The notes under the pieces: model-generated | Seen by the model: only the letters and a program-made list of their open reading frames with translations | What the model was told of the DNA's origin: nothing | Databases searched by the model: none | Source of the DNA: Verrucomicrobiia bacterium | Lineage (GTDB): Bacteria > Verrucomicrobiota > Verrucomicrobiia > Limisphaerales > UBA11358 | Reading direction: 5' to 3' | DNA: 54,500 nucleotides | Assembly: GCA_036268155.1 (NCBI GenBank) | Contig: DATAUQ010000095.1 | Span: 1-54,500, forward strand | In this document: piece after piece, positions 1-54,500 of the stretch | How the letters are laid out: each line of letters begins with the position of its first letter | Position numbering within the stretch: the first letter of the stretch is position 1 | Position numbers and translations under genes: made by a program

Positions 1-582
1 GACGGAAACAATGGTCGTAAGCAAGGACGCCGAACCGGCGTTGCCGCTGACATAATTCCCCTCGGTCAACAGCGCACGGCTCACGCGACCGTCAATCGGT
101 GATTTCACTTCCGTGTATTCCAGATCAAGCCTCGCCGAATCAAGCGCGGCCTTCGCGACTTCAGCCTTGGATTTTCGTGCTTCAGCTTCTTCGGCAGAAA
201 TCGCATTGTTAGCGAGCAATTTGTCCGTGCGTCCTGATTCACTCTTGGCCTGGTCGTATTCCGCCTGACGTTGATCAAACACAGCCTGGTTCCAGCGCGG
301 ATCAATCACGAACAGCACATCGCCTTTCTTCACAAGCTGGCCCGATTGAAAACGCACTTCCTGGAGATAACCGGAAACGCGCGGGCGGATTTCCACCGAT
401 TCCACCGGCTCGGTGCGACCCGTGAATTCGCTCCACTCGACGATTTCCTTTTGTTCCACCGGCGCGACCGTGACGGCGGCGGGCGGCGGTCCTTGTTGGG
501 TTGCCTTTGGACTGCAACCGGCAGTCAACAGTCCGACGGTTAATGTTGAAACGGCGGTGAATAAATAAAATTTTGTTTTCAT
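1..582 (-). CDS. efflux RND transporter periplasmic adaptor subunit (AcrA/MexA/HlyD-type), N-terminal part; the 3' end runs off the window
   Basis: Absent from the ORF track because no stop lies in the window. My reverse-strand translation from the ATG at 582 reads MKTKFYLFTAVSTLTVGLLTAGCSPK...VAPVEQKEIVEWSEFTGRTEPVESVEIRPRVSGYLQEVRFQSGQLVKKGDVLFVIDPR...YTEVKSPIDGRVSRAL. It has a lipobox (LTAGC) and adaptor lipoyl-domain motifs, and it lies downstream of a TetR gene. Confidence 0.8.
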   Translation of the reverse strand, partial: MKTKFYLFTAVSTLTVGLLTAGCSPKATQQGPPPAAVTVAPVEQKEIVEWSEFTGRTEPVESVEIRPRVSGYLQEVRFQSGQLVKKGDVLFVIDPRWNQAVFDQRQAEYDQAKSESGRTDKLLANNAISAEEAEARKSKAEVAKAALDSARLDLEYTEVKSPIDGRVSRALLTEGNYVSGNAGSASLLTTIVSV

Positions 583-628
583 GTTTGTGATTAAAGTTTT
601 TAAGTTGGTTGATTTTGTCTTCGGTCAA

Positions 629-949
629 TCAGGCGGCTTCCGCGAAAATCGGATGGCGCTGGCGCAGGGAATGTTGCCGCGCCTGCCGTGTGGCAACCCT
701 TTGGATTTTTTCCATCGCCAACGATGGAAACAAAAGATGGGGGTAGTCTGTTTGGCGGGCCAAGACCTCCGCCTCGTTCATGGCCAGTTGAATTAGCTGG
801 CCGTGCGATTCCAATGTCCCTTGAAATTCGCTCGCAATCCTGTCCTTGGCCTGCTCAATCCCGGCCAGCAATTTTTTGTAAGACTGCGCATAGCGATTGT
901 TGATGGTTGGTTCAATGTTTTGGGCTTTGTCTGTATTGGTCGTATTCAT
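629..949 (-). CDS. hypothetical protein (106 aa) between the TetR gene and the RND adaptor
   Basis: ORF-track ORF on the same strand, tightly spaced in the TetR-adaptor operon. I recognise no motif. Confidence 0.4.
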   Translation of the reverse strand: MNTTNTDKAQNIEPTINNRYAQSYKKLLAGIEQAKDRIASEFQGTLESHGQLIQLAMNEAEVLARQTDYPHLLFPSLAMEKIQRVATRQARQHSLRQRHPIFAEAA

Positions 950-1009
950 AATTTTGTCATAGTTTAATAGTTGTCTGTTTAGTAAATTATCTGGTCAAAA
1001 AAATCAAAA

Positions 1010-1624
1010 TTAGGCAGCAACAGCCTTTTTGTCTTTCACTCCAAGCATGGCGAATATACCGCTGGCGGATTCACGCAACGCCTCAACATCGTTTTGAATC
1101 CGCGCCTGGGTCAACAAGCCTTCGTAATAGGCAAAAATCATCCGGGCTTTGGCGGCGGGATCAGGCGCATGAATCACACCGGCGGCATGAGCATCGCGGA
1201 TGGTGGATTCGATATATTTGCGCTTTTGATCCATGATCTCCTGGATTTTTTTTTGCAAAACATTTTCCTGCGTGCAGATTTCAGAACCGAGCGAAGCCTG
1301 CGGGCAGCCCAGCACGCGACCGTATTTTGATTTGATTTCACGCTGAAATCTATAGGTAAAATCACAGAATTGCTTCAACCGTTCCAACGGTGGAACCGTT
1401 GCGGAAAAGATGCCGTCGAACTCCGCGCGGTGATTCAGCCAATTGGCCTCAACTGCTTCCGCCGCCAGTTCAGCCTTGGAATCAAAGAAATAATAAAAGC
1501 TGCCTTTCTTGGCACCGGCCTTCTCGCAGATGTCGTCAATGGTTGTGCTGCCATACGAGCCGGACCAGATCAGGTCCAACACCGCATCCATCAATCTTTG
1601 TTTTTCATCACTTACTCGTCCCAT
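1010..1624 (-). CDS. TetR/AcrR family transcriptional regulator
   Basis: The N-terminal HTH 'LMDAVLDLIWSGSYGSTTIDDICEKAGAKKGSFYYFFDSKAEL' is a typical TetR_N. It sits upstream of efflux genes. Confidence 0.9.
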   Translation of the reverse strand: MGRVSDEKQRLMDAVLDLIWSGSYGSTTIDDICEKAGAKKGSFYYFFDSKAELAAEAVEANWLNHRAEFDGIFSATVPPLERLKQFCDFTYRFQREIKSKYGRVLGCPQASLGSEICTQENVLQKKIQEIMDQKRKYIESTIRDAHAAGVIHAPDPAAKARMIFAYYEGLLTQARIQNDVEALRESASGIFAMLGVKDKKAVAA

Positions 1625-1761
1625 AACATTTTTTGGTTCATCGCTTCGGCTTTTTGTCGAAGCACACTGTCAATTTAGAAAACTAGACTAAACAGTCAAC
1701 TACTATTTTAATATTTTTGGTCATGGTGCGTTAGATTGCGCTATTGGGGGGCACACCGATA

Positions 1762-1824
1762 ATGGCAGCAGGATTAACAGACCACGTTTGGACTGTAGAA
1801 GAACTTTTGGTGGCCAAAATCTAA
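1762..1824 (+). pseudogene. possible remnant of a transposase C-terminal tail (20 codons: MAAGLTDHVWTVEELLVAKI*)
   Basis: From memory, the 'AAG(L/V)TDHVW(S/T)xEEL' tail recurs at the C-terminus of some IS transposases. It lies in an AT-rich, gene-poor stretch next to a tRNA. No transposase body is present. Confidence 0.2.
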
Positions 1825-2317
1825 AACTAACAATCGAATTCCAAGTCAATACGACCATCTTCATCGAGATCATCCAGTTTAATGTGGACATTATTTTTAA
1901 CGTCGCATTTAGTGTCGTTTCCAGACAGGTAATAACAAGCCTCAATAATCAGCGTAACCGCCATGACAATCCGTCAGGCCATTGTTGTAAAGTTGCGTGG
2001 ACATTTCAAGCGCCTGTTCGTCAGCCTTGGCGCAATCTTCAAAATGGAGGAAAACATCTCCCGCAAAACTTTTCAGCAGCCAGCACCTCCAATAATTTCT
2101 CTGAAATCAAACGTCCTTCCACCGCCGGTCTTCCTGCCCGCGCCGCTCAAATTCTTCTCGAAGCGGTGAAATAAAAACTCGCGCGGATTTTTTTTCTTCG
2201 GAGCTTTGCCCTTTGCTGGCCGCAAATTTGCCCGCCATTTTCAGACAAAAATAATTTGAAAAAATCCCCATTCTCCTGCACTTTTCCTGCATAACTGTGC
2301 AAGTTGTTGAAGCTGAA

Positions 2318-2391
2318 TGGAGCGGGTGAAGGGAATCGAACCCTCGTCTCAGCCTTGGGAAGGCCACATTCTACCATTGAACCACACCCGC
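2318..2391 (-). tRNA. tRNA-Gly (anticodon CCC), CCA encoded
   Basis: The reverse complement reads GCGGGTG TG GTTC AATGGTA GAAT G TGGCC TTCCCAA GGCTG AGA CGAGG GTTCGATT CCCTT CACCCGC TCCA. This gives a cloverleaf with a 7-bp acceptor stem, a T-loop GTTCGATT, and an anticodon loop TT-CCC-AA. Confidence 0.9.
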
Positions 2392-2472
2392 CTCCGCGCT
2401 TTGGCGCGGCAAGCCCGTGAATGGAAATATTTCTACCAGACCGTTGCCCTCGGCGCAATCGGTTTGCGGAAT

Positions 2473-5418
2473 TCAAATCGTCGCGGCAAATCGTTTGATC
2501 GCTTCGCGCAGTTTGTCCCCGATCAATTCCTGCCGTCCGGCGGAAACAATTTTCCCGCCGTCCAGTTCGCGCACATAAAAACTGTCTATCGCCGCGCCGC
2601 GTTCGGTCACGATACGCGCCCCGGCAATGTCCACTTCCAGTTCGGCAAATGTCTGCGAAATCGCGTAAAGCAAACCGAGCTGATCCTCGGTTTCAATCTC
2701 GATGAGCGTGCGCAGCTCGGAGGCGTCGTTGTCGAAATAAATTTCCGTCGCCATCCGCTCGCCCGCATAGGCTGAATAAAGCGGGCGGTTCGTGATCTGC
2801 CGGGCGATGAGCGCGGGCAAGTCCACCGCTTCGTCGTTCAAAACTTTTTCGAGCAGCTCCGCGAACTTATCATGCTGTTCGCGCGCGGCGAGATTTCCGG
2901 TGCGCGCGTCGTTGACGGAAAAGGTGTCGAGCGCAATGCCGTCGGTGCGCGTGAAAATTTGCGCGCTCAAGATGTTCAATCCGGCGGCGCTCAATGCGCC
3001 GGCGATTTTCCCGAACAGTCCGGCGCGATCCCAGGTGCAAATTTTGACGACGTTATAGCCGCGGTCCGGTTCGTCCAGCCATGCGGTCACTGGCGAGAGC
3101 GCGCGGTCGCCTTCGCGGACGAGCCTGTGCATGAAACGATGCGTGAGTTCGAGGTCGTCGAGAATTTCCTTCGCCGTGTGGATTTGAAAATATGGCTGTG
3201 GCAGCGCGGAAAAATGCGCGTCCAATTCCTCGCCAGTGATCAGCGTCGGCGCGAGTTCGCGCACTTCCTGCTTGAGCAGCCCGAGTTGTTTTTCCGAGGC
3301 GCGGCGGAATTCCGTGCCACCGGTGAGCGGCACCATTGCGTGTGAATGCAATTGCCAGAGCAGCGAATCCTTGAAGCCGTTCCACAGTTTGTCGCTCGTG
3401 CCCTGCGAATCGGCGAAGGTGAGCAGCGTGAGCAGGTTCAGATTTTCCGGCGTCTGGATTTGCCGCGCGAAATTTCGGATGACCGCCGGGTCATCGAGGT
3501 CGCGCCGCTGCGAAAGGTTCGCCATGAGCAGGTGATTTTCAATGACGAGCCGCAACGTGTGCGCCGCCGACCCGTCCAGCCGCAGCCGTTTCGCCGCGCG
3601 CATCGCCATTTCTGCGCTGACTTCGGGATGGCCGCCCTTTTTGTGGCCTTCCGCCTTGCCGACGTCGTGCAACAGCAGCGCGAGGTAAAGCAGTCCGGGC
3701 CGGTTCAAATTTTGGAACAGCGGCGCGTAATTTTTATACGGCGGCTCTTTGGCTTCCCAGATTTTGTCGAGTTGCTCGAGGCAGACGAGCGTGTGTTCGT
3801 CGGCGGCGTATTGATGATAAAACTCGTGCTGAACCAAACACGTCAATTTTCCGAATTCAGGAATGTATTTGCCGAGCAGATTCACCTCGTGCATCGCGCG
3901 CAGGATCGGCGCAACCTCTCCGCGTCGTTCAAGAATCGTCAAAAAGGTTTCGCGGACGTGCTCGTCGTTCAGAAAATCGCGGTCCACAAGTGAAAGCTGG
4001 TTGCGGATGAGTTGCGCGAGGTCGGGATGCAACGTCATGTGCCGTTGCTGCGCGTGAAGAAAAACGCGCATGAGACGGCGCGGCGAATCGCGGAAAATGC
4101 GGTTGGACGCGGCGTAAATCTCGCCATTGATGAATTTGAAGCCGTCAAGGATTTCCGGCTCGCGTTTTCTTTTGGGCAGCCAGCGGCGCAACGAAAGTTT
4201 GCTTTGTGACGGCGCGATGAGCGCCATGCGCTGCTCCAGCGTGCGCGTGATGAGAAAAATATTCCGCGTGTGCGTGTAAAGGTCGCGCATGAATTTTTCG
4301 ATGCGCTTGCTCGGCGAACGGTCGCCATAGCCGAGCGCGTGCGCCACGGCGGGCTGCAAATTTTTGCCCAGCACGTCGAGCGGGCGGATGACTTCGTAAT
4401 GCAATTCCGTCCTCACGCGCAGCAAAAAATCATAAGCCGCATCCAGTTGCTTGCGCTCGGCCTCGGAAACAAGTTCGCGCTCCTGCAAATCCTGCAATGT
4501 GCGCGTGCGATACTTGAAGAACGCCATCCACAAAAGATTCTGAAAATCGCGCAGGCCGCCGCAGCCGTTCTTGATGTTTGGCTCCTGCATCGTGGCGGAG
4601 TTGCCATATTTGACGTGCCGCGTCGCCTGGTCCTCGACGCGCGCCGCGATATATTTTTCCTCGAACCCGGTGACGCATTTCGCCACGACCGTCTTTTGAA
4701 GTTTTTTGAACAACGCCTCGTCGCCCACGATCAGCCGCGCCTCGATGAGCGATGTTTTGGACTGCATGTCCGCGTTCGCCACCTTCACGCAATCGTCAAT
4801 GCTCCGCACCGCGTGGCCGACTTTCAGGCCGATGTCCCACAGCGGATACAGCACGCCGTCAATCAATTTGGACAGATAAGGCAACGGCTTGTTGCCCGCG
4901 ATCTGGCCGTCGTGCAAAAACATGAAATCAATGTCGCTGTGTGGATTCAGTTCCGCGCGGCCATAACCGCCGATGGCGACCAGCGCGAGCGGGGGAAATT
5001 CCTTTTGCGCCTGCGGTGACAAGCCGCCACGCGCCTCCGCCCAAAGATGCCGCAGCAGTTCGTCGAGGATGACCGCGCGCGCTCGGCAGATTTCGCGCCC
5101 GTCCGCGCCCGCGCGATGGGCGATTTTCACCCGGTGCGTTTCCACCTTGAGAAAACCCTTGTAACGGGCGAGTTTTTCTGCGGCATCGCTGTTCGGCGGT
5201 GCTGGCAGACGTTCCCTGGCGTTGGTTTCTATTTTTCTGATTAAGTCCTGCACGCGCGCATAAGTTGCGGAGAAAATGATTTGAAGGCAAGCGCGCTCGC
5301 CGTTGCGCGAAACCTTTTTTCGCGCGCGGCGTCTGTTACCATTCCCGCGTGATGCCAATTCAACCTGATCCCGATGCCGTTCTGATGTTGCGCGTGAAGC
5401 GCGGCGACCGCGCGGCAT
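2473..5418 (-). CDS. glnD: [protein-PII] uridylyltransferase / uridylyl-removing enzyme GlnD
   Basis: It has a nucleotidyltransferase N-domain (GGYGRAELNPHSDIDFMFLH), an HD domain (LLLHDVGKAEG), and two C-terminal ACT-like segments. The longest ORF overlaps the divergent sigma gene, so the real start is probably internal. One candidate is the GTG at 5253 (VQDLIRKIE...). Confidence 0.9.
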   Translation of the reverse strand: MPRGRRASRATSERHRDQVELASRGNGNRRRARKKVSRNGERACLQIIFSATYARVQDLIRKIETNARERLPAPPNSDAAEKLARYKGFLKVETHRVKIAHRAGADGREICRARAVILDELLRHLWAEARGGLSPQAQKEFPPLALVAIGGYGRAELNPHSDIDFMFLHDGQIAGNKPLPYLSKLIDGVLYPLWDIGLKVGHAVRSIDDCVKVANADMQSKTSLIEARLIVGDEALFKKLQKTVVAKCVTGFEEKYIAARVEDQATRHVKYGNSATMQEPNIKNGCGGLRDFQNLLWMAFFKYRTRTLQDLQERELVSEAERKQLDAAYDFLLRVRTELHYEVIRPLDVLGKNLQPAVAHALGYGDRSPSKRIEKFMRDLYTHTRNIFLITRTLEQRMALIAPSQSKLSLRRWLPKRKREPEILDGFKFINGEIYAASNRIFRDSPRRLMRVFLHAQQRHMTLHPDLAQLIRNQLSLVDRDFLNDEHVRETFLTILERRGEVAPILRAMHEVNLLGKYIPEFGKLTCLVQHEFYHQYAADEHTLVCLEQLDKIWEAKEPPYKNYAPLFQNLNRPGLLYLALLLHDVGKAEGHKKGGHPEVSAEMAMRAAKRLRLDGSAAHTLRLVIENHLLMANLSQRRDLDDPAVIRNFARQIQTPENLNLLTLLTFADSQGTSDKLWNGFKDSLLWQLHSHAMVPLTGGTEFRRASEKQLGLLKQEVRELAPTLITGEELDAHFSALPQPYFQIHTAKEILDDLELTHRFMHRLVREGDRALSPVTAWLDEPDRGYNVVKICTWDRAGLFGKIAGALSAAGLNILSAQIFTRTDGIALDTFSVNDARTGNLAAREQHDKFAELLEKVLNDEAVDLPALIARQITNRPLYSAYAGERMATEIYFDNDASELRTLIEIETEDQLGLLYAISQTFAELEVDIAGARIVTERGAAIDSFYVRELDGGKIVSAGRQELIGDKLREAIKRFAATI

Positions 5419-5954
5419 TCACGGAATTGGTCGAGAAATACAAGCAGCCTGTGATGAATTTTGTTTTCCGCTCGCTGCGTGACGAGGCCGAGGCGGAGGA
5501 TCTGGCGCAAAATGTTTTTCTGCAAGTCTTCAAATCCCGCGCACGCTACGAGCGCACGGCGAAATTTTCCACTTGGCTGTTCACCATCGCGCGGAATTTG
5601 TGCCTGAACGAAATCCGCCGCCGCTCGCGCCATCCCGCCGAATCGCTCGAAGAAACACATCCTGAAAACGAAGACCAGCCGTCACGGCAATACGAGGACA
5701 AGAAAATTTTTCTGCCGACGGAAAATGTATTGCACGGCGAACTCGCCAAAAAAATCGAGGAAGCGCTGGCCGAACTGCCGGAGAACCAGCGCACCGCCAT
5801 CTTGCTCTGCCGTCAGGACGAATTGAGTTACGAAGAGATCGCCGAGGTTTTGGACTGCTCGCTGTCCGCCACGAAATCGCTCATCCATCGCGGACGCGAA
5901 ACGCTCAAGGAAAAACTCAAGCCGTATCTGCAAACCGGCGAGTGGACGGAATAG
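5349..5954 (+). CDS. RNA polymerase sigma-70 factor, ECF subfamily
   Basis: Region 2 (EDLAQNVFLQVFKSRARYERTAKFSTWLFTIARNLCLNEIRRR) and region 4 (LPENQRTAILLCRQDELSYEEIAEVLDCSLSATKSLIHRGRETLKEKL). Confidence 0.9.
   Translation: MMPIQPDPDAVLMLRVKRGDRAAFTELVEKYKQPVMNFVFRSLRDEAEAEDLAQNVFLQVFKSRARYERTAKFSTWLFTIARNLCLNEIRRRSRHPAESLEETHPENEDQPSRQYEDKKIFLPTENVLHGELAKKIEEALAELPENQRTAILLCRQDELSYEEIAEVLDCSLSATKSLIHRGRETLKEKLKPYLQTGEWTE
5889..5946. repeat. 58-bp direct repeat, copy 1 (the last codons of the ECF sigma gene)
   Basis: cgcggacgcgaaacgctcaaggaaaaactcaagccgtatctgcaaaccggcgagtgga is identical at 6365..6422 (hand aligned). Confidence 0.9.
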
Positions 5955-6364
5955 ATTTTGGAACGCGTGAAAATTTTTGTCCCGCAGGGACGACGGAAAT
6001 TAGCCAGCTACGAAGTGGCTGGATTCGTGCGAAAAAACGATGCGTCCTGAAAGGACGCTGGAACTCGTCGTCGCATTTTCCACCGTCCTTTCAGGACGGA
6101 TTTTATTTTTGGACGGCTGACCCGGCACTTTGTGCCGGGCTAATTTCCGGTGTCGCTTTGCGACGGTTTTTTTCCAGCGGACATTTTCGATTAGCGCCGT
6201 AGGTGCGGCATATTTGTAGAAAACCGTCTGATAAAATTTTCCAAGCTCCGTCAGGAGCGACATGGTGGCCGTCCGCAAGGACCGAATATGCCGCTCCTAC
6301 GGAGCTTTTTCATTTTGTGAACGGCGGGCTACAAAGATGCCGCGCCGACGGCGCTCCGAAAGGG
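5955..6364. repeat. composite block of hairpin (REP/MITE-like) repeat units
   Basis: Consecutive stem-loops: gtcccgcagggac, gtcctgaaaggac...gtcctttcaggac, cccggcactttgtgccggg, gcgccgtaggtgcggc, gctccgtcaggagc, gctcctacggagc. Units recur at 21270..21530 and 35896..36070. Confidence 0.8.
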
Positions 6365-6422
6365 CGCGGACGCGAAACGCTCAAGGAAAAACTCAAGCCG
6401 TATCTGCAAACCGGCGAGTGGA
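6365..6422. repeat. 58-bp direct repeat, copy 2 (orphan copy of the sigma gene 3' end, followed by its own stop)
   Basis: Identical to 5889..5946. Here it reads ...GRETLKEKLKPYLQTGEWSD*, against ...GEWTE* in the intact gene. Confidence 0.9.
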
Positions 6423-6444
6423 GTGACTAAAAATATATCCGCTT

Positions 6445-6870
6445 TCAGCGCGTCTTGATTGACTGCCTGCTTCTCATCTGAACACCTTCGCGTCGGAGAT
6501 CGCGACAAAGTTTTTTGAATTCGTGATCAAATTTTTCAGATTTCTGCCAATCGGAAAAATCAGGAATGAAATACTCTCTAATCTCTTGGGCAATATCGCG
6601 CCCGGAATCAGCATCAAAACATTCCCATTCTTTTAACATTTGCATATCGCAAACCCGAATTGGAAATAACTTTCGTTTTCCATCCAGCTTTTCCTGCTTT
6701 CGCGCACGACGAATTTCTGTCTGAACCCAATCGCTTGCAATACTGGATTCAGAAAGAACAATCAGAATTTTATCATGCAAATGAATCGCTCGATCAATTT
6801 GCTCAAAAAGTTTTTTCCCACCTTTCATTTCCTCCGGTGCATACCAAACACGAATCTTCTCGGCTTTCAT
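6445..6870 (-). CDS. TIR domain protein, C-terminal fragment of a split pentapeptide-repeat/TIR gene
   Basis: KIRVWYAPEEMKGGKKLFEQIDRAIHLHDKILIVLSESSIASDWVQTEIRRARKQE matches the TIR pattern (W.D..m..G..l...I..AI.....l.vlS..s..S.Wv..E). The first TIR strand (CFISHSHKDD) lies in the upstream ORF. Confidence 0.75.
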   Translation of the reverse strand: MKAEKIRVWYAPEEMKGGKKLFEQIDRAIHLHDKILIVLSESSIASDWVQTEIRRARKQEKLDGKRKLFPIRVCDMQMLKEWECFDADSGRDIAQEIREYFIPDFSDWQKSEKFDHEFKKLCRDLRREGVQMRSRQSIKTR

Positions 6871-7505
6871 TTCGGCCCATAATTTTCGCGCAAAAAATCA
6901 TCCTTATGGCTATGGCTAATAAAACAAGAGTGAAACTGAATTGGCGTTGCTGCTTCAATAAGGTCAGGAAGGTAGTCGAGTAAAATTGGAGAAAGTCCGA
7001 TCCCCTTGAGAAATTTTATAGGAAGTCCATTGCCAGCTTGGTAGAGGCATTCAACACCAATTGACGATGGAGATACATGAATAACAGTTTCCAATCCCAC
7101 ACAGGTTTCCATATCCACATCGGCAAAAACTGTTTTCCCCATGCGAGATTCTCGAAAAATTGTTCCAAACAAATGGGAACCAACAAACATAGTGCTTTCT
7201 AGTGAGGCTTTGTAAAAATTTGCTTTGGCAAGGTCGGCTTCAGCAAAACTAGCTTCATTTAATTGTGCGTCGCGAAAATTAGCCCCATCTAAAATAGCAT
7301 CTTCAAAATTTGCCCCAGTTAAATCACAGCCAACAAATTCAGCGTTGCGTAATATAGCGCTCTTAAAATTTTGCCCGCTTAAATTTTCTCCAGAAAGATT
7401 TTCGTTTTCCAAATAAACGCCGCGAAAATCCGGATTTTCAGACGCAATTATATCCTGCCAGCTTCTTGAATCTGGAAGCGTGTGTGATTTTTTCCCAATA
7501 GCCAT
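6867..7505 (-). CDS. pentapeptide-repeat protein ending in the first TIR motif; N-terminal fragment of the split gene
   Basis: A run of A(D/N)LxX-type pentapeptides (NLSGENLSGQNFKSAILRNAEFVGCDLTGANFEDAILDGANFRDAQLNEASFAEADLAKANFYKASL), then 'FHSCFISHSHKDD'. It overlaps the next ORF by 4 nt, and the frames rejoin at the T6 run (plus-strand A6 at 6892..6897). Confidence 0.75.
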   Translation of the reverse strand: MAIGKKSHTLPDSRSWQDIIASENPDFRGVYLENENLSGENLSGQNFKSAILRNAEFVGCDLTGANFEDAILDGANFRDAQLNEASFAEADLAKANFYKASLESTMFVGSHLFGTIFRESRMGKTVFADVDMETCVGLETVIHVSPSSIGVECLYQAGNGLPIKFLKGIGLSPILLDYLPDLIEAATPIQFHSCFISHSHKDDFLRENYGPK

Positions 7506-7512
7506 GGATTGT

Positions 7513-8412
7513 TTATTTCTCCCGCTTCAAAAGAAATTCCGCCAGCGCTTCGAGCGCAATGGCTTTGCCTTTGAAAATTTTCAGCGCGGCAAACGCCTTG
7601 GCCGTCAGTTGCGCCGCGATCTGCCGCGATTTTTCCAGCCCGACAATCGCCGGGTAGGTCGCCTTTTGCACGGCCACGTCCTTGCCCGCCGTCTTGCCGA
7701 GCTGCTCACTGGTCTGCGTCACGTCGAGGATGTCGTCAATCACCTGAAACGCGAGGCCGACGTGGTAGCCGAAGTCGGTCAGCGCGGCGAGCTGCGCGGG
7801 TGTGCAGTTCGCGCTCATGCCGCCGAGCCGCACGGAACAGCACAGCAGCGCGGAGGTCTTGCGCTCGTGGATGAATTTCAGTTCGGCGATGGAAAGTTTT
7901 TTGCCTTCGCCTTCCAAATCCGCCACCTGCCCGGCGACGAGCTGCAACGAGCCGGACGCTTTTGCGATTTCCAAAATAATTTTGTCGTGCGGATAGCGCG
8001 GGAATTTTTTGCATTGCGCGGCGATCTCGAACGCCTGCGTCAACAGCGCGTCGCCCGCGAGCACGGCGATGCCTTCGCCGAAAACTTTGTGGTTGGTCGG
8101 CTTGCCCCGGCGGAAATCGTCGTTGTCCATCGCGGGCAGATCGTCGTGGATGAGCGAGTAAGTGTGAATGCACTCCACGGCGCACGCGAGCGGCATGGCG
8201 GCCGCGTCGCTGCCACCACACGCTTCGGCGGCGGCCAAGAGCAAAGCCGGGCGCATTCTTTTTCCGCCGGCAAAGAGCGAGTATCGCATCGCCTTGTGGA
8301 TCGTGGCAGGCTTGGTTTTTTCCGACGGCAGGAATTTATCGAGCGCGGCATTGGCGGTTTCGGTGCGCGTGGCGAGGAATTGGTTCAGATCGAATTGTTT
8401 TGATGCGGGCAT
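7513..8412 (-). CDS. ispA: polyprenyl synthetase (farnesyl/geranylgeranyl diphosphate synthase)
   Basis: First DDxxD motif region 'ECIHTYSLIHDDLPAMDNDDFRRGKPTNHKVFG' and second 'LAFQVIDDILDV'. The likely start is the ATG at 8412 (MPASKQFDL); the ORF-track start at 8448 is an upstream extension. Confidence 0.85.
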   Translation of the reverse strand: MPASKQFDLNQFLATRTETANAALDKFLPSEKTKPATIHKAMRYSLFAGGKRMRPALLLAAAEACGGSDAAAMPLACAVECIHTYSLIHDDLPAMDNDDFRRGKPTNHKVFGEGIAVLAGDALLTQAFEIAAQCKKFPRYPHDKIILEIAKASGSLQLVAGQVADLEGEGKKLSIAELKFIHERKTSALLCCSVRLGGMSANCTPAQLAALTDFGYHVGLAFQVIDDILDVTQTSEQLGKTAGKDVAVQKATYPAIVGLEKSRQIAAQLTAKAFAALKIFKGKAIALEALAEFLLKREK

Positions 8413-8524
8413 AAAATTATTTTCAGAAAATGCCCGAAAGCAGAGCAAGTTTGAAGGGAATTTTTGTTATTGCCTTCGAGTGGGCAGCCGTTAAGCTACG
8501 CGGCTCGATTTGATTTGAAAAAAC

Positions 8525-8779
8525 ATGAACGCTGAACTCTGCAAACGCGCCGCTGAAAAAGTCGGCAACCCGAATGTCCTCGTCAACATCGTCTCGCGCC
8601 GCGTGCGCCAGTTGAATTCCGGCGGCGGCGGCTTGAGCCGTCCGCTGATTGACAACGTGGGCCACCTCGGCGCGGCGGACATCGCGTTGCGCGAGATCAT
8701 CGAGGAAAAAATCGGCTGGAAAATGCCGGAGATCGTCGCCCTGACCCGCCCGGTGGCCAAGAAACGCAAGAAGCGGTAA
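8525..8779 (+). CDS. rpoZ: DNA-directed RNA polymerase subunit omega
   Basis: The 84-aa sequence 'KVGNPNVLVNIVSRRVRQLN...DIALREIIEEKI' matches the RpoZ pattern. Confidence 0.8.
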   Translation: MNAELCKRAAEKVGNPNVLVNIVSRRVRQLNSGGGGLSRPLIDNVGHLGAADIALREIIEEKIGWKMPEIVALTRPVAKKRKKR

Positions 8780-8844
8780 AAAGCGAATGAAGAATTAAGA
8801 AATGATTCATTCTGCCCTCCAGCACTTCTGATTTGTTAAATTTT

Positions 8845-8880
8845 TCTCCTTCATGCTTGGCGTGAAGGAGATTTTTGTTT
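8845..8880 (+). terminator. rho-independent terminator candidate downstream of rpoZ
   Basis: A 9-bp stem tctccttca / tgaaggaga with a 9-nt loop, followed by tttttgttt. It is embedded in a larger low-complexity palindromic element (about 8783..8907). Confidence 0.6.
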
Positions 8881-8917
8881 CTACATTCTTCCTTCTTCAT
8901 TCTACATTTGTTTTTAT

Positions 8918-9373
8918 ATGGCCGACATCGTGACCAACCACAAAGCCCGGCGCGATTATCACATCCTCGAGACATTCGAGGCGGGTATCGTGCTGCACGG
9001 CACGGAGGTCAAGTCGTTGCGCGCGGGCAACGGTCAGATCGCCGACGCCTTCGCGCGCATCGAGAAGAACGAGGCGTGGATTTACAACGTCCACATTGAC
9101 GAATACTCGCATGGCAACTTGCAGAATCACGCACCCAAAGCGCCGCGCAAATTGCTTCTGAACAAATCGGAAATCAGAAAACTTTTTGAACTCGCCTCGG
9201 TCAAGGGCAACACGCTCGTGCCGCTGTCGTTCTACTGGAAAAATGGCAAAGTGAAAGTCGCGCTTGGCGTCGGCAAGGGCAAGGTGGAATATGACCGGCG
9301 CGATGACATCAAGAAACGCGAGTCCGACCGCGAACTCAAGCGCGCGACGATGAATTGGAAGAAAGGGAAATAA
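8918..9373 (+). CDS. smpB: SsrA-binding protein SmpB
   Basis: NHKARRDYHILETFEAGIVLHGTEVKSLR...RKLLLNKSEIRKL...GNTLVPLSFYWKNGKVKVALGVGKGK is canonical SmpB. Confidence 0.95.
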   Translation: MADIVTNHKARRDYHILETFEAGIVLHGTEVKSLRAGNGQIADAFARIEKNEAWIYNVHIDEYSHGNLQNHAPKAPRKLLLNKSEIRKLFELASVKGNTLVPLSFYWKNGKVKVALGVGKGKVEYDRRDDIKKRESDRELKRATMNWKKGK

Positions 9374-9469
9374 GTCGTTAAAATGTTGAATCGTTGAATT
9401 GGATTTGCAACGCTTGCCATGCTAAATCAATTCAAATAATCTGCGGTAAATTCAGCGGAAGGAAATTCT

Positions 9470-10021
9470 ATGAAAGCAAATCAATTGGCAGCACTCGTTT
9501 TGCGACTGCTTGGAATTTATTGCCTTGTCCAAGTCATTCCCGTGGCGTCCATATTTACCAGCGTAATTTTTTCTGCATTAAACGGCGCGAATGGTTCTGC
9601 TTCAATGGCAATTTTGGCTGCCTTATTTTTGATTTCACCAATTGTCATTGGTGTTTTACTGATTATTCGTTCTGTGCCTTGGGGCGAAAAATTGATCTCA
9701 AAAGATGCAGGCGACGGAAATATTTCAGCGGTTTCATTTGAGCAAGTTCAGATGCTCGCATTTGCAGTCACGGGCATTCTTATATTTGCTGGCGCATTGC
9801 CGCAACTATTCAACAGCGTTTTTAACTTATTGCATTTGTTGTCGTCTGAAAATTCACGGAACACTGATCCGATTCACAACAATCCGTATCTAATTGAATA
9901 TGCCATTGGAACGCTCTTGAAAACCGCGCTCGGTCTGTGGCTATTTTTCGGAGCGTGTGGATTTGCAAACTTCTGGCGTTCACTGAAAAATTTCGGGACG
10001 CCGAAGCCGCCGGAAAATTAA
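9470..10021 (+). CDS. hypothetical multi-pass membrane protein
   Basis: Four hydrophobic segments. AT-richer than the flanks by eye, and bracketed by 'tcgttgaa'-type repeat units. Confidence 0.5.
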   Translation: MKANQLAALVLRLLGIYCLVQVIPVASIFTSVIFSALNGANGSASMAILAALFLISPIVIGVLLIIRSVPWGEKLISKDAGDGNISAVSFEQVQMLAFAVTGILIFAGALPQLFNSVFNLLHLLSSENSRNTDPIHNNPYLIEYAIGTLLKTALGLWLFFGACGFANFWRSLKNFGTPKPPEN

Positions 10022-10055
10022 AAATCGTTGAACCGGAAATCCGATTCAACGATTT
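10022..10055. terminator. palindromic hairpin between convergent genes (possible bidirectional terminator)
   Basis: aaatcgttgaa / ttcaacgattt is a perfect 11-bp inverted repeat with a 12-nt loop. It lies between the 9470..10021 (+) and rpmB (-) stops. Confidence 0.45.
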
Positions 10056-10089
10056 AACAATTCAACAAATTACAATTACGCCTTCTTGG

Positions 10090-10347
10090 CTACGTCGCCT
10101 TTTTCCAGGTGCGTTTCGGCGCCTTGGTGACGAGGCCGTTTTTGAGCGCGCTGGCCGCGACTCGGATGTAGCGGACTTCGCCGCTGGGCAGCAAAGCCTT
10201 CACGCGCTGCAAATTCACATGGAACTTGCGCTTGGTGATCGCGGTGATGTGCGTGCCGATGCCGCCGGTTTTCTTGGCCTTACCCGAGCGCCAGATGATG
10301 CTGCCCTTCATCGGGCGTTTGCCGGTCAATTCACAGATGCGTGCCAT
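10090..10347 (-). CDS. rpmB: 50S ribosomal protein L28
   Basis: MARICELTGKRPMKGSIIWRSGKAKKTGGIGTHITAITKRKFHVNLQRV matches the L28 pattern. Confidence 0.9.
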   Translation of the reverse strand: MARICELTGKRPMKGSIIWRSGKAKKTGGIGTHITAITKRKFHVNLQRVKALLPSGEVRYIRVAASALKNGLVTKAPKRTWKKAT

Positions 10348-10468
10348 AAAATTCTTTAGTTAAGAGCCGCGAAGAATAGCAGCGAATCCGCCCATGACAA
10401 GTTCTTTTTCGGAGAAATTCTGTGCGTGCCTTTGCCGCGCGCCGAACGTATCTTCTTTGTTCGATTTT

Positions 10469-11683
10469 ATGGCCACACTAAAACCTTTTGCCGCCCTGCG
10501 ACCGAAACCTGAACTCGCCGTCCAAATCTGCGAACTGCCTTACGACGTGATGTCGTCGGACGAAGCGCGCCAGATGGCCGCCGGAAATCCGTTAAGTTTT
10601 TTGCACGTCAGTAAACCGGAAATTGATCTGCCGTCCGGCACGGACATTTACTCGCCGGAAGTTTATGCGAAAGGCGCGGAGAATTTTCAGAAACTCATTT
10701 CGCAAGGCGCGTTGAGGCAGGACGACAAGCCGAATTTTTATCTGTATCGGCAAATCATGGGCAAGCACGCGCAAATCGGCCTCGTCGCGGCGGCGAGTTG
10801 CGAGGAATATCTGGCGAACATCATCAAGAAGCACGAGTTCACGCGCCCTGACAAGGAAGACGACCGCGTGCGGCATATCGAGGCTTTGAACTCGCAGACT
10901 GGCCCGGTTTTTTTGACCTACAAAGCCGTGGGCGCGCTGGATGAATTTGTGGCGAAGAAAATTTCCGAGACGCCTGCGGTTGATTTCACCGGCAAAGACG
11001 GCGTGCGCCATTCGTCGTGGAATATTTCAGACCCGCTGGACATTTTATTCATCGAAACGCAATTCGCGCAGATTCCGTTTCTCTACATCGCGGACGGGCA
11101 TCATCGCAGCGCGGCGGCGGCGCGGGTTTTTCTATCACGCAAAGGCGCGGGTCACAGCGGACAATTTCTCACGGTCATTTTCCCGCATAATCAAATGCAG
11201 ATTTTGCCTTACAACCGCGTGCTGAAAGATTTGAACGGACTCACGCCGGCTGAGCTGCTGAAAAAACTGGAGGAGGTTTTCCACATCATCCGCATGGGCA
11301 TGCCCACGCCCGCGCGCAAGCACGAGCTGGGACTTTTCATGGACCGTCGCTGGCACACGCTTACGTTCAAACCGAAATTGGCCGCCAGCAATGATCCGAT
11401 TGAAAAACTCGACGTGACGCTGCTGCAAAAATTGGTTCTCTCGCCGCTATTCGGCATTGATGACCCGCGCACGAGCAAAAAAATCAATTTTGTCGGCGGC
11501 ATCCGGGGCACGGTGGAATTGGAAAAGCTCGTGAACAGCGGCGAATACGCCTGCGCGTTCTCGATGTTCCCGACGAGCATCGAGGATTTGATGAGCATCG
11601 CCGACGCGGGCGGAATCATGCCGCCCAAAAGCACGTGGTTCGAGCCGAAGCTGCGCGACGCGATGTTTTGCAACATGATTTGA
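10469..11683 (+). CDS. DUF1015 domain-containing protein
   Basis: MATLKPFAALRPKPELAVQICELPYDVMSSDEAR...FYLYRQ...KKHEFTRPDKEDDRVRHIEALNSQTGPVF...IADGHHR is the DUF1015 signature as I remember it. The start is taken at the ATG at 10469 rather than the track start at 10394. Confidence 0.75.
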   Translation: MATLKPFAALRPKPELAVQICELPYDVMSSDEARQMAAGNPLSFLHVSKPEIDLPSGTDIYSPEVYAKGAENFQKLISQGALRQDDKPNFYLYRQIMGKHAQIGLVAAASCEEYLANIIKKHEFTRPDKEDDRVRHIEALNSQTGPVFLTYKAVGALDEFVAKKISETPAVDFTGKDGVRHSSWNISDPLDILFIETQFAQIPFLYIADGHHRSAAAARVFLSRKGAGHSGQFLTVIFPHNQMQILPYNRVLKDLNGLTPAELLKKLEEVFHIIRMGMPTPARKHELGLFMDRRWHTLTFKPKLAASNDPIEKLDVTLLQKLVLSPLFGIDDPRTSKKINFVGGIRGTVELEKLVNSGEYACAFSMFPTSIEDLMSIADAGGIMPPKSTWFEPKLRDAMFCNMI

Positions 11684-11693
11684 AGCGGAAAAC

Positions 11694-11778
11694 AACCACG
11701 GATGGACACGGATTTAGACGGATAGATGCTGAAAAATGAATTTCAAAAATCTGTGTAAATCCGTGTTTATCCGTGGTT
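11694..11778. repeat. palindromic intergenic element ('aaccacggat...' family)
   Basis: The left arm is aaccacggatggacacggattta. The right arm reverse complement is aaccacggataaacacggattta (2 mismatches). Confidence 0.75.
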
Positions 11779-11833
11779 AAAATCAAATTCATTTTGCATT
11801 CGACACCGGGCGTTTGAAATTCAACATTGGCGC

Positions 11834-12754
11834 GTGGCCAAAGACAGACTCCAACGCGGATTGCGCGCGACCTTTTTAGGAATCGCGGTTAATCTCATTT
11901 TGGGCACGGCGAAATTTCTCGCGGGAATCTTCGGCCATTCGCACGCGCTCATCGCGGATGCGACGGAATCTTTTGCGGATATTTTCAATTCACTCGTCAT
12001 CTGGCGCGGCATCGTCGTTGCCGCCGCACCGCCTGATAAAGAACATCCTTACGGCCACAGCAAAGCCGAGCCGCTTGCGGCAGCATTTGGCGCGGTGATG
12101 CTTTTGGCGGCGGCACTTTGGATTGCCGGGAAAGCGGCGTTTGACATTTACGAATTTTTAAATCCGCAAAGTTTTGATTTTCATCGCGAGCCGCTGCGCG
12201 CGTTCACGCTCATCGTTTTGGTCGTCGTCATCGCCGTCAAGGAAGGGCTGTTCCGTTTTGTCATCGGCGAAGGCGACGCGACGGACAATTCCGCCGTGAA
12301 AACAGATGCGTGGCATCATCGCAGCGACGCGATCACGTCGGCGGGCGCGTTCATCGGCATCAGCATCGCGCTGGTCGGCGGCGAAAAATATTCCTGGGCG
12401 GACGACGCGGCGGCGATTTTTTGCGCCATCATCATCGGCTTGAATGGCTGGCTGTTACTGCGCGCGCCGTTGAGCGAATTGATGGACGAGGCGCCCGATC
12501 CCAAAATCGTGGAGCAGATCCGGCAGATCGCGGGGGCCATTTCCGGCGTGGCGCGCGTGGAAAAATGTTTTGTGCGGAAGGCCGGGCATCTTTTTTTTGT
12601 AGAGATGCACGTGGAGGTGGACCCGCAGATGACCGTGCTGCGCTCGCACGAGATCGCGCACGACGTGAAGGATAAAATCCGCGAAACGATGCCTGCCGTC
12701 AGCGACGTGCTGGTTCACATCGAGCCGCTGAACATTCCGGCGCAGCGGAAGTGA
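11834..12754 (+). CDS. cation diffusion facilitator family transporter
   Basis: GTG start. 'GHSHALIADATESFADI...HPYGHSKAEPL...DAWHHRSDAITS' are CDF TM2/TM5 metal-site motifs, with a C-terminal cytoplasmic domain. Confidence 0.85.
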   Translation: MAKDRLQRGLRATFLGIAVNLILGTAKFLAGIFGHSHALIADATESFADIFNSLVIWRGIVVAAAPPDKEHPYGHSKAEPLAAAFGAVMLLAAALWIAGKAAFDIYEFLNPQSFDFHREPLRAFTLIVLVVVIAVKEGLFRFVIGEGDATDNSAVKTDAWHHRSDAITSAGAFIGISIALVGGEKYSWADDAAAIFCAIIIGLNGWLLLRAPLSELMDEAPDPKIVEQIRQIAGAISGVARVEKCFVRKAGHLFFVEMHVEVDPQMTVLRSHEIAHDVKDKIRETMPAVSDVLVHIEPLNIPAQRK

Positions 12755-12828
12755 AAAAGTTTTGACACGGATTGAATTCGTGTCTGAAGAACGCGGGACA
12801 AAATATTTTCTAAAATAAAGTCGCCAAC

Positions 12829-13206
12829 ATGACAAAACCGCCTGAATACGATCAATACATAAATTCCGCACAATGGCGGAACATTTCTGCTTTGATGAAG
12901 AGAATAGCGGGTAACAAATGTGGGCATTGCGGGCGTAGCTCATCGAAACTTGAAGTTCACCATTTAACATATGAACGGTTCGGACGTGAACGTATGAACG
13001 ATTTGGTGGTTTTATGTGAATCTTGTCATGAAGTTGCAGATGAAAAACGTGTCTCTGAACGCAAGCAACGTGGCAGGAGAGCGCGTGACAATGCTGGATA
13101 CAATACTTACATGACGAAAAAATACGGCGAGGGATTTGATTCTTACTATCATGGACATGAAGAATTTTCCGAATGGTTAGAAAAGAAAAATGAAGAAGGC
13201 GGTTAG
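12829..13206 (+). CDS. small HNH endonuclease-like protein
   Basis: CGHCG...LEVHHLTYERFGRERMNDLVVLCESCH is an HNH/zinc-finger pattern. The segment is locally AT-rich by eye. Confidence 0.6.
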   Translation: MTKPPEYDQYINSAQWRNISALMKRIAGNKCGHCGRSSSKLEVHHLTYERFGRERMNDLVVLCESCHEVADEKRVSERKQRGRRARDNAGYNTYMTKKYGEGFDSYYHGHEEFSEWLEKKNEEGG

Positions 13207-13299
13207 TTGCGCGTTTTTTGTTTGATTTAACCTCATTTGCTGTCGCACAGACCTTGCACTTCATCTTGACGCCGCCGCGCAGCAGTTTATTTTCGGCGC

Positions 13300-13896
13300 A
13301 TGAGAAAGATTTCGCTTTGGCTTTTTATTTTCGTTTTCATGGCTTCGCTCGCGCGCGCGCAGGACGCCGCGACGCAGCAGCAGATTGACAAGCTTTACGG
13401 CCAGATGCAGGACTTGATCGAGGCGCAGGCCGCGCAGGGCAAACGCATCGAGGTGCTGGAAAAACAGGTCAGCGATCTGGGCGACAAGCTGAACCAGCCC
13501 GCCGCCACAGGCGACACCGCGAGCGCGGACGATTTGAAAAAGCTCGCCGCGCAGGTGCAGGAAATTGACAAGAAACGTCAGGCCGACAACGATTTGATTT
13601 TGAAGCAAATCGAGAAGCTCGGCAAAGTCAGCGGTGTTTCGACGGGACATAAATCTTCTCCGGCGATTTCAACCACGACTTCGACGGACCCTTCAACTCC
13701 CGGCGCAAGCGGCCCGCAAAAAGGTTACGATTACACGATCGCGGCGAACGACACGGTTTCGGCCATCGCCAAGGCGTATCGCGCGCAAGGCGTGAAGGTG
13801 ACGACGGAGCAGATTCTGGCGGCGAATCCGGGCTTGAATCCGAACAGTCTGGTCGTCGGGAAAAAGATTTTCATTCCTGATCCGAACGCGAAGTGA
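13300..13896 (+). CDS. secreted coiled-coil protein with a C-terminal LysM domain
   Basis: Signal peptide (LWLFIFVFMASLARAQD), a heptad-like middle, and LysM 'YTIAANDTVSAIAKAY...TTEQILAANPGLNPNSLVVGKKIFIP'. Confidence 0.75.
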   Translation: MRKISLWLFIFVFMASLARAQDAATQQQIDKLYGQMQDLIEAQAAQGKRIEVLEKQVSDLGDKLNQPAATGDTASADDLKKLAAQVQEIDKKRQADNDLILKQIEKLGKVSGVSTGHKSSPAISTTTSTDPSTPGASGPQKGYDYTIAANDTVSAIAKAYRAQGVKVTTEQILAANPGLNPNSLVVGKKIFIPDPNAK

Positions 13897-13911
13897 TTTT
13901 TCGACGGCAAA

Positions 13912-14769
13912 TTATTTGACTTTGAAGTGAATCAGCAACACACCCGCTGCGGCGATGAGGCAATAGAAGCCGAAGAATTTCCAGCGTCCGCCTTCGAGCC
14001 AGCGTGACAGCCATTTTAACGCGAGCAGTCCGGCGATAAAGCTGAAAACCATGCCAACGAGTCCCGGCACGAAAAGATGCAGAGCGGAACCTTGGCCGCT
14101 CAATGAGTGACTTTTGACGAGGCGAAGCGCTTCTTTGGCGATAATCGGCGGCGTTAAAACGACGGCGAGCGCGAAACTGAATTCCTCCAGCTTCTGTTTG
14201 GGCAAACCGAGAATCAATCCCGTCGAGATTGTCGAGCCGGAACGCGAGAAACCGCGAAACGGCAGGCAAAGTCCCTGCACGATGCCGATCCAGAAAGAAT
14301 GTTGCGGCTGAATTTCCGAATGGCGCGGTTTTTTTTGTTCGTGAAGGCCGGCGTAAATAATCAAAATGCCCACCGCCGCCAGCGCGCCGGCGATCAACGG
14401 CAGGTTGGAAAATAAATTTTCGATTTCCGCGTGTTCAACGCCGCGCATAAAAACTTTTTCGATAAGAATTTTCAGTCCGTAACCGACGATGCCGGTGCAA
14501 ATTGTCGCGAGAATGATCTGGATGGCAAACCATTGAAGTTGCGATGCCGAGGCGAAGTAATCACGCTTCCAGCCGTTCCAGAAATAAACGATCACCGCGA
14601 ACATCGTGCCGGTGTGCAGCATCACGAGAAGCATCGTCATTTCGGGACTGGACGGATCGAGTCCCATGAGTTTTTCCGCCGCGATGACGTGTGCGGAACT
14701 CGACACGGGCAATAATTCGCAGGCGCCTTGGATCAACGCCAGAATGAGGATTTGAAAATAGTTCAACAT
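13912..14769 (-). CDS. uppP: undecaprenyl-diphosphate phosphatase
   Basis: LIQGACELLPVSSSAHV...FSRSGSTISTGL are the BacA/UppP signature motifs. Confidence 0.9.
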   Translation of the reverse strand: MLNYFQILILALIQGACELLPVSSSAHVIAAEKLMGLDPSSPEMTMLLVMLHTGTMFAVIVYFWNGWKRDYFASASQLQWFAIQIILATICTGIVGYGLKILIEKVFMRGVEHAEIENLFSNLPLIAGALAAVGILIIYAGLHEQKKPRHSEIQPQHSFWIGIVQGLCLPFRGFSRSGSTISTGLILGLPKQKLEEFSFALAVVLTPPIIAKEALRLVKSHSLSGQGSALHLFVPGLVGMVFSFIAGLLALKWLSRWLEGGRWKFFGFYCLIAAAGVLLIHFKVK

Positions 14770-14830
14770 AATCGGGGAAAATTTAACTGCGAATCATTTG
14801 GCGCAAAAGCAACTGGCGCGTCAGCCTTGT

Positions 14831-15223
14831 TTATTTTTTTCTGGTCCAGAAAGGCCGGTTTTCCTCGGCGAGCTGCTTGACCTTGAGCTGGCCGAGAATG
14901 GAGTGCCATGCAATGTAAATTTTGTGCCACTGGCTTTCAAGGCCGCGCAACGCGCCTTCGGTCATCTCGCTCAAATAGCGCAGCGACGGGGCGTTGCCGA
15001 CGAGCGAGTGGATTTCCTCGCGCGTGGGCGAGGCGATCTCGACGGTGGCAAAAATCGTCTCGAGTTCCTGCACAATGACGCTTTTGATCTCCAGGAAATG
15101 ATTTTCGTCCGCCGGCCCGAATTTTTTGGCGCGCGCGACATTGACGAAATGGTTGAACTGTTTCCAGCACTCGATATGGGTCTCGATCTGGCTGACGAGT
15201 TGGTTGAGTTGTTTGGCGGTCAT
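14831..15223 (-). CDS. hypothetical protein (130 aa), last gene of the REC-DUF4388 operon
   Basis: The internal ATG at 15223 (MTAKQLNQLV...) avoids overlap with the upstream gene. No motif recognised. Confidence 0.5.
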   Translation of the reverse strand: MTAKQLNQLVSQIETHIECWKQFNHFVNVARAKKFGPADENHFLEIKSVIVQELETIFATVEIASPTREEIHSLVGNAPSLRYLSEMTEGALRGLESQWHKIYIAWHSILGQLKVKQLAEENRPFWTRKK

Positions 15224-15230
15224 AGGCGTT

Positions 15231-15539
15231 TCAGGTTGTCGAGTGCGCGGTTTGCGGGAAAAGGAAAATGATGGCGCCGCCGCGCAGTTCGCGGGCGGTG
15301 ATGCGGAGGCTGCCGAAATTGACGCTGACTTCGGCGAGCGGCATCTCGGCGGTGCGGGCTTCGCGAAACAAAACAAGAACGTCCTTTCCGATCTCATGGA
15401 GCAACGCCTTTGGATAGTTGGAAGAAACGGTGGTGGTGACAATCTGGCCGTCGCGGTCAACGGTCATGCTGCCCAGCGGCAGTTGCCGGACGCCGGCGCG
15501 CGCACGGAAAAGCTGTGAAATTTTTTTTAAGAATCCCAT
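15231..15539 (-). CDS. hypothetical protein (102 aa), middle gene of the REC-DUF4388 operon
   Basis: It overlaps the response-regulator stop by 13 nt and stands 8 nt from the next gene. The fold is unassigned; a Roadblock-like size and pattern is only a guess. Confidence 0.5.
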   Translation of the reverse strand: MGFLKKISQLFRARAGVRQLPLGSMTVDRDGQIVTTTVSSNYPKALLHEIGKDVLVLFREARTAEMPLAEVSVNFGSLRITARELRGGAIIFLFPQTAHSTT

Positions 15540-16597
15540 GACGCGACGAGTTTTTTACTTTGTTCAAGTAGTTGGCTGGCGTCGGCGGCGGGCGGCCAGC
15601 CGATGAGGAATGATTTGTCGTCGCGCGACAGGACGAGCAGTTGCTTTTCCAGATTATGCCCGGTGACGTGCAGAAGCGGGCCGGCCTCGATTTTTTCGCC
15701 GAGCTGCCGGGCGACTTCCGTCGCGCGGCGCGTCCAGGCGGCGAGCTGGTCGGTGGATTGCGTGCCGAGGGCTTCGGTTTCGCCCTGGCCTGCGGGCGGG
15801 ACGGAGATGACAAATTCCGCGCCTTCGCGCGCCAGCAGCGAGAGTTTCCAAGTCAGTTTGCGGTGGCTGGCGTCAAAAAATTGAGTTTCGCTGGAGGGAT
15901 TCGCGATCTCGTCCATCGCCTGCGCGGATTCGAGGAGCAGGGCGTTGATGGGTTTGGTAATGGTGCGTTCGCGTCCGGGTTCGGGGGGCAGATTTTCGAA
16001 TGTGCCGGATTTCCACGCGAGAATCCGTCGGAACGCCACTTCGCCGCGCGCGCCCTCGGCCTCGGCGTCAATCAATTCACCTTCCAGCAACCATAATTTC
16101 GCGACGAGCGGTCCGCGCGTGACCCGCAGGACGGTCGAACTGCGCGAAAGACATTCCATCTGGATGATGTCCATGAGGCCTTTGCTTTGGATGCCGCGAA
16201 AGCCGCCGTCCGCCGTCGTTCCCAAAAGCGATTCGAGGCAGTCCATGAACATTTTGGAGTTCCGCTGCATATCGGTTTTGAGCCAGAACAAATCCACGCC
16301 TAGCGCATAAGCGCGCGAACGAAATTCTTCATCCTCCAGTCCGCTCAAAACGACGGTGCGCAGTTCGGGAAATCTCCGGCGCACAACGGAAAGCACCTGT
16401 AATCCGTCCATGCGCGGCATCTTCAGATCGCAGATTAAAAGGCGGAACGGTTCGGAGTCCAGCATCCCCAGCGCGCGCGCGCTCGACGTGGCGGTGCGGA
16501 TTTCCGGCTTGCTCGGCAGCTGTGCGAAAATCTCGCGGCACAGGTCAAGCCAGTCTGCGTCGTCGTCCAAAATCAGGATTTTATGAGGTGTGTCCAT
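15527..16597 (-). CDS. response regulator: REC domain + DUF4388 (PATAN-type) domain + C-terminal alpha/beta domain
   Basis: REC 'KILILDDDADWL...LLICDLKMPRMDGLQVL...VVLSG'. DUF4388 'GFRGIQSKGLMDIIQMECLSRSSTVLRVTRGPLVAKLWLLEGELIDAEAEGARGEVAFRRILAWKSGTFE'. Confidence 0.8.
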   Translation of the reverse strand: MDTPHKILILDDDADWLDLCREIFAQLPSKPEIRTATSSARALGMLDSEPFRLLICDLKMPRMDGLQVLSVVRRRFPELRTVVLSGLEDEEFRSRAYALGVDLFWLKTDMQRNSKMFMDCLESLLGTTADGGFRGIQSKGLMDIIQMECLSRSSTVLRVTRGPLVAKLWLLEGELIDAEAEGARGEVAFRRILAWKSGTFENLPPEPGRERTITKPINALLLESAQAMDEIANPSSETQFFDASHRKLTWKLSLLAREGAEFVISVPPAGQGETEALGTQSTDQLAAWTRRATEVARQLGEKIEAGPLLHVTGHNLEKQLLVLSRDDKSFLIGWPPAADASQLLEQSKKLVASWDS

Positions 16598-16892
16598 TCC
16601 AGTCGGGTCAATCGCTAATGCCTAATCCAAGTCAATTCAAGTGCGAAAAACATTTCTTTTCAACAGCAATCGCTGTTCCGAACCAAAATTGCCGCCATAA
16701 TAAAATTTCAGGCCGCAATCGGGACAGACATACCGCCTGCCAGTCCAATGATGAGACAACTTTTGCGCCTGATAAATGGAAATAAAAAAATGCACGGCTA
16801 AATCACATCGAAATCGGACAAAAACGAACCGTGGCGCGGTTTCTGCTAAAATCGCGGTGAGACCGGCCAAGTGGGCGGGTTATCAACAAAAC

Positions 16893-18572
16893 ATGAGTGT
16901 CGTGAAAATAAAATTTGCCGGTTTGTTGCGAGGCCTGTTCCGTCGTTTCTCCGACGAGGAAGAAACAACCGTGATGACGAAACCCGTCCACCCCGCCCCC
17001 ATCGCGCCCTCAACTCCTATTCCCATGTCGTCTGAACCACCGTCAACTTCTGTCCCGCCGACGGTTGTGGCAAATCCCGACGAAATCCAACTGCCCTTGC
17101 AACCGGTCCTGGCAACTTTGCCGATGGAATTGCGCGCCAAGATCATGGGCGCAAACACGACGGGCATGACAATCTCGATTCCCGTCGAAAAAGCCCTCGC
17201 GCAACTGGCGACCGGCTCGGTCAAAATTTCCTTTGGCGAACTGCGCCAGCTCGCGCCGGGAGTTTTCGCCAATTCCGGCGGCGAACACGACGCCAAAATG
17301 GTTGCGCTGCCGCTGAACCAGATTCTCGCGCAACTCAACCCCACATTGCTGTCACGCCGCGCCGCGAAAAAGCACGTTGAAATTTCCGACGACATCACCA
17401 GCCCGTTTGACGCGCGCGGGCAGGGATTGAAAATTTCCACCGAGCAGATGAAAGCGACGCCAAAAGCGCCGACGCCTGAACCGGTGCCATTGTCACGGTT
17501 CACCCCGACTTTTTCGGAAGCGCCCGCCCAACCGCAGCCCGTCGTGCCGCCACCGGCATTTACGCCCCGCTGGACAATGTCATCATCCGGTGGTGAAACT
17601 GCTCCGCGCAACGGCAATGGCTCCAACGGCAACGGCGCGTCCAAGGCCCCATACATTTCAGCTGCGCCTGTTCCCAGTGCATCCGCCGCACCAATTCCTC
17701 CAACGACGGTTTTGCCGGGGCAGCCGCAGCCGACGATTTCCGCGCCGCTGGCCGGGCTTTCCGAACATTGGCCGGAAGCATTGAAGACGGAAATCGAACT
17801 GTTGGATTTGAACGGCGCGCAGGTCGCCTTGCCTGTTCATCTGGTTGAACCGGCGTTGAAACGTGGCCGCGTGATTTTCTCATGGCGTGATTTGCGTTCG
17901 TGGATAAAATCGGCGGCAGTGGCGGTGTCCGTCCATGACGGCATCGAACTGGAATTGCCGCTGAAAGTCCTTGCACCGCTGTTTTTTTCGCTTCAAAAAA
18001 ACGGCGCCGCCCAGCGGAAAGTTTCCGTCTCGGAAGAAATTCCCAATCTGTTCTTCGGTTTTCCGCAGGCTCAACCAGCCAGCGCATCACCAACGCCCGT
18101 GCCTTCAGCGGTTGCCGCCGCCATTCCGCCACTGCCGGACACGAATTTCTTTCTGCGCGCCAACCAGCCGCAGACGACCGATTCCGAATTCAAGCGCAAG
18201 GGTGGCACAGATTTTTCATCGCGCGCCGCGACTCCGGCGGACATTGTTGCCCGTGCGATGGAACTGCCCGGCGTGGCCGGCGCAGTCATCGCGCTGCCGG
18301 ATGGTTTGAAAGTGGCAAGCCAGATTCCTCCTGATTTGAACGGCGACACGCTCGCCGGCTTTCTCCCGCAGATTTTCGCGCGCGTGAACCAATGCTCGCG
18401 CGAACTGCGCATGGGCGACATGAACAATTTGAGTTTCACCGTCGGCAGCATTCCCTGGAAAATTTTCCGCGTGAACGCCGTTTATTTCGCTGCGTTCGGG
18501 CGTGCGAATGAAATGCTCCCGGGCGCGCCGCTGGCCGCATTGGCCACTGAACTCGACCGCAAAAAACAATAA
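16893..18572 (+). CDS. proline-rich protein with an internal duplication and a C-terminal Roadblock/LC7-like domain
   Basis: The C-terminus 'IVARAMELPGVAGAVIALPDGLKVASQIPPDLNGDTLAGFLPQIFARVNQCSRELRMGDMNNLSFTVGSIPWKIFRVNAVYFAAFG' fits the Roadblock pattern. The start is taken at the ATG at 16893, not the track start at 16776. It lies 8 nt upstream of mglA. Confidence 0.65.
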   Translation: MSVVKIKFAGLLRGLFRRFSDEEETTVMTKPVHPAPIAPSTPIPMSSEPPSTSVPPTVVANPDEIQLPLQPVLATLPMELRAKIMGANTTGMTISIPVEKALAQLATGSVKISFGELRQLAPGVFANSGGEHDAKMVALPLNQILAQLNPTLLSRRAAKKHVEISDDITSPFDARGQGLKISTEQMKATPKAPTPEPVPLSRFTPTFSEAPAQPQPVVPPPAFTPRWTMSSSGGETAPRNGNGSNGNGASKAPYISAAPVPSASAAPIPPTTVLPGQPQPTISAPLAGLSEHWPEALKTEIELLDLNGAQVALPVHLVEPALKRGRVIFSWRDLRSWIKSAAVAVSVHDGIELELPLKVLAPLFFSLQKNGAAQRKVSVSEEIPNLFFGFPQAQPASASPTPVPSAVAAAIPPLPDTNFFLRANQPQTTDSEFKRKGGTDFSSRAATPADIVARAMELPGVAGAVIALPDGLKVASQIPPDLNGDTLAGFLPQIFARVNQCSRELRMGDMNNLSFTVGSIPWKIFRVNAVYFAAFGRANEMLPGAPLAALATELDRKKQ

Positions 18573-18579
18573 TCATTTT

Positions 18580-19194
18580 ATGGCCATCATCAATCAAGCT
18601 ACCAAAGAGTTGCAGGTGAAGATCGTCTATTACGGCCCGGCAATGGGCGGCAAGACGACGAACCTCGTGCAAGTCCACGACCACGTCCAGACCAACGCCG
18701 GCAACAAAGGCAAACTCGTCTCGCTCGCAACGAGTTCCGACCGCACTTTATTTTTCGATTTTCTGCCGATCGAAGCGATGACGATCAAGGGCTTCAAGAC
18801 GAAATTCCAACTTTACACCGTTCCCGGCCAGGTGATTTACAACACCACGCGGCAGCTCGTGCTGCGCGGCGTGGACGGCATCGTGTTCGTCGCTGATTCG
18901 CAATATGAAAAAATGCCGGAGAACGTCGAGGCGTTTCAAAACCTGATGGACAATTTGAAAACTTTGAAGCTCGACATCGGCGAAATCCCCTACGTTCTGC
19001 AATACAACAAGCGCGATTTGCCGAATGCCGCGCCGGTGGAATATATGGATTTCCTGCTCAACAACCGCGACGTGCAGGTGCCGTCGTTTTCCGCGAGCGC
19101 GCACAAATGCGAGGGCGTGTTCGAGACGCTGAACATGATCACGCGGATGTTGCTGAACAAATATATCAACCAAAGCGTCCCGCAATACGCATGA
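18580..19194 (+). CDS. mglA: Ras-like small GTPase MglA
   Basis: Near colinear with Myxococcus MglA as I recall it: KIVYYGPAMGGKTTNL...SDRTLFFDFLP...KGFKTKFQLYTVPGQV...GVDGIVFVADSQ...IPYVLQYNKRDLPNA. Confidence 0.9.
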   Translation: MAIINQATKELQVKIVYYGPAMGGKTTNLVQVHDHVQTNAGNKGKLVSLATSSDRTLFFDFLPIEAMTIKGFKTKFQLYTVPGQVIYNTTRQLVLRGVDGIVFVADSQYEKMPENVEAFQNLMDNLKTLKLDIGEIPYVLQYNKRDLPNAAPVEYMDFLLNNRDVQVPSFSASAHKCEGVFETLNMITRMLLNKYINQSVPQYA

Positions 19195-19195
19195 C

Positions 19196-19672
19196 ATGGC
19201 CACTCTCCCACAACTCATCGAAGACGATATCGGGCGGCTCGACGAAGCGCTCCACGAGTTCATCACTGCTGCGGACGCAACAGCGGCGCTGGTCATCGAC
19301 AAGGGCGGCTTTCTCATCACGCATCAGGGCGATTCGCGTGACTTCGATCTGACCACCATCGCCGCACTTTCGTCCGGCGCGTTCATGGCCAACCAGACCA
19401 TCGCCGGTTTGGTGAACGAAACGAACTTCAACAGCATTTACCAGCAGGGCGAAAAATTCAGCCTCTTCGTCATCAACATTGACGACAATTGCATGCTCGT
19501 CGTGATCTTCAAATCCCAGACTGGCGTTGGCGTGGTGAAATATTATGCCGCCACCGCCGTCAAACGCATCGCCTGCCAGTTGTCCATCGCGCAGGAACGC
19601 GCGCCGGGCGCAGGCTTCGATTTGTCCGTCCTCAACGTCGCCGATAGCGAAAGCGTCTTCCGAAAAAAATAA
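19196..19672 (+). CDS. mglB: Roadblock/LC7 protein MglB (GAP partner of MglA)
   Basis: ALVIDKGGFLITHQGDSRDFDLTTIAALSSGAFMANQTIAGLV...SLFVINIDDNCMLVVIF. It starts 2 nt after the mglA stop. Confidence 0.85.
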   Translation: MATLPQLIEDDIGRLDEALHEFITAADATAALVIDKGGFLITHQGDSRDFDLTTIAALSSGAFMANQTIAGLVNETNFNSIYQQGEKFSLFVINIDDNCMLVVIFKSQTGVGVVKYYAATAVKRIACQLSIAQERAPGAGFDLSVLNVADSESVFRKK

Positions 19673-20488
19673 TTACTTCCAAACGTCCAATTCAAGGAGT
19701 TCTTGCGTCGCAATCTTTGCCCAGCCGCGATTGGCTTTTGGGCTGGCCGGGCTTGGATGCAAAATTTGTCCGACTTTGATTTTCAAATCCTTCGCGACAA
19801 TTTCCGCGCGCATTTTAGCCCACGCGCCGACGCCGATCAACCATTCCGGTTCGAGAATTTCCAACGTGCGGCGCAAATGTTCGTCGCAGATTTTCAGCAA
19901 TGGATTTTTTTCCGACGGCGGCAATTTGTTCGGCGTGAAATTCGCTCCGCTTTTTTCCACGAACGCCAGCGGACAATAATTGGCGACGAAATGCTCTTTG
20001 AAAAAATTCTGCGGCGAACCAAATCGTTCCGCGAACAATCCCCACAATCTGCGTCCGCTCACTTCTGAATTGGGACAATCAAAGCCGAGCACGGGACGTT
20101 TTGGATTGTAATGTTCCGGTTTTCCAATCTTCGCAGCAATCCCCATCCAGTCGCGCACCGCCGCGATTTCGCCGAACGGAATTCCCGTTTGCACCATGCC
20201 GAACGGCCCCGGATTCATGCCGATGAAAACTACATGCTTTTTGCCGTCGCCGAATTTGCGCAAATATTTTTCATGCGCCGCCCACGCGTAATCAAGCGGA
20301 TTATAAATGTGCGTGACCGGCGGCTTGAATTTCAAACGGTCAACCTGCGCGCAAAGTTCGCGCGCGGCGGCGATGAGTTGTTTGCTTTCTTTCACGCGGA
20401 ATTGTCTGACGAAAATTTTTGAAATCAAGCGCGGGTGCTGAAATGAAAAGCCCTCCCTGTCAAATGCGACGAGGAGGGCTTGAGTCAA
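19673..20488 (-). CDS. SMUG1-type (family 3) uracil-DNA glycosylase
   Basis: VVFIGMNPGPFGMVQTGIPFGE and ILHPSPASPKANRGW match the SMUG1 motifs GMNPGPFG and HPSPxxP. The start is uncertain. Confidence 0.8.
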   Translation of the reverse strand: MTQALLVAFDREGFSFQHPRLISKIFVRQFRVKESKQLIAAARELCAQVDRLKFKPPVTHIYNPLDYAWAAHEKYLRKFGDGKKHVVFIGMNPGPFGMVQTGIPFGEIAAVRDWMGIAAKIGKPEHYNPKRPVLGFDCPNSEVSGRRLWGLFAERFGSPQNFFKEHFVANYCPLAFVEKSGANFTPNKLPPSEKNPLLKICDEHLRRTLEILEPEWLIGVGAWAKMRAEIVAKDLKIKVGQILHPSPASPKANRGWAKIATQELLELDVWK

Positions 20489-20508
20489 ATACTTGTGAAA
20501 CCCGGCTT

Positions 20509-21132
20509 TTAGTGGTGCGGAACGAACTTCACTGCGTCCGCGAGCACGTTGCCGTCAGCCCCGTTGCTGTTGAGGGAGACGTTGCCCCCATTGCCAGCCG
20601 CAAAATTGAAAGTTCCAAGCAGGTTCCATTTGCCGCTGTTGGTTTGAAGGTTAACCAAGATTGTCTTTTCGCCATCATCAGACTTGACGGTGAATGGTGC
20701 TTTGGTGGCGTGGTCCGAATTCGGATCATCGCCATGCCATTCATACACGTCATACGCGCCGGCGTTCTTGATGTCGGGTGTCCATGTGGCGGTGTTGGCG
20801 GGATCGGTGTTTAAGGTGCCGCTGGCATACGCGGAGCCGTCCTTGAAGTCATTGCCGCCGGCACCCGATGTCCAACTGCCTTCTGACTTAAAGCTGGGGT
20901 CGCCGTTGTCTATGATGATTTCATCGGCGGAAGATGAAGCAGCAACCGGCGCAGCCACGGCAGCGGGCACCGCAGGAGCAGCCGGTGCAGGCATTGCAGC
21001 CGGCTCGGCAGGAGCAACGGGCGCAGTCATCGGTGTGGTCATGCCAGCCTCGGGCTTGGATGTTTGTGTGCTCTGGCAGGCAGTCAGCAACACGGACAGC
21101 GACATTGCGGCTAAATATAATTTGAGTTTCAT
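20509..21132 (-). CDS. lipoprotein with an Ala/Pro-rich linker and a C-terminal beta-rich domain (golvesin-C-like by memory)
   Basis: The internal ATG at 21132 gives MKLKLYLAAMSLSVLLTAC (lipobox). The C-domain is 'IIIDNGDPSFKSEGSWTSG...TWTPDIKNAGAYDVYEWH...GKWNLLGTFNFAAG...ADAVKFV'. Confidence 0.6.
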   Translation of the reverse strand: MKLKLYLAAMSLSVLLTACQSTQTSKPEAGMTTPMTAPVAPAEPAAMPAPAAPAVPAAVAAPVAASSSADEIIIDNGDPSFKSEGSWTSGAGGNDFKDGSAYASGTLNTDPANTATWTPDIKNAGAYDVYEWHGDDPNSDHATKAPFTVKSDDGEKTILVNLQTNSGKWNLLGTFNFAAGNGGNVSLNSNGADGNVLADAVKFVPHH

Positions 21133-21269
21133 GGCGTCGTTCCTTTTATTTTTAAGTTTTGGCTTGTTGGTAGTCGGGGAAAAATGCCCAACGCGTGCCA
21201 TGCTGTCAATTGGCTTTTTTGCCCATTTTCCATGATTGTTTTCGGAAATAAATTTTGCCACAGATTGAA

Positions 21270-21530
21270 CATGGTTGAAACACGGCTGGAAAGCGCCGTA
21301 GGCGCGAAATATCTGTAAAACAGCAATTCACAAAATGAAAAAGCCCCGTCAGGGGCGGCATATTCGGAAGATGGCGTTCCTGCGGTGCTGCCGAAAATAG
21401 CCCAGCCATTTATGGCTGGGTTATGCGTCATACAAAATGAAAAGTCCCGGAGGGACGGCAGAATGAGTCTTTCGTCCCTGACGGGACTTGAAATTTGGGC
21501 GGACGAAAACCCACGGTTAAAACCGTGGAC
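21270..21530. repeat. block of hairpin repeat units, same families as 5955..6364
   Basis: gcgccgtaggcgc, ccccgtcagggg, cccagccatttatggctggg, gtcccggagggac...gtccctgacgggac, ccacggttaaaaccgtgg. The segment 21286..21352 matches the reverse complement of 6296..6360 closely (hand aligned). Confidence 0.8.
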
Positions 21531-21535
21531 TATTT

Positions 21536-21790
21536 TCAAAAAATCTTTTCCGCCGGCGCGGCGATGCCGATGCGATGGATGAGGTCGGTGGGCATAATAT
21601 AGATTTCCTGAATTTTTCCACTCAACTCGCAAATTGATTGAGACAGTTCGTAAAAGTCTCTTCTCAAGAGTAAATTTGAGCGGATGAAGTTTGCAATTTT
21701 TGGACTGTTCTCCATTTCTTCACGAGCCTCCGACTTCTGAACCATCAAAGGCGGAAGATTCAAATTTGGAGGATTGTGAACTCGCAGCAT
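21536..21790 (-). CDS. hypothetical protein (up to 84 aa), AT-rich
   Basis: ORF-track ORF only. Its 3' part runs into the repeat block, and I recognise no motif. Confidence 0.25.
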   Translation of the reverse strand: MLRVHNPPNLNLPPLMVQKSEAREEMENSPKIANFIRSNLLLRRDFYELSQSICELSGKIQEIYIMPTDLIHRIGIAAPAEKIF

Positions 21791-21837
21791 AACGTGTTTA
21801 GCTAATGATTAATTGAAGGCGCGTTCTACAGCCAGTT

Positions 21838-21951
21838 TTATTTCTTCCCATGCACCTTCGCCGCGACTTTCAGGCGCAGCGCGTTGAGTCGGATGAAGCC
21901 GGTGGCGTCGTCCTGGTTGTAGGCCTTGGTCGGGTCGGCTTCCATCGTGGC
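21838..21951 (-). pseudogene. orphan copy of the argG 3' end (last 37 codons plus stop)
   Basis: It translates to [37 protein letters not shown]. By hand count it has 9 mismatches over 111 nt against 22741..22851, all synonymous. Confidence 0.85.
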
Positions 21952-21962
21952 CGGGTTTGGGT

Positions 21963-22565
21963 TCATGCTTGCTCCAATCGTTTCTGCCAGAGTTTGGTCA
22001 GTGGCGTCCAGTCCAATCTGTCGGCGGCTTCCAATGCCTGAATGTAATTCTTGCGGGTGGTGTCGTTCTCTGGAGCAAGTTCGACGGGAGGCAATTCCTG
22101 TCGGCGCAAAATTTCGGCGAGCAGCAGACGGGTGGCGCGTCCGTTGAAATCAGGGAACGGATGAATGAACAGGATGCGTCCTTCGGCAAAGGCGAGCGTT
22201 TCCAGCAGCAGCGATTCTTTTCCGATGGACAATTCGGTCAGCCGCACATTCAAATCGGCAAAGTAATCGCGGACAAGCAGCGGGACTTGATGCGGAAGCG
22301 GCGGTGAGTGCTGGCCGACTTTGATTTCGGTTGCGCGAAACTTTCCCGTCCAATCGGGCGTGAGATCGCCGCAGATATTTTTGTGGAGGTCAAGCAGGAG
22401 GGATTCGTCCAGCGGGCGCGCAGCAAAAATGCCGTCCTCAATGTCTTGCAACACCCGCAAGACGCGCTCGGCCAGCAGCGGCGCGAGTTGCGAATAGGAC
22501 AAAATCCCGCGCGTCGTTTCTACGAAGCGCGTGGCGTGCGGCGGTTGTGTAGAGTCTTCAGCCAT
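21963..22565 (-). CDS. Fic family protein (toxin of a class-I Fic module)
   Basis: The Fic motif variant is HPFPDFNGRATR (canonical HxFx[D/E]GNGRxxR, with F in place of the first G). The start overlaps the upstream small ORF. Confidence 0.85.
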   Translation of the reverse strand: MAEDSTQPPHATRFVETTRGILSYSQLAPLLAERVLRVLQDIEDGIFAARPLDESLLLDLHKNICGDLTPDWTGKFRATEIKVGQHSPPLPHQVPLLVRDYFADLNVRLTELSIGKESLLLETLAFAEGRILFIHPFPDFNGRATRLLLAEILRRQELPPVELAPENDTTRKNYIQALEAADRLDWTPLTKLWQKRLEQA

Positions 22566-22696
22566 TCAAAATCCACCGGTTCGCCTTCAAACGCCATGCT
22601 CGCCGCGACCTGGTGCGGCACATCCGCCCAGCGACGAGCTTTGCGCTCCGCTGGTTTCAGTTTTCGCCAATCAGCAATTTTCTTCTGCCAAGTCAT
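22520..22696 (-). CDS. VbhA-like Fic antitoxin (58 codons, below the ORF-track cutoff)
   Basis: My translation is MTWQKKIADWRKLKPAERKARRWADVPHQVAASMAFEGEPVDFEWLKTLHNRRTPRAS*. It contains S-M-A-F-E-G, the [S/T]xxxE[G/N] inhibitory-helix motif, and overlaps the Fic start by 46 nt. Confidence 0.65.
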   Translation of the reverse strand: MTWQKKIADWRKLKPAERKARRWADVPHQVAASMAFEGEPVDFEWLKTLHNRRTPRAS

Positions 22697-22734
22697 GTTT
22701 GTAATCTACACGAACCACCGTGTTGCGCAAAGGT

Positions 22735-23964
22735 TCACTTTTTCTTTCCATGCACCTTGGCCGCGACTTTCAGGCGTAGCGCATTGAGCCGGATGAAGCC
22801 AGTGGCGTCGTCCTGATTGTAGGCTTTCGTCGGGTCGGCTTCCATCGTGGCGATGTGCGGATTGTAGAGGCTCACCTTACTCTTGCGTCCGCTGACCATG
22901 ATGTTGCCTTTGTAGAGTTTCACGCGCACCGTGCCGGTCACGTTCTTCTGGCTCTCGGTCACGTAGGCCTGCAACGCGAGGCGTTCGGGCGCATACCAAA
23001 AGCCGTTGTAGACCAACTCGGCATATTTCGGGATGAGCGCGTCGCGCTGGTGCATGACTTCGCGATCCATCGTGAGGCTTTCCATCTGCCGATGCGCAAA
23101 ATGCAGAATCGCGCCGCCGGGCGTTTCATAAACGCCGCGCGATTTCATGCCGACGAACCGGTTCTCCACCATGTCCACGCGCCCGACGCCGTGTTTGCCG
23201 CCGAGTTTGTTCAACGTCTTCATCACGCCGAGCGGAGAAAGTTTTTTGCCGTTCACCGCGACGCAATTGCCTTTGACGAAATCGAGCGTGACGAATTCCG
23301 GCTTGTCCGGCGCATCTTCGGGAAAAACGGAGAGCGTCGTGAAATAATTTTTGTTCTTCGGGTCGAACGAATCGAACCACGGGTCTTCGAGAATCCCGGC
23401 CTCGTAGGAAATATGCAGAAGATTCCGATCCATCGAGAATGATTTCTTCGCGCTGGCCTGCACGGGGATATTGTGCTTGGCGCAGTAATCAATCATCTCC
23501 TGCCGTCCGGGAAATTCGTTGCGATAGCGTTCGTCGCGCCACGGAGCAATGACTTGCAAATCCGGCGCGAGCGCGGCGGCGGTGAGTTCGAAGCGGACTT
23601 GGTCGTTTCCTTTGCCGGTCGCACCGTGCGCGATGGCATCGGCCTTTTCTTTCTTCGCGATCTCGACCATGCGCTTGGCGATGAGCGGACGCGCAATGGA
23701 CGTGCCGAGAAAATACTGGCCTTCATAAATCGCACCCGCGTGAATCATCGGATAAATAAAATCGCGGGCGAATTCTTCCTGCAAATCGTCAATGTAGATT
23801 TTGGACGCGCCGGTCTTGATGGCTTTGGCTTCGAGGCCGTCGAGTTCCTCTTCCTGCCCGATGTCGGCGCAGAAGCCGATCATCTCGGCGTTGTATTTTT
23901 CCTTGATCCAGGACATCAGCACCGAGGTGTCGAGTCCGCCGGAGTAAGCTAAAACAATTTTCAT
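22735..23964 (-). CDS. argG: argininosuccinate synthase
   Basis: [15 protein letters not shown]...[15 protein letters not shown]...ISYEAG are canonical ArgG motifs. Confidence 0.95.
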
Positions 23965-24025
23965 CGCAGAATTAAACCGTCAAGCCGCCAAGAACGCAAA
24001 GGGGAAATGAATTGCCGGAATAAAT

Positions 24026-24751
24026 TTACGGCAAACCCTGGTCCCAATTCGTCATGGTCGTGTAATTGAAAGTCATCTCGCCCGGATTATACATTTTATA
24101 CCACTTGGAATGGCCGTCGGCGAACATGACGTTCTGGCCTTTGCTGTGGATTTGCCAGGCTTCCGTGTTGTCAGGGTCGGCCGCGCCGCCGATGCAATTC
24201 TGCACATAATCATCCTTGTCTGCGTCGTCCTGATAGAATGTCAAAGTCCCGCTTTCGCTTTCAATTCCCGCCGTGTCGCCGCTCAAAACATAAGCCGATG
24301 GAAATAAAATCGAAGCGCTTTTGGCTGCGGTGAACTGCTCGTCGCCGGCAATATACGCCGCCCGCACACCATTGAAATAATTGAACGGTCCTTGCAGATC
24401 CGCCGCCAATTGCACGTTGCCGGGACACCGATACACATTCGTATTGCCGACGTAGGAAAAAATCTGCTCCATCCAACTGGGTTTTGAAGAACCAGACGGC
24501 GGTCCGAGGGGATCAATCTGCCCCCACGGGATGCGGGAACCGGATTCGGGATACAACTCGTCGTTGTCATCCGCGAACATTCTCATGCCGAGGCCGATCT
24601 GGTGCAGGTTGGAGTTGCAACTGGTAGTCCATGCCTTCTGCTTGGCCGATGACAATGCCGGCAACAGCAACGCCGCCAGAATCGCGATGATGGCGATGAC
24701 CACCAGCAGTTCGATCAAGGTGAACCCGGCGCGGCCCGATTTGTTTTGCAT
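24026..24751 (-). CDS. prepilin-type N-terminal cleavage/methylation domain protein with an H-X9-DG tail
   Basis: The internal ATG at 24751 gives [40 protein letters not shown]. The C-terminal motif is '[11 protein letters not shown]'. Confidence 0.85.
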
Positions 24752-24827
24752 GCAATGTTTCCTTGGGCGATGGCAAACAAACGGTCGTCGCCACCCGCCA
24801 TTGGCAACGCGGAAAAATTTCCAGCGC

Positions 24828-25271
24828 CTAATTGGTGACGGCGTTGGTGCTGCTGCCCGCGCTGTCCGGGTTCGCAGTCTTTTTCTTTTTCTTTTCACCG
24901 GCGGCTTTCGCGCCGAAGCTGACGGTCGTGGCGCTCAATTTTCCGTCCACGCCCTTCTTGTAAGCGCCGCCGGCCATTTCGCCAACCACGCCATCGGCCA
25001 AAACCGCCGGCTGGCCGTCCTTGGTGATCTTGGTTTCCGAAGTGATTTCAAAGGTGCGTTCGCCGACGGTCAGCGTCATGGCGTTCGTGTCAATCGCGCT
25101 CAATTTTCCATGAAACGGCACCGTGTCATGTTTCTTGTGCTTGACCGGCGCGGCGGAATCGGACGCCGCCGGGGCGTTGGTGGCATCTTGTGCGCGCGTG
25201 ACCGTGGGCGAGGCGACAATCGCCGCCGCAAACAAACTCAAGGCCGTGATTTTCAGGATCGTTCTCTTCAT
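24828..25271 (-). CDS. secreted hypothetical protein with a Lys-rich tail
   Basis: Signal peptide [29 protein letters not shown]. No family recognised. Confidence 0.55.
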
Positions 25272-25347
25272 TTCGATTTAATGGTTGATGGGTTCAGTTT
25301 GAAAGACGCGGAAGGATAAAAATTGGTTTCGCTAAATTCAATAAATT

Positions 25348-25860
25348 TCACCACGCGCCCTCGGTGAGCAGTTCAGCGATGTTCCGCGCCAGATCTTCCG
25401 CGAGCAACGGCGCGGCCTGCCGTTCAGACGACGCCAGATCCGTGCCGACATTCACCAGCGCATAACCCGTCACATCCTTGTCGAGCAAAACCTTGCCCGT
25501 CGCGCGTTCGCGCGCGACGACGTGCGCGGTGATGTTGACGCGATAATTCTGCGCGGTCGAAACATCGCTGTTCAGAAAACTCAACCCCTGGCGATGATAA
25601 TGCGTGATGACGCCGGTGATGACGACATCGCCGTCGCCGCGCGTGTCGAGATGATAAGTGCCGTCCGTCTGCAACCGTTCGCGCAACGCCTGCGTGACGG
25701 CACCGCCCAGACGCGGTTGCAGCGTCTGGTTGTTGAACGGCAGAATTTCAACGGATTTTTCCCCGGCCACCGCGCCGTTGACCGGGCCCAGATGATAACC
25801 CGCGCAACCGCCGAGCAAAACCGCCAGCGTGCAAAGGACAAAAATTTTCAGCGGGCGCAT
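25348..25860 (-). CDS. LptE-like LPS-assembly lipoprotein
   Basis: Lipobox LLGGCAGYHL, about 170 aa, pattern 'ILPFNNQT...D..ITG.I', immediately downstream of a BamD-like gene. Confidence 0.5.
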   Translation of the reverse strand: MRPLKIFVLCTLAVLLGGCAGYHLGPVNGAVAGEKSVEILPFNNQTLQPRLGGAVTQALRERLQTDGTYHLDTRGDGDVVITGVITHYHRQGLSFLNSDVSTAQNYRVNITAHVVARERATGKVLLDKDVTGYALVNVGTDLASSERQAAPLLAEDLARNIAELLTEGAW

Positions 25861-25861
25861 T

Positions 25862-26929
25862 TCAACTGGCGGGCGAATTTTGCATCAATGGCTTCAACGC
25901 CTCGATGCGCTGGCGGGCCTGCGCGGCGTAAGGCGAGTTGGGATCAAGTTGCAAAACTTCGTTGTAATAGACCACCGCGCCACTGCGCCGTTGCACGACG
26001 CTCAAGGTTTTGCTGTTCTCATAAAATTGCGCGATCTGGAAACTGCTGCGCACCTGCTCGGCCTTGAGCGTTGCAATCGCCTTTTGCGCCTGCGCCACCC
26101 GTTTGTCGTCAGGATAAAACGTCATGAAATCGGTGAACGACGCGATGGCCTGCGACGCCGTGCCTTGATCGTATCCCGCCACTGCCGCCTGCTTTTGATA
26201 ACAAACTCCTTTGCGGAACAACGCATAAGACGCGATGGCCGACTGGTTATTGTAACGGTCGGCGGCCGTCCCGTAGGCCTTCACCGCGTCGTCATAATTT
26301 TTCTGCTTCTCGCGCGCCGCGCCGATGGCCAGTTGCGCGTGCGGCGCCACATCGCTGTAAGGGCCGTTGTTCACGATCTTGCCGAACATCTTCGCCGTTT
26401 CATCCATCGAAGGATAAAGCGGAAGATAATTCCAGAAAACCCTGAAAAATTCGCCGCCGAGAAAACGGTTGCCGATCTCATATTGCCGCCAGATGACTTC
26501 CTCGTAATTGTCGCTGTTCGGATATTTTTTGATGATGTTCTGATATTTGTCGAAGGCCGATTCATCCCAACCCCTCATCTCAAGACAGCGACCGACAAGA
26601 TATTCCGCGCGCGGCGCGTAATCCGACAGCGGCCAGACCCTCAAGATGCGGCTCGCCGCGTGCATCGCCGTGGCATAGTCTTTGTTTTTGAACGCTTCTT
26701 CCGCTACTTCAAGCTGGTCTTTCGCACGGGTGCGCGCCCATTTGGCGGTCGTGCCAGCCGGCTCGTAATACCAGCCTTCGCCCGGCGAATAAATCAGCGG
26801 CGCAGGCGAGCGGAACGGCAGCAACACCACGAACGCAATGACCAGCAACAGAAAAGTGAACCGACGATTCATGCGCTGACGGTAGCGAGCCAAAATCGGC
26901 AAGTCAAGGCGGGCACCAATGGATTTCAT
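25862..26929 (-). CDS. BamD/YfiO-like TPR outer-membrane assembly lipoprotein
   Basis: TPR repeats with 'WPLSDYAPRAEYLVGRCL...KYPNSDNYEEV...'. It has an ATGA overlap with the upstream gene at 26926..26929. An alternative start is the ATG at 26872 (MNRRFTFLLLVIAFVV). Confidence 0.55.
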   Translation of the reverse strand: MKSIGARLDLPILARYRQRMNRRFTFLLLVIAFVVLLPFRSPAPLIYSPGEGWYYEPAGTTAKWARTRAKDQLEVAEEAFKNKDYATAMHAASRILRVWPLSDYAPRAEYLVGRCLEMRGWDESAFDKYQNIIKKYPNSDNYEEVIWRQYEIGNRFLGGEFFRVFWNYLPLYPSMDETAKMFGKIVNNGPYSDVAPHAQLAIGAAREKQKNYDDAVKAYGTAADRYNNQSAIASYALFRKGVCYQKQAAVAGYDQGTASQAIASFTDFMTFYPDDKRVAQAQKAIATLKAEQVRSSFQIAQFYENSKTLSVVQRRSGAVVYYNEVLQLDPNSPYAAQARQRIEALKPLMQNSPAS

Positions 26930-27438
26930 CCGCGATAAATCACCAGCACGCCGTAATCGTTCAGCAATTTTTGCGATCCGATGTCCAGCATCGAGTAGGA
27001 AACCGTGTGGATGCCGATGATGTTCGGCTCGCCGACCTCGTTCAAAAATTTCGTCACCACCTCGTCAAACTTGTCATGGCCGGATTCCACGCACGCCAAA
27101 TGCCGGATGGTGTGGGAGCGGATCTGCCGGCCCGCGCCGCGCGCCACCGCTTCCAACGGCGGCTTCGCCTTAACAATCAGCCTTTCGCCCGGAGTGTCGC
27201 GCACCGGCACTTTGAGGTGCCTCTCGATCTTGGCGGCAGCGGACGAGTTGATGGCGCTGGGCGCGAGGCTCGGCGTGGGAATTGCCGAAGACGACGCGGG
27301 GGTGGGCGCACCTTTCGTGGACTGCGCCGGAATGGTGATGGTTTCGTGACACGACGGACATTCGATGTCGGTGCCCGCGCCCGAACTGTCCACCGCCAGC
27401 TCCTGCTCGCAATTGGGGCAATTAAAGATAATATCCAT
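26926..27438 (-). CDS. zinc-ribbon N-terminal domain protein, otherwise hypothetical
   Basis: CPNCEQEL...CPSCHETI at the N-terminus, then a low-complexity linker and a small C-domain. Confidence 0.55.
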   Translation of the reverse strand: MDIIFNCPNCEQELAVDSSGAGTDIECPSCHETITIPAQSTKGAPTPASSSAIPTPSLAPSAINSSAAAKIERHLKVPVRDTPGERLIVKAKPPLEAVARGAGRQIRSHTIRHLACVESGHDKFDEVVTKFLNEVGEPNIIGIHTVSYSMLDIGSQKLLNDYGVLVIYRG

Positions 27439-27522
27439 AAGCGTAAAAAGGTTTTGGTGTGACTGTGAACCGACATTAAACCCGCGCCGCGATGCAGACC
27501 AGAAAAAAATCGTGGTGAAAAT

Positions 27523-29064
27523 TCACTCCCACTCAATCGTCCCCGGCGGTTTGCTTGTGATGTCGAGGACGCAGCGGTTCACGCCTTTCACTTCGTTGAT
27601 GATGCGGCTCGCGAGTTTTTCCAGCAAATCATACGGCAGCTTCACCCAGTCCGCCGTCATGCCGTCCTGCGATTCCACGGCGCGAATCGCGATGGTGTAA
27701 TCGTAAGTCCGCTCGTCGCCCATCACGCCGACGCTGCGCACCGGCAGCAACACCGCGAAGCTCTGCCAGATTTTGTAATACAAACCGCTCGTCTTCATTT
27801 CCTCGACAACAATCGCGTCGGCGTTCCGCAAAATTTCGCAACGCGACGGCGTGACTTCGCCGAGAATTCTGACGGCAAGTCCGGGTCCGGGAAACGGCTG
27901 GCGATAAACAATTTCTTTCGGTAGGTCAAGTTCGAGGCCGAGCAATCGCACTTCGTCCTTGAACAAACATTTCAACGGCTCGACCAGTTTGAATTTCATG
28001 TTTTTCGGCAGGCCTCCGACGTTGTGATGGCTCTTGATCATCGCGGCGGGATTGCCGGCGATCGGCACGGACTCGATCACGTCGGGATACAAAGTTCCCT
28101 GCGCGAGAAATTTCGCCTTGCCGACGCGCTTCATCGCGTCGTGAAAAACTTCCACGAAAGTTTTGCCGATGATTTTGCGTTTGCGTTCGGGATCGGTCAC
28201 GCCTTTGAGCCGCGTCAAAAATAATTTTGTGGCGTTTTCGTATTGCAACTTGAGCTTGAAATGCTTTCCAAAAACTTCCTGAACCACTTCCGCCTCGCGC
28301 GCGCGCAGCAAACCGTTATTGACGAAAATGCAGGTCAATTGGTCGCCAATCGCCTTGTGCAGCAATGCCGCCGCCACGCTCGAATCCACGCCACCGCTCA
28401 AGCCGAGAATCACTTTTTCCGTGCCGACTTGCGCGCGGATTTCTTCCACGGCCTGCTCGACGTAGCTGCGCATCGTCCAGCTTTTGCCGCAATCGCAAAC
28501 TTTGTGAACGAAGTTGGAAATGATTTCTTTTCCGCGCGGTGTGTGGACGACTTCGGGATGAAATTGCAGGCCAAAAAATTTCCGCGCGCGGTTTTCAATC
28601 GCCGCATATTCGGAATTTTCTGTGACGGCGACGGGTTTGAAACCGTTCGGCAACTTAGTGAGCTTGTCGCCGTGAGAATTCCAGACTTGCAGCGATTTCG
28701 GCAATTTGGCGAACAACGCGCAGCTTGAATCTTTCACCGTGAGCGTGCCCTTGCCATATTCGCGCTTCTGGCCTTTCTCAACCTTGCCGCCAAGAAATTG
28801 CGCGAACAATTGCACGCCGAAGCAAATTCCGAGAATCGGAATGCCCAGTTGAAAAATATTTTTGTCCAGCAGCGGCGCGTCCGGCGCATAAACACTGGAC
28901 GGTCCACCGGACAAAATAATGCCGCTCGGCTCCAGCTCGGCGATTTCATGCGCGGGCGTGTCGAAGCGCAAGATTTGCGAATAGACATTGCACTCGCGGA
29001 TGCGGCGCGCGATGACCTGCGTGTATTGCGAGCCGAAATCGAGGATGATGATTTGTTCGTTCAT
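27523..29064 (-). CDS. guaA: GMP synthase (glutamine-hydrolysing)
   Basis: GATase '[20 protein letters not shown]...GICFG', ATP-PPase '[10 protein letters not shown]', and the C-terminal 'KPPGTIEWE'. The start is taken at the ATG at 29064. Confidence 0.95.
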
Positions 29065-29162
29065 GGAAATCAAAGACCGGGCGCAGATTGTCTTAACGCC
29101 AGCACGGTTTTGCGAGCGAAAAATGTTTTGGCCGCGCGCAAAATCCGCTATCAAAGTCCGGC

Positions 29163-30878
29163 ATGGCTGAACCGACATCGCTTTCCGGCGGAAATTTGTG
29201 GGGCAAAATCCGCAACTGGCTGGCGGCGCATCCTTATCTCGCGCTCACATTTCTGGTATTCGCCACGCTCGGCCCTTTTCTGTCCAAGCCGTTCAACATT
29301 GACGACCCGCTGTTCATCTGGATCGCGCACCAGATTCAGGCGCATCCGGGCAATCCTTACGGCTTCGATGTGAACTGGTATGCCTCAATGGCACCCATGT
29401 GGACACAGACAGAAAATCCGCCGCTGGCTTCATATTACATCGCCGTGGCGGCGGCGATTTTTGGCTGGAGCGAACTGGCGCTGCACACCGCGTTTTTGCT
29501 GCCCGCACTGGCGGTGGTATTGGGAACTTACCGGCTGGCGCGGCGGCTTTGCGAATGGCCGGCGCTCGCTGCGTGCGCGACTTTGTTCACGCCGGTCTTT
29601 ATGATTTCCAGCACCACGGTGATGTGCGATGTATTGATGCTGGCGTTCTGGGTCTGGGCGGTCGTGCTGTGGGTCGAAGGCATGGAGCGTGAAAATTTCT
29701 GGGAATTGTCCGCCGCCGCACTGTTGGTCGCGCTGGCGTCGCTGACAAAATATTACGGTGTGTGCGTCATGCCGCTGCTGGCCGCATACAGTCTGCTCGA
29801 AAAACGCCGGCTTGGGCGCTGGGTCGCAAGCTTGTTGATTCCGCTGGCCGCGCTTTGCGCCTACCAATGGGCCACGCAGGAACTTTACGGCCTGGCCATG
29901 TTGTCCAAGGCGGTCGGCTATACTTCCTCTGCCAGGGAAGTTGTCGGATCGTCCCATTTTACTTCCGGCTTGCTGGGGCTGACATACACTGGCGGCTGCG
30001 TGGCCGTAGCCGTTTTTTTTGCACCGTTGATATGGCGGAAACAGGCGCTGCTGCTGTATGCCACAGCCTCGGTCTTGACCGTCACGGCCATTTATTTTGA
30101 TCTTGAGGGTGGAATATTTAGGGTGAGCAGCCCGCTGGCCGGCGCGGCCCGGACATTCGCAGAAGCGCAGACTTTCTTTTGGGCGGTTGGCGGCACGGGC
30201 GTGCTGGTGCTGGCGGTCATGGATGTCTGGAAACGGCGTGACGCACAATCCTGGCTGCTGGCGTTGTGGTTGTTCGGGACATTTTTATTCGCCGCCGTGT
30301 TGAATTGGACGGTCAATGGCCGTTCCATCCTGCCGATGGCACCTGTCGTGGGAATTCTCCTCGCCCGTTGCCTCGGAGAAAAAATTCTGGCGGGACGAAC
30401 GGTTTGGACGCGCGGCGTGACTATCTGTCTGGCCATCAGTGCCGTGCTTGCGCTCTTCGTGGCGCGATCCGATTTTCTCCTCGCCCGCGCCGTCCGCCAG
30501 AGCGCGCTTGAAACTTTTGCCAAATATGGCCGCAGCCAGACGGTTCCTCATTATCTGGGCCACTGGGGATTTCAATACTACATGGACTTGATGGGTGCCT
30601 CGGCACTCGACATGAAAAATCCGGTGCTCAATGTAGGGGACATTCTCATCGTGCCGCTGCACAACTGTTATGTGTTCGAACCGAAGCCGGAGGCGGCGGA
30701 TTTGCACGAGGTGATCAACGTCCAGGGACCGCAATGGCTCTCGACCTGGAGCGCGGATGTGGGCGCGGGCTTTTATTCCTTTCCGGGGCCGATGCCATTT
30801 GCGTTCGGCCATGTGCCGCCGGAAACCGTCGCCGTTTATTTTTGGAAAACCGCATCTTCAACCGCGCCTAAAAATTGA
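29163..30878 (+). CDS. GT-C fold membrane glycosyltransferase (GT39/ArnT-like)
   Basis: About 12 TM segments, with the N-terminal loop '[15 protein letters not shown]' resembling the ArnT/PMT DE/DD loop. The family assignment rests on pattern only. Confidence 0.55.
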
Positions 30879-30944
30879 ATGTGCCGTGAACGTCGCCGGC
30901 AACTTCCGTTTGCCAGCAGCGCCCGATTCCGTTAAAAATAGGAT

Positions 30945-31568
30945 GTGAAACCGTTTCAAGCCACGCCGACCGCGCCGGAAGGTTTTTCGCTGATTGAACT
31001 GCTCATCACACTGGCGCTGATGGTCATTCTCACCACGATGATGTGGGGCTTTGCCTCGGCCAAACACCAGCGCAACCAGAAACAACTCTGCGCGGACAAT
31101 CTCCAGAAAATTTATCTGGCGATGCAGATTTATGCGAACGACTTCGGCGGCAAACTTCCAGAAAATACCAATGCTCAAACTTCCGAGGCCGTGCTGGACG
31201 AACTCGTGCCAAAATACACGGCGGACACTTCGATTTTTATTTGTCCCGGCGGGCGCGATTCGCAAATTCCTTCCGGCGAACCGTTGACCAAACACAAAAT
31301 CAGCTACGCGTATTACATGGGGCATCAATTGCCCACAAATGAAAATGCGACGCCGTTTGTCCTGATGTCCGACCGGCAGATCAACACCGAGCCGAAGCAC
31401 GCGGGCGAATTTGTTTTTTCCACGACCGGAAAACCGCCCGGCAACAACCATCACAAATACGGCGGCAATTTTCTTTTTTCCGACGGCAGCGTGCAGGCAA
31501 GCGGGCCGCAGCTCGCGTTTTCACTCGTCTTCACGCAAGGCGTCGTGCTATTGAATCCCAAGCCCTGA
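30945..31568 (+). CDS. prepilin-type N-terminal domain protein (pseudopilin-like)
   Basis: GTG start. 'GFSLIELLITLALMVILTTMM' is a class-III signal-like N-terminus. The tail is 'GGNFLFSDGSV'. Confidence 0.7.
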   Translation: MKPFQATPTAPEGFSLIELLITLALMVILTTMMWGFASAKHQRNQKQLCADNLQKIYLAMQIYANDFGGKLPENTNAQTSEAVLDELVPKYTADTSIFICPGGRDSQIPSGEPLTKHKISYAYYMGHQLPTNENATPFVLMSDRQINTEPKHAGEFVFSTTGKPPGNNHHKYGGNFLFSDGSVQASGPQLAFSLVFTQGVVLLNPKP

Positions 31569-31574
31569 TCGCCA

Positions 31575-33737
31575 ATGAAAATCCGATGTTCATGCGGCAT
31601 GAAATATGAGTTCGAGGTCACGCCAGAAATGGCGCAGAACCCGGTGCGCTTCGTCTGTGCCAATTGCGGGCTGGACTCCTCGGATTACGTCAACCAACTC
31701 GTGCGTGAAGAACTCGCCGAGCAAGGAGCAATCCCTTCACAACCGCCAGCCGCTGCGCTGCGCCTGAAAATTTCGCACGAGGAAAAATCTTCAGAGCCGC
31801 CACCAGAATCTGCGCCGGCTTCAAAATACTGCCCGAAACATCGGGGCGTCTTGGCGACCGGAAAATGCACCGTCTGCGGAAAACTGATTTGTCCGCAGTG
31901 CATGGCGATGTTCGGATATTTCTGCTCGCCGCTTTGCAAAAACAAGGCGGATTTGCAGGGCATCACCGCGCCGGTTTATGCCGGGCAGAAATTTCACGTT
32001 GAAAAACAATTCTGGCGCAAGGCCGGCTTGATCTTCGGCTCGCTGGCTGGAGTTATAATTTTGGCAGCCGGATTTTGGATTTGGTATGCGTGGTTCGGTT
32101 CCGTGCCGCACCCCTATTTTTCCGTGCGCTTTGACGACACGGATCGCGCATATTTCGGCGCGGCGCAACTCGTCGGCAAGGATCAAATCATTTTCCTGCA
32201 CGGCGGCACGCTGGCGCGTTACGACTTGAAAACGAAAAAGCAAATCTGGTCGCAGGAACTCATCACGCCCGGCCAGATCAACGCCATCGTCAAATCCGAA
32301 AACGACGAGCGAGCGCGCGAAAATGCGGCGGGCGATTTTCCCCGCATTCCGGCGGTCGGCTCGCAGGAGCGCGAGGCGAAAATCGCGCTGCAAAGCGCGC
32401 TGACGTTGAATGTTTCCAATGAAAATATTTGGGTCGCATCGCCGGGCAAATTGACGCGTTACGATTGGGACAGCGGAAAAGTTTCGCAGGAAACCTCGTT
32501 GCCGGGATTTGCCAGCGCAGAAAATGATTCCACGGGCGGCGGCCTTTTTTCCAGCGACGGCAAACCGCTCGACCCGGACAAAATCGCGGCGCAAGCGCAG
32601 AATTTGAACCTGCCCGCTCGCATCGCCCTGCCCGCGCTGCTCGGCAACGCCATGCACGAACAACAGCTCGAAGCTGCGTTGAAGGACGAGCCGCAGCAAT
32701 CGCATCCGCAAAATTCAAATCCTGCGCGCCGGGAAATGGAAAATTCCCAGCTCGTCCCGGGCGAAAATGGCTTCGTCCAATTTTCCACGAAATTGCTTCA
32801 GGAAAATATCGTGGCGCGCGAGGCGATGCGCGCGCCGCCAAAAAAATCCGCACTGGACGACCCGAATTTGAACGGCTCGCAAACCACCGAAGTCGCGAAC
32901 GAGACGCTGAACGAAATGCAGCGCAACAACGGCGGCGACAAAGTTTCCGAGGACGACAGCCGTTATCAAGTCACGGTTCACATTCCGAATGCGCCGGACA
33001 TCGCCGATTGGACGGGCGAAGTTGTCGGGCCGCCGCAATTATTTGCGTTGAAGACCGTGAACGTGATTGCCGCCGGAAAAACTGTCATCGTCCTCGACAA
33101 GTCCAACAAAAAACTCTGGCAGGCCGCACTCACCTACAATGTTTCCAGCGGGGGCGGATTTGACGAACGCGAATCGCGATTTGGCGCCGGCCCGGTCGTC
33201 GAGCACGGCGACACGCTTTACGTTTTCGACCAGGCCGTATTGAGCGCGTTTGATCTGGCGTCCGGCGACGCGCGCTGGCGATTGCCGTCCGTCGGCGTCG
33301 TTGGTTTGTTTTTCGACGACCAAAATAATTTGTATGTCAACACGACGACCGGCAATCCCGACGACATCCGATATTCGCGGCAGATTGACATCACCAAATC
33401 CACCCAGGACGTGCTGCTAAAAATTGACCCGAAAACCGGCCGCACTTTGTGGAGCGTCAAGCCCGGCGGATTTATTTCCTATCTGTCGGGAAAATTTATT
33501 TACACCATTCAATCTTTTGATCCGAATCCGATGGACGTGGAAGTTTTAAGCGACACGTTGCAGGGATTGCAAAAGCCGGCCTATCTCCGCATCGCGCGTA
33601 TCAATCCTCAAAACGGCCGCGTGATGTGGGAATATTACGACCGTAACCGCTGCCCGGTTGACGTGCAGTTCGACAACAACTCCATTGAACTTGTTTTCAA
33701 ACGCGAAGTGCAGGTGCTGAAATATCTGGCGCTCTAA
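31575..33737 (+). CDS. zinc-ribbon / TM / PQQ-like beta-propeller repeat protein
   Basis: N-terminal CSCG...CANCG plus a second Cys cluster (CPKH..CTVCGKLICPQC), one TM, and repeated 'G..lv..D..tGk..W' propeller-like blades in the C-terminal part. Confidence 0.55.
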   Translation: MKIRCSCGMKYEFEVTPEMAQNPVRFVCANCGLDSSDYVNQLVREELAEQGAIPSQPPAAALRLKISHEEKSSEPPPESAPASKYCPKHRGVLATGKCTVCGKLICPQCMAMFGYFCSPLCKNKADLQGITAPVYAGQKFHVEKQFWRKAGLIFGSLAGVIILAAGFWIWYAWFGSVPHPYFSVRFDDTDRAYFGAAQLVGKDQIIFLHGGTLARYDLKTKKQIWSQELITPGQINAIVKSENDERARENAAGDFPRIPAVGSQEREAKIALQSALTLNVSNENIWVASPGKLTRYDWDSGKVSQETSLPGFASAENDSTGGGLFSSDGKPLDPDKIAAQAQNLNLPARIALPALLGNAMHEQQLEAALKDEPQQSHPQNSNPARREMENSQLVPGENGFVQFSTKLLQENIVAREAMRAPPKKSALDDPNLNGSQTTEVANETLNEMQRNNGGDKVSEDDSRYQVTVHIPNAPDIADWTGEVVGPPQLFALKTVNVIAAGKTVIVLDKSNKKLWQAALTYNVSSGGGFDERESRFGAGPVVEHGDTLYVFDQAVLSAFDLASGDARWRLPSVGVVGLFFDDQNNLYVNTTTGNPDDIRYSRQIDITKSTQDVLLKIDPKTGRTLWSVKPGGFISYLSGKFIYTIQSFDPNPMDVEVLSDTLQGLQKPAYLRIARINPQNGRVMWEYYDRNRCPVDVQFDNNSIELVFKREVQVLKYLAL

Positions 33738-35821
33738 AAACTTTTCGCCGCCAATTCGCGCGCCTGCCGGATCAAATCCAGATCCTCGATTAAATTTCCG
33801 AAACGCAATTTCATTTCACCACTTTGGTCGCGGCCAAGCAATTCGCCCGGCCCGCGCAATTTCAAATCCGCCTCTGCGATTTTGAAACCGTCATTCGTTT
33901 CTTCCAGAATTTTCAAACGGCCGCGCGCCTCCAGATATTTCGCGTCCGAAATCAAAATGCAAAACGACTCGTGCGCGCCGCGTCCGATGCGTCCGCGCAA
34001 TTGATGCAATTGCGCCAGCCCGAAATGCTCCGCATTTTCAACCAGCATGATCGTCGCGTTCGGCACGTCCACGCCAACTTCAATTAAGGAAGTCGAAAGC
34101 AGAACGTGAATTTTGTTCGCGCGAAAATCAGCCATGACATTTTCCTTTTCCGCCGATTTCAACCGCCCGTGCAAAAGCCCGACACGAAACGGCGCGAGGA
34201 GTTTTTTCAGATTTTCAAATTCTGTCACGACCGCTTTCAATTCCTTCGCGCCCGAATCTTCCACGCGCGGATAAACGACATAAGCCTGCCGTCCGGCGGA
34301 AAGTTTCTCGCGGATGAACTCAAAAACTTTCGGCAATTTTTCCGTCGTCCGCAGAAAAGTTTTTATTGCGCCGCGCCCGCCCGGCAATTCGTCAATCACC
34401 GAAACATCCAGATCGCCATAAAGCGTCAAACCGAGGGTGCGCGGAATCGGCGTCGCCGTCATCACCAGCAAGTGCGGATAATTTCCCTTGCGAACCAATT
34501 GCTCGCGCTGCGCCACGCCGAACTTGTGCTGCTCGTCAATGATCACGAGGCCGAGATTTTTAATTACAAAATCGGATTCAACTAGCGCGTGCGTTCCGAT
34601 GGTCAGTGACAAGTGATGAGTGGCAAGTGACGAGGCTTGCGTTTGCTTGTCACTTGTCACTCGCCACTCGCCACTTTTTTTGCTTCCCGTTTGCAATTCG
34701 ACTTTGATTCCCAGCGGCTCAAACCATTTTTGAAAATTTCTAAAATGCTGTTCCGCCAGAATTTCCGTCGGCGCCATCCATGCGACATTGAAACCACTTT
34801 CAATCGCCATCAATGCGCTGCAAGCGGCCACGGCGGTTTTTCCAGACCCGACATCGCCTTGCAGCAACCGCCGCATCGGATGCGCGCCGCACATGTCCGC
34901 GCGGATTTCGCGCAGAACTTTCGTTTGCGCTTCCGTCAATTTGAAACCAAGCGCGGCAAGAAACGGTTTCATCAAGCGATTGTCGCCGCCGCACGGCAAT
35001 CCTTTTGTCCGCGCCTCAAAATTTTTCCGCCGCGACTGGATTTGGATTTGCAACGCAATGAATTCATCCAGCGCCAGCCGTTGTCGTCCGATTTCCACGT
35101 CGGTCAGTTCTTCTGGAAAATGAACCATGCGGACTGCGTTCGCGCGAGTTGGCAAGTGGTGCAGGCTTCCAGCCTGCGTTTGAAATACGGGTGACAGGCT
35201 GGAAGCCTGTCCCACTAAAACAGGCTCTGCGATTTGTGTATCAAATTTTTCCAGCGTGCGCCAAATCAATCCGCGCAGCCAGCGCTGCGGCAAACCTTCC
35301 GTCAGCGAATAAATGGGCGCGATGCGGTTGATGTGGATGAAACTTTCTTCGCCGGGTTCGATGACTTCGGTTTCGGGATGATCCATCGTGCGCGGCTTGG
35401 TCTCCTTCAATTTTCCGAAAACGAAAACCTCGTCGCCCATCGCAAAATAATTTTCCATGAACGGCAGGTTCCACCAGCGGCAATGCAATCGCGCCGAGCC
35501 GTCGTCTAAAATTATTTCAAAAACGGATTTGTTGCCGCCGCGAAAACGTTTGAGTCCGAGCGCGACAATTTTTCCGCGCGCTGTGAATGCTTCGTCCTTG
35601 GTGAGTTCGGAGATTTTTCGGAAATGGCGGCGGTCTTCGTAACGCTTGGGCCGGTGCAGCAGCAAATCTTCGATGGTGAAAATTTCCAGCCGCGCGAGTT
35701 GCACCGCGCGTTCCGCGCCGACGCCCCAAAGCGAAGTGACCGGCCTTCGCAACTCCGGCGTTGCTTCGTCCCGGCTCGCGGGATTTTTCAGCGGAGAAAT
35801 TTTATTTTCCGGCGGCGACAT
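33734..35821 (-). CDS. recG: ATP-dependent DNA helicase RecG
   Basis: Wedge domain, 'LLQGDVGSGKTAVA', 'DEQHKFG', 'MTATPIPRT', 'QLHQLRGRIGRG'. The start is taken at the ATG at 35821, because the track start at 35905 lies inside a repeat hairpin. Confidence 0.95.
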   Translation of the reverse strand: MSPPENKISPLKNPASRDEATPELRRPVTSLWGVGAERAVQLARLEIFTIEDLLLHRPKRYEDRRHFRKISELTKDEAFTARGKIVALGLKRFRGGNKSVFEIILDDGSARLHCRWWNLPFMENYFAMGDEVFVFGKLKETKPRTMDHPETEVIEPGEESFIHINRIAPIYSLTEGLPQRWLRGLIWRTLEKFDTQIAEPVLVGQASSLSPVFQTQAGSLHHLPTRANAVRMVHFPEELTDVEIGRQRLALDEFIALQIQIQSRRKNFEARTKGLPCGGDNRLMKPFLAALGFKLTEAQTKVLREIRADMCGAHPMRRLLQGDVGSGKTAVAACSALMAIESGFNVAWMAPTEILAEQHFRNFQKWFEPLGIKVELQTGSKKSGEWRVTSDKQTQASSLATHHLSLTIGTHALVESDFVIKNLGLVIIDEQHKFGVAQREQLVRKGNYPHLLVMTATPIPRTLGLTLYGDLDVSVIDELPGGRGAIKTFLRTTEKLPKVFEFIREKLSAGRQAYVVYPRVEDSGAKELKAVVTEFENLKKLLAPFRVGLLHGRLKSAEKENVMADFRANKIHVLLSTSLIEVGVDVPNATIMLVENAEHFGLAQLHQLRGRIGRGAHESFCILISDAKYLEARGRLKILEETNDGFKIAEADLKLRGPGELLGRDQSGEMKLRFGNLIEDLDLIRQARELAAKSF
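34605..34675. repeat. palindromic repeat unit inside the recG reading frame ('agtgacaagtgatgag' family)
   Basis: 28 of its first 30 nt are identical to the intergenic element at 52927..52996 (hand aligned). On the recG strand it encodes ...SGEWRVTSDKQTQASSLATHHLSL... Confidence 0.8.
35156..35218. repeat. palindromic repeat unit inside the recG reading frame (63 bp = 21 codons)
   Basis: Perfect 15-bp inverted repeat caggcttccagcctg (35162..35176) / caggctggaagcctg (35195..35209). It encodes VGQASSLSPVFQTQAGSLHH. Confidence 0.8.
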
Positions 35822-35895
35822 CGCCCGCACGATACAAATCAGTTGGAAGAGAATCAAACGCAACCCGCGCCGTCGCGGAGCGACGATTGGAAATT

Positions 35896-36070
35896 GGCCC
35901 GGCACATCGTGCCGGGTTCATGGTTCAAAATGAAAATCCGTCCTGAAAGGACGGTGGAAAGTGTGATGACGGTTTCCAGCGTCCCTTCAGGACGAAAATG
36001 ATTTTCCGCGATGAACCAGACACTTTGTGTCTGGCTAATTTCCGGTTGTCCCGCCGGGACGAAACGCGTG
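35896..36070. repeat. block of hairpin repeat units, same family as 5955..6160
   Basis: cccggcacatcgtgccggg, gtcctgaaaggacggtggaaag...tttccagcgtcccttcaggac, cagacactttgtgtctggctaatttccgg, gtcccgccgggac. It is colinear with 6040..6150. Confidence 0.8.
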
Positions 36071-36078
36071 CGACGGAC

Positions 36079-36816
36079 TCAAGCGCGTTTTGGAGTCTTT
36101 CGATTTTGCGTCGGCAGAAGCAAAATAAGCACCAGCGCAATCATAAGCGGATAAAAACAAGCCGAAAGTAGAACATCCCCAATTGAAACTGTAAGATGAA
36201 GGCGAGCCAAATCTAATCCCATTGATTTAATTTTTGCATTGTGCGTTATTGCTGCAACCATCACAAATGCCGCCGCCATGGCAATGATTCCCAAAACTCC
36301 AATTGTCAGACGCAGCCGATTTTCAATAAGCCGTGTTAGTTTGGAAAGCCTGTGAACCATTTTTTCCGACCTCACCAACATGGCTATAACCAACGGAATC
36401 AAAATTGGTGAAAAAGCCACAACATCGCGTGCAATTTCCTGCATCATTTGAAGGGAATCGCTTTCCAATGGCGTGCGGACGATTTGCAGATTAAAGGCCA
36501 TAACTCTAATCACACCAATCAGAATGCTTGATAAAAAAAGTGCCAGCATCCCCCAGAACGCTCGTTCGCGCCAAACTTTGGTCGGATCGGCTTTCACAAA
36601 TTCTTCGCCAATTTGTTGCGGCTGACCAACGCGGCGGCGTGCGAGCCAGAAAGATTCTTCGTCGTTCAAGCCGCGTTGCTGGAATCCGGCGATGGCGTCG
36701 CGCAGGTGCGTTTCCAGTTCGCGCCGGTCGTCGGACGCGAGATTGGGTTGCGCGGCCAGTTCGTTCCGCCAGTTTTCAACGGCGGCGTTCAGATCGAAAC
36801 GGGTTTGATTTTCCAT
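36079..36816 (-). CDS. membrane protein with a conserved soluble N-terminal domain (PadR-associated), paralog 1
   Basis: MENQTRFDLNAAVENWRNELAAQPNLASDDRRELETHLRDAIAGFQQRGLNDEESFWLARRRVG..., then 4-5 TM segments. It ends PTQNRKTPKRA. Confidence 0.7.
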   Translation of the reverse strand: MENQTRFDLNAAVENWRNELAAQPNLASDDRRELETHLRDAIAGFQQRGLNDEESFWLARRRVGQPQQIGEEFVKADPTKVWRERAFWGMLALFLSSILIGVIRVMAFNLQIVRTPLESDSLQMMQEIARDVVAFSPILIPLVIAMLVRSEKMVHRLSKLTRLIENRLRLTIGVLGIIAMAAAFVMVAAITHNAKIKSMGLDLARLHLTVSIGDVLLSACFYPLMIALVLILLLPTQNRKTPKRA

Positions 36817-36823
36817 AACTATT

Positions 36824-37612
36824 TTAAGCGCGTTTTGGAGCCTTGCGATTTTGCGTCGGCATGAGCCAAGCAATTAAGGCAATGAGTATTGCTGGATAAA
36901 GCAAACTCATAAAATTCGCAAAAATAACAAAGGACAATGACAGGCCGTCTGACTGGGTTTCGTATCGCAATAAGGAATTCGCCAGCAAAAGAATATAAAA
37001 CGAAAAAAGTGTCGTGGAAATAAACAGAAACCGGCGGCGTGACTGGAAGAAAAATTGCATCCATGAGAAACCTTTGCTTAACCGTCCGCGAGACAAAAGC
37101 CACGCGATTCCGATCACCGGCAGCAAACTTAAGAAATTAAAAACGATTCTTGAGCTTGGACTGAACAGTAAAGCGTAAAGATCAATATTCGATGGCACTG
37201 GCAAATAAAATCGAACCCAGTCAGGAAACGGAGAAACAGAATGGTATTTATTCAGGAAATATGGCGTCGTGACGGTAGTTTGAAAAATTGCCCACGCGAT
37301 TGATAAAATTCCCGACCAGAGACGAATTGCGAGAAGGATTATTGCAGCCCAAAAAATCCGCTCGCGCCAGACTTTGGCCGGATCGGCTTTCACAAATTCT
37401 TCGCCGAGTTGCGGCGGTTGACCCACACGCTTGCGCGCGAGCCAGAAAGATTCTTCGTCGTTCAAACCGCGTTGCTGGAATCCGGCGATGGCGTCGCGCA
37501 AATGCGTTTCCAATTCGCTTCGATCATCGGACGCGAGATTGGGTTGTGCGGCGAGTTCGTTCCGCCAGTTTTCCACGGCGGCGTTCAGATCGAACCGGGT
37601 TTGATTTTCCAT
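36824..37612 (-). CDS. membrane protein with a conserved soluble N-terminal domain (PadR-associated), paralog 2
   Basis: The same N-terminal 88 aa (7 differences by hand count), a different TM core, and a similar tail PTQNRKAPKRA. Confidence 0.7.
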   Translation of the reverse strand: MENQTRFDLNAAVENWRNELAAQPNLASDDRSELETHLRDAIAGFQQRGLNDEESFWLARKRVGQPPQLGEEFVKADPAKVWRERIFWAAIILLAIRLWSGILSIAWAIFQTTVTTPYFLNKYHSVSPFPDWVRFYLPVPSNIDLYALLFSPSSRIVFNFLSLLPVIGIAWLLSRGRLSKGFSWMQFFFQSRRRFLFISTTLFSFYILLLANSLLRYETQSDGLSLSFVIFANFMSLLYPAILIALIAWLMPTQNRKAPKRA

Positions 37613-37923
37613 AATTTGCACAGGGAGTTGTGAACGGCCAGCCATTGCTGGCGTTCGGTTTTGAGGGCCTTGCGTCCGTCGGAACTGATGAAATAGTATT
37701 TGCGCTCGCGCCCGGTGTCGGCTTCCTTCCATTCGGAATCAATCAGGCCGTCGCGCTCGAGCCGGTGCAAAACGGGATAGAGCATCCCATCGCTCCACTC
37801 GATCTGGCCGCCGCTCAATTCGCGGACTTTCTGGATGATCTCGTAGCCATAGCTTTCGCCGCCCGCGAGGATGGAGAGCAGCAGCGGTTTCGAGGACGCG
37901 GCGACCAAATCTTTCGTAAGCAT
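37585..37923 (-). CDS. PadR family transcriptional regulator
   Basis: LLLSILAGGESYGYEIIQKVRELSGGQIEWSDGMLYPVLHRLERDGLIDSEWKEADTGRERKYYFISSDGRKAL is canonical PadR. The start is taken at the ATG at 37923. Confidence 0.9.
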   Translation of the reverse strand: MLTKDLVAASSKPLLLSILAGGESYGYEIIQKVRELSGGQIEWSDGMLYPVLHRLERDGLIDSEWKEADTGRERKYYFISSDGRKALKTERQQWLAVHNSLCKLWKIKPGSI

Positions 37924-38078
37924 GGCTGTCTTATACATTGAACTGGAAGGTGTGTCAATGCGAAAATTTGGGGCGCGGATGGTTCGTCCGCAAGTTCGGC
38001 GGATTCACGCGGGCAAGCCGCCCGCGCTCCGTTCGCGGCGGGATTGCGCGCGGAGTTTTTCCCGATTACATTCCGCTT

Positions 38079-39797
38079 GTGCCGGAAAATTCCGTCCGAA
38101 CAAAAAATTCCACGCTCTGGCTGCTTGTGCGCGTGAACGTGATTTCAAGCTGGCGGAAACTTCTGGCCGTGCGCGAGCAATCGCGACTGCTTACGGGACT
38201 CATCGCGGCGTTCATCGTCGGTTATCTCGGGCTTTCGTTCTGGCTGTTTTATGACGGACTGCGTTTCATCGCAAAATTTCCGGGCCTCGGCGCGGTGCTG
38301 ACTGAACGGCTGATGTATGTGCTGTTCGCGTTTTTGTTCGCGCTGCTGTTGTTGAGCAATCTGGTCATCAGTTACACAAATCTTTTCCGCAACCGCGAAA
38401 CCGCATTTTTGTTGTCGTTGCCGGTCTCGACGCAGACGATTTTCCGCTGGAAATTCATCGAATCAACTTTGCTCGCGTCGTGGGCGTTTTTATTTTTGAT
38501 TGCGCCGTTGCTCGTGGCATTTGGTTTGGTGCGCGCCGTGCCCTGGCATTTTTACGTGATGACGCCTTTTTTGATCGCGCTATTTATCGTATTGCCCGGC
38601 GTCATTGGCGCGTGGCTGGCGATTTTGATCGGCAGATTTCTGGACCGGCGCAGTTTTCAAATCGCGCTGGTGGTGACGGCCATGGTCCTGCTCGCGATGG
38701 CGGCCTTTTGGTGGAAATCGAACCCGGCCACGGACGAATTGCTCGACAAGCGCACGCTCGAAGCGCTCGACCAGTTGCTCGCCAAGACGCGCTTCACGAT
38801 GTTTCCGTTCCTGCCCAGCTACTGGCTCTCGTCGGCGGTGCTGCAATGGGCGGAAGGCATCGTGCGCGGCTCGGCATTTTTCGCGTTGGTGCTGTTGAGC
38901 AACACGCTGTTTTTCGGCGCGATTGCGTTCACGCGTTTTGGAAATCTGTTTTACGACACGGCATCCGCAGTGCAAAGCCGCGCAGGAAGCAATTTCAAAT
39001 TAAATTTTCTGCGCACCCAAAAAAATCTTTCGCAGACCATCGGCCTGCTGGAAAAAATCGCCGCAAAAATTTCCTGGTTCGACCGCGATACGCGCGCGCT
39101 CGCCGTCAAGGACGTGCGTATGTTCTGGCGCGACACGACGCAATGGGGCCAATCCGTGATGCTCTTCGGGCTGCTCGGTGCCTACATCATCAGCGTGCGA
39201 AATTTCACGCATCAGCTCACCAGCCCGTTCTGGATCAACCTCGTCGCGTTCGCAAATCTTGCCACCTGTTCGCTGAACCTTGCCACGGTCACGACGCGAT
39301 TTGTGTTTCCGCAATTTTCCCTCGAAGGCCGGCGGCTGTGGATTGTCGGGATGTCGCCGATGGGATTGGCGCGCGTCATCAAAACTAAATACTGGCTGTC
39401 GAGCGCGCTTTCGCTCGTCGTGACGCTTGGCCTTGTCACGCTCTCGTGCTGGCTCCTGAAAATGACGTGGGACCGCGTCGGGTTTTTTGGTGCGGTCATC
39501 ACCGTAATGACCTTCGCGCTCAACGGCCTCGCCGTCGGCCTCGGCGTTTTATATCCAAACCTCAAAGAAGCAAATCCAAGCAAAATCGTCAGCGGCTTCG
39601 GCGGCACGCTGTGTCTCGTGTTGAGTTTTTTGTATATCGTCGCGTCCGTGGTGCTGCTCGGTTTCGGCACGACCGGCCTGCACGACCGCGCGAGCTGTGC
39701 GATTGAAAGCATCATCGCCTTCGTGTTGATTTCGTTTTTGATCGGCTGGGTGCCGTTGAAACTGGGATTAAAACACCTGAAAAATTTCGACGCCTGA
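38079..39797 (+). CDS. large polytopic membrane protein (ABC-exporter-like permease fold suspected)
   Basis: At least 10 hydrophobic segments. The ORF is open from 37938 (TTG), but that lies 15 nt from the divergent PadR start. The in-frame GTG at 38079 is my guess, so the start is uncertain. Confidence 0.55.
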   Translation: MPENSVRTKNSTLWLLVRVNVISSWRKLLAVREQSRLLTGLIAAFIVGYLGLSFWLFYDGLRFIAKFPGLGAVLTERLMYVLFAFLFALLLLSNLVISYTNLFRNRETAFLLSLPVSTQTIFRWKFIESTLLASWAFLFLIAPLLVAFGLVRAVPWHFYVMTPFLIALFIVLPGVIGAWLAILIGRFLDRRSFQIALVVTAMVLLAMAAFWWKSNPATDELLDKRTLEALDQLLAKTRFTMFPFLPSYWLSSAVLQWAEGIVRGSAFFALVLLSNTLFFGAIAFTRFGNLFYDTASAVQSRAGSNFKLNFLRTQKNLSQTIGLLEKIAAKISWFDRDTRALAVKDVRMFWRDTTQWGQSVMLFGLLGAYIISVRNFTHQLTSPFWINLVAFANLATCSLNLATVTTRFVFPQFSLEGRRLWIVGMSPMGLARVIKTKYWLSSALSLVVTLGLVTLSCWLLKMTWDRVGFFGAVITVMTFALNGLAVGLGVLYPNLKEANPSKIVSGFGGTLCLVLSFLYIVASVVLLGFGTTGLHDRASCAIESIIAFVLISFLIGWVPLKLGLKHLKNFDA

Positions 39798-39804
39798 AAC
39801 CAAA

Positions 39805-40455
39805 TCATCCGCGCGCAATTTTCTCCAGCGCAGCGAATAATTTCAGCGCGCCGGCAAAGCGCTTCCGCCCGTCCGCCGAAACCAGATTGAATCCGCTGCC
39901 ATAAGCCGGGCCGTTCGCCACGCAGAAATCCGTCGCGCAATCGCTGATTTGTTTTTTTGCCGCGCGCAACGCATCCGTGCGTTTTCCGTCCGCCTCGAAT
40001 TTCCAGCCGATGATTTTTGTTTTTGGAAACCAGCCGCGCAATTCCGCGATTATTTTTGGCGTCGGCACCAGTTCGACGAACAGGTTGCCGCCGCGCGTGG
40101 AGATTTTTTTGGACGGCGTGAACGGCTTCAACTTTCCCGCCGCGTCGCGCGTGAACATTTTGCCGAAAGTGAAATCGCTCACCGCCGCCGCGTGAAAAAC
40201 GGCGTCTACTTTTTTGCCGGAAAACGATTTCAGCTTCGTCCGCAAATCCGCCGCAGTGGAAAAAATTTCCACGCGCTGCGCTTTGCGTTCACCCGCATAA
40301 GTCGCCGACTCGCCAATGAGCAGCGTGACTTTGTGGCCGCAAGCGGCGAGAAAATTTGCCAGTTCCGCCCCCAATTTGCCCGTCGAAAAATTCGTCAAAC
40401 GCCGGACATAATCCAGTGGCTCGAACGTCGGCCCGGCGGTGACGATGCAGTTCAT
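39805..40455 (-). CDS. coaB: phosphopantothenate--cysteine ligase (CoaB domain only)
   Basis: IVTAGPTFEPLDYVRRLTNFSTGKLGAELANFLAACGHKVTLLIG is the DFP/CoaB signature. There is no CoaC flavoprotein half. Confidence 0.75.
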   Translation of the reverse strand: MNCIVTAGPTFEPLDYVRRLTNFSTGKLGAELANFLAACGHKVTLLIGESATYAGERKAQRVEIFSTAADLRTKLKSFSGKKVDAVFHAAAVSDFTFGKMFTRDAAGKLKPFTPSKKISTRGGNLFVELVPTPKIIAELRGWFPKTKIIGWKFEADGKRTDALRAAKKQISDCATDFCVANGPAYGSGFNLVSADGRKRFAGALKLFAALEKIARG

Positions 40456-40464
40456 GCCGCAAAA

Positions 40465-40532
40465 TTAACCACCAAGACACCAAGTCACAAAGAAAAAAGC
40501 AAAACTTGGTGTCTTGGTGTCTTGGTGGTTAA
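40465..40532. repeat. palindromic intergenic element ('ttaaccaccaagacaccaag' family)
   Basis: Perfect 20-bp terminal inverted repeat ttaaccaccaagacaccaag / cttggtgtcttggtggttaa. Confidence 0.85.
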
Positions 40533-40546
40533 AATGAAATCCGCAC

Positions 40547-42493
40547 ATGAGCAAAATTGTCGGCATAGATTTGGGCACAACGAATTCACTCGTCGCCACG
40601 GTGGATTCGGGAATTCCATTTGTCATCGCAGATGCAAATGGAAATCGGCTCACACCGTCAGTCGTGCATTTTCCAGCAAACGAAAATCCAATTGTCGGAA
40701 ATGAAGCGAACCGAATTCGTATATTGAAACCGGCTGAAACGATTTATTCCGTAAAACGATTTATTGGGCGGCGCGGTTCGGAAATTTCCGAAGAAGAAAA
40801 ATCCGTGACGTTTCCGGTCAATGCGGAAAATTCTGGCGCAGTCACAATTCCGATTCACGGCAGAAATTTCGCGCCCGAAGAAATCTCTGCGGAGATTTTG
40901 AAAAAACTGAAGCGCGACGCGGAGAATTATTTTGGCGAGGAAATTTCACGCGCCGTCATCACCGTGCCAGCTTATTTCAACGACGCGCAGCGCAACGCGA
41001 CCAAGCGCGCGGGCGAACTCGCCGGATTCACCGTCGAGCGCATCGTCAACGAGCCGACCGCCGCCGCGCTGGCTTATGGTTTGGACAAGCTCAAGGAGAA
41101 ATCAAAAATCGCGGTCTATGATCTGGGCGGCGGCACGTTTGACCTTTCGATTCTGGAATTGAACGAAGGCGTTTTTCAGGTTCTTGCCACGAATGGAAAT
41201 ACAAAATTGGGTGGCGATGATTTGGACAGAAAAATCGTGGATTTTTTGGTCGAAAAAATCAACAGAAGCGAACAAAGAAAACAAAGCGACAAAGACTTCG
41301 TTGACTTTGTTTCCTTCTGTTCAAATTCTGCTTCTGTTCTTTCTCGAATCCGTGAGGCCGCCGAAATTGCAAAAATAAAATTATCCACGGAAATGAAAGT
41401 TGAAATTACATTGCCATTTCTGACGCCGGATTTTTCGTTCGATTACAAACTCACTCGCGCGGAATTGGAAAATCTGACGCGCGACATTATTTTGCGGACG
41501 CGACAACATTGCTTGCGCGCTTTGGCCGACGCGAAGCTGGAAGCGAAGGATTTGGATCAAATCATCTTGGTCGGCGGACAAACAAGAATGCCGCTCGTCC
41601 GAAAATTTGTCGGCGAACTTTTCGGTTGCGCGGAATTTGAGGAAACGCGCGGCGGTTTGAGAATCGGCTCTGATTTTCACAAAGCGAGCGGCCCACAGTT
41701 GAACACGTCGCAAAATCCCGACGAAGCCGTCGCGCTCGGCGCGGCGATTCAGGCGGAAATTTTGTCCGGCGGTTTCAAAAATGTTTTATTGCTGGATGTC
41801 ACGCCATTGTCGCTCGGCGTTGAAACATTTGGTGGCCTGATGAATGTTTTGATCCCGCGCAACTCGACGATTCCGCTGAAAGCCGGAGAAATGTTCACGA
41901 CGGCGATGGACAACCAGCGCGAAATGTTGATCCACGTTTTGCAGGGCGAGCGTGAACGCGCGAAGGACAATTGGAGTCTCGGTAAATTCACGATTGAGTT
42001 TGAGGCCGCACCGCGCGGTGTTCTGCGCGTGGGCGTGCAATTTGAAATTGACGCGAACGGAATTTTACACGTCCTTGCGCGCGACGTGAAAACCGGCAAA
42101 GAAAAAATCGTGGAAATGAAATCCGCCGTGGATGTGGACGATTCGGCAGTTCAAAAAATGGTCGAGGAATCCGTCGAATATGCGTTTGACGATCTGGCGG
42201 CGCGACGCTGGGTCGAAGCAAAATTGAAGGCAGACGAAACTTTGGCTGCGACGAAAAATGCGCTGGCAACTTGCGCGGATGAAATTGAAAAAGATTATCG
42301 CGAGAAAATTGAAATTGCCGCGCGCGAAGTTGAAAAAGTTTTGGCTGAAGAAAATTCTGAAACTGGTTCAGGCGATTTGAAAAAGTTGCAACCGGCCATC
42401 GCCACGCTTGATGAAATTACGAAACCGCTGGCCGAATTGCTGATGGACAAGGCGATGGAGGCGATGTTGCGCAAGCGCGGATTGGTTCAGTGA
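40547..42493 (+). CDS. Hsp70 family chaperone (HscA-like N-terminus)
   Basis: IVGIDLGTTNSLVATV, DLGGGTFD, VGGQTRMP, plus a substrate-binding domain and lid. No isc genes are nearby, so I assign no hscA symbol. Confidence 0.9.
   Translation: MSKIVGIDLGTTNSLVATVDSGIPFVIADANGNRLTPSVVHFPANENPIVGNEANRIRILKPAETIYSVKRFIGRRGSEISEEEKSVTFPVNAENSGAVTIPIHGRNFAPEEISAEILKKLKRDAENYFGEEISRAVITVPAYFNDAQRNATKRAGELAGFTVERIVNEPTAAALAYGLDKLKEKSKIAVYDLGGGTFDLSILELNEGVFQVLATNGNTKLGGDDLDRKIVDFLVEKINRSEQRKQSDKDFVDFVSFCSNSASVLSRIREAAEIAKIKLSTEMKVEITLPFLTPDFSFDYKLTRAELENLTRDIILRTRQHCLRALADAKLEAKDLDQIILVGGQTRMPLVRKFVGELFGCAEFEETRGGLRIGSDFHKASGPQLNTSQNPDEAVALGAAIQAEILSGGFKNVLLLDVTPLSLGVETFGGLMNVLIPRNSTIPLKAGEMFTTAMDNQREMLIHVLQGERERAKDNWSLGKFTIEFEAAPRGVLRVGVQFEIDANGILHVLARDVKTGKEKIVEMKSAVDVDDSAVQKMVEESVEYAFDDLAARRWVEAKLKADETLAATKNALATCADEIEKDYREKIEIAAREVEKVLAEENSETGSGDLKKLQPAIATLDEITKPLAELLMDKAMEAMLRKRGLVQ
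41261..41338. repeat. palindromic repeat unit inside the Hsp70 reading frame (78 bp = 26 codons)
   Basis: aacagaagc...gcttctgtt outer inverted repeat, and gaacaaagaaaacaaag / ctttgtttccttctgttc inner arms. It encodes NRSEQRKQSDKDFVDFVSFCSNSASV. Confidence 0.75.
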
Positions 42494-42636
42494 GGGGCAA
42501 AGCCCCGGTTGGCGAGCCAGAAGAGGAGAATCGTCAGCGAGATGATGATGAACAGCGACAGCCCGATAAAAAACCGGATTTGCTTTTGGTGCGGTGAAAG
42601 ATTTCGTTTCTCCCGCTGATTTGCCTTGCGAAACAT
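42487..42636 (-). CDS. small membrane protein candidate (49 aa)
   Basis: MFRKANQREKRNLSPHQKQIRFFIGLSLFIIISLTILLFWLANRGFAPH has a basic N-terminus and one TM. There is no other support. Confidence 0.3.
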   Translation of the reverse strand: MFRKANQREKRNLSPHQKQIRFFIGLSLFIIISLTILLFWLANRGFAPH

Positions 42637-42686
42637 GCGTTTATCCTGCTGCCAATCGGCGCAATCCGCAAGACGGACTTTTAAGT

Positions 42687-43435
42687 TTATCCCCACAGCC
42701 ACGCGAGCAGCGGCGCGATGGCGAGCGCGGGCAGATAATTCGCCAGTTCAACTTTGCGGATCTCAAAAATCACCAGCGCGACGGCGCAGGCAATAAAACC
42801 ACCGGCGACGTTGACGGAATCAATCAAGTTGTGCGCATCGAGAAATGGCTTTGCGTAAAATTGTGCGACCAGCGTAAGCGCGGCGAGGAAAAAATAAACC
42901 GGAAACGCCGAAAGTGCGGCCGGCCAGCCGAACATTTTCATAAAACCTGTCATGGCCAATCCATCCATGAAAGCTTTGACGGCGAGCAGATAAAAATCGC
43001 CGGACAGACCGTCCGTCACCGCGCCGAGCAAGCCGAGCGGCGCGGCGCAAAATAAAATCGCGCAGGCAATGAAACCGTCAATTGATTTCTTGGTCGGATT
43101 TTTTGCGCGGCGGTGATCAGGTTTCCGGCGAACCGTCCGAGGCGGTTGGAAATTTTTTGCAGACGCAGGACCTTTCCAATCCAGTTTCCAAGCATCATGG
43201 CGAGCAGCGCGAGAAAAATTTGCTTCAGGCATGAAAGAAAAATTCCATTGACGTGCAGCCAGACCAATCGTAGCCCAAAGAAAATCACGGCCGTGCCGAG
43301 CGTGCGGCAGAAAAAATCTTGCGCACGCGCGGACAGCGGCGCGCGTTGCGCCAGCCCGAAGAGCGCGCCCATTAAAATGCCGATGGCGTTGAGAAATGCG
43401 CCGGTCACACGCTGACTCAACCATTGTGCGGCCAA
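42687..43435 (-). pseudogene. DUF554 (YqgA-like) membrane protein, split into two frames at an A6 run
   Basis: The N-part (ORF 43016..43435) reads ...GNWIGKVLRLQKISNRLGRFAGNLITAAQK. The C-part (ORF 42687..43424 frame) reads NPTKKSIDGFIACAILFCAAPLGLLGAVTDGLSGDFYLLAVKAFMDGL.... One extra A in the coding-strand A6 run (plus-strand T6 at 43099..43104) restores a colinear DUF554. Confidence 0.75.
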
Positions 43436-43490
43436 AGTGCCAAGCAGGAAATTTTTTGCGCCTGCCCGCGAAGCCTGTTAATCAAAGGCG

Positions 43491-44771
43491 ATGACCGGCG
43501 CAAAAAACAATTCCCGCAGCCCGTGGTTTTGGATTCCCACGCTTTATGTCGCGGAAGGACTGCCGTATGCGCTGGTGATGTCGGTGTCGGTCGTGCTTTA
43601 CAAAAACCTCGGCGTCAGCAACAAGGAAATCGGAATTTGCACGAGCTGGCTGTATTTGCCGTGGGTCATCAAATCACTGTGGAGTCCGGCTGTGGAAAAA
43701 TTTCGCACGCGACGATTGTGGATTTGGGCGATGCAATTTTTTGCCGGCGCGATTCTTGCCGCCGTCGCGCTGATGATTCCCGCGCCGCATTTTTTCCAGC
43801 TCACGCTCGCGCTTTTCTGGCTGCTGGCATTCAGTTCAGCGACGCACGACATCGCAGCGGATGGTTTTTATTTGCTCGCGACGACCGAGCACGAGCAATC
43901 TTTTTTCAACGGCATCCGCAACACGGCTTATCGCGTGGCGACAATTCTCGCGCAAGGCGCGCTGGTGATTTTTGCGGGTGAAATGCAAAAACGCACCGGA
44001 AGCTTTGTTTCAGCCTGGTCAATCGCCTTTGCGTTCGTCGCGGGAATTATTCTTGCGCTGGGAATTTATCATCGAAACATTTTGCCGAAACCGGAAAATG
44101 ATTTCGCCGCTTCGACAAAAAATTTCTCCGAAAAATTTGTGGAAACGTTCGGAGATTTTTTTCGGAAACCGAAAATCGGGATTCTGCTCGCGTTTTTGCT
44201 GCTTTATCGTTTGGGCGAAGCACAGCTTGTGAAAATGGCACAGCCATTTTTGCTCGACGCGCGTTCGGTCGGCGGATTGGGATTGGACGACACGCAAACA
44301 GGTTTTATTTACGGCACAATCGGAGTCGCTGCACTGATGTGCGGCGGGATTTTTGGCGGAATCGTCGTCGCGCGAAACGGCTTGAAATTCTGGCTCTGGC
44401 CGATGTTGTTGGCGATTCACTTGCCGGACGCGGTTTTCATCTGGCTGGCTTATGCGCAACCGCAAAATATTTTTGTCATCGGCGCGGGCGTCACGGTGGA
44501 GCAATTCGGCTACGGTTTTGGTTTCACGGCATTCATGCTTTACATGATTTATATCGCTCGCGGCGAACATCGCACGGCACACTATGCGATTTGCTCCAGC
44601 TTCATGGCGCTGGGCATGATGCTGCCGGGACGCTGGAGCGGCCAATTGCAGGAATTTCTCGGCTACCAACATTTTTTTATCTGGGTGATTCTGGCGACGA
44701 TTCCGAGCTTCATTGTCGCGATGAAAATCCCGCTCGACGCTGAATTTGGAAAAAGAACACGTGCGAATTGA
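43491..44771 (+). CDS. MFS transporter, AmpG-like
   Basis: YVAEGLPYALVMSVSVVLYKNLG...WLYLPWVIKSLWSPAVE...HDIAADGFYL resembles the AmpG family N-half. Confidence 0.7.
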   Translation: MTGAKNNSRSPWFWIPTLYVAEGLPYALVMSVSVVLYKNLGVSNKEIGICTSWLYLPWVIKSLWSPAVEKFRTRRLWIWAMQFFAGAILAAVALMIPAPHFFQLTLALFWLLAFSSATHDIAADGFYLLATTEHEQSFFNGIRNTAYRVATILAQGALVIFAGEMQKRTGSFVSAWSIAFAFVAGIILALGIYHRNILPKPENDFAASTKNFSEKFVETFGDFFRKPKIGILLAFLLLYRLGEAQLVKMAQPFLLDARSVGGLGLDDTQTGFIYGTIGVAALMCGGIFGGIVVARNGLKFWLWPMLLAIHLPDAVFIWLAYAQPQNIFVIGAGVTVEQFGYGFGFTAFMLYMIYIARGEHRTAHYAICSSFMALGMMLPGRWSGQLQEFLGYQHFFIWVILATIPSFIVAMKIPLDAEFGKRTRAN

Positions 44772-44812
44772 ATTGCTTTGAACGCACCGAACTTTCCAGA
44801 ATCAAAGCTCAC

Positions 44813-45982
44813 ATGACAACAATCCGTCTTAATCGTTTTTGCCGCGCGCTGGTTTTGCTGGCCGCGCTGCTGGAATTTTCCTTGGCCGCGCGCGCTGAAA
44901 GTTTATCGGCCATTTTCACCAACATCGCGCCCGCCGCCCACATTGCGATTCCGCGCCGCACCAGCATCATTTTCATCGAGTGTGACGGACTCGGCTACGG
45001 CGATTTGAGCTGCTACGGCCAGATGAAATTCCAGACGCCGAACCTCGACAAATTCGCCGCCGAAGGAATCCGCTTCACGAATTATTTTGGCGAAAACGAT
45101 AATTCCAAATCGCAGGCCGAATTGATGTCCGGAAAAAAATCCGCGAACGGTGAAACTACCGTGGCGCAAATCCTGAAAAATTCCGGCTATCATACCGGCT
45201 TGATCGGCGATTGGAACCTGGGCGATGAAAATTCTGCAGGCGCGCCGTGGCGAAAAGGCTTTGATGAATTCGCCGGTTATCTCGACCTGGCGGACGCGGG
45301 AAATTTTTACGCCGATTACATTTTCCGTTATGCGCCCAGGAGCATCCTCAATGAGACGAACAACCAGCGGGAAGATTTTCTCGGCAGGGAAATGTTGTAT
45401 CCCAACACTGGTGGAAAAAAAGGCGATTACATTCCCGACTTGTTCATAAAAGCCGCGCTGAACTTTGTAAAAAACAACCAGCCGGACAGATTCAACCATT
45501 ACCGCCCGTTTTTTCTTTTGCTGAATTATTCAATCCCGCAAGCCGGAAAAGCGCTGCAAGTGCCGACCGATGCGCCATATTCCGAGGAATCATGGCCTCA
45601 GCCGGAAAAAAACAAAGCCGCGCTGATTTCAAGGATTGACGGCTACGTCGGCCAGTTGCAGGAGCAATTGCAGAAAATCGGAATGACGAACAACGTCGTG
45701 ATTTTCTTTTCCGGCACGGTTCCTCCGGGAAAAACGGCTGAAGGCGAACCGGACTTTTTTCACAGCAATATTTCGACCAATGACCTGCGCGTGCCGATGA
45801 TTGCGCAGTGGCCGGGAAAAATTCCGGCGGGACAGGTCAGCGGTTTCCGATGGTCGTCCGGTGATTTTCTGGTGACGGCGGCACAGATCGCGTTTGTGGA
45901 TCCCGCGCCAACCTCGGATGGAATTTCCGTATTGCCGGTTTTGTCCGGCCAGACGCAAACCAATCCGCCGGCGAAAAATTAG
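44813..45982 (+). CDS. sulfatase-fold protein lacking the catalytic motifs
   Basis: Signal peptide, then 'IIFIECDGLGYGDLSCYG...TPNLDKFAAEGIRFTNYF' (sulfatase N-terminus). The CxPxR position reads N-S-K-S-Q, and GKWHLG reads GDWNLG. Confidence 0.7.
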   Translation: MTTIRLNRFCRALVLLAALLEFSLAARAESLSAIFTNIAPAAHIAIPRRTSIIFIECDGLGYGDLSCYGQMKFQTPNLDKFAAEGIRFTNYFGENDNSKSQAELMSGKKSANGETTVAQILKNSGYHTGLIGDWNLGDENSAGAPWRKGFDEFAGYLDLADAGNFYADYIFRYAPRSILNETNNQREDFLGREMLYPNTGGKKGDYIPDLFIKAALNFVKNNQPDRFNHYRPFFLLLNYSIPQAGKALQVPTDAPYSEESWPQPEKNKAALISRIDGYVGQLQEQLQKIGMTNNVVIFFSGTVPPGKTAEGEPDFFHSNISTNDLRVPMIAQWPGKIPAGQVSGFRWSSGDFLVTAAQIAFVDPAPTSDGISVLPVLSGQTQTNPPAKN

Positions 45983-45986
45983 CCGT

Positions 45987-46160
45987 TCAATGCGCCGGAC
46001 TGCCCGGCAATGGCGCGCTGAAATTGCGTTCGTGTTCTATCTGCCTCGCTTTGAAGCCCACAAATGCAACCGCCAGCACGATAAACAATAAAACCGCCGC
46101 GAGCACAAACCACGGCCATTTGTAATTTTGTTCCGGCGGAGTTTCGTTCTGTTCGCTCAT
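45987..46160 (-). CDS. small single-TM protein candidate (57 aa, below the ORF-track cutoff)
   Basis: My translation is MSEQNETPPEQNYKWPWFVLAAVLLFIVLAVAFVGFKARQIEHERNFSAPLPGSPAH*. Confidence 0.35.
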   Translation of the reverse strand: MSEQNETPPEQNYKWPWFVLAAVLLFIVLAVAFVGFKARQIEHERNFSAPLPGSPAH

Positions 46161-46253
46161 GTCGTCAAATTATAGTGCACTGGCGGACGCAAAACAATCG
46201 CGTGAAAACTCGACCAGCGGAAATTTTGAGCTAGATTATGCGCCGTTGTTTCC

Positions 46254-47606
46254 ATGCACGATCAGGAATCACCAGAAAATTTACCGGATCCGCCTTCGCC
46301 AAAAAGCCCCGGCGCGACAGGCGAAAGCGCCTACGCCGTTCTGAAGAATGCGGATTTTACCCGCTATCTCACAGGACGCTTCGTCGCGTCGCTCGGCCAG
46401 CAGATGCTCGTGGTGGCGATTGACTGGGAACTTTACGACCGCACGCACTCCGCGCTGCCACTGGCGTTCGTCGGATTATCGCAGATGGTTCCGATGATTC
46501 TTTGCACGCTGCCCGCCGGACATCTCGCGGACACTTGCGACCGCAAAAAAATAATCCTCGCGACAACGATTGTGCTGGCGGTGGCGAGTCTGGGGCTGAC
46601 GTTAAGCTCCGCGTTTGTCGCGCCGCTTGGCTGGATTTATTTTTTCCTCGTCATCCTCGGCGCGGCTCGGACTTTCCTATGGCCTGCGAGCGCGGCGTTT
46701 GTGACCAGCCTCGTGCCGCGCGAACAATTCGCCCGTGCCGTCACGTTCAACAGCGGACTGTTCCAATTTTCCTCCGTCATCGGCCCGGCGGCGTGCGGAC
46801 TCGTCATCTCGCTCGCGCACCAGACCGCTTGGGCGGTTTACGCGCTGAACGTTTTGACTTCCATTGCCTGCTTCGCGCTCGTCTTGCAGATCAAGCACAT
46901 CCACAAAGTCAAAGCGGCTGAACCCGTTTCGGCCAGAAGTTTGATCGAAGGTTTCCGTTTTGTTTATCAAAGCAAAATCATCCTCGGCGTCATCACGCTG
47001 GATTTGTTCGCCGTGCTGCTCGGCGGCACGGTGACGCTGCTGCCGATTTACGCGAAGGACATTTTTCACGGCACGCCGACCGATTTGGGCTGGCTGCGAG
47101 ACGCGATGCCCGTCGGCGCGGTGGTTTGCGCGCTCTGGCTCGCGCACCGGCAGATGCTGCAAAAAGCCGGGAAGACAATGCTTTTGTCCGTCGCGATTTT
47201 TGGCGTGGCAACGATTCTTTTCGGCGTCGCGAACAAAAATTGTTTTGGCAGCCTGTTCTCCAATTCATTCTGGTTCTGGTTTTCGTGCGCGATGCTCGCG
47301 CTGGCTGGTGCGGTGGACAATGTGAGCGTCATCGTGCGACAGACGCTCGTGCAAATTTTGACGCCGGACGAAAAACGCGGGCGCGTCTCGGCGGTCAACA
47401 GCCTCTTTATCGGCACGTCGAACGAACTCGGCGGCTTCCGGTCGGGCATGGTGGCGTGGCTGTTTGCGTCGCCGACGGTTTTGGGCAGCGCGGCGGCGAC
47501 GGGTGCGATTATTTCCACGGTGACGGGTGGCATTGGAACAATTGTAGTGGTTTTAGCCGTCGCATGGATCTGGCCGGAAATTCGCAAATACGGAAAGCTG
47601 GCGTGA
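46254..47606 (+). CDS. MFS transporter (EntS/MFS_3-like)
   Basis: 12 TM segments, with 'FTRYLTGRFVASLGQQMLVVAIDWELY' and 'GHLADTCDRKKI' loop motifs. Confidence 0.75.
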   Translation: MHDQESPENLPDPPSPKSPGATGESAYAVLKNADFTRYLTGRFVASLGQQMLVVAIDWELYDRTHSALPLAFVGLSQMVPMILCTLPAGHLADTCDRKKIILATTIVLAVASLGLTLSSAFVAPLGWIYFFLVILGAARTFLWPASAAFVTSLVPREQFARAVTFNSGLFQFSSVIGPAACGLVISLAHQTAWAVYALNVLTSIACFALVLQIKHIHKVKAAEPVSARSLIEGFRFVYQSKIILGVITLDLFAVLLGGTVTLLPIYAKDIFHGTPTDLGWLRDAMPVGAVVCALWLAHRQMLQKAGKTMLLSVAIFGVATILFGVANKNCFGSLFSNSFWFWFSCAMLALAGAVDNVSVIVRQTLVQILTPDEKRGRVSAVNSLFIGTSNELGGFRSGMVAWLFASPTVLGSAAATGAIISTVTGGIGTIVVVLAVAWIWPEIRKYGKLA

Positions 47607-47613
47607 AGCTGCG

Positions 47614-48453
47614 ATGAACGAAACGCATTTCAAAGGCTGGGCAAAGCCAGGGCCGGTTCCGCCAGGACTCGCTTCCGGCGTGACAATTGAGCCGCACGAA
47701 ACGCTTGATGCCATCAGCGGACATTTTCGTTTGTTTCAATTGCGCGATGGACACCGTTTTTCCACCGACGACATTTTGGCCGCATGGTATGGCACGACTT
47801 GGTGTCCGACCGCGCGCACCGCGCTTGACCTCGGCAGCGGTATTGGAACCGTCGGAATGATTTGCGCGTGGCGTTTGCCCAGCGCGAAATTCGTGACCGT
47901 CGAGGCGCAAAGCGAAAGCATCGCGCTCGCCAAAAAATCCGCGTGCTACAATGGGCTGGCCGGCCGCTATGAAATCCGCGAGGGCGATTTTCGCGCACCG
48001 GAAATTTTACAGGTCAAAGAAAAATTTGATCTCATCACCGGCAGCCCGCCGTATTTTCCTCCGGACTCTGGTGTGAAAAGCGAGCATCCGCAAAAACTCG
48101 CCTGCCGTTTTGAACTGCGCGGAAACATTGACGATTATTGCGCGACCGCCGCGAAGCATCTTGCGTCCGGCGGATTTTTCGCGTGCGTTTTTCCGCGCGA
48201 GCAGGCACAGCTTGCACGCATCGAAGCCGCCGCAAACAAATCCGGCCTCGTCATCGTCCGCAAACGTCCGGTGCTTTTCCGCGAAGGCGGCCCTGCGCTC
48301 ATCGCGTTGTTCGGCATGATGCGCGCGGACGATTTGCCCGAATGGTTTCGAGGCCAGACATGGACGGAGCCGGATTTGATCATCCGCGCGCACGACGGCA
48401 AAATTCATGCCGAATATTCGGCCCTGAAATTGGCGATTGGTTTTCCGCCGTGA
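47614..48453 (+). CDS. class I SAM-dependent methyltransferase (TrmN6/YfiC-like small-domain MTase)
   Basis: LDLGSGIGTVGM (motif I) and ITGSPPYFP (N/D-PPY-type motif IV). Confidence 0.7.
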   Translation: MNETHFKGWAKPGPVPPGLASGVTIEPHETLDAISGHFRLFQLRDGHRFSTDDILAAWYGTTWCPTARTALDLGSGIGTVGMICAWRLPSAKFVTVEAQSESIALAKKSACYNGLAGRYEIREGDFRAPEILQVKEKFDLITGSPPYFPPDSGVKSEHPQKLACRFELRGNIDDYCATAAKHLASGGFFACVFPREQAQLARIEAAANKSGLVIVRKRPVLFREGGPALIALFGMMRADDLPEWFRGQTWTEPDLIIRAHDGKIHAEYSALKLAIGFPP

Positions 48454-48584
48454 ATTTTTCGGCTGCGAATTGAACACGGATTTATGTCGCGCGAAGACTG
48501 CGAAGTTTGCGAAGGAGAATTTTACTTCGATGGATTTCAGAAATTTTCTGTTCCCTTTTCCATCCGGCGGACATTACTTGATGA

Positions 48585-50081
48585 ATGACCAAACGGGATG
48601 ACATCGCCTTGTTGCGCGAATTTGCCGCGACGGAATCCGAGGCCGCGTTTGTCGCGCTTGTCGAACGGCATATCAACGTGGTCTATTCCGTCGCGCTGCG
48701 AAGCACCTGCAACGCGCACGCCGCGCAGGAAATTTCGCAGGCGGTTTTCATCATCCTCGCGCGCAAGGCGAAAGGTTTTTCCAGACGAACAGTTCTTTCC
48801 GGCTGGCTTTATCAAACCACGCGGCTGACGGCGGCGAATTTTCTGCGCGGTGAAATCCGCCGGCAACAACGCGAACAGGAGGCGTATATGCAATCCACTT
48901 TGAACGAAACGGCAAATGAAACGTGGCGGCAAATCGCGCCGCAGCTTGATGACGCGATGGCCGCACTTGGCGAACGCGACCGCAACGCAATTGTGCTGCG
49001 GTTTTTCGAGAACAAAAATTTGCGCGAAGTTGGCGTGGCTTTGGGCGCAAGCGAAGACGCGGCGAAAATGCGCGTGAACCGCGCACTGGAAAAATTGCGG
49101 AAAACTTTCTCGAAGCGCGGCGTGAGTTCGACGACGGCGATTATTGCCGGAGCGGTTTCTGCAAATTCGGTTCAGGCCGCGCCGTTGGGTTTGGCGAAAA
49201 CAATTTCTGCCGTTGCGATTGCCAAAGGCGCGGCGGCGGGCGGTTCAACTTTAGTTTTGGTCAAAGGAGCATTGAAAATCATGGCTTGGACAAAAATGAA
49301 AACGGCGCTCATCGCGGGCACAATTGTGCTGCTCGCTGCGGGAACAGCGACCACTTTTGTTACTCAACACAAACACAAATTGCACGGCGGATCGCCACAG
49401 ATTCACATCAAGGCAAGATTTATTGAAATCCCGAAAGGCTCGGATGATTTCTTAAACTCATTTTCAGGAATCCTTGACGCCAACTCTGCCCAGACGTTTT
49501 TGCAAACGATCAGATCAAAACGTGGCGTTGAGACTTTGGCCGAACCGGAAGCAGTCACCACCAGCGGACGACAGACTCAAATGCGGGCGACGCAAATCAT
49601 CACGGTTATCACGAACTCTATTTTTCAGGAAACCAATTCGACAGGCAGCGTTGTTATTCAAACCACAAAAGTGGAGACCGGGCCGATTTTTGACGTTGTG
49701 CCTGTAGTTTTAGGCAATGGCCAGATTCAAATGACAACCATCGCTTCAACCACCGAATTTTTTGGCTACGCTGATCCCAGTAATTTATCACCACTTTTTG
49801 CAACTAATTCCGCCGGACAACAAATAACTTTGCCCATATTTTTACCGGCGCTTCAAATTAAGCAAGCCTTGACGAAAACCATGCTGGCAGATGGCCAGAG
49901 CTTGCTGCTAATTGTTCCCACGGTAGAACCGCCATCATTTCCTGATGCTGAACGTGAAGCGAGGGTCGCCCAGCACATTGCTGATGCGGAGAAAAAGAAC
50001 GGTGAAAAAACCACAATTTTGCTCGTCACGGTCAATCTGGTTGATTCGGCTGGAAATCTGATTCACCCCAATGTCAGATAA
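48585..50081 (+). CDS. ECF sigma factor fused to a TM segment and a secretin-like C-terminal domain
   Basis: Sigma region 2 (AQEISQAVFIILARKAKGF...GWLYQTTRLTAANFLR) and region 4 (RNAIVLRFFENKNLREVGVALGASEDAAKMRVNRALEKLR). TM (ALIAGTIVLLAAGTATTFV). The C-terminus 'IHIKARFIEIPKG...VETLAEPEAVTTSGRQTQMRATQ...VETGPIFDVVPVVLGNGQIQM' resembles the secretin core. Confidence 0.75.
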   Translation: MTKRDDIALLREFAATESEAAFVALVERHINVVYSVALRSTCNAHAAQEISQAVFIILARKAKGFSRRTVLSGWLYQTTRLTAANFLRGEIRRQQREQEAYMQSTLNETANETWRQIAPQLDDAMAALGERDRNAIVLRFFENKNLREVGVALGASEDAAKMRVNRALEKLRKTFSKRGVSSTTAIIAGAVSANSVQAAPLGLAKTISAVAIAKGAAAGGSTLVLVKGALKIMAWTKMKTALIAGTIVLLAAGTATTFVTQHKHKLHGGSPQIHIKARFIEIPKGSDDFLNSFSGILDANSAQTFLQTIRSKRGVETLAEPEAVTTSGRQTQMRATQIITVITNSIFQETNSTGSVVIQTTKVETGPIFDVVPVVLGNGQIQMTTIASTTEFFGYADPSNLSPLFATNSAGQQITLPIFLPALQIKQALTKTMLADGQSLLLIVPTVEPPSFPDAEREARVAQHIADAEKKNGEKTTILLVTVNLVDSAGNLIHPNVR

Positions 50082-50197
50082 TCCCCATGCCATTCGCCCG
50101 CGCCGCGTTCAATAATAAGCAAATTAAGCTGGACAAATGTCATCAATCGGCGCGTCACTGGTTTGTTCACCATGAAATTTCCGGCGCGAAAGAAACT

Positions 50198-51145
<948 letters not shown>

Positions 51146-51199
51146 ACGGAAATCATGTTTGCCGCCGTGCCTATCGGTCTTCAACCACTTTTTATTTCA

Positions 51200-52222
51200 C
51201 TAGCGCCGCCACCAACTGGTCAGGCCTTTGGCTTTGTGCGGGCTAATCGGAGCGCTGGAGCGTTCCCGCAGCAGCAGGCTGCGCGCGGCCTCGAGTTGCA
51301 TGATGAATTCGTCGTAGCTCAAAAACCGGTCCGACGGATTTTTCGCCATGGCTTTCACCAGCGTTTCGCTCGTGGTCTGTGAAACTTCCGGCGCGACCAT
51401 GTTTGGCGGCGTCAACGGCGTGCTCACCTGCGCGATGATGACTTCCTCCACCGTCGGCGCATCAAACGGAACGCATCCCAGCAGCGCGTGATAAAGCGTC
51501 GCGCCCAAACTATACATATCGGACAGGAAAGTTTCCGGCTCGCGCTTGATTTTTTCCGGCGCGACGTAATACGGCGTGCCTTCGGTGACGGTGGAAAATT
51601 CCTGCTCAGCCTCGACATTCCGCGCCAGGCCGAAATCCACCAGCTTCGGTTCGTTGTCGTAATCGAACAAAATATTTCCGGGCTTGATGTCGCGGTGGAT
51701 CAAATTGTGCTTGAGCGCGAGGTCGAGCGCCGAGGCGATCTTGATCCCGATGTCGAGCACCGCCAGTTCATCCACGCGCTGCTGCTTTTCAATGCGCGTG
51801 TCGAGGCTGCCCCGGTCGGCCAGTTCCATGACGAGATAACGCAACCCTTCCCATTCATCGAACGTGTAAATGTGGATGATGTTCGTGTGGTTGAGCCGGG
51901 CGCAGGCGCGGGCTTCGCGATAAAAACTTTCCAGCGCCGCCGCGTCTTCGAGCAATTCCTTCTTCATCAACTTCACCGCCACGAGCCGTTCCAGAACCGT
52001 GTCCCAGCCGCGATACACCGTGCCGTTGCCGCCCGACGCCACGAAGCTGCGCAGCTCGAACTGCCGCAGCATCATCGGCATCATGATCGGATGACCGCAC
52101 TTGCTGCACGGCACCGTCGCCAGCGGCGCGAGATCGCCGGGGATGAACACCTTCGTCTCGCACGAACTGCACGTCACCATTTTCAACGCTTTGTCGCTCA
52201 TGCTTTGAAACCAATCTAGCAT
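51200..52222 (-). CDS. serine/threonine protein kinase with an N-terminal zinc-ribbon
   Basis: CSSCETKV...CSKCGHPI, then GGNGTVY..VAVK, HRDIKPGNILF, DFGLAR, and APE. The start is ambiguous (ATG at 52222 or 52201; the track start at 52297 lies in a repeat hairpin). Confidence 0.85.
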   Translation of the reverse strand: MLDWFQSMSDKALKMVTCSSCETKVFIPGDLAPLATVPCSKCGHPIMMPMMLRQFELRSFVASGGNGTVYRGWDTVLERLVAVKLMKKELLEDAAALESFYREARACARLNHTNIIHIYTFDEWEGLRYLVMELADRGSLDTRIEKQQRVDELAVLDIGIKIASALDLALKHNLIHRDIKPGNILFDYDNEPKLVDFGLARNVEAEQEFSTVTEGTPYYVAPEKIKREPETFLSDMYSLGATLYHALLGCVPFDAPTVEEVIIAQVSTPLTPPNMVAPEVSQTTSETLVKAMAKNPSDRFLSYDEFIMQLEAARSLLLRERSSAPISPHKAKGLTSWWRR

Positions 52223-52265
52223 CGCGCGCAAATCCGACAACGCAATTTTCACCGCGCAAGTTTGA

Positions 52266-52319
52266 TTGTAGCGGCGGTCTGTGACCGCCGAAAACATCGC
52301 TCATGGAGCGCCGCTACAA
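52266..52319. repeat. hairpin repeat unit ('ttgtagcggcg...cgccgctacaa')
   Basis: 11-bp outer inverted repeat and an inner ggcggt/accgcc stem. Confidence 0.6.
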
Positions 52320-52326
52320 AATCCAT

Positions 52327-52553
52327 TTGACAAACCCCGTGAAATAATGTTTATTCTCCGCTCGGTTTGAAAGTTACAATAATGAAAACCACGTTTGCAA
52401 AAATGCTGCAGCACGCGCAATCCAATGGATATATGTCCATTTGGACGCGCGTTGGCTGCCGTCTTGGCATCGTGGGAACGAACTGATGATTTAACTTTTT
52501 AAGATTTTCAAAAGACCCGCGATTGACTGGCAATCGCGGGTCTTTTGCTTTTT
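52327..52553 (+). ncRNA. candidate structured RNA (sRNA or cis-regulatory leader) from a putative promoter to an intrinsic terminator
   Basis: TTGACA at 52327..52332 with a weak -10 (tttatt) 17 nt downstream. A long imperfect hairpin spans 52408..52459 (gcagcacgcgc...gcgcgttggctgc). The terminator is at 52510..52553. There is no credible ORF. Confidence 0.35.
52510..52553 (+). terminator. rho-independent terminator
   Basis: Perfect 16-bp stem aaaagacccgcgattg / caatcgcgggtctttt with a 5-nt loop, followed by gcttttt. Confidence 0.8.
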
Positions 52554-52577
52554 AACCCAAACACGAAAGGAAAATAC

Positions 52578-52910
52578 ATGAACAAAAATAAAACATTAGT
52601 GCCGACGGAATTCGGCCCTGAAACGCGCTTCGAAGTGCGGGCCAATCCGCCCGCGCCATTTCGCGCCGTGCAGGAAAACGAATTCGAGCGGCTCAAGAAC
52701 AGACTGCTCGCGCAGCAATTGCTCGACGCCGCACCGGAGTTGAACGCCCCGCTGCGGCGCGCGGCCAACGACGCGGCGGCGCTCGCATGGGCGACCGTTT
52801 TCCCGCTGCTCGTGTTCCCGGTGCTGTTCGAGGAAAAAACCGATGCCGCCGTCCTGCGCGCCGGGCGGCAGGCGCGCATCTACGCCAACAGCCAGCTCAT
52901 CGCCGCATGA
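52578..52910 (+). CDS. hypothetical protein (110 aa)
   Basis: The ATG at 52578 is preceded by aaaggaaaataC (an SD-like AGGA). No family recognised. Confidence 0.5.
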   Translation: MNKNKTLVPTEFGPETRFEVRANPPAPFRAVQENEFERLKNRLLAQQLLDAAPELNAPLRRAANDAAALAWATVFPLLVFPVLFEEKTDAAVLRAGRQARIYANSQLIAA

Positions 52911-52926
52911 AAACGCGAATGGGCAA

Positions 52927-52996
52927 AGTGACAAGTGATGAGTGAAAAGTGACGAGCGTGTTTTTGCACGTCACTCGTCACCTGTCACTCATCACT
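52927..52996. repeat. palindromic intergenic element ('agtgacaagtgatgag' family)
   Basis: Arms agtgacaagtgatgagtgaaaagtgacgag / cgtcactcgtcacctgtcactcatcact. Same family as the recG-internal unit. Confidence 0.8.
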
Positions 52997-53007
52997 ATTT
53001 TGGAATC

Positions 53008-53082
53008 TTCGGAACGCGGACAGTTCCTCGCCGTGGAGTTTCAAGCGTCCGCTTGATGCGACACTGTCCGCATTCCTACGCC
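53008..53082. repeat. 75-bp structured direct repeat, copy 1
   Basis: ttcggaacgcggacagttcctcgccgtggagtttcaagcgtccgcttgatgcgacactgtccgcattcctacgcc. It has 3 mismatches against 53702..53776 and the internal stems gcggacagt/actgtccgc and caagcg/cgcttg. Confidence 0.9.
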
Positions 53083-53390
53083 GTTGGGAAGAACCGCGTC
53101 CAATCCTGTGCCGCGTGCAGGACGCGAATTACCACAATGGTCTCTTGAAACGGTTGGTAGAAAATCAGGTAATTGCGGAACCTCGGCACGACAAACCAGC
53201 GGATTTGCAAGTGGCGTGCCGCAGCCTTGCGGATGCGTCGTCCGATTTCAGGATGCTGCGCGAGAAAATCTGCTGTGTTGAGAATTGTCTGCCGAACCCG
53301 TCCCGCCGCCTCGGGATTGTCGGCGTCAATGCGGTTGGAAATTTCGTCCAAGTCGCACGCGGCCTTGAGACTGAACCTGGCCCGGATCAT
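53076..53390 (-). CDS. type II toxin-antitoxin system RelE/ParE family toxin
   Basis: 104 aa; 'A..DL.EI..RI..DNPEAA.R....I......L...P.IGR......R....RWFVVPRFRNYLIFY......I.VIRVLH...D' is the ParE pattern. It has a 4-nt overlap with the upstream antitoxin. Confidence 0.85.
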   Translation of the reverse strand: MIRARFSLKAACDLDEISNRIDADNPEAAGRVRQTILNTADFLAQHPEIGRRIRKAAARHLQIRWFVVPRFRNYLIFYQPFQETIVVIRVLHAAQDWTRFFPTA

Positions 53391-53611
53391 GACCGGCGCA
53401 ATTCGTCGGTGGTCTTCGATTGATCCAGATTTTCCAAACCTTCGTCCAGCAGCCGTTCCAATTCCGGCGTCATCACCACTTCAACGCCACGGCGGCGGGC
53501 TTGATGTTCGCTCAACGCCTCCAGCACGACTTCATCCGACCCTTTGTAACCGCTGGTTTGAACCAGTTCGGCGACGTAGCTTTCAAGATTTCGCGGCAAC
53601 GCGATATTCAT
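53387..53611 (-). CDS. type II antitoxin (ParD/CopG-like)
   Basis: 74 aa; 'MNIALPRNLESYVAELVQTSGYKGSDEVVLEALSEHQ' has the ParD-type N-terminus. It is coupled to the ParE-like toxin. Confidence 0.75.
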   Translation of the reverse strand: MNIALPRNLESYVAELVQTSGYKGSDEVVLEALSEHQARRRGVEVVMTPELERLLDEGLENLDQSKTTDELRRS

Positions 53612-53701
53612 GGGCTCAATTTAATGTGCTGCGAAATTCTGTCAACCTGTAACCCGCGCCAACGGCTTCTCGCCGCGCCTTTTTGTTTCCGGGAAATAAT
53701 T

Positions 53702-53776
53702 TTCGGAGCGCGGACAGTTCCTCGCCGTGGAGTTTCAAGCGTCCGCTTGATGCGACACTGTCCGTGTTCCTACGCC
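53702..53776. repeat. 75-bp structured direct repeat, copy 2
   Basis: See copy 1. It lies 694 bp to the right, immediately downstream of the stop of the 53783..54347 gene. Confidence 0.9.
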
Positions 53777-53782
53777 TTTGAA

Positions 53783-54500
<718 letters not shown>

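Follow-up and report, generated by a model that had tools for sequence, protein, structure and literature searches.

Short cassettes lie directly behind conserved genes in the bacterial DNA analysed here. Each is enclosed between two copies of a 60-140 bp stretch, which is either the end of the gene or a conserved non-coding element. It is the proximal copy that serves the gene; the distal copy, the orphan, keeps a stop codon and is followed by older downstream DNA. Across the lineage, the ends of certain conserved genes are repeatedly the target of such a process, and coincidence is excluded as the explanation. The reading that we prefer, with a probability of about one half, is that of homology-driven "tail-duplication cassettes", akin to the displacement arrays of rhs, CDI and T6SS loci and to Campbell insertion-duplication.

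Three bracketed cassettes in one window

Three brackets lie within the window, that is, the whole stretch of 54,500 nucleotides that was analysed. They comprise the following features.

5349..5954, + strand: ECF sigma-factor gene, 201 aa (Pfam Sigma70_r2/r4_2/ECF); uses the proximal tail
5889..5953, + strand: sigma gene tail, proximal copy (direct-repeat comparison; identical part 5889-5946)
5955..6364, no strand: cargo of the sigma bracket, 410 bp, dispersed palindromic repeats only (repeat search)
6365..6430, + strand: orphan sigma tail (RGRETLKEKLKPYLQTGEWSD-TAA); repeat part 6365-6429
21838..21966, - strand: orphan argG tail, an intact 42-aa ORF; repeat proper 21841-21951
21963..22565, - strand: Fic/Doc-family toxin, 200 aa (Pfam; PADLOC candidate PDC-S04)
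22520..22696, - strand: putative antitoxin of the Fic module, 58 aa; starts 38 nt past the argG stop and is kept with Fic in 6 genomes
22735..23964, - strand: argG, argininosuccinate synthase, 409 aa; 3' end 22741-22851 is the proximal copy
53004..53086, - strand: R3 element, distal copy (direct-repeat comparison)
53076..53390, - strand: ParE toxin, 104 aa (Pfam)
53387..53611, - strand: ParD-like antitoxin, 74 aa; own -35/-10 promoter upstream, at about 53620-53660
53698..53780, - strand: R3 element, murA-side (proximal) copy; non-coding, 3 nt past the stop of the 163-aa ORF
53783..54274, - strand: low-GC ORF of unknown function, 163 aa; fills the slot between murA and R3
54344..54500, - strand: murA 3' end, cut by the window edge; anchors the third array

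All three repeat pairs of the original prediction are present where it had placed them. The sigma copies match at 58/58 nt, after which the last two codons and the stop diverge (TE-TAG in the proximal copy, which ends ...GEWTE-TAG, vs SD-TAA in the orphan); 3' of the orphan lies a different, low-GC context. The argG copies differ at 9 of 111 nt, and all 9 differences are synonymous. The argG orphan ends in a TAA stop of its own, lacks one Lys of the gene copy, and has older downstream DNA beyond it. The third pair had been described as 75 bp with 3 differences at a locus downstream of murA. The repeat and its general location hold, but the 75 bp are a sub-stretch of 83 nt with 5 differences (perfect core of 55 nt), and the element is not a gene end: it is non-coding, and the 163-aa ORF intervenes between the murA stop and the repeat. 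In relatives other genes occupy this slot. Matches as long as the R3 pair are expected zero times in shuffled sequence. Rfam and ARAGORN find nothing at R3 that would make it an RNA gene or a tRNA end, and it has no similarity to the murA tail from which it might have decayed.

As had been predicted, two of the inserts contain toxin-antitoxin (TA) pairs and one contains repeats only. The argG insert (789 bp) comprises the 58-aa antitoxin and Fic, the TGA stop of which overlaps the ATG of the orphan argG ORF. The R3 insert (611 bp) encodes the ParD-like antitoxin and ParE, with the final codons and TAG stop of ParE falling inside the distal R3 copy. The 410-bp sigma insert has inverted-repeat units at 6026-6115 and 6193-6355, and a marginal Rfam match to Acido-Lenti-1 at 6121-6165. 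Dispersed palindromic repeats are abundant in this genome.

Recurrence, cargo and age of the brackets

Orphan argG tails occur in 6/72 species-level relatives, or at 7/73 argG loci with the window included, and the reverse-strand control yields 0/72. Orphan sigma tails are found on 7/76 contigs (reverse-strand control, 0/76), and a murA-tail orphan is present in one relative (L162). The genome-wide enrichment test that was originally proposed was approximated on related contigs, which belong to soil and freshwater Verrucomicrobia, with about 0.84 Mb scanned for repeat pairs and 1.5 Mb for tail copies; in the latter scan tail copies are confined to their own loci and the orphans belong to no dispersed repeat family. 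Repeats upstream of argG in many loci trace to the conserved N-termini that DUF1559/N_methyl paralogues share and have no bearing on the brackets. The argG bracket recurs in a separately deposited JGI metagenome contig, and analogous brackets appear in many assemblies from independent samples and assemblers, some on contigs of several hundred kb. Their distribution among relatives is patchy. The Fic cassette always lies 3' of argG, across 6 synteny backgrounds. At least 3 different frames hold the same ParE cassette, in each case between local direct repeats 62-136 bp long, which implies that de novo capture is fairly frequent.

The cargo consists mostly of type II TA modules (Fic, ParE, PIN, and MazF) and defence-candidate genes, an enrichment that bears out the original prediction. 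Each of the argG and sigma sites has received at least 4-5 different cargos: Fic-TA, ORF6N, a secreted protein of about 300 aa, and a 115-aa ORF at argG; PIN-TA, MazF-TA, a fucosidase with DUF1559, and repeats only at sigma. Units measure 0.4-2.3 kb, and repeat length for one cassette varies between 24 and 136 nt. Those TA cassettes that were examined carry their own promoter. Cassettes are trimmed to the codon, the stop of the last ORF being supplied by the distal repeat, and several independent cargos come within a few nt of the repeat at either end, with no pseudogene debris between the repeats. Some loci are arrays with two orphans, in which the newest units sit gene-proximal. Locus L037, for example, consists of a unit of the type seen in L046 plus an ORF6N unit inserted beside argG, which turned the old argG tail and its downstream leader into orphan 1. 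At the sigma site, L129 has a new unit ahead of the PIN unit known from L109 and L122.

The two tails of a bracket represent different functional alleles. In 64/78 comparisons the argG orphan of the window exceeds the proximal tail in similarity to relatives, and in L121 and L126 the distal tail and its flank are of the native type while the proximal tail is foreign. Orphans also serve as crossover points. Two near-identical strains (L196 vs L198; argG 98% and Fic 100% identical) diverge from about 40 nt into the orphan onward, all downstream genes included, and so differ by a crossover within it. In clustering, orphans group with the tail of their own gene copy or a related one and not with one another; they remain undecayed despite the co-divergence of the Fic and PIN cassettes with their host genes (Fic in six genomic backgrounds); they evolve in concert with the functional gene tail. 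In L033, L122, and L206 the two copies are nearly identical even past the stop because of this concerted evolution. Among the mechanisms listed in the original prediction, homology-based capture fits best with the different alleles, the crossovers inside orphans and the concerted evolution. The brackets are old and do not represent fresh insertions, the Fic and PIN cassettes having co-diverged with their host genes; recent horizontal spread of these two cassettes likewise finds no support.

Proposed homology-driven capture and its rivals

On one side, a segment consisting of gene tail and cargo would pair with the homologous resident gene; its other side would be joined to a point inside the resident tail. 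One possible route is Campbell-type single-crossover insertion of a putative circular molecule of cargo and tail. The contigs of about 1 kb on which many cassette homologues lie end inside repeats, and their terminal overlaps are ambiguous for circles, as a chromosomal direct repeat gives the same assembly-graph loop. The first capture of cargo could instead have been homology-facilitated illegitimate recombination (HFIR), a type of displacement that has been put forward to explain T6SS effector-immunity and rhs arrays (PMC5361080). Afterwards host homologous recombination between tails would suffice. It would keep the copies alike and allow scarless loss, carry the cassette into any genome having the gene whatever the downstream DNA, exchange the downstream context, and stack new units beside the gene. 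The dominance of TA modules probably stems from the penalty that they put on deletion, an event that direct repeats would otherwise favour. Counterpoints to homology are the trimming of cassettes to the codon, the presence of the ParE cassette in several frames, and the length of the repeats, since 58-136 bp is short for a RecA substrate.

The main difficulty for homology lies at the sigma site. All 7 orphans there start within 6 nt of one another (-65 to -70), before at least 5 unrelated cargos and coinciding with a short palindrome, TCGCG-GN-CGCGA; the right edge is likewise constant, about 4-7 nt past the stop. Random illegitimate joins should scatter, and so the fixed start is unexplained by homology alone and a trans-acting site-specific enzyme stays a rival. 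On such an account, which is unlikely, an enzyme would be encoded elsewhere in the genome and the cassettes would be miniature integrative elements comparable to integron cassettes, CIMEs or tycheposon satellites, with a copy of the host gene end as recombination site, integrated site-specifically at a fixed point in the gene tail, with older units pushed outward. In the narrower version, which we consider rather improbable, a dedicated trans-acting enzyme would make the distal junction at the fixed tail point (-65 to -70 at sigma) in an integron-like manner, its sites being copies of the host gene end. Besides the fixed edges, proximal accretion and the existence of arrays are as expected for such integration, tycheposons are known to leave partial-tRNA arrays by successive integrations, and the compact cassettes with the ORF stop inside the repeat resemble those of integrons.

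The argG site behaves otherwise, its junctions being scattered over 27 nt and accompanied by tail-only micro-orphans, which together with the variable repeat length of a single cassette and the crossover seen mid-orphan counts against the site-specific enzyme. So does the lack of any convincing motif common to the sigma, argG, murA, and R3 junctions and those of other frames. Two of the junctions have short palindromes, perhaps by chance. AT-rich dif-like sites, such as the 28-bp XerC-spacer-XerD sites that flank XerC/D-dependent modules (pdif modules, IMEX), are not seen at the junctions by eye. Folding of the sigma and argG repeats is no more stable than that of shuffled sequence (z +0.9 and +1.0), a further point against the enzyme; attC-type sites are rejected for the coding repeats on this ground, and the template switching at hairpins that was originally suggested finds no support at these two repeats. 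The R3 copies show modest secondary structure (z -1.5 and -2.2); their fold is branched and lacks GTTRRRY ends.

Searches for the enzyme itself weigh further against it. Jackhmmer, seeded with XerD, Cre, and resolvase, detects no tyrosine recombinase among 5,183 ORFs from 160 related loci and the window, the reach being a few kb on each side of a locus (3-6 kb requested, less at contig ends); the sole recombinase match is a serine recombinase 4 kb from argG in L038. Taken together, about 200 loci show no tyrosine recombinase beside a bracket. Pfam likewise identifies no recombinase or transposase domains among about 50 window ORFs, in agreement with the original prediction that none is visible there. 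A diversity-generating (DGR) template/variable repeat pair was rejected, there being no RT domain in the window and the argG differences being mixed third-position changes that are not adenine-specific. Transposons, IS elements, and MITEs were rejected on the duplications of 58-136 bp, where target-site duplications of 2-15 bp would be expected, the lack of terminal inverted repeats in both gene cassettes (argG and R3), and the lack of a transposase domain in the window.

Decay of integrase-bearing islands or prophages, in which deletions left only the att repeats and an addictive TA module, would account for several features. Many att sites are known at the 3' ends of genes, an integrating element brings the copy from which the gene is rebuilt, TA modules are hard to delete, and the distribution among relatives is patchy. 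At about 150 argG and sigma loci with flanks of a few kb, however, there is no integrase, integrase fragment or full-size element, and random deletions would not leave several cargos abutting the repeats so closely, nor is there the debris that decay would leave. We regard this origin as quite improbable. Still more doubtful is a long target-site duplication, made either by insertion between staggered breaks 60-140 nt apart or by MMBIR-like template switching that returns upstream of its departure point. The ParE cassette with its context-specific direct repeats in several frames, and the near-identical copies past the stop in three loci, would suit such an event. Elsewhere, however, the copies are different functional alleles, with synonymous-only differences and alternative last codons, and Fic is tied to argG in every background. 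We know of no bacterial insertion machinery that yields duplications of 60-140 bp. Coincidence in a repeat-rich genome, which the original prediction had allowed for, or a metagenome assembly artefact joining strain variants is effectively refuted: dispersed palindromic repeats abound in the genome and many cassette homologues lie on the short contigs ending inside repeats, but shuffles expect no matches, both reverse-strand controls are empty, the orphans fall outside dispersed repeat families, and the topology recurs across independent samples and assemblers on long contigs.

Related systems and consequences

The homology-driven reading finds its closest parallel in the displacement arrays of rhs, cdiA-CT/cdiI, and the V. 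cholerae T6SS, where likewise a conserved gene is the homology anchor and its former 3' piece is displaced downstream as an orphan. As here, the newest unit is proximal, orphans retain part of the conserved gene that can recombine again, no integrase is known, and the incoming piece is another strain's allele. In those arrays the anchor is a polymorphic toxin with a variable C-terminal domain and an immunity gene, whereas here it is argG, an ECF sigma factor or murA. Unlike in rhs, CDI or T6SS loci, the displaced piece comprises only the last 20-45 codons, and what follows the stop codon as cargo is an independent TA or defence cassette. In the laboratory, Campbell insertion-duplication leaves an intact gene, the inserted DNA and a second fragment copy; it is RecA-dependent and reversible between the duplicates. 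The topology is the same in the present brackets, which differ in being natural, heritable, and recurrent and in forming arrays, the circles being hypothetical.

Tycheposons, islands, and CIMEs resemble the brackets in that direct repeats equal the 3' end of the target and the gene is restored from the incoming copy. Their successive integrations push older ones outward, and partial target copies are scattered through the island. They encode an integrase, or had one ancestrally, and use a fixed att core, whereas here no integrase was found, units span just 0.4-2.3 kb, and the repeat limits vary at argG and R3. Integron and CALIN cassettes are compact, with one or two genes, often TA, and a repeat overlapping the ORF stop, and the newest is proximal. 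The present cassettes share this compactness, the stop-overlapping repeats, and the proximal position of the newest unit. In integrons and CALINs the repeats are attC hairpins, while here they are copies of host gene ends, the coding ones without an attC-like fold, and neither the IntI nor the attI of the integron, which CALINs lack as well, is present.

How chromosomal TA and small defence cassettes move without nearby mobile-element genes is an old open question, to which this lineage offers a testable answer. A cassette that has a second copy of a host gene end possesses homology on both sides within that single gene, and ordinary recombination could insert, scarlessly remove, stack or re-home it wherever the gene exists, regardless of synteny. 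The absence of a nearby recombinase suggests spread by the host's ordinary recombination alone as one way. The idea of the displacement array would thereby extend from polymorphic toxin loci to housekeeping genes. Were a trans-acting enzyme responsible instead, TA and defence cassettes would have a gene-addressed mobility without carrying a recombinase. There are also practical consequences, as orphan tails get called as small ORFs and the brackets fragment metagenome assemblies into contigs of about 1 kb.

Repeat pairs in the window and their contents

A direct-repeat search of the window recovered the three repeat pairs of the original prediction, each consisting of a proximal copy and a distal, orphan copy with cargo between them (together, a bracket):

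5889-5953 and 6365-6429, tail of the ECF sigma-factor gene (sigma)
21841-21951 and 22741-22851, tail of the argininosuccinate synthase gene (argG)
53004-53086 and 53698-53780, non-coding repeat element (R3)

The sigma copies are identical over their initial 58 nt, past which lie two conservative in-frame codons and the stop (TE-TAG versus SD-TAA). The argG copies differ at 9 of 111 positions, every difference being synonymous, and the orphan forms an intact ORF of 42 aa that has a stop of its own. R3 has a perfect core of 55 nt, with 0 matches expected in shuffles. R3 is no gene end but a non-coding element with modest secondary structure, separated from murA by a 163-aa ORF. Besides the brackets, the search returned only two further local pairs, both within tandem paralogues at 36-37.7 kb:

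36079-37732, minus strand, the pair of paralogues (264 and 302 aa), without a Pfam match

The paralogues share a 267-nt stretch at 88% and another block of 44 nt, and represent an ordinary tandem duplication with no relation to the brackets. A Pfam scan of about 50 window ORFs identified ordinary housekeeping genes and, in agreement with the initial reading, no recombinase or transposase. The closest argG relatives of the window are found in subdivision 3, Pedosphaera and Limisphaerales MAGs.

The argG insert encodes a 58-aa antitoxin and a Fic toxin, and the R3 insert a ParD-like antitoxin and ParE. The sigma insert comprises 410 bp of dispersed palindromic repeats, further copies of which occur elsewhere in the window and in other Verrucomicrobia, including the fetched loci L002, L011-L013, L019, L030, L042, and L059. 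Window members of this family are:

5975-6166, dispersed palindromic repeat
6282-6355, dispersed palindromic repeat
21292-21367, dispersed palindromic repeat
35870-36064, dispersed palindromic repeat

One palindromic unit (6121-6165) has a marginal match to Rfam Acido-Lenti-1 (38.2 bits against a cut-off of 37). Copies of the repeat also lie directly 3' of the sigma stop codon in three other genomes (L106, L115, L142).

Recurrence behind the same genes in related genomes

Related argG loci were fetched from 80 species-level genomes and 80 sigma loci from metagenomes, with the score threshold for argG orphans set from the reverse strand. Orphan argG tails were found downstream of argG at 6 of 72 loci (L030, L033, L035, L037 with two orphans, L043, and L046) versus 0/72 in the reverse-strand control, and orphan sigma tails at 7 of 76 (L095, L109, L121, L122, L126, L129, and the window) versus 0/76. 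An orphan tail also exists for a third housekeeping gene, murA, in one relative, L162, where the last 59 nt and stop of murA recur 605 bp behind the gene (2419-2477 versus 3024-3082) and enclose an 87-aa ORF of unknown function. Within 1.5 Mb of fetched sequence, copies of the sigma, argG, and murA tails were confined to their own loci. Cargos behind argG include the Fic module, an ORF6N protein (the PADLOC defence candidate PDC-S05), a secreted protein of ~300 aa, and a 115-aa ORF, while those behind sigma include a PIN toxin module, a MazF module, a fucosidase with a DUF1559 protein, and repeats only.

Close homologues of the widespread ParE module number 426, and the context-independent part of the cassette extends only from the -35 box to ...QDWTRFF of ParE, the last codons and stop being supplied by the flank. 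R3 brackets the module in the window and in L162, with the distal copy shortened to 24 nt in L163-166. A different 136-nt repeat (~90% identity) brackets it in L184, and in L167 it lies within a decayed repeat of ~62 nt; no bracket was detected around the module in L177.

Growth, age and exchange of the bracketed tails

L037 and L129 each hold two orphans. L037 has an order like that of L046 (argG tail, leader, 300-aa gene, orphan), to which an ORF6N unit has been added adjoining argG; its orphan 1 is the previous argG tail with its downstream leader, and its new proximal tail and leader correspond to the ones that accompany the ORF6N unit of L030. In L129 a new unit is followed by an orphan, then by the PIN module that directly follows sigma in L109 and L122, and then by a second, more decayed orphan. 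These arrangements indicate that each proximal tail moves together with its following cargo and that older tails are displaced outward. Proximal and distal tails are different functional alleles. In 64 of 78 comparisons with argG tails of relatives, the window's orphan is nearer than the proximal copy; with the nearest relative, identity is 92.8% for the orphan, 86.5% for the proximal tail, and 92.2% for the gene body. Similarly, L121 and L126 have a distal tail and flank belonging to the type that directly follows sigma in other contigs, and proximal tails of another type. Palindromes of the type GGTCACAAnTTGTGACC, which resemble operators, lie just 3' of the argG stop in six loci (L003, L007, L029, L030, L037, L053), with the ORF6N gene confirmed behind them in L007, L030, L037, and L053. 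The orphan behind the ORF6N cassette of L053 is down to ~15 nt.

Although the brackets are old, their orphans show no decay. Close homologues of the Fic module occur on hundreds of contigs, and in six of six backgrounds the module occupies the same position (argG, 169 nt including the antitoxin, Fic, orphan ORF), with the ATG of the orphan ORF overlapping the Fic stop and with genes flanking argG that vary from background to background. Among Fic-bearing genomes, with the near-identical pair L196/L198 left out, Fic has a third-codon identity of 0.54-0.73 and argG one of 0.60-0.76, indicating that the module diverged together with argG; the PIN module shows the same co-divergence with sigma. 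Over a shared 96-nt stretch each orphan is only 2-8 nt from its own or a related tail, and orphans do not cluster with one another, a pattern of concerted evolution. Between the co-occurring strains L196 and L198, argG is 98% and Fic 100% identical, and the first ~40 nt of the orphan are in common; the remainder of the orphan and all downstream DNA differ, a break that marks a crossover within the orphan.

Several further observations concern these cassettes. In the window, L033, L187, L196, and L206, whose argG bodies are 80-90% identical, the last ~96 nt of the gene are only 2-14 nt apart; either recombination homogenises the tail or it is under nucleotide-level constraint. Small hairpin sequences lie inside the orphan argG tails of L198 (~3660-3690, 27 nt) and L037 (~3700-3720, CCCGCACGGCGGG), indicating that tiny palindromic elements also land in these repeats. 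Many 200-aa Fic-domain homologues are labelled 'CRISPR-associated endonuclease/helicase Cas3' by JGI, which looks like a propagated mis-annotation; the nearest NCBIfam model is 'mobile mystery protein B', below that model's cut-off. Metagenome contigs of ~0.9-1 kb comprise the cassette alone with both ends within the bracket repeats (L192, L193, and L208 for Fic, L185 for ParE). Their termini overlap exactly or near-exactly by 55, 19, 30, and 66-81 nt, and they could be assembly-graph loops or circular excised forms.

Possible origins of the brackets and other genes of the window

A homology-driven system is the best-supported account of these sequence patterns. The origin step that we infer is a Campbell-type insertion of DNA bearing a 3' fragment of the gene, which would produce this topology. 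Once two tails are present, host recombination between them would account for five observed features: concerted evolution, close relatives that lack the cassette without a scar, swapped downstream context, array growth, and the tie of a cassette to its gene. Cargo of TA modules and defence candidates fits with the constant threat of deletion from direct repeats.

Two features do not fit a homology-driven account. All seven sigma orphans start 65-70 nt short of the stop codon's end, in front of no fewer than five unrelated cargos (chance ~1e-5 by our rough estimate, for five independent events over a ~110-nt span), and at the distal repeat the cassettes are cut with codon precision. Because of both, a trans-acting site-specific enzyme stays a serious, if unlikely, rival. 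Among 5,183 ORFs of the 160 loci and the window, jackhmmer searches with XerD, Cre, and resolvase seeds identified no tyrosine recombinase. The sole recombinase found in the 160 loci is a serine recombinase ~4 kb downstream of argG in L038 (9600-10355), a genome with no detected orphan. The argG and R3 cassettes lack terminal inverted repeats, the coding repeats (sigma, argG) show no better folding than shuffled sequence, and no convincing motif is common to the junctions. Decayed islands that formerly bore an integrase are a decidedly doubtful source. Long target duplication, via staggered breaks or template switching, has slightly lower odds still. A coincidental origin or an assembly artefact is in effect excluded by the shuffles, the empty reverse-strand controls, and the confinement of tail copies to their own loci.

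A literature search found no account of housekeeping genes followed by TA cassettes within gene-tail brackets. The bracket logic is near that of known displacement arrays (rhs/CDI/T6SS type) and of integrative-element accretion.

Three other ORFs of the window merit mention:

6445-6870, minus strand, TIR-domain ORF
6867-7505, minus strand, low-GC pentapeptide-repeat ORF
48585-50081, plus strand, 498-aa protein with N-terminal ECF sigma regions 2 and 4 and a weak C-terminal Secretin-like match

The first two overlap by 4 nt directly after the sigma orphan, and look like one putative defence-type gene split by a frameshift. The sigma/Secretin-like architecture of the 498-aa protein is unusual.

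Follow-up and report, generated by a model that had tools for sequence, protein, structure and literature searches.

A pentapeptide-repeat–TIR gene with a single frame break in a Verrucomicrobiia bacterium: probable recent inactivation of one copy within a widespread family

Among the described proteins that come closest to the gene studied here, the TIR NADases of the AbTir, PdTir and BtpA type, together with Cat1, carry coiled-coil or CARF-type N-termini; bNACHT, Avs/STAND and TIR-NLR proteins join a superstructure-forming repeat sensor to a TIR effector by way of an NTPase switch, with pentapeptide repeats listed among the sensor repeats of the bacterial NLR-related (bNACHT) proteins; and Qnr, MfpA and AlbG possess a right-handed quadrilateral β-helix with an acidic surface. 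The gene that we describe (hereafter PRP–TIR) follows the same sensor-plus-effector logic as the bNACHT-like proteins but lacks the NTPase switch, a 54-aa linker standing in its place (order sensor-N, TIR-C), and it differs from the AbTir-type enzymes and Cat1 in that a pentapeptide helix and this linker make up its N-terminal part. It lies on the minus strand of the window (the whole stretch of 54,500 nucleotides analysed, from a soil Verrucomicrobiia bacterium), where two adjacent open reading frames, 7505..6867 and 6870..6445, are the halves of a single PRP–TIR gene. With one base added, these encode a 353-aa protein that matches Pfam Pentapeptide (E 2.8e-22, 78 bits) and TIR_2 (E 3.3e-19, 70 bits; aa 195–302, profile positions 2–111 of 122) and aligns end to end with intact homologues of 330–370 aa (≤69% identity, 100% coverage). 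A preliminary description of this DNA had proposed one gene with a single frame break, whose joined ORFs would hold a complete TIR domain; the domain matches and full-length alignments bear out both points, and the TIR domain includes the glutamate of a WxxxE motif.

The upstream ORF (212 aa, 6867..7505, minus strand) encodes an N-terminal cap, the pentapeptide repeats, the linker and strand βA of the TIR domain, followed by eight out-of-frame residues (LRENYGPK) and a TGA. This stop shares bases with the ATG at 6870 (Met214) from which the downstream ORF (141 aa, 6445..6870, minus strand) is called, forming an ATGA overlap at 6867..6870. The remaining TIR reading frame (6445..6897, minus strand) is open from directly after TGA 6900..6898, beginning TTT TTT GCG CGA AAA TTA TGG, to its natural stop, with zero additional stops or indels. 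Neither ORF by itself contains a whole TIR domain (PF13676 / PF01582), and the TIR_2 score exceeds its cut-off of 28 bits only when both are joined.

In the read-through protein the repeats, tandem pentapeptides of the A(D/N)LXX type, span aa 26–136 (7098..7430, minus strand) by Pfam PF00805, which scores 78.3 bits against a cut-off of 20.2 over three stretches, with PF13599 and PF13576 likewise exceeding their cut-offs. AlphaFold models the region as a right-handed quadrilateral β-helix (aa 25–145; block-mean pLDDT 96–98 over aa 31–150), whose top Foldseek matches are Np275/276, Rfr, QnrB1 and MfpA, AlbG also being matched. The repeats thus amount to ~110–120 aa, and not to the ~175 aa first reported; from their end to aa 190 runs a conserved helical linker. 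Compared with Qnr, MfpA and AlbG, the PRP–TIR helix is about half as long and lacks the Qnr loops, and linker and TIR domain replace the dimerization tail. Assignment to Qnr (34.8 bits versus 240), MfpA (21 versus 360), HetL or PipB was rejected on the NCBIfam cut-offs. The N-terminal region to aa 136 is acidic (net charge −9), the same region being negative in 89% of relatives, and the repeats form the variable part of the family, ranging from 126 to 275 aa among relatives. The linker (aa 137–190, 6936..7097, minus strand) keeps a constant length of 54 aa in 54/54 aligned relatives, with H143, F165 and G170 invariant, and its C-terminal two-thirds, from aa 151, are helical.

The TIR domain (aa 192–302, 6601..6932, minus strand, with the break inside it) is recognized by Pfam TIR_2, TIR and ThsB_TIR and modelled by AlphaFold at a pLDDT of 85. 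Foldseek matches it to AbTir (7uxu, TM 0.76 on target) and to the SPARTA TIR-APAZ, phmmer to Cat1 and AbTir, and its best PDB sequence matches are Cat1, AbTir and PdTir-type chains, at low identity (E about 1e-5). The candidate catalytic residue, Glu264 of the SDWVQTEI motif (GAA codon at 6715..6717, minus strand), does not vary among 54 relatives and shares its alignment position with the glutamate of AbTir DWTNYEL and Cat1 DWCWDEL (D-W-x-x-x-E); the conserved catalytic context for which the preliminary description suggested that homologues be checked is present. The Pfam ThsB_TIR match (27.7 versus a cut-off of 21.2 bits) is accompanied by matches to several PADLOC ThsB profiles. PRP–TIR differs from Thoeris in being a single gene with its own N-terminal domain (NCBIfam ThcB4 12.9 versus a cut-off of 220), and we rejected Thoeris membership on the finding that no ThsA-type effector (SIR2/SLOG or Macro/TM) adjoins the gene in the window and that the homologue loci share no recurring neighbour. 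The best PADLOC match overall, PDC-S66 (E 8e-13), covers the TIR domain only (profile positions 149–240 of 282); as the N-terminal half of that profile has no match to the repeats, full-length membership was likewise rejected. That the architecture could be tied to no described system has held up: PADLOC and NCBIfam match the TIR domain or the repeats alone and below family cut-offs, a literature search for a described PRP–TIR system returned nothing specific, and no family name appears in the profile libraries and literature searched. The combination appears to be undescribed in these defence catalogues and this literature.

The frame break lies at 6891..6898 (minus strand), where the coding strand reads GA TTTTTT G (codons GAT GAT TTT TTG CGC; A6 at 6892..6897 of the plus strand) and relatives read GAA TTG TTT G or GAA GTT TTT G. 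The T TTT TTG heptamer initially noticed at 6891..6897 is confirmed in the coding-strand letters, in phase with the upstream frame and within the overlap of both frames. In the AlphaFold model the break falls just past βA (aa 194–197), at the start of αA (aa 200–215), and not inside the first TIR strand as had been thought; with a base lost between these two elements, ordinary translation yields 212 aa and never reaches the catalytic part of the TIR domain. Restoration by one extra T was half right: a single added base does rejoin the frames, but the aligned codons point to the third A of the GAA codon for Glu203 as the missing base, in preference to a T of a T7 run. Glu203 is at least 90% conserved, relatives reading GAT GAA TTG TTT GCG or GAC GAA GTT TTT GCG at this point.

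Because the break touches a six-base homopolymer, sits in sequence of merely ~8x depth and is the lone lesion of an otherwise perfect gene, one might suppose that the gene is intact in the organism and that sequencing or assembly dropped a base. We consider such an artefact very unlikely. The contigs assembled separately by Logan from this run (X1) include one of 1153 nt, at ~8x depth, that is identical to 6397..7549 (0 differences) and again shows A6, and the comparable lesion of the sister allele (below) recurs in four separate metagenome datasets, so that real frameshift alleles do exist at this locus. Short-read chemistry, moreover, normally reads six-base runs correctly. The window lesion is known from contigs, which drop minority variants.

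The sister allele, the nearest to that of the window, comes from four other metagenome datasets (L001 and L002, from two ENA samples, and contigs of runs X4 and X10). It is in frame at the window's break (GAT GAA TTG TTT GCG) and has its own 1-nt deletion ~75 nt downstream of that site, in the T GGG AAAAAA stretch that encodes the GGKK of the BB-loop (6811..6820 in the window, minus strand); this deletion leaves A AAA AAC in phase. A third allele (contig X27) is intact at both deletion sites, and the syntenic orthologues L028–L030 and L036 are intact; the break of the window is thus confined to its own lineage. Near-identical alleles at this locus would then have had the TIR half inactivated at least twice, independently, once by the window lesion. 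Nei–Gojobori dN/dS between the window and L001 is 0.13 over the whole gene, 0.11 in the TIR part (10 synonymous and 5 non-synonymous differences) and 0.14 in the repeat region, and values of ~0.1 indicate that both lesions arose recently. The evidence for decay excludes the fragmented paralogues in L007, as that assembly is possibly long-read based. On balance we favour the reading that the window copy is a recently inactivated single-gene PRP–TIR effector, either a young pseudogene or a null allele still segregating, and not a programmed frameshift. It is in that case an ordinary broken gene whose value lies in the family behind it, and with one intact allele and two that were broken independently, the locus offers a natural series on the cost of such effectors.

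The −1 ribosomal slip that the preliminary description offered as an alternative did not stand. As at dnaX and IS3/IS911-type −1 sites, an X XXY YYZ heptamer is in phase at the junction of two frames; the window differs from these in that stimulatory structure is lacking, the site is unconserved, and the heptamer is both weak in E. coli and expected by chance. The orthologues are single ORFs (GAA TTG TTT or GAA GTT TTT at the site) from which the heptamer is absent, and the 119 nt from the site onwards have a folding energy of −20.6 kcal/mol, no better than that of shuffled sequences, which average −24.2 (z = +1.15). Unstimulated heptamers in E. coli shift at 2–10 times a 0.055% background, and U_UU.U_UU.G falls outside the set that exceeds 0.1% without a stimulator, to which the A_AA.A_AA.C of the sister allele belongs, this being among the better E. 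coli shifters and a proven site in an IS family (PMC4066793). Between 44 and 52% of all possible 1-nt deletions in the gene would leave an in-phase X XXY YYZ heptamer, so that its presence at both lesions is no surprise. We rejected programmed −1 frameshifting on these grounds.

A weaker form of this idea is that expression is leaky or switchable: −1 slippage (on T TTT TTG here and A AAA AAC in the sister) or phase variation, through reversible gain and loss of a base in the run, would give a little full-length protein, or a population of ON and OFF cells, and so limit the cost of a toxic NADase. The two independent lesions do share their phase with a slippery heptamer and require the same −1 correction, the sister's heptamer is one of the better unstimulated shifters, and continued low-level expression by slippage would leave the same clean TIR frame and dN/dS of 0.11 that we observe. 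We nonetheless judge this unlikely, given that the window's own heptamer is not in the >0.1% set and lacks downstream structure, that a heptamer in phase is what about half of random deletions produce (the 44–52% above), and that the base lost is probably the A of GAA, which is no unit of the run. Nor is the T run conserved: intact orthologues have GTT TTT or GTT TTC at the site, and other clades have no run of six or more anywhere in the gene. The tract at the break is six bases long and unconserved among the orthologues compared. Efficient slipped-strand switching usually calls for longer tracts, a point against phase variation at the level of contigs.

The pattern of what is kept and what is lost raises a further alternative, namely that the gene works in its split state, the 212-aa repeat-and-linker product being retained as a DNA-mimic-like binder or decoy, perhaps together with the 141-aa TIR fragment through stop–start coupling at the ATGA. 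Repeats and linker are indeed kept in both broken alleles while the TIR domain alone is cut, the repeat region has a dN/dS of 0.14, and the start codon of the downstream ORF shares bases with the stop codon of the upstream one. In the model, however, the 141-aa fragment lacks strand βA and helix αA of the TIR fold and is unlikely to fold alone; recent breakage explains the low dN/dS equally well; Met214 and the overlap are by-products of a conserved family RMR/EMK motif and the shifted frame; and among the best homologue matches no stand-alone family of repeats plus linker stood out. We regard a working split gene as highly improbable, and recent inactivation of the window copy remains our preferred account.

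The chromosomal setting of the gene was compared across homologues. In the window its neighbours encode TetR, GlnD, an ECF sigma factor, a polyprenyl synthase, RpoZ, SmpB, DUF1015 and a cation-efflux protein; the gene thus sits among housekeeping genes, unlike a typical defence island, and the neighbours in L038 are also housekeeping. Its GC content of 40.7% contrasts with 57.8% in the GlnD/sigma flank, 59.2% in the ispA-like gene and 53.9% over the whole window, so that the AT-richness noted by eye is borne out by computation. The gene also adjoins a repeat-bracketed block, as described earlier: a perfect 57-bp direct repeat (plus strand) has copies at 5889..5945 and 6365..6421. The repeated sequence is that of the ECF sigma gene's 3′ end, its second copy bounds the AT-rich gene on the 3′ side, and the stop of the repeat's ORF is 15 nt from the PRP–TIR stop. 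On the other side, the polyprenyl synthase (ispA-like) gene (7513..8448, minus strand) ends 7 nt before the PRP–TIR start, and the same junction occurs in L001, L028–L030 and L036 (in the last with a PIN pair in between). Judged by this arrangement, PRP–TIR appears to be co-transcribed with ispA in the window lineage; a search for RNA runs containing the gene found none.

Elsewhere the company is different. Homologues lie near Hachiman, SNIPE and a CAP12-type TIR (L040), beside a NACHT-LRR gene (L005), near type I R-M fragments, a zeta toxin and IS200 (L031), near a transposase and a recombinase (L033), near an Eco57I-type methylase and tandem paralogues (L039), and near the PIN pair of L036; such defence or mobile neighbours are absent in the window, L028 and L038 (a small sample). 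All-against-all BLAST of the ORFs within 3 kb at 22 loci found no conserved partner gene, only same-genome duplicates and paralogues. At the ispA site itself, the PRP–TIR alleles are far more diverged than ispA (dS saturated versus 0.56) and remain ~17 GC points below the host, which fits an exchanged accessory gene.

We propose that intact family members are probably anti-phage NADases, a view suggested by the catalytic motif and by the occurrence of homologues in defence, mobile or tandem-paralogue contexts, an association-based hint of defence. The acidic repeat helix of variable length would offer the surface that senses or binds a partner derived from, or perturbed by, an invader; partner binding would drive TIR–TIR assembly, and the assembled TIR domains would cleave NAD+, either depleting it or producing a signal, and so halt the infected cell in a one-gene defence of the abortive-infection type. 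If this is true, PRP–TIR, a repeat sensor directly joined to a TIR domain with an intact catalytic motif and having neither NTPase switch nor partner gene, would rank among the simplest sensor–effector TIR designs, and a fold of the DNA-mimic type would be used by the host, not the phage.

A role outside immunity, with the TIR domain as a protein–protein adaptor or the helix regulating a host DNA enzyme much as Qnr and MfpA do, as a housekeeping function within an ispA operon, would suit the location directly after ispA in several related genomes, the housekeeping neighbours in the window and L038, and the resemblance of the repeat fold to gyrase-binding pentapeptide-repeat proteins. Such a role is doubtful in view of the invariance of Glu264 and its surrounding motif, the many homologues in defence or mobile contexts or present as tandem paralogues, the divergence and low GC of the ispA-site alleles relative to ispA and host, and NCBIfam Qnr and MfpA scores far under cut-off. 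A more elaborate version of the immune proposal holds that PRP–TIR is a widespread, unnamed one-gene immune system whose DNA-like helix baits phage DNA-binding proteins and thereby switches on the TIR NADase. On this view the single-base lesions that recur beside A/T runs where the TIR domain begins, and that each share their phase with a slippery heptamer, would have been selected for trace or switchable amounts of a toxic effector; taken as a whole, we would give this little credence.

The family to which the window copy belongs is large and mostly intact, contrary to the rarity implied at first: more than 100 of the best 150 representatives of 50%-identity clusters are full-length PRP–TIR proteins, and members, of ~340 aa, abound in soil Verrucomicrobiota, Acidobacteriota and other phyla. 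Pattern-based scans of genome and metagenome contigs retrieved homologues of ≤57% identity (mostly 39–52%) and missed the close relatives, which were obtained through a protein homologue search and then the contigs encoding its hits. One further homologue, P0061, matches in the TIR domain only, is truncated by the end of its contig and was given no weight for that reason. Between the window and L028, dN is 0.34 in the repeats versus 0.17 in the TIR domain, which again marks the repeats as the more variable part.

The pentapeptide-repeat-TIR (PRP-TIR) gene at 6445..7505 on the minus strand comprises a 212-aa ORF (7505..6867) followed by a 141-aa ORF (6870..6445), and the preliminary description of it as an AT-rich gene split at a plus-strand A6 homopolymer (6892..6897), with both domains recovered by a one-base repair, is correct. 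On the coding strand, the 212-aa ORF runs through the break as ...CAT AAG GAT GAT TTT TTG CGC GAA AAT TAT GGG CCG AAA TGA, and the second frame starts directly 3' of the TGA at 6900..6898 as TTT TTT GCG CGA AAA TTA TGG GCC GAA ATG AAA.... Insertion of one base yields a 353-aa protein that matches Pfam Pentapeptide at E 2.8e-22 and, over aa 195-302, TIR_2 at E 3.3e-19 (profile 2-111 of 122); no NCBIfam model reached its cut-off for this read-through protein. The gene has a GC content of 40.7%, against 57.8% in the GlnD/ECF-sigma flank and 59.2% in the polyprenyl synthase gene (ispA, 7513..8448, minus strand) directly upstream.

In an AlphaFold model of the repaired protein (pLDDT 85), aa 25-145 form a β-helix, 151-186 are helical and 194-340 make up the TIR domain. 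The repeats are present as described, but the 175 aa assigned to them is too high: some 110-120 aa of repeats precede a conserved, largely helical linker of 54 aa. Nor does the break fall inside the first TIR strand, sitting instead just past βA (aa 194-197), where helix αA begins. Foldseek matched the repeat helix to Np275/276, Rfr, QnrB1, MfpA and AlbG, and the TIR domain to AbTir (7uxu, TM 0.76 on target) and the SPARTA TIR-APAZ; the closest solved TIRs by sequence are Cat1 and AbTir. Glu264 of the SDWVQTEI motif, aligned with the glutamates of DWCWDEL (Cat1) and DWTNYEL (AbTir), is invariant across a 54-member family alignment. The repeat-containing N-terminal region is acidic, with a net charge of -9 in the window protein and a negative charge in 89% of relatives. 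PADLOC matched the TIR part alone (best PDC-S66, profile 149-240 of 282).

One extra base does restore the protein, although the missing base is more likely to be the last A of a GAA codon than part of a T7 run, because relatives carry GAT GAA TTG TTT GCG or GAC GAA GTT TTT GCG at this site and Glu203 is conserved at 90% or more. The window allele occurs in one run only, its source soil metagenome X1, seen as contigs in which minority length variants are invisible. A 1153-nt X1 contig, probably a second assembly of the same reads, is identical to 6397..7549 (word depth ~8, against ~28 for the ispA side); this match argues against an assembler slip, and we consider a sequencing artefact very unlikely. 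Other contigs of the sample part from the common flanking sequence at 6430 and 7520, and the spot therefore varies between co-occurring strains.

The nearest relative is a sister allele present in two ENA samples (L001 and L002). It begins 7 nt past the same ispA stop and is unbroken at the window's break position, yet lacks one base elsewhere, in GGT GGG AAA AAA (window 6811-6820), giving ...EEMKGRKNFLSK... and a 290-aa product. Two assemblies show this deletion, as do contigs of metagenome runs X4 and X10. A contig of a further run, X27, carries the additional base at 6897 and has lost nothing at 6818-6820, and is therefore intact across both sites. The TIR part is out of frame in both the window allele and L001; dN/dS between them (Nei-Gojobori) is 0.13 for the whole gene and 0.11 for the TIR part, and no second lesion was found in either allele, for which reasons both breaks are recent compared with the divergence of the two alleles. 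Their dS is uneven (0.48 in repeats plus linker, 0.15 in the TIR part, 0.25 at the ispA 3' end), which suggests intragenic recombination or a sensor half that turns over faster.

A heptamer in phase for a -1 slip is present at each lesion (T TTT TTG in the window, A AAA AAC in the sister allele), and a programmed slip had been proposed for the former. We rejected this: the T run is missing from orthologues, which are single ORFs, and the following 119 nt form less stable structures than shuffled sequences do (z = +1.15). The heptamer is itself poor, since in E. coli unstimulated heptamers reach just 2-10 times the 0.055% background, and the set exceeding 0.1% includes A_AA.A_AA.C, not U_UU.U_UU.G (PMC4066793). 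When each base of the repaired gene was removed in turn in silico, an in-phase X XXY YYZ heptamer fell within the stretch where -1 slippage could restore the frame in 44-52% of cases. We therefore regard the heptamer as incidental to the gene's AT-richness; trace frame rescue of ~0.1% may occur, leaky or switchable expression is unlikely, and a functional split gene is the most improbable of the readings considered.

The junction after ispA is also occupied in L028-L030, by intact orthologues of 66-71% identity at the same 7-nt distance from the stop. The L028 copy is likewise AT-rich (42.9% GC vs 59-60%), and its synonymous divergence from the window gene is saturated, against 0.56 for ispA. 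Given the shared position, the AT-richness and this disparity, the comparisons are consistent with alleles of an accessory gene being swapped at one fixed location, and not with a gene that evolves along with the chromosome. L036 differs in that a PIN-domain pair at 2212-2912, made up of a PIN_3 toxin gene and its 92-aa partner, separates ispA from the PRP-TIR gene, and the spot seems to collect small accessory genes. The split in the window copy probably reflects the recent loss of a single base from one allele of such a strain-variable accessory gene. In an Acidobacteriaceae MAG (L008, 8001-9921) the PRP-TIR gene directly adjoins smpB, which in the window is 1.4 kb away; either chance or a common insertion hot spot near smpB could account for this.

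The repeat-TIR architecture is common. At E <= 1e-5, 1848 proteins match; the best are intact two-domain proteins of 330-370 aa, several of which carry a Verrucomicrobiae or Limisphaerales label. When representatives clustered at 50% identity were searched exhaustively with a profile, full-length repeat-linker-TIR proteins made up more than 100 of the 150 best hits. Among the 54 aligned members the repeat region varies (126-275 aa), the linker is fixed in length, and the TIR domain and C-terminal tail are strongly conserved (consensus FISYSHxDExFARRLW...VWYAPEEMKGG...S.WV.TE...FIPDFS.W). One homologue, P0043 (356 aa), has no repeats and carries two linker-TIR modules in tandem. Tandem paralogues occur at L007 (5015-8957), L006 (3183-5156) and L039 (6001-8212); L007 holds one intact and three fragmented copies within 4 kb, frameshifts that we do not trust because the assembly may be long-read based.

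No recurring neighbour gene was found across the homologue loci, and the gene is therefore a single-gene unit. Several homologues have defence or mobile surroundings: the L040 copy adjoins Hachiman, SNIPE and a CAP12-type TIR; the L005 copy adjoins a NACHT-LRR gene; the L031 copy is embedded in remnants of a type I R-M system, together with a zeta toxin and IS200; the L033 copy follows a transposase, with a recombinase nearby; and those of L006 and L039 form tandem arrays, with an Eco57I-type methylase next to the array in L039. The window gene and other homologues have housekeeping-gene surroundings. A non-immune role for the family is unlikely. The sensor repeats listed for bacterial NLR-related defence proteins include pentapeptide repeats. 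In our reading the repeat helix would sense a partner, upon which TIR assembly would activate NAD+ cleavage and stop the infected cell. We found no description of the repeat-TIR fusion in the literature searched; the window copy is ordinary, whereas its family stands among TIR sensor-effector proteins as an undescribed variant, one worth an experiment.

Adjoining the gene, a perfect 57-bp direct repeat (5889-5945 and 6365-6421) reproduces the final 19 codons of the ECF sigma gene, and its second copy retains its own stop (6428-6430). The intervening 419 bp (5946-6364) are dense in short GC-rich hairpins followed by T runs; 5800-8600 contains 11 terminator-like sites vs 4.7 expected, most of them inside this block, which looks like a small insertion/duplication into the 3' end of the sigma gene. 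Both Rfam matches to the Acido-Lenti-1 RNA motif (RF01687) lie inside it, one at 6121-6165 on the plus strand (38.2 vs a gathering score of 37 bits, E 1.5e-6) and a weaker inverted copy at 5978-6022 on the minus strand (29.9 bits). Between a TetR-family gene and GlnD, an AT-rich stretch (GC 0.40-0.45) in the region 1650-2391 adjoins tRNA-Gly(CCC) (2318-2391, minus strand) and has no convincing ORF; the region may be an integration-site remnant. Two further AT-rich ORFs (local GC ~0.41-0.42) lack a Pfam match, one of 269 aa (12455-13264, minus strand) and one of 183 aa (9470-10021, plus strand), at whose position the syntenic L028 genome encodes ribosomal protein L28 and a lactonase.

Follow-up and report, generated by a model that had tools for sequence, protein, structure and literature searches.

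A putative recombinase-free FicTA cassette between two copies of the argG 3′ end in a Verrucomicrobiota genome

The window, by which we mean the whole 54.5-kb stretch of DNA that was analyzed, carries on its reverse strand an intact argG gene, which encodes argininosuccinate synthase. Directly after the argG stop codon lies a cassette of ~790 bp that, judged from its sequence, is a class I FicTA addiction module, recombinase-free, and this is followed by a second copy of the argG 3′ end. The features are listed here from argG downstream.

22735..23964, reverse strand: argG, argininosuccinate synthase, 409 aa, intact (Pfam PF00764, E = 3e-64; PF20979, E = 8e-78)
22852..22863, reverse strand: functional counterpart of the stub, AATCCGCACATC, codons N-P-H-I, with 6/12 differences from 21952-21963
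22741..22851, reverse strand: repeat copy B, the functional argG 3′ end and the divergent copy (8/9 derived alleles)
22735..22740, reverse strand: argG tip AAG-TGA, an extra Lys codon plus stop, which travels with the cassette
22697..22734, reverse strand: cassette leader, ACCTTTGCGCAACACGGTGGTTCGTGTAGATTACAAAC, conserved across loci with different flanks
22520..22696, reverse strand: predicted FicA/VbhA-type antitoxin, 58 aa, inhibitory motif S33-M-A-F-E37-G38
21963..22565, reverse strand: Fic-domain toxin, 200 aa (PF02661, E = 8e-12), motif HPFPDFNGRATR
21952..21963, reverse strand: stub, the old, degenerate, cassette-proximal part of the repeat, AACCCAAACCCG
21841..21951, reverse strand: repeat copy A, the orphan argG end, displaced and native-like (110/111 identical to the argG end of cassette-free L112)
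21838-21966, reverse strand: 42-aa ORF that holds the orphan; its ATG overlaps the Fic stop codon (ATGA)
21536..21790, reverse strand: orf84, low GC (44%), in the variable region between argG and the golvesin-like/UDG backbone

The argG product has the Arginosuc_synth and Arginosuc_syn_C domains, and its homologues are 88-97% identical. Cassette-linked copies of argG end in ...AAGTGA, and orphans and cassette-free alleles mostly end in TAA or TAG. Beyond the orphan, the last ~60 nt of orf84 (21538-21598) form a conserved element at which synteny with relatives resumes; a 54-nt element of the orf84 end is also duplicated, around a rhodanese gene, in locus L005 (the comparison loci, numbered with the prefix L, are all metagenome or MAG contigs). 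Exact-sequence look-ups of orf84 and of the antitoxin matched the source contig alone, those of the UDG and pilin-like neighbors returned no records, and the exact empty site, in which argG would be followed directly by the 21536-21790 region, was found neither among relatives nor in the exact-sequence look-ups.

The insert between the repeats is 789 bp long and contains complete antitoxin and Fic ORFs, which overlap by 46 nt, and nothing else; ORF and Pfam content thus agree with the first-pass annotation, which had described the cargo as a Fic toxin and its small antitoxin alone. [quoted passage not shown] The FIC motif of the toxin, HPFPDFNGR, keeps the catalytic His, the Asp, the Asn and the two Arg residues but has F where HxFx(D/E)GNGRxxR has its canonical G, and this substitution is conserved across the cassette Fic family (pattern HPFxDFNGR). 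The best sequence match of the toxin in the PDB is FICD (E = 2e-16). We found 712 homologues of it, and the 476 Fic relatives in species-representative genomes come nearly all from Verrucomicrobiota. The 58-aa antitoxin has no match among Pfam or PDB sequences, and its assignment follows from the gene arrangement and from the presence at residues 33-38 of SMAFEG, which has the form of the [S/T]xxxE[G/N] inhibitory motif defined in PMC5033356; S and E occur in all of the homologues (100/100), and G occurs in 67/100. The conserved leader, a putative promoter, carries a -10-like TAGATT 6 nt ahead of the antitoxin ATG; a scan with the sigma-70 consensus gave it no score.

A repeat search of the locus returned one direct repeat of 111 nt, 21841-21951 (copy A) and 22741-22851 (copy B), with a spacing of 900 nt and 92% identity (102/111; blastn E = 4e-41), and so reproduced computationally the duplicated argG end that had been aligned by hand. 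In the codon-level comparison all nine differences (7 transitions and 2 transversions) lie at third codon positions and are synonymous; both copies encode the same 37-residue peptide, after which copy B has K-stop (TGA) and copy A has TAA. The longest block identical between the copies is 23 nt, GCCACGATGGAAGCCGACCCGAC, at the 5′ edge of the repeat, and they share no identical run of 31 nt or more. The repeat extends 12 nt further, to the Fic stop codon, in a degenerate stub (21952-21963 vs 22852-22863) that has diverged at 6 of its 12 positions, and the full duplication is ~123 nt when the stub is counted.

Comparison with relatives indicates that the two copies have separate ancestries. The cassette-free relatives L111, L112 and L113 each have one argG end, which aligns with both copies and is followed by different downstream genes; thus they provide no case of the duplication without the insert, which the first-pass annotation had named as evidence against import. 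Nor are the copies equally close to a native argG, the other finding that it had thought would count against import, since copy A is identical to the argG end of L112 at 110/111 positions and copy B at 103/111. Relative to the relatives, eight of the nine changes are derived in copy B, and the orphan has changed once. Duplication in place followed by decay is rejected because an unselected orphan would then have changed just this once (P ~ 1.5e-5). We therefore agree with the first-pass annotation that the copies have separate ancestries and that each was shaped as a functional argG end. Its argument from synonymy is weaker than was claimed: the differences are indeed all synonymous, but eight of nine lie on the functional copy B, where synonymous changes alone survive.

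By this sequence comparison, the native-like copy is the orphan, A, and its divergent partner is copy B, to which the cassette-linked AAGTGA tip belongs. The most likely course is that copy B arrived together with the cassette, but a separate recombination event may have imported it apart from the cassette; it groups with no other cassette-linked argG ends and so points to no donor lineage. Sliding-window identity and private-mismatch mapping along argG did not locate the left crossover, as the gene is mosaic among the relatives. Orphans elsewhere range from intact to decayed (a stop codon in L031, indels in L009), and the orphan peptide is therefore under no general selection; the orphan of L011 bears the C-terminal tail of its own lineage.

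The 12-nt stub is much more diverged than the remaining repeat (6/12 vs 9/111, p = 7e-4), and when seven loci are pooled the contrast is 40/84 vs 58/777 (p = 2e-19). Derived states of the stub are common to the L005, L116 and L126 cassettes, and all argG-linked cassettes have their junctions in common. The argG duplication arose once, long ago, and the cassette carries along just the 12 adjoining nt and the ...AAGTGA tip; the other ~111 nt of the orphan are host-like. Loci L116 and L118, which encode the same Fic protein, have backbones that are ~99.4% identical and are unrelated beyond the orphan stop. They share an 872-nt mismatch-free block that runs between position 55 of copy B and position 26 of copy A, which, as read from these sequences, places recombination breakpoints inside the repeat copies. 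This pattern shows exchange between cassette-bearing genomes, not insertion into a naive site. A single Campbell-type crossover was also considered for this pair and is rejected: it would have to lie beyond position 54 in one copy and before position 27 in the other, and within the 27-54 overlap the two L118 copies are not the same, with differences at about positions 26-27 and 31-32.

Conserved genes other than argG, too, repeatedly have duplicated ends beside a cassette of this family. At 16/78 cassette loci vs 2/274 control segments (Fisher p = 1e-9), direct repeats of ≥40 nt are present within 300 nt on both sides; several loci share descent, so the independent events are fewer than the loci. 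These repeats, 41-314 nt long across targets, come from the termini of coding sequences, namely those of argG, TMP-TENI/thiE, MutS and a 4Fe-4S protein and the 5′ ends of an ABC ATPase and a cas3-like gene. The scar AAAAGTGA lies ahead of the cassette at the non-argG sites L006, L029, L021 and L010, and short argG scars are present at both cassette ends at the DbpA-like site and at thiE. Junction microhomology, assessed by eye and at argG and thiE only, is ~1 nt and uninformative. In L011 the cassettes form arrays with argG-end copies between them.

Pfam scans found no integrase or transposase among the ORFs of at least 180 aa in the whole window, and the first-pass annotation was correct in seeing none. 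We found no terminal inverted repeats or attC-like structure at the cassette ends, and searches of plasmid, phage and viral-contig collections gave no close carrier, the only hits being Fic proteins of at most 40% identity on Rhodococcus plasmids, with nothing viral. The evidence speaks against known kinds of mobile element: an integron gene cassette (no inverted repeat at the ends and no integrase in the window), a transposon or insertion sequence (no terminal inverted repeats, no transposase, and a duplication whose length, 41-314 nt, depends on the target), and an integrase island (no recombinase in the window, a repeat whose identity changes by locus, and no constant att).

The locus was probably formed by insertion with long target duplication, followed by homologous recombination that uses the repeats as homology arms. 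The flanks of the cassette both match the same strongly conserved segment of an essential gene and would supply it with built-in homology arms, through which RecA-type homologous recombination with relatives’ DNA could move it into a naive argG, with the recipient’s own argG end left behind as the orphan. The same recombination could overwrite an orphan with a functional argG end from another genome, and because either route pairs functional alleles, the copies would differ by synonymous divergence alone. Once established, the toxin-antitoxin pair would be expected to resist loss. The two-part structure of the repeat points to homologous recombination via the repeats; for the first duplication at each target, homology-facilitated illegitimate recombination and replicative template switching are candidates. 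A bolder extension, which we think rather improbable, is that the FicTA cassette is an autonomous recombinase-free mobile element whose entry reproducibly duplicates a conserved gene end and so makes portable homology arms. Toxin action on DNA topology might then cause breaks or template switching, much as double-strand breaks have been invoked for restriction-modification systems. If this were true, the cassette could spread to any relative with the conserved gene, whatever its downstream DNA.

It is unlikely that the duplication was created afresh in this lineage by a one-sided illegitimate insertion of donor DNA that held the cassette and a 3′ part of argG, homologous on the left and illegitimate on the right, just upstream of the native end, where homology-facilitated illegitimate recombination or a replicative template switch would have made the join. 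Such an event accounts for a foreign copy B and a native copy A, for target-dependent repeat lengths and for the carried-along scars of earlier flanks, and competent bacteria provide documented cases of the mechanism, which has also been proposed to explain toxin-immunity arrays (PMC5361080, PMC3240628). However, the right junction (ATGA plus the NPHI stub) is common by descent to many argG-linked cassettes, with shared derived bases, and was therefore not made in this lineage; illegitimate events are, moreover, orders of magnitude rarer than homologous ones. A one-sided illegitimate event is a good candidate for the original insertion at each new target.

We consider site-specific integration quite unlikely. 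Here the cassette would be a defective, cis-mobilizable element with an attachment site that includes the argG 3′ end, a tyrosine or serine integrase would act on it in trans, and the repeats would be attL and attR. Since such elements leave a replacement end at the gene and displace the native end past the cargo, a native-like copy A and a foreign copy B are predicted, as seen, and the L011 arrays, in which argG-end copies separate the cassettes, fit as well. The 23-nt identical block could serve as a core site, but it is conserved in every argG allele anyway, and the 38 + 11 nt of non-coding sequence are without inverted or arm-type repeats. The thiE, mutS, ABC and cas3-like sites carry argG scars of at most 12-50 nt and no argG att site, repeat length varies from 41 to 314 nt, and the L116/L118 breakpoints are unequal (position 55 in B vs 26 in A). 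No integrase was found in the 54.5 kb, although the enzyme could be encoded elsewhere in the genome. The first-pass annotation had proposed import with a replacement end of the kind brought by islands; import itself is favored by the rejection of in-place decay, but an integrase mechanism is unlikely, and elsewhere the duplicated ends belong to unrelated genes.

Duplication in place, with divergence and gene conversion between the copies and no import, is very unlikely. Within L011 and within L031 the two copies are more alike than either is to copies in other genomes, so some concerted evolution or local origin does occur. Conversion would nevertheless draw copy A toward copy B, whereas A is 110/111 identical to another genome’s end and 102/111 to B; the unselected copy has changed least (P = 1.5e-5), and the contrast between the stub and the distal repeat would require repeated overwriting by functional alleles. 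We are still more doubtful that the orphan is a functional gene, in which the 42-aa ORF would be coupled to Fic through ATGA and make a free ArgG C-terminal peptide under purifying selection. Its in-frame ATG overlaps the Fic stop, several assemblies annotate the ORF as a gene, and two orphan indels (+9 nt in L009, +33 nt in L118) preserve the frame; but the ATG and frame were inherited from one ancestral junction and so are not independent evidence. Against it, eight of nine differences are on copy B instead, other orphans have a stop codon (L031), replacements (L032, L003) or truncations (L007, L033), and at the non-argG targets L006 and L010 the ATG does not share the reading frame of the duplicated fragment. 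Many Fic homologues are on 0.9-1.2 kb contigs that break at the repeat, but an assembly artefact from argG strain variants is almost certainly not the explanation, since three independent assemblies are identical over both junctions (100% in a JGI contig, L001, and in a Logan contig from SRR11836410, L002), the copies lack the identical run of 31 nt or more noted above, and the same layout is present on dozens of further metagenome and MAG contigs, many of them long and from other samples.

Insertion with long target duplication is known from restriction-modification systems (Nobusato et al. 2000, Gene 259:99; Furuta, Abe & Kobayashi 2010, PMC2853133; also PMC3874152), where the repeats are roughly 30 to >400 bp, often include a neighboring gene’s 3′ end, and have a mechanism that is not established (PMC2853133, PMC3874152). 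Furuta et al. (2010) asked for an insert of <20 kb with a complete module, a direct repeat of >30 bp and an insert-free relative with a single copy. The argG locus has a 789-bp complete module and a 111-nt repeat (123 with the stub), L111-L113 have a single copy, though their downstream genes differ, and Pfam scans of the window ORFs found no mobility gene, as in that class. The likeness thus comprises a small addiction module, no mobility gene, long direct repeats of variable length and single-copy, insert-free relatives. Unlike in that class, the cargo here is a FicTA type II toxin-antitoxin and the host belongs to Verrucomicrobiota, the pattern is seen at many targets within a single cassette family, and the repeat joins an old portion borne by the cassette to a young portion resembling the host, a structure absent from the descriptions in the cited papers. 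A footprint known since 2000 for restriction-modification is now seen with a second, unrelated addiction class, toxin-antitoxin, and it recurs phylum-wide at the termini of several housekeeping genes; the internal make-up of the repeat, breakpoints included, gives the duplication a concrete, testable role as homology arms. It is also a caution that a synonymous-only difference between a gene end and an orphan can stem from recombination with functional alleles, and requires neither selection on the orphan nor an integrase.

As in the class I FicTA modules VbhT/VbhA and EcFicT/EcFicA (PMC5033356), a small upstream ORF with the inhibitory motif overlaps the Fic gene. The cassette differs from them in having F for the canonical G, in that its closest PDB match is the eukaryotic FICD and not VbhT or EcFicT, and in an antitoxin without a Pfam or PDB sequence match; its toxin-antitoxin activity is a prediction from sequence. 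C-terminal displacement and orphan arrays are known from Rhs, CDI and T6SS effector loci (Jackson et al. 2009; Kirchberger et al. 2017, PMC5361080), and homology-facilitated illegitimate recombination is the proposed origin of those arrays (PMC5361080). These loci resemble ours in the incoming replacement 3′ end, the old end displaced downstream, the arrays, and homologous exchange via the conserved part. Unlike them, the target here is a housekeeping enzyme whose new end encodes the same peptide, with no exchange of function, and the cargo has no relation to the target gene.

Islands of the ICE/CIME type insert in the 3′ ends of tRNA and protein genes by means of an integrase, bring an element-borne replacement end, and accrete in tandem. 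The argG locus shares with them the direct repeats of a gene 3′ end, the gene kept intact by a replacement end, and tandem accretion, but here the integrase is absent, there is no space for att and arm sites, and the identity of the repeat changes with the target. The minimal mobile elements of Neisseria lie as cassettes between conserved genes and are exchanged through transformation and homologous recombination; like the FicTA cassette, they are recombinase-free, occupy a chromosomal hotspot and spread by means of the homology that flanks them. Their arms are two different conserved genes, whereas each arm here is a copy of one and the same gene end, and for this reason the downstream neighborhood can differ completely between genomes.

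The functional end of argG in the window lies across a recombinase-free cassette from a second, orphan copy of that end, and cassettes of the same family, each a putative Fic toxin-antitoxin (FicTA) pair, recur between long gene-end duplicates at other genes. The locus comprises:

21841-21951, minus strand: copy A, the orphan argG end
21963-22565: Fic-domain ORF, 200 aa
22520-22696: small ORF of the cassette, 58 aa
22741-22851, minus strand: copy B, in which argG (409 aa, Pfam) ends

A repeat search finds copies A and B as a single 111-nt direct repeat with a spacing of 900 nt and 92% identity (blastn E=4e-41). On the minus (coding) strand the two have an identical 37-residue translation, and codon comparison shows that all nine differences (seven transitions and two transversions) are synonymous and at third positions. 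These three analyses bear out the direct repeat with synonymous-only differences described in the first-pass annotation, which was also right that copy B is the true argG end and that the insert holds only a Fic gene and a small antitoxin: the 789 bp between the copies carry two ORFs, which overlap by 46 nt. Repeat homology extends another 12 nt to the Fic stop codon, with 6 of these 12 positions diverged, and a 42-aa ORF, its ATG overlapping the Fic stop, contains the orphan. An assembly artefact can be rejected, since two contigs, one from JGI and one from Logan, match the window at 100% identity over both junctions and the same layout is found on many other contigs.

The Fic ORF matches PF02661, and its top PDB sequence match is FICD (E=2e-16). 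Its motif, HPFPDFNGRATR, retains the catalytic His and both Arg, with F at the canonical G. Pfam and PDB sequence searches gave no match for the 58-aa ORF; it contains SMAFEG, which conforms to the inhibitory-helix motif [S/T]xxxE[G/N] that is the defining mark of FicA/VbhA antitoxins (PMC5033356), and the S and E of this motif are kept in 100 of 100 homologues. Because of the Fic domain and motif in one ORF and SMAFEG in the other, we assign the two genes, by architecture and motifs, to a predicted class-I FicTA pair. Another locus, L030:792-991, is an antitoxin-only remnant of such a cassette, with argG and the antitoxin whole and a Fic gene that ends after 23 codons and gives way to unrelated sequence.

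No integrase, transposase or phage gene was found in the window by a Pfam scan of every ORF with 180 aa or more or among the precomputed calls of the matching JGI contig, and the genes so covered are housekeeping only (e.g., guaA, recG, dnaK, glnD and pilin-like proteins). The sole tRNA is ~19 kb distant, terminal inverted repeats of the cassette were looked for and none was found, the GC content of the cassette is 56% vs 54% for the window, and searches of plasmid, phage and viral collections gave no close copy of the cassette. Elsewhere in the window, a Ras/Arf-like small GTPase adjoins a Roadblock/LC7 protein (18502-19672); the two are an MglA/MglB-like pair and lie near a PatA_N response regulator (~15.5-16.6 kb). 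Beyond the low-GC gene orf84 (21536-21790, minus strand), the low-coding stretch 21330-21530 has three terminator-like GC-rich hairpins, two of them within a ~100-nt direct repeat (ACAAAATGAAAAAGCCC...).

The family comprises 712 Fic homologues, many on 0.9-1.2 kb contigs that break at the cassette borders, and species-representative genomes contain 476 Fic relatives, nearly all labelled Verrucomicrobiota. This evidence base consists of contigs from metagenomes and MAGs, and the taxon labels of some are doubtful; several MAGs with a Verrucomicrobia-type cassette bear the names Bifidobacterium, Klebsiella, Akkermansia muciniphila or Comamonadaceae (L033, L040, L057, L080 and others), which probably reflects faulty binning or labelling in the public record. 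When cassette loci with 300-nt flanks were compared with control segments of the same contigs, a direct repeat of 40 nt or longer was present on both sides at 16 of 78 loci vs 2 of 274 controls (Fisher p=1e-9), several of the 78 sharing descent, so that independent events are fewer than loci. The bracketing repeats, 41 to 314 nt long, are the terminal coding part of whichever conserved gene adjoins the cassette: the argG 3′ end at many loci, and elsewhere the 3′ end of thiamine-phosphate synthase (thiE), MutS or a 4Fe-4S protein, or the 5′ end of an ABC ATPase or a cas3-like gene. Cassettes at thiE and at a DbpA-like site have short argG scars at both ends and so descend from an argG-linked ancestor, and at thiE a fresh duplication arose. 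A fixed att site with a dedicated integrase cannot easily explain such varied gene-end repeats. The island analogy drawn earlier is not upheld: no integrase was found in the window, the repeats are the ends of differing genes, and non-coding sequence at the cassette ends amounts to just 38 nt and 11 nt.

In several genomes (L040, L041 and L042) the cassette is directly upstream of the cas3-like gene, with a 189-nt duplicate of its 5′ end in the first (L040:7292-7477 and 8597-8782). A Pfam search with the cas3-like fragment gave no match, and its identity is read from sequence motifs. The label "CRISPR-associated endonuclease/helicase Cas3" on many Fic homologues at JGI looks like annotation spill-over from this linkage.

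Had the argG end been duplicated in place, the unselected orphan would be expected to take ~80% of the changes. At eight of the nine variable sites copy A has the allele of nearly all relatives and copy B is derived, and copy A is unique at one; under this model the probability of at most one of nine changes on the orphan is 1.5e-5, which contradicts duplication in place. Copy A matches the functional argG end of the cassette-free relative L112 at 110 of 111 positions, and copy B at 103. The first-pass annotation had deduced separate histories from the synonymous-only pattern; that statistical argument is weak because changes in a functional copy have to be synonymous regardless, but the conclusion that each copy has its own history as a functional argG end holds. 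Its proposal that one copy was imported with the insert is likewise upheld in modified form, retaining the separate histories and not the analogy with islands and integrases. Copy B terminates in ...AAG-TGA, a tip that is common to cassette-linked argG copies; at sites other than argG it reappears as a scar (AAAAGTGA) before the cassette. Copy B therefore belongs, at least at its tip, to the cassette lineage. The argG gene (22735-23964) is strongly mosaic relative to three cassette-free relatives (L111-L113), identity to L112 being 96-100% at the 5′ end and 71-74% around codons 180-220, which shows frequent homologous recombination within this housekeeping gene. Given this mosaicism, and since copy B does not group with other cassette-linked argG alleles, the rest of copy B may have come with its tip or in a separate event.

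All argG-linked cassettes have the same two junctions, on the left the argG stop and then a conserved leader, and on the right the Fic stop ATGA and then a degenerate version of AACCCGCACATC; the argG duplication is therefore old and of single origin. The 12-nt stub beside the cassette (21952-21963 in the window) is 48% diverged from the functional copy vs 7.5% for the following 111 nt (40/84 vs 58/777 over seven pooled loci, p=2e-19; window alone p=7e-4), and derived bases in this stub are common to the window, L005, L116 and L126. The cassette and the part beside it have thus been inherited together, and functional argG alleles have repeatedly overwritten the distal part. Orphans differ in preservation, those of the window, L005 and L035 being intact and others decayed, with a stop codon in L031 and indels in L009, and that of L011 bears the unusual C-terminal tail of its own lineage, both of which fit repeated distal replacement.

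Two cassette-bearing strains, L116 and L118, have an identical Fic protein and ~99.4% identical backbones. They are free of mismatches along an 872-nt block that opens at position 55 of copy B, spans the cassette and closes at position 26 of copy A; mismatches are concentrated just beyond this block, and past the orphan stop codon the strains are unrelated. Since both borders of the block fall inside the copies, homologous recombination tracts start and stop within the repeats, and the orphan is the arm that links the cassette to differing surroundings downstream, with Macro-domain, HEAT-repeat or other genes. Such a pattern could not come from a single Campbell-type crossover, so it reflects exchange between genomes already carrying the cassette. 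The L118 orphan also has an in-frame 33-nt palindromic insertion (CCGTCCTCCGTAGCAACACTGCGGAGGGTGGAC, L118:3656-3688) that is absent from L116.

The three close cassette-free relatives (argG protein identity 93-97%) have one argG end apiece, with a different gene in each beginning 5-12 nt past the argG stop, and in L111 synteny with the window returns only at 21598 and runs on through golvesin-like and UDG genes; the stretch beyond argG is therefore a variable hotspot. The exact empty site, argG followed by orf84, was not found in the relatives or by sequence look-ups. A 910-nt Logan contig (L002, equal to window 21922-22831) begins at position 20 of copy B and stops at position 29 of copy A; these ends are the branch points expected of a k=31 graph if the sample also contained both a B/A hybrid copy and an argG joined to an A-type end, from an empty site or a related strain, and they hint at presence/absence variation or repeat-by-repeat recombination in the population. 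In L005 a 54-nt direct repeat (2317-2370 and 2884-2937, 89% identity) brackets a 128-aa rhodanese-like gene; its unit corresponds to the final ~54 nt of an orf84-like ORF, with homology to the orf84 end in the window (21547-21598), the point where synteny with relatives returns. Because this gene is likewise bracketed, small cassettes between duplicated gene ends may be a general trait of the argG-to-UDG region, beyond FicTA.

The copies, then, have separate ancestry, the repeat is old next to the cassette and young distally, and breakpoints lie inside it. The two flanks of the cassette correspond to a single conserved stretch of an essential gene and could serve as built-in homology arms. A double crossover, on the left within argG or copy B and on the right within the initial stretch of the orphan, could put the cassette into any relative, whose own end would become the orphan, and the same arms would permit later overwriting of the orphan. 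Either route would give copies that differ only by the synonymous divergence of functional alleles, as seen in the window, and the toxin-antitoxin pair would counter loss through repeat-by-repeat deletion. At a new target, the first duplication might come from homology-facilitated illegitimate recombination (PMC5361080, PMC3240628) or from a replicative template switch returning upstream of its departure point.

Set against known systems, the argG cassette lacks those hallmarks of integrase-borne islands, integron cassettes and transposons that were tested. Rhs, CDI and T6SS loci undergo a similar C-terminal displacement, except that the replaced argG end encodes the same peptide. Insertion with long target duplication is known for restriction-modification systems in Helicobacter, Haemophilus, Neisseria and other bacteria, and its mechanism is not established (PMC2853133, PMC3874152); a limited literature search found no account of it in Verrucomicrobiota or with a toxin-antitoxin pair as the insert. 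The footprint of the cassette agrees with the operational criteria for such insertions. The cassette-argG locus thus joins a known class of insertions without a solved mechanism, and the family-wide data set and internal repeat structure make the homology-arm idea testable.

Follow-up and report, generated by a model that had tools for sequence, protein, structure and literature searches.

In a soil-dwelling bacterium of the Verrucomicrobiia, the gene for the DNA-repair helicase RecG contains, in frame, a translated segment that probably represents a copy of a palindromic repeat. The arms of this repeat consist of tandem heptamers, GTGAYRA in one arm and TYRTCAC in the other. Within the clade to which this bacterium belongs, the cassette site is a persistent hotspot rather than the scar of a single insertion, and the window, that is, the stretch of 54,500 nucleotides analyzed here, presents one state of this hotspot. 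The features of the window that bear on this finding are as follows.

33734..35905, minus strand: the recG coding sequence, 723 codons counted from the GTG at 35905
34605..34675, minus strand, in frame in recG: the cassette at site B, with arms 34605-34634 and 34646-34675 and loop 34635-34645
34676..34682, plus strand: a run of seven T directly after the site-B hairpin, in the sense direction AAA AAA A (codons K409, K410, and S411)
35155..35216, minus strand, in frame in recG: the cassette at site A, inverted repeat I7, with 22-nt arms that are 91% complementary
52927..52996, plus strand: the intergenic copy of the heptamer hairpin, followed by TATTTTGG; inverted repeat I4

The host gene is a genuine recG. 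Its product has the N-terminal wedge domain, the SF2 helicase motifs, and the C-terminal domain 3 (Pfam domains RecG_wedge PF17191, DEAD PF00270, Helicase_C PF00271, and RecG_dom3_C PF19833), with the conserved N-terminus, MSPPENKI, beginning at ATG 35824. In the structural database, it aligns over the full length with the RecG of T. maritima (1gm5, E=3e-148) and with 9wm0 (E=3e-143). The helicase motifs are all invariant among the 62 orthologues compared. The earlier note on this DNA spoke of an essential helicase that tolerates a repeat-derived peptide; the in-frame tolerance stands, but recG null mutants of E. coli are viable, so that RecG is not generally essential.

The site-B palindrome encodes S411-L434, inside ...TGSKKSGEWRVTSDKQTQASSLATHHLSLTIGTHAL..., and the alignment with 1gm5 puts it between RecG motif Ib (TGS) and the motif II-proximal strand IGTHAL. 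In the DNA, it is an imperfect palindrome of 71 bases that forms one long hairpin on either strand, with folding energies of -42.5 and -40.2 kcal/mol on the two strands (z of -4.8 and -5.2, respectively); none of 200 shuffles folded as well. Thus, the open reading frame (ORF), the fold z-scores, and the 1gm5 alignment all bear out the earlier observation of an in-frame palindrome between helicase motifs. The arms are composed of heptamers of the type GTGAYRA, for which Tandem Repeats Finder gave periods 7 and 14, and the element was detected also by an inverted-repeat search (I16); a strict Watson-Crick scan for ungapped palindromes missed it, and a G:T-tolerant scan was required. The element begins with AGTGACAAG and ends with CGCCACT, and the GTAG/CGTC tag is absent. 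With the T-run that follows, the element resembles a terminator when read in antisense; this run is not conserved, several orthologues using AAG instead.

The 28/30 identity between the first arm and the intergenic element, which had been noticed before, was recovered by pairwise alignment, and the likeness extends beyond that arm, across the loop and the second arm and into the T-run. For this copy, the alignment of loop and T-run led to the rejection of chance resemblance between simple sequences. The first 17 nt of the site-B element recur exactly at 52928-52944, with a chance expectation of 0.03 matches. The intergenic copy lies between the convergent ORFs 52545..52910 (plus strand) and 53076..53390 (minus strand), and the site-B element has the architecture of two inverted units forming a single long hairpin; two copies of the family were seen in the 54.5 kb. 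The 17-mer marks (GTGAYRA)n hairpins in many phyla: of 118 such loci, 92 fold at -30 kcal/mol or below, and 62 are located at most 90 nt from the 3' end of an ORF. The intergenic members of the family directly follow stop codons and often are flanked by an A-run and a T-run (AAAGCAGTGAC...GTCACTGCTTT). A search of Rfam yielded no family at the gathering score, only sub-threshold look-alikes of microRNA hairpins, and a literature search by sequence string returned nothing relevant.

Several observations point to translation of the cassette into an unstructured peptide. Where the phase of a GTGAC-family unit would create an in-frame TGA, the unit reads GTGG in 11 of 11 cases, and the units in the remaining phases read GTGA in 29 of 39; such avoidance of TGA specifically in the codon phase shows that the cassette is translated. 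S, T, P, and R abound in the cassette peptides, which are hydrophilic (Kyte-Doolittle value of -1.03, compared to -0.21 for the protein). In an AF2 model, the cassette residues form a coil between two strands, with pLDDT below 50; the input alignment was shallow (75-97% identity) and the mean pLDDT was 55.8, and the model was used only for the low confidence at the cassette. Hence, of the surface loop that the earlier note had proposed to look for by modeling, the low-confidence coil is apparent, whereas surface exposure rests on a poor model. That note also described the position as a short linker that normally precedes IGTHAL. The position is correct, but most bacteria have a helix-strand of ~21 residues there, and the short, non-helical linker is found in Verrucomicrobiota only. 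The canonical helix is missing from all sampled Verrucomicrobiota, and the linker in those outside the clade is short, variable, and repeat-free. Replacement of the canonical helix by the insertion was therefore rejected; of the two options that had been considered, insertion or replacement of a linker, insertion into a permissive linker fits better because the helix was lost before the cassette arrived. Given this prior loss, the Ib-II linker probably is a permissive, disordered surface loop, and the cassette peptide itself would be neutral.

Comparison of orthologues revealed the cassette as a clade-wide phenomenon. Hypervariability marks the stretch from TGS to GTHA, which is in frame without exception in 137 loci as well as in L249 and L270, so that preservation of the reading frame, originally claimed for the recG of the window, extends to all 139 resolved orthologous cassettes. 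The 137 loci contain 111 distinct peptides of 18 different lengths, and 99 of the cassettes fold at -20 kcal/mol or below. Across the ~140 orthologous loci of the clade, the cassettes are built of heptanucleotide tandem repeats, usually in two complementary arms. An empty site B never occurs within the clade; it is in the more distant Verrucomicrobiota that a short repeat-free linker is found. Relatives at 85-87% identity carry either a diverged copy of the site-B hairpin or an unrelated cassette, and the only relative with the same site-B peptide is P0001, which is 96% identical. The outcome that the earlier note had named as a refutation, namely, the same peptide in repeat-free relatives, thus was not observed: repeat-free relatives lack the peptide.

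The cassettes vary in architecture as well as in sequence. The commonest allele in the clade, RKIVQSPKSKVQSLF, is encoded by (GTCCAAA)4, a one-armed heptamer array that forms no hairpin (z > 0), and at least 18 of the 137 alleles are hairpin-free. That the commonest allele lacks a hairpin implies that palindromy is unnecessary for persistence and that some cassettes may arise in situ. Other loci contain one-armed arrays and two-array cassettes that are not complementary (L002, L015, and P0090) or nested and compound cassettes (L221, L228, and P0121), and in L004 and L044, one cassette family is present at both recG sites. The cassette families are patchily distributed across the recG tree, closely related recG alleles bear unalignable cassettes, and the DNA flanks of the site-B cassette are nearly identical among orthologues. 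The unit families look related (AAGTnnA-like), and the RK...LF boundaries are common to all. In L279-L281, recG is split into two frames, which may be a long-read assembly error and was given no weight; in L060, an N-gap marks a cassette that breaks the assembly.

Hairpins are concentrated in recG, at a density of ~0.4 per kb compared to 0.03-0.055 per kb in other ORFs of at least 300 aa; in sequence outside both recG and such ORFs, the density is 0.16 per kb. Period-7 arrays are concentrated there as well, with 119 in recG versus 2 in ~655 kb outside recG in the sampled loci. The antisense fold is more stable than the sense fold in 77 of the 99 site-B hairpins and in 53 of the 60 site-A hairpins. 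This bias is not predicted by a purely neutral model and could result from selection against mRNA structure, from T>C stop avoidance, or from an antisense function.

The second cassette, at site A, lies in the linker that joins the RecG wedge domain and the helicase and codes for approximately residues V230-L251, VLVGQASSLSPVFQTQAGSLHHL. The hairpin at this site resembles a REP, its ends being GTGG...CCAC and its core GGCTTCCAGCC, and no T-run follows it. Of 116 orthologues, 57 have an unoccupied site A (EPKPAPDLKFFPTR), and the others bear palindromes of various kinds there; metagenome contigs skip 35146-35229. The core of the site-A hairpin is shared with the REPs that flank a recG-embedded RAYT (REP-associated tyrosine transposase) in L282.

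In Verrucomicrobiota more distant than the clade of the window, the Ib-II linker is the exact point of in-frame insertion of RAYT domains whose HUH and Tyr motifs are intact (P0122, P0127, P0143, L282, and L285), and there are many further RecG-RayT chimeras. The RAYTs of L282 and L285 are flanked by direct repeats of ~115 nt, each of which is an inverted REP pair; repeats and RAYT together keep the reading frame. The linker is occupied by two different RAYT subfamilies, and the closest relatives of the recG-embedded RAYTs reside in other genes; the proteins that host RAYTs in frame include RecG, PriA, ClpB, CarB, AlaRS, MetH, SMC-like proteins, and RM methylases. In the literature searched, we found no account of in-frame RAYTs in the RecG linker or in loops of PriA, ClpB, and CarB. 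Using tblastn, no RAYT was detected in the window, nor did one appear at the clade's 140 recG loci. RAYTs may have had a part in placing the heptamer hairpin of the window; because the RAYT-flanking REPs are GC-rich, non-heptameric, and different from the site-B element, the case for such a role is circumstantial.

A more inclusive reading would combine three propositions: that the verrucomicrobial RecG Ib-II linker is a conserved docking site for REP/RAYT single-strand transposition, that RAYTs are intein-like, in-frame domains of housekeeping proteins expressed via the host ORF, and that the window cassette is a non-autonomous or degenerate state of this REP/RAYT system. Taken jointly, these propositions are possible, although we consider the combination doubtful. 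The repeated choice of branched-DNA helicases, RecG and PriA, may reflect a coupling in which the hairpin DNA required by the HUH nuclease is made accessible by the helicase.

The sequence analysis establishes the element and the family to which it belongs, its translation, the polymorphism of the cassette, the enrichment in recG, and the presence of RAYTs at the same site; on this basis, we favor with some confidence the explanation that a tolerated, translated palindromic element occupies a permissive, disordered linker that serves as a recurrent landing site for hairpin elements. The heptamer hairpins elsewhere are intergenic and terminator-like, and the site-B copy is read in frame in recG. 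The canonical helix had disappeared beforehand in Verrucomicrobiota, leaving the permissive Ib-II linker; under this scenario, purifying selection on recG would then preserve the reading frame across the element and eliminate stop codons, the peptide otherwise being a low-complexity hydrophilic spacer with no required sequence. Occupancy by a hairpin would turn the linker into a self-perpetuating hotspot. By inference, the cassette would keep turning over by three mutational routes: the heptamer units would slip or switch templates, other palindromes would insert within the cassette, and alleles would be replaced via the strongly conserved flanks. Elsewhere among the Verrucomicrobiota, single-strand transposition specific for hairpins (HUH/Y1, RAYT-type) would have put whole RAYTs with REP doublets in the same place. 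The heptamer periodicity is left unexplained by this scenario.

The alternatives differ in where the palindrome would have come from and in what it would do. The presence of RAYTs at exactly the same linker in other Verrucomicrobiota suggests that the cassette might be the remnant of a transposase that was deleted by recombination between directly repeated REP doublets, leaving one in-frame palindrome; deletion of this kind from the L282 and L285 units, with their hairpin-forming repeats, would leave a palindromic cassette of ~40 aa, and the core common to site A and the RAYT-flanking REPs is compatible with such an origin. However, the site-B hairpin is dissimilar in sequence to these REPs; its homologue lies between genes, and its family is an intergenic one that spans many phyla. 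The two RAYT subfamilies, with their nearest relatives in other genes, suggest that a hotspot already in place was invaded more than once, not that a single RAYT was ancestral, so we regard this origin as unlikely. Slightly less likely still is growth in situ, by heptamer duplication and slippage with concerted evolution and hairpin-templated correction, whereby the likeness to the intergenic element would be convergent. The near confinement of heptamer arrays to recG in the sampled loci, the one-armed and non-complementary cassettes, and the related unit families with common boundaries are all in line with such growth; against it, the likeness to 52927-52996 runs through the non-repetitive loop and the T-run, the same family appears at two sites of one gene and between genes in many phyla, and cassettes cannot be aligned even between closely related recG alleles.

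Two further alternatives assign a function to the element. It could be a cis-element, either an antisense intrinsic terminator against the convergent gene or an mRNA structure that tunes recG expression. The convergent gene, 31575..33737, overlaps recG by 4 nt, which leaves no room for an intergenic terminator; the plus-strand hairpin followed by seven T resembles the intergenic homologue, other members of the family are terminator-like, and the antisense folds are the more stable ones in most orthologues. Thus, the window copy looks the part of an antisense terminator, yet neither the T-run, with AAG codons in orthologues, nor the convergent gene, detected in only 31 of 118 loci, is conserved, and this candidate was not favored. 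The hairpin-free alleles, the lack of a T-run at site A, the location of the hairpin ~870 nt inside recG, the lack of a call at the hairpin in a simple terminator consensus scan, and the lack of an Rfam match likewise make a cis-acting role improbable. Alternatively, recG could be a contingency (phase-variable) locus, in which slippage by one heptamer would turn recG off reversibly through a change of frame, making a recombination/repair phenotype switchable. A tandem unit not divisible by three within an ORF, the common perfect (GTCCAAA)4 arrays, and the more than 100-fold enrichment of period-7 arrays in recG would suit such a switch, and, in a speculation of Di Nocera et al., mutator states may arise from REPs located in repair genes (PMC3733652). 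But the frame is intact in each of the 139 resolved cassettes, and the single frameshift observed (L056) is located upstream of the cassette; the arrays comprise a mere 3-5 units, for the most part imperfect ones, and metagenome contigs over the region contain no 7-nt indels, with the proviso that these are assembled contigs, not reads, and that assembly drops rare variants. On the strength of 0 out-of-frame alleles among 139, phase variation was rejected as an account of this locus, and we find a contingency function very hard to credit.

In-frame palindromes as a kind are known, from the Rickettsia palindromic elements (RPEs) and from REPs inside genes; the variants that are new here are the heptameric build, the presence of a cassette throughout the clade, and the occupancy of its site by a transposase. 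The RPEs (RPE-1 to RPE-8; Ogata et al. 2000, cited in PMC3733652) likewise are dispersed hairpin repeats that occur between genes and in frame in functional genes, are translated as extra peptide segments, and vary in presence or absence between orthologues. The comparison with RPEs made in the earlier note is apt as a likeness of kind, with a palindrome both in recG and between genes; the host phylum is an unrelated one, so that membership in a sequence family of the RPEs is not expected, and the sequences appear to be unrelated. Unlike the element described here, RPEs are not heptamer-built and are scattered one-off insertions as opposed to a clade-wide site with a changing occupant. Intragenic GTAG/CGTC REPs preserve the reading frame and cluster in genes for replication and repair, with most of the GTAG intragenic cases in the verrucomicrobium Opitutus terrae; recG is absent among the genes listed (Di Nocera, De Gregorio, and Rocco 2013, PMC3733652). 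Their peptides GTGVPPV and HGRHARAT (supplementary table, PMC3733652) recur at a minor recG site in relatives, and the ends of the site-A hairpin are like those of "double foot" REPs (PMC6006769). In contrast, the site-B element is a tagless 2 x 30-nt heptamer-repeat hairpin, with no RAYT flanked by the same repeats, and neither cassette behavior nor occupancy of a site by RAYTs is described in PMC3733652.

REPINs are inverted REP doublets that form long hairpins and are mobilized by the single-copy HUH/Y1 transposase, RAYT, that they flank (Bertels & Rainey 2011, PMC3116915; Quentin et al. 2018, PMC6006769). RAYTs have been described as stand-alone genes, and the 2018 survey discarded long fusion proteins as errors (PMC6006769). 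The same REPtron unit is in frame in recG of L282 and L285; here, however, the RAYT is an in-frame domain of RecG, PriA, ClpB, CarB, and other proteins, and the window has a hairpin without a RAYT. Rho-independent terminators similarly consist of a stable hairpin and a T-run, and the intergenic family members lie just past stop codons; the recG copy differs in being intra-coding, with a T-run that is antisense-only and unconserved among orthologues. Cyanobacterial STRR, with which Mazel's work of 1990 is associated, reportedly are tandem heptanucleotide units, intergenic and arrayed on one strand, and small palindromic elements are said, after Elhai in 2008, to insert into heptamer arrays or hairpins and extend the structure. 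The STRR resemble the recG cassettes in their tandem heptamers but have different units and are not described as occupying a conserved site of a helicase gene in frame.

In-frame palindromic repeats mostly have been treated as scattered accidents; here, the linker of one helicase is a persistent, fast-turning cassette. The cassettes disrupt assemblies, as in the case of L060, and swell the apparent protein diversity of metagenomic catalogues. They also amount to a natural experiment on the arbitrary sequences tolerated by a RecA-like helicase core and on target choice and retention by hairpin elements. The embedded RAYTs, if confirmed, would represent a new lifestyle for HUH transposases and would help to account for the excess of REPs in repair and replication genes that was noted in 2013.

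The recG gene of the window encodes a protein that can be aligned over its full length to the RecG structures 1gm5 and 9wm0. Its stop codon overlaps that of the convergent neighbour by 4 nt (33734-33737), which leaves no space for an intergenic terminator. The features concerned are:

33734..35905, minus strand: recG (Pfam RecG wedge, DEAD, Helicase_C and RecG domain-3)
34605-34675, in recG (minus strand): long, imperfect palindrome (site B), which folds as a single strand on both strands
35155-35216, minus strand: second in-frame palindrome (site A), at about RecG residues 230-251 in the wedge-helicase linker, with GTGG...CCAC ends and a GGCTTCCAGCC core
31575..33737: convergent neighbour, 720 aa, with a B-box zinc finger and PQQ/BamB-like repeats
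52927-52996, plus strand: intergenic copy of the site-B family, between two convergent ORFs

The in-frame palindromic repeat that the earlier note had seen inside recG is borne out: it folds at -42.5 kcal/mol on the plus strand and -40.2 kcal/mol on the minus strand (z about -5, with none of 200 shuffles folding equally well) and encodes residues S411-L434, which follow motif Ib (TGS) and precede IGTHAL. An exact copy of its first 17 bases starts at 52928, against a chance expectation of 0.03 matches; pairwise alignment recovers the match of 28 of 30 bases to the first arm of the intergenic element that had been claimed, and the likeness extends over loop and second arm into a T-run. The reading of this stretch as a repeat-derived, in-frame segment of RecG is supported, with refinements.

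Alignment of RecG orthologues, the check that had been proposed, was run on 60 genomic loci, 80 metagenomic loci and 120 proteins labelled Limisphaerales, Pedosphaera-like or Verrucomicrobiia, that is, the clade of the window (RecG identity 67-96%). A motif search matched 137 loci, and in every one of them the TGS-GTHA interval (the cassette) is hypervariable between flanks that are near-identical, also at the DNA level. The encoded peptides, 111 distinct ones, come in 18 lengths and are all in frame; two loci with variant motifs (L249 and L270) likewise keep the frame, and the only unresolved cases are L060, where an N-gap coincides with the cassette, and L056, with an apparent frameshift upstream of it (about 4130-4170). 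In three long-read assemblies (L279-L281), recG is split by apparent frameshifts; the palindromes seem to break or corrupt assemblies.

The cassette DNA consists of tandem heptanucleotide repeats (GTGACAA, GTCCAAA, CATTCAA, GATGGCA, GGATGGA, GTTGAAG, GTCGAGA and others), usually laid out as a purine-rich array, a loop and a complementary array, and 99 of the 137 cassettes fold at -20 kcal/mol or better. Palindromy is not obligatory, given that the most frequent allele, RKIVQSPKSKVQSLF, is (GTCCAAA)4 without a hairpin and that some cassettes join two non-complementary arrays. The cassette families are patchily spread on a RecG tree made with the variable regions left out, and proteins 85-87% identical to the window RecG carry either a diverged copy of its hairpin or an unalignable cassette.

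Maintenance of the frame over 18 cassette lengths argues for translation. A sharper test rests on the successive units of a heptamer array falling into all three phases, only one of which can place TGA in frame. In the GTGAC family, 11 of 11 units in that phase are GTGG (Trp), and 29 of 39 units in the other two are GTGA; this phase-specific TGA avoidance is sequence-level evidence that the cassette is translated, and the preserved reading frame that the note had described stands. The peptides have a hydrophilic composition, with much Ser, Thr, Pro and Arg (mean Kyte-Doolittle value -1.03 vs -0.21 for the whole protein). In an AlphaFold model, built on a shallow alignment and poor overall (mean pLDDT 55.8), the cassette is modelled as coil (pLDDT below 50), with one of the two expected strands on either side.

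The note had also placed the palindrome at a short linker that normally precedes GTHAL. This is correct for Verrucomicrobiota but not for other phyla: in RecG of T. maritima, E. coli and other phyla, the TGS-GTHA stretch makes up a helix plus strand of 21-22 residues (xxERxxxxxxxxxGxxxIV), whereas all sampled verrucomicrobial RecG proteins lack the helix and instead have a linker of 13-42 residues that is short, variable and free of repeats. With the helix already gone, the palindrome displaced no conserved structural element and sits in a linker that had become permissive beforehand.

Outside recG, the 17-mer common to both window copies matches at least 118 loci of a genome collection, in Acidobacteriota, Nitrospirota, Chloroflexota and Verrucomicrobiota; 92 of these 118 are strong (GTGAYRA)n hairpins, typically framed by AAAGCAGTGAC...GTCACTGCTTT, and 62 lie within 90 nt of an ORF 3' end. 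From these folds and this placement, the site-B element belongs to widespread terminator-like hairpins with heptamer-repeat stems, for which we found no Rfam family and, in the literature searched for its sequence, no paper. The gene-downstream hairpins with these flanks (nucleotide loci L081-L198, for example, L083, L170, L136 and L102) are accompanied in the same loci by the heptamer families ATCAGCA and GCGTGAT. Further observations in the window are:

53076-53390, minus strand: 104-aa ORF adjoining the intergenic hairpin, by eye resembling a ParE/RelE-type toxin
6121-6165, plus strand: Acido-Lenti-1 RNA match, barely over the gathering score, between palindromes 6026-6115 and 6193-6306
6026-6115: CGTCCTGAAAGGACG-type hairpin, with a sister copy at 35939-35994, just upstream of the recG start
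40465-40532: period-8 hairpin, (CACCAAGA)3 ... (CTTGGTGT)3, with TTAACC...GGTTAA ends, between divergent genes upstream of dnaK; near-identical to L006:454-520 from another MAG

Of 116 orthologues, 57 have an empty site A (EPKPAPDLKFFPTR); in the rest, it is occupied by several unrelated REP-like palindromes (REPs are short palindromic repeats), many ending in GTAG or GTGG. Soil metagenome contigs of related strains part from the window at exactly sites A and B. A few orthologous proteins carry extra small, REP-like, in-frame palindromic inserts, whose GTGVSPV...HRRDARAT peptides match those listed for intragenic REPs of Opitutus terrae:

P0012, P0119, P0120: before motif I
P0016, P0087: near residue 553
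P0009, P0110: inside GRIGR^G (GRIGR^PPPPGSS..G), motif VI region

After correction for recG ORFs missed by the motif filter, hairpin density is about 0.4 per kb in recG, 0.03-0.055 in other ORFs of at least 300 aa and 0.16 in the remaining sequence; period-7 arrays number 119 within recG vs 2 in about 655 kb outside. By both counts recG is a hotspot; the comparison set being recG neighbourhoods and this window, it stands out against its neighbours, not yet against a whole genome. A weak palindrome at 41261-41321 (plus strand), in dnaK (40547..42493), reads NRSEQRKQSDKDFVDFVSFCS within the Hsp70 nucleotide-binding domain. The matching stretch of E. coli DnaK is shorter by about 12 residues, and this too may be an in-frame insert derived from a repeat.

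The window RecG, used in an exhaustive profile search, identified among cluster representatives three proteins (P0122, P0127, P0143) in which 250-310 additional residues stand exactly between TGS and GTHA. They form an IS200-like Y1 domain (PF01797) of the REP-associated tyrosine transposases (RAYTs), its HUH (MPNHVH or MPDHVH) and Tyr motifs intact. A junction-spanning query retrieved dozens more such chimeras, mostly from Chthoniobacterales. Neither the window nor any of the 140 recG loci of its clade contains a RAYT. In two short-read MAGs (L282, L285), RecG and RAYT share a single ORF, open over 981 or 1080 codons, in which tblastn aligns residues 16-410 of the window RecG upstream of the RAYT and 433/439-718 downstream; direct repeats of about 115 nt lie on either side of the RAYT, each an inverted REP pair whose core matches that of the site-A hairpin. 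The same RAYT families occur as stand-alone genes in Planctomycetota and in frame within a range of unrelated Verrucomicrobiota housekeeping genes, there always with repeated REP-encoded peptides on their flanks; the loci, after those in recG, are:

RecG of other Verrucomicrobiota, complete RAYT in frame at the motif Ib-II linker: L282:1187-4129; L285:881-4120; P0122, P0127, P0143
PriA (5 loci): L283, L284, L286-L288
ClpB (3): L300, L301, L339
CarB (2): L305, L292
Eco57I-type methylases (3): L290, L291, L294
SMC-like protein: L308
Fusions with AlaRS and MetH domains (P0127 type): P0316-P0388

The best-supported reading is that the palindromic element at site B is translated and tolerated, in a permissive linker turned recurrent target for hairpin elements. 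Judging from cassette anatomy rather than direct observation, turnover might proceed by slippage and template switching among heptamers, nested insertion of elements, allelic replacement through the conserved flanks or Y1-type single-strand transposition. That the cassette is the remnant of a deleted RAYT, as the chimeras could suggest, we consider unlikely. Growth in situ as a microsatellite is rather improbable; the window cassette has its intergenic homologue.

We give as little credence to a role of the hairpin as an antisense terminator or mRNA structure. In 77 of 99 hairpins at site B and 53 of 60 at site A, the more stable fold is that of the antisense strand, a bias for which selection against structure in the mRNA, or T>C changes that avoid stops, could account. 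A phase-variable switch, set beside cassettes that all keep the frame, is very improbable.

In-frame palindromic elements in genes are an established kind, with precedents in the Rickettsia palindromic elements and the GTAG/CGTC REP survey of Di Nocera et al. 2013 (PMC3733652), which reported an excess of REPs in genes for replication and repair, with Opitutus terrae, a verrucomicrobium, contributing most of the GTAG cases, and speculated on mutator effects; recG is absent from its gene list. Quentin et al. 2018 (PMC6006769) described in-frame REPs within RAYT genes and 'double foot' REPs, and discarded long fusion proteins. In the literature searched, we found no description of a heptamer-repeat architecture of an in-frame palindrome, a cassette that is permanent and quick to change in a single helicase linker throughout a clade, in-frame RAYTs occupying the same RecG linker or RAYTs embedded in unrelated housekeeping genes. 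The behaviour of the cassette and the transposase lead take the finding beyond the routine, tempered by the clear precedent of in-frame REPs in repair genes.

Follow-up and report, generated by a model that had tools for sequence, protein, structure and literature searches.

A ParDE-like toxin-antitoxin cassette between two copies of a resident spacer element in a Limisphaerales genome, and related brackets across the lineage

Introduction

A compact ParE/ParD-like toxin-antitoxin (TA) module in the genome of an uncultured verrucomicrobial bacterium is enclosed by two direct copies of an 83-nt element, hereafter E, which in related genomes is found as a single copy in the same intergenic spacer. 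We consider it somewhat probable, though well short of certain, that this repeat is a long target duplication resulting from insertion of the ParDE cassette, and that the likeliest route was recombination through a host segment borne by the cassette. Together with its relatives, the locus provides a concrete signature, in which cassettes running from promoter to stop codon lie within long duplications of conserved host sequence, landing pads are reused (E, the murA end and the argG end), arrays and empty sites occur, and a duplicated piece appears to move with the cassette.

The mobility of chromosomal TA modules is an old open question; the modules have been called "mobile cassettes", and they mostly lie outside recognisable mobile elements. 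The loci described here extend to TA modules a phenomenon that was known only for restriction-modification units, and they suggest that restriction-modification and TA addiction genes have a common entry route. The phenomenon extends through the lineage, returns to the same sites and is still poorly understood. The duplications create truncated pseudo-copies of the ends of essential genes, a source of confusion in annotation, and they are predictable hotspots for accessory and defence genes.

The window analysed here is a stretch of 54,500 nt that makes up the whole 54.5-kb contig C95 of a metagenome-assembled genome comprising 168 contigs and 2.26 Mb and estimated to be 76% complete. For comparison we used uncultured relatives within the Limisphaerales (Verrucomicrobiota subdivision 3) that come from soil, peat and bog. 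All of these genomes are metagenome-assembled, yet the pattern recurs in many assemblies from different studies, with diverged copies.

The repeat and the cassette that it encloses

The features of the locus, in order along the window, are as follows.

52578..52910, + strand: conserved ORF of 110 aa, convergent with murA and an order-wide synteny anchor (121 relatives, 80 loci kept).
52934..52996, + strand: strong hairpin 3' of the small ORF (allele "hp2"; inverted repeat I3), the left flank of the left E copy.
53004..53086, no strand: left copy of E, the one nearest the conserved small ORF; holds the ParE stop codon (CTA, 53076-53078); covariance model R1, 103 bits.
53076..53390, - strand: ParE-family toxin of 104 aa (Pfam PF05016, E-value 2.4e-15).
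53387..53611, - strand: ParD-like putative antitoxin of 74 aa (weak match to TIGR02606, E-value 4.9e-6, 26.5 bits, below the cut-off).
53618..53645, - strand: promoter-like site TTGACA-16-TAAATT, with 10 of 12 matches the best of the region.
53650..53697, + strand: left flank of the right E copy, CCCGCGCCAACGGCTTCTCGCCGCGCC plus a T-run, from alignments with relatives.
53698..53780, no strand: right copy of E, the one nearest murA; ends 2 nt before the stop codon of the ORF at 53783-54274; covariance model R1, 104.8 bits.
53783..54274, - strand: AT-rich ORF of 163 aa, function unassigned, GC 0.39-0.43, in a variable slot between E and murA.
54344..54500, - strand: murA 3' end (Pfam PF00275); the contig ends inside the gene, and full-length orthologues are present in relatives.

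The preliminary description, made from the letters of the window, reported two 75-bp direct repeats and a layout in which an upstream gene end with its element is followed by a TA pair and then by a second copy of the element. The repeats and the layout are both real, although the unit is slightly longer than had been noted, at 83 nt (53004-53086 and 53698-53780). A repeat search of the window showed that the two copies are 94% identical, differing at 5 of 83 positions, that they lie 694 nt apart from start to start, and that they have in common an identical core of 55 nt (53016-53070 and 53710-53764), for which 100 shuffles gave 0 expected matches. The 611 nt between the copies contain solely the ParE toxin, the ParD-like antitoxin and the promoter-like site, in keeping with the earlier observation that the repeats enclose only a toxin and its antitoxin.

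The 74-aa ParD-like ORF had no match in a Pfam search; it overlaps the start of the toxin gene by 4 nt, and its position and size fit an antitoxin. As far as sequence can tell, the pair fits the layout expected of a type II ParDE module, with a small toxin, an overlapping putative antitoxin and a promoter of its own. The promoter-like site lies 6 nt upstream of the antitoxin start and forms the 5' edge of the cassette, and at the other edge the ParE stop codon falls inside the left copy of E.

On the murA side, the AT-rich gene that had been proposed at 53783..54347 proved not to be a single open frame, although an AT-rich ORF is indeed present at 53783-54274. The slot that it occupies between E and murA holds unrelated genes in six relatives (G002, G069, G086, G066, G106 and G128). 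On the opposite side, the 110-aa small ORF matched nothing in Pfam or NCBIfam. The hairpin that follows it, hp2, has a predicted RNA fold of -38.9 kcal/mol (z -6.5), and this allele is common to the window and to G003, G061, G126, G128 and G077. The right copy of E is preceded by a different sequence, about 50 nt long (53650..53697), which in TA-less relatives makes up the right arm and the T-tract of the terminator hairpin that follows the small ORF, and which moves with the cassette in the window, G012 and G066. That the left copy is preceded by another hairpin allele than the one flanking the right copy indicates that two alleles of the locus have recombined to give the arrangement in the window, E being the segment common to both.

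The nature of E

E occurs twice in the 2.26-Mb, 76%-complete assembly, as counted by BLAST and a covariance model, and this genome-wide count disposes of the possibility, raised at the outset, that the unit is simply an abundant dispersed repeat. The preliminary description was also right that E can fold, since a 14-bp outer stem with inner stems is predicted; z-scores for folding as DNA and as RNA range from -2.0 to -3.7 for pieces of 96 nt and are -2.6 and -3.4 for the 83-nt unit. The terminator role that had been suggested for it finds no support, as E has no T-run, was called on neither strand by a terminator scan, and is followed by the tails GAAGATT... and TACGCC....

Nor does the structure itself appear to matter for the arrangement. 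An alignment of E from nine species has a mean column identity of 91% and 0 compensatory changes among 23 predicted pairs (RNAalifold), the fold being without covariation support because the sequence is too conserved. In the same genome, the segments duplicated at ten further TA loci are coding or intergenic sequence without structure. A hairpin-driven mechanism was rejected, the duplicated segments of the other TA loci being no more structured than background (p = 0.15). Because these other segments, E apart, are unstructured, the hairpin of E is incidental to the arrangement.

Searches of E against Rfam returned nothing at an E-value of 10 or below, and ARAGORN found no tRNA or tmRNA on it; a known RNA family and a tRNA-type att site are thereby ruled out. 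A REP/RAYT element is likewise ruled out by the low copy number and by the palindromes around the genome's RAYT-like gene, which are unrelated to E; this gene, a RAYT-like transposase, lies on contig C58 with the palindromes at its flanks.

A further identity to be weighed is that of an unusual integron attC site, the locus then being a CALIN served by the genome's own integron integrase. Such an integrase is encoded in the genome (TIGR02249, 403 bits against a cut-off of 265) and in 19 of 41 genus genomes, and E resembles an attC in being an imperfect palindrome of attC-like size (57-141 nt) at the 3' end of the cassette ORF, and many copies have, on one side only, a GTTGRR motif at 6 nt from the stem. 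The genome also holds a resident classical integron on contig C60, whose array of about 12 canonical attC sites, each roughly 100 nt long (GCCTAAC...GTTAGGC), served as a control. A scan for paired R'' (RYYYAAC) and R' (GTTRRRY) boxes with an L box recovered 12 of the 12 C60 sites and neither copy of E, even when relaxed, so that E lacks what defines a canonical attC. Its stem is moreover continuous over 14 bp, with no unpaired spacer and no bulged or extrahelical bases, its sequence bears no relation to that of the resident attC sites, relatives carry it once and in synteny, and plain coding sequence serves as the bracket at murA and argG. We therefore regard service by the canonical integron mechanism as unlikely, and the identification of E as an unusual attC as very improbable.

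E as a single copy in relatives

Of the 121 genus genomes searched with the covariance model of E, about 25 gave a strong match, and E is single in G002, G003, G007, G010, G012, G030 and G034. Wherever the context was inspected, E lies in the spacer between the 110-aa ORF and the convergent murA. This gene pair is kept across the order, and its spacer ranges from about 120 nt, in genomes without E, up to more than 2 kb.

If the cassette had been inserted, a TA-less locus with a single copy of the element should exist among relatives, and the prediction was borne out in G034, G010 and G002. The minimal state is that of G034, in which the small ORF is followed by a terminator hairpin, E, about 100 nt and the murA stop codon; G010 has a near-empty E site, and G002 has one unrelated gene, of 227 aa, between its single E and murA. 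E is more conserved than its own flanks in these relatives. Between the window and G034, E is 96% identical and the proteins of the small ORF are only 74% identical, which argues that E is under sequence constraint. On these comparisons, E is a resident single-copy element of the spacer, constrained in sequence, whose own role may be that of a protein-binding site or of an RNA element at the 3' end.

Other cassettes at E and at the murA end

The question whether further copies of the element flank single cassettes can be answered in the affirmative, since arrangements of E, cassette and E with different TA pairs are present in three other genomes (G069, G086 and G066). In G069, the two copies enclose a ParE2/ParD2 pair, the toxin of which is 35% identical to the ParE of the window; the same pair follows one E only in G003. 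In G086, the enclosed pair is Phd/RelE-like and in inverted orientation, and in G066 both pairs, ParDE2 and Phd/RelE-like, are enclosed by one pair of E copies. Short non-coding filler separates two copies of E in L070 (about 145 nt) and in G117 (about 600 nt). Comparison of three contexts defines the edges of the ParDE2 cassette sharply: one is the stop codon of the toxin gene, and the other lies immediately 5' of the -35 box. The duplicated length at the E site varies by event, being about 66, 75, 83 or 125-130 nt.

An orthologue of the window's own ParDE cassette is found in G012, where the locus can be aligned over about 930 nt with 87% column identity and has the same junctions. Here, a full E lies on the ParD side, and on the ParE side E is reduced to roughly its final 25 nt.

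The earlier view of E as a special cassette-boundary site finds no support, as the ends of murA and argG bracket TA pairs in the same way, by copies of their own. G106, G128 and G023 each have two copies of the motif at the 3' end of murA. In G106 and G023, the copies are 79 nt long and 92% identical, comprise roughly the final 70 nt of murA with its stop codon, and enclose a PIN/VapBC-type pair; a HicAB pair in G128 and G003 lies between 81-nt copies of the same murA 3'-end segment. The toxin-side ORFs of these cassettes, VapC and HicB, share one TGA end at the edge of the repeat.

Bracketed TA loci across the genome

Self-comparison of the genome to which the window belongs revealed many pairs of direct repeats, 44-111 nt in length and 450-900 nt from each other. 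The bracketed loci, with Pfam support for the families, are the following.

C11, C14 and C65: HicAB.
C120 and C124: ParE or RelE with an Unstab_antitox partner.
C75: ParE-like pair.
C89: HEPN/nucleotidyltransferase.
Window, 21841-22851: Fic pair after argG.
Two bracketed pairs of small ORFs without assigned function.

In the inspected cases, the repeats are local sequence, namely the 3' end, the 5' end or the terminator of a neighbouring gene, and the cassette is co-oriented with the adjoining gene, which remains intact; the duplicated piece on C65 spans the junction of two adjoining genes. The inserts, 450-790 nt in size, start with a hexamer resembling a -35 box and end with the stop codon of the toxin gene.

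Duplications of 50-111 nt bracket 11 of the 16 TA loci that were found by homology, against 46 of 1200 random intervals of 500 nt (3.8%; Fisher p = 3e-12), a figure biased in that most of the search seeds were taken from bracketed loci; among the loci found by homology alone, 2 of 6 are bracketed (p = 0.02). No motif is shared among 11 junction pairs, and given also that the segments other than E are unstructured, no single sequence-specific site is evident. No integrase adjoins any of the inspected sites.

Two other repeats in this genome may be mentioned. The 3' end of a tRNA gene is duplicated on C20, without an integrase, and a repeat pair on C92 looks like an artefact of a contig end.

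The assembly itself might be suspected of having joined strain variants of the locus through a shared element, given that all of the data are metagenome-assembled, that the E repeat lies 700 nt from a contig end and that the pair on C92 is artefact-like. Yet the two copies of E are set apart by 5 mismatches in 83 positions and by their flanks, the junctions of the cassette are the same in G012, and the pattern recurs in independent assemblies and projects, some of them with contigs of hundreds of kilobases or longer. An artefact is thus unlikely, and for this locus we give it hardly any credence.

The argG site and the boundaries of the duplications

A second bracket in the same window illustrates the use of coding sequence.

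21841..22851, - strand: Fic-cassette bracket, formed by argG 3'-end copies of 111 nt at 21841-21951 and 22741-22851 that are 92% identical.
21963-22565 and 22520-22696: Fic-domain gene (Fic E-value 8e-12) and 58-aa ORF, respectively, both inside this bracket.

Among relatives, the terminal 108-142 nt of argG are present once, twice or three times, and the repeated copies enclose Fic, ParDE, ORF6N and other genes. A three-copy array is seen in G040, a member of another family, where the segment (S) alternates with cassettes, argG-S-[ORF6N gene]-S-[ParD/ParE]-S, and the site is empty in G003 and G010. All copies begin at the argG stop codon, and 7 of 8 downstream copies share their end nucleotide despite different cassettes. 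The Fic cassette is carried by two genomes, G000 and G038, whose argG-proximal copies are alike on the stop-codon side, with a TGA stop plus an extra codon, as would be expected from a crossover inside the repeat. Downstream copies are often nearer to copies of other lineages than to their own partner, as in G022, whose downstream copy is 81% identical to its own partner and 91% to the G040 copy, although these sequences are short and the comparison carries modest weight.

The constancy of the boundaries at argG and murA makes a serious rival of the view that the cassettes are miniature integrative elements moved in trans, the repeats being attL and attR of one or more tyrosine recombinases encoded elsewhere. 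Small cassettes would then enter gene 3' ends or E and bring with them a copy that takes the place of the target sequence. This would explain why different cassettes at argG and murA share their boundaries to the nucleotide, why tandem arrays such as that of G040 occur and why the target gene is always intact. The genus is rich in tyrosine recombinases, and the genome holds the integrase-less tRNA duplication on C20; the arrangement as a whole resembles islands at the ends of tRNA and other genes, or cis-mobilisable elements that have lost company with their integrase. What such a recombinase would recognise is the difficulty, for at least 11 different duplicated sequences in one genome have no shared motif or structure, the duplication length at E varies between events, and no integrase lies beside the inspected sites. 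Serious as it is, we hold this explanation to be unlikely.

The same observations bear on a duplication made in situ, in which a free TA fragment would be caught at a staggered break or during a replication template switch, 45-140 nt of target sequence being copied in the process, so that the cassette would need no homology. Variable lengths (44-142 nt) and site-specific duplicated sequences are what this would produce, selection would retain only those events that spare the flanking genes (e.g., C65), and the restriction-modification cases were first read in this manner (PMC2853133). It is harder to reconcile with downstream copies that are often not closest to the resident copy, with the right E copy of the window, which has the flank of another allele of the locus, and with identical boundaries for different cassettes, which are not expected from random breaks. 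We judge it distinctly improbable.

A possible route of entry

In the explanation that we prefer, recombination through a cassette-borne host segment, a compact ParD/ParE unit of about 610 nt, from the -35 box to the toxin stop codon, would have entered the spacer between the small ORF and murA. The cassette is without a recombinase and would have used a short host-derived segment beside it, either by Campbell-type entry of a circle made of cassette and segment into the resident copy or, equivalently, by replacement of the whole locus through homologous recombination with DNA from a relative in which the duplication was already present. Both routes would yield the order segment-cassette-segment, would leave the neighbouring genes and their signals intact, and would allow tandem arrays as well as loss by recombination between copies, and TA addiction would favour retention. 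The duplicated segment appears to move with the cassette, judging from the stop-codon end of the Fic cassette, the G022 copy and the 50-nt terminator arm. The duplication, the empty sites, the return of the pattern with other cassettes and other duplicated sequences, its enrichment over the genome and the foreign look of the downstream copies are observed; that the recombination would be homologous (RecA-type) and not site-specific is our inference, as is any account of how each site first came to hold a segment on either side of a cassette.

Three points weigh against this preferred explanation. The constant boundaries (7 of 8 at argG; the TGA at murA) are not obviously predicted by independent homologous or random events, and would rather be expected from a site-specific enzyme or from cassette turnover inside one old duplication. 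Homologous recombination over 50-110 nt at 80-95% identity is inefficient. Finally, the explanation does not account for how a duplication first came to be at each of the sites.

A broader proposal, which we put forward tentatively and regard as possible rather than probable, is that the Limisphaerales, and probably many prokaryotes, harbour a cassette system that requires no cassette-borne recombinase, in which minimal units, mostly TA and extending from promoter to stop codon, carry 50-140 nt copied from a conserved spacer or gene end of the host as a portable attachment site. If this is true, cassettes could enter one landing pad across genera without damage to the host gene, pile up in tandem and be exchanged; the system would be functionally an "integron without integrase", its repeats borrowed from the host, and the nucleotide-constant boundaries at argG and murA would reflect a defined step of cutting or copying.

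Comparison with known systems

The class "insertion with long target duplication" has been defined for restriction-modification units (Furuta, Abe & Kobayashi 2010, PMC2853133; Mruk & Kobayashi 2013, PMC3874152), and an earlier report of the restriction-modification cases is cited in these later papers as Nobusato et al. 2000, Gene 259:99. Members of the class have an insert of less than 20 kb with no mobility gene, between repeats of more than 30 bp that align to one copy at the empty site (PMC2853133); repeat lengths range from about 45 to more than 400 bp, and the mechanism is not established (PMC2853133; PMC3874152). At the window locus, the repeats are 83 nt long and 94% identical, and the insert is 611 nt without a transposase, integrase or other mobility gene. 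The empty site with a single copy and the same flanks is found in G034, G010 and G002, the left flank of the window being the other allele (hp2), and the repeat is not multi-copy, with two copies in the 76%-complete assembly. The cargo is a ParE/ParD pair and not a restriction-modification unit. On these sequence features, we would place the locus as an instance of the class, extended to TA cargo; no description of long target duplication for classical TA pairs was found in the literature searched, a limited search that does not prove absence.

The restriction-modification cases and the loci described here are alike in consisting of a small addiction unit without a mobility gene, between variable, site-specific repeats that often cover a gene 3' end. 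They differ in that the cargo here is type II TA (as well as HEPN/MNT and Fic), at a very high frequency, 11 of 16 TA loci in one genome, and in that landing sites are reused by different cassettes, with some nucleotide-constant boundaries and tandem arrays.

Integron cassettes, attC arrays and CALINs (Cury et al. 2016, PMC4889954) also consist of short, mostly co-oriented cassettes, separated by repeats that resemble one another, measure about 60-140 nt and follow the cassette ORF at its 3' end; they often carry TA genes, and the genome studied here holds a true integron as well. The repeat described here, in contrast, is without R''/R' and L boxes, an unpaired spacer or extrahelical bases, and it copies resident chromosomal sequence, even coding sequence; no integrase is adjacent, and the cassettes have their own promoters.

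REP/BIME palindromes share with E a GC-rich, imperfectly palindromic sequence, a position in a convergent spacer and a place just after stop codons, whereas E is found in 1-3 copies per genome at one locus, against tens to hundreds for REP/BIME.

Islands at the 3' ends of tRNA and protein genes, together with their integrase-less derivatives, likewise duplicate a gene end, restore the gene and are flanked by direct repeats, and they too accrete in tandem at one site, with constant boundaries for different elements. Compared with these islands, the inserts described here are small, 0.45-0.8 kb with a TA pair only, and they occupy many unrelated targets per genome, with no integrase nearby and no common core motif.

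Surroundings of E and duplicated gene ends

E, the 83-nt element that stands in two copies around the ParE/ParD-like pair near murA, is accompanied in the window by the following features:

52934-52996: hairpin with 23-nt arms, after the conserved small ORF that is convergent with murA (-38.9 kcal/mol, z -6.5)
53783-54274: AT-rich ORF of 163 aa, GC ~0.40, in the variable slot from E to murA

The hairpin is very stable, and in relatives its position is taken by an unrelated long hairpin (GGCGGGAAGTCGTTGGCGCGGGC...GCCCGCGCCAACGGCTTCTCGCC); since unrelated hairpins occupy one place across relatives, the terminator of the small ORF exists in at least two or three alleles. The AT-rich ORF gave no family match and has no flanking duplication of its own.

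Pieces of the murA locus from related Limisphaerales carry duplications of the murA 3′ end itself, around other gene pairs:

L061 5235-6078 (genome G106): around a VapBC-type pair
L016 6367-7186 (G023): around a VapBC-type pair
L130 5083-5831 (G128): around a HicAB pair
L009 ~7030-7780 (G003): around a HicAB pair

In these genomes the duplicated segment comprises the murA stop codon and the final ~70 nt of the gene before it, and both the VapBC-type and the HicAB cassettes are terminated by one common TGA at the repeat edge. Within the window, two copies of the argG 3′ end (111 nt, 92% identical) enclose another cassette:

21841-22851: Fic-domain gene (200 aa) and a 58-aa ORF

In relatives belonging to other families, this argG landing pad holds other cassettes, with at most three repeat copies.

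Genome G061 contains a second E-like locus:

L055 (G061:C2:269500-275500): two E-like copies around a ParDE2 cassette, the second ParE/ParD pair

The main murA locus is 80 kb away. This second locus adjoins another, apparently broken murA copy, and could be a segmental duplication or the product of a chimeric bin.

Other repeats and the integron

Further repeats and mobile elements were found in the window and on other contigs of the genome:

Window 36563-37614: direct repeat of 256 nt, 90% identical, 796 nt apart
Window 5889-6422: perfect direct repeats of 58 nt, 476 nt apart, a duplication of a sigma-factor-like gene's 3′ end
C58:13258-13943: IS200/RAYT-like Y1 transposase, 154 aa, flanked by REP-like palindromes CGCCCCTACGGGGC
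C20:2074-3480: direct repeats of 51 nt, a tRNA 3′ end (…GGTTCGAGTCCTGCCGGATGCACCA), around 1.3 kb
C60:2100-9700: classical integron, integrase and about 12 cassettes

The 256-nt repeat is not a cassette bracket: its copies are the 5′ parts of two paralogous minus-strand genes that adjoin each other. Close by, at 37963-38037, the E model gives a weak match of 22 bits. The stretch between the 58-nt repeats contains palindromic REP-like sequence and no clear TA genes, and the palindromes on C58 bear no relation to E. The 1.3 kb between the repeats on C20, which contains no intact integrase, looks like a decayed integrative element. On C60, several short ORFs are attC sites in translation. The cassettes of this integron carry canonical attC sites of ~100 nt each (GCCTAAC...GTTAGGC), its integrase of 375 aa matches TIGR02249 at 403 bits, and an integron integrase scores above the cut-off in 19 of the 41 genomes of the genus.
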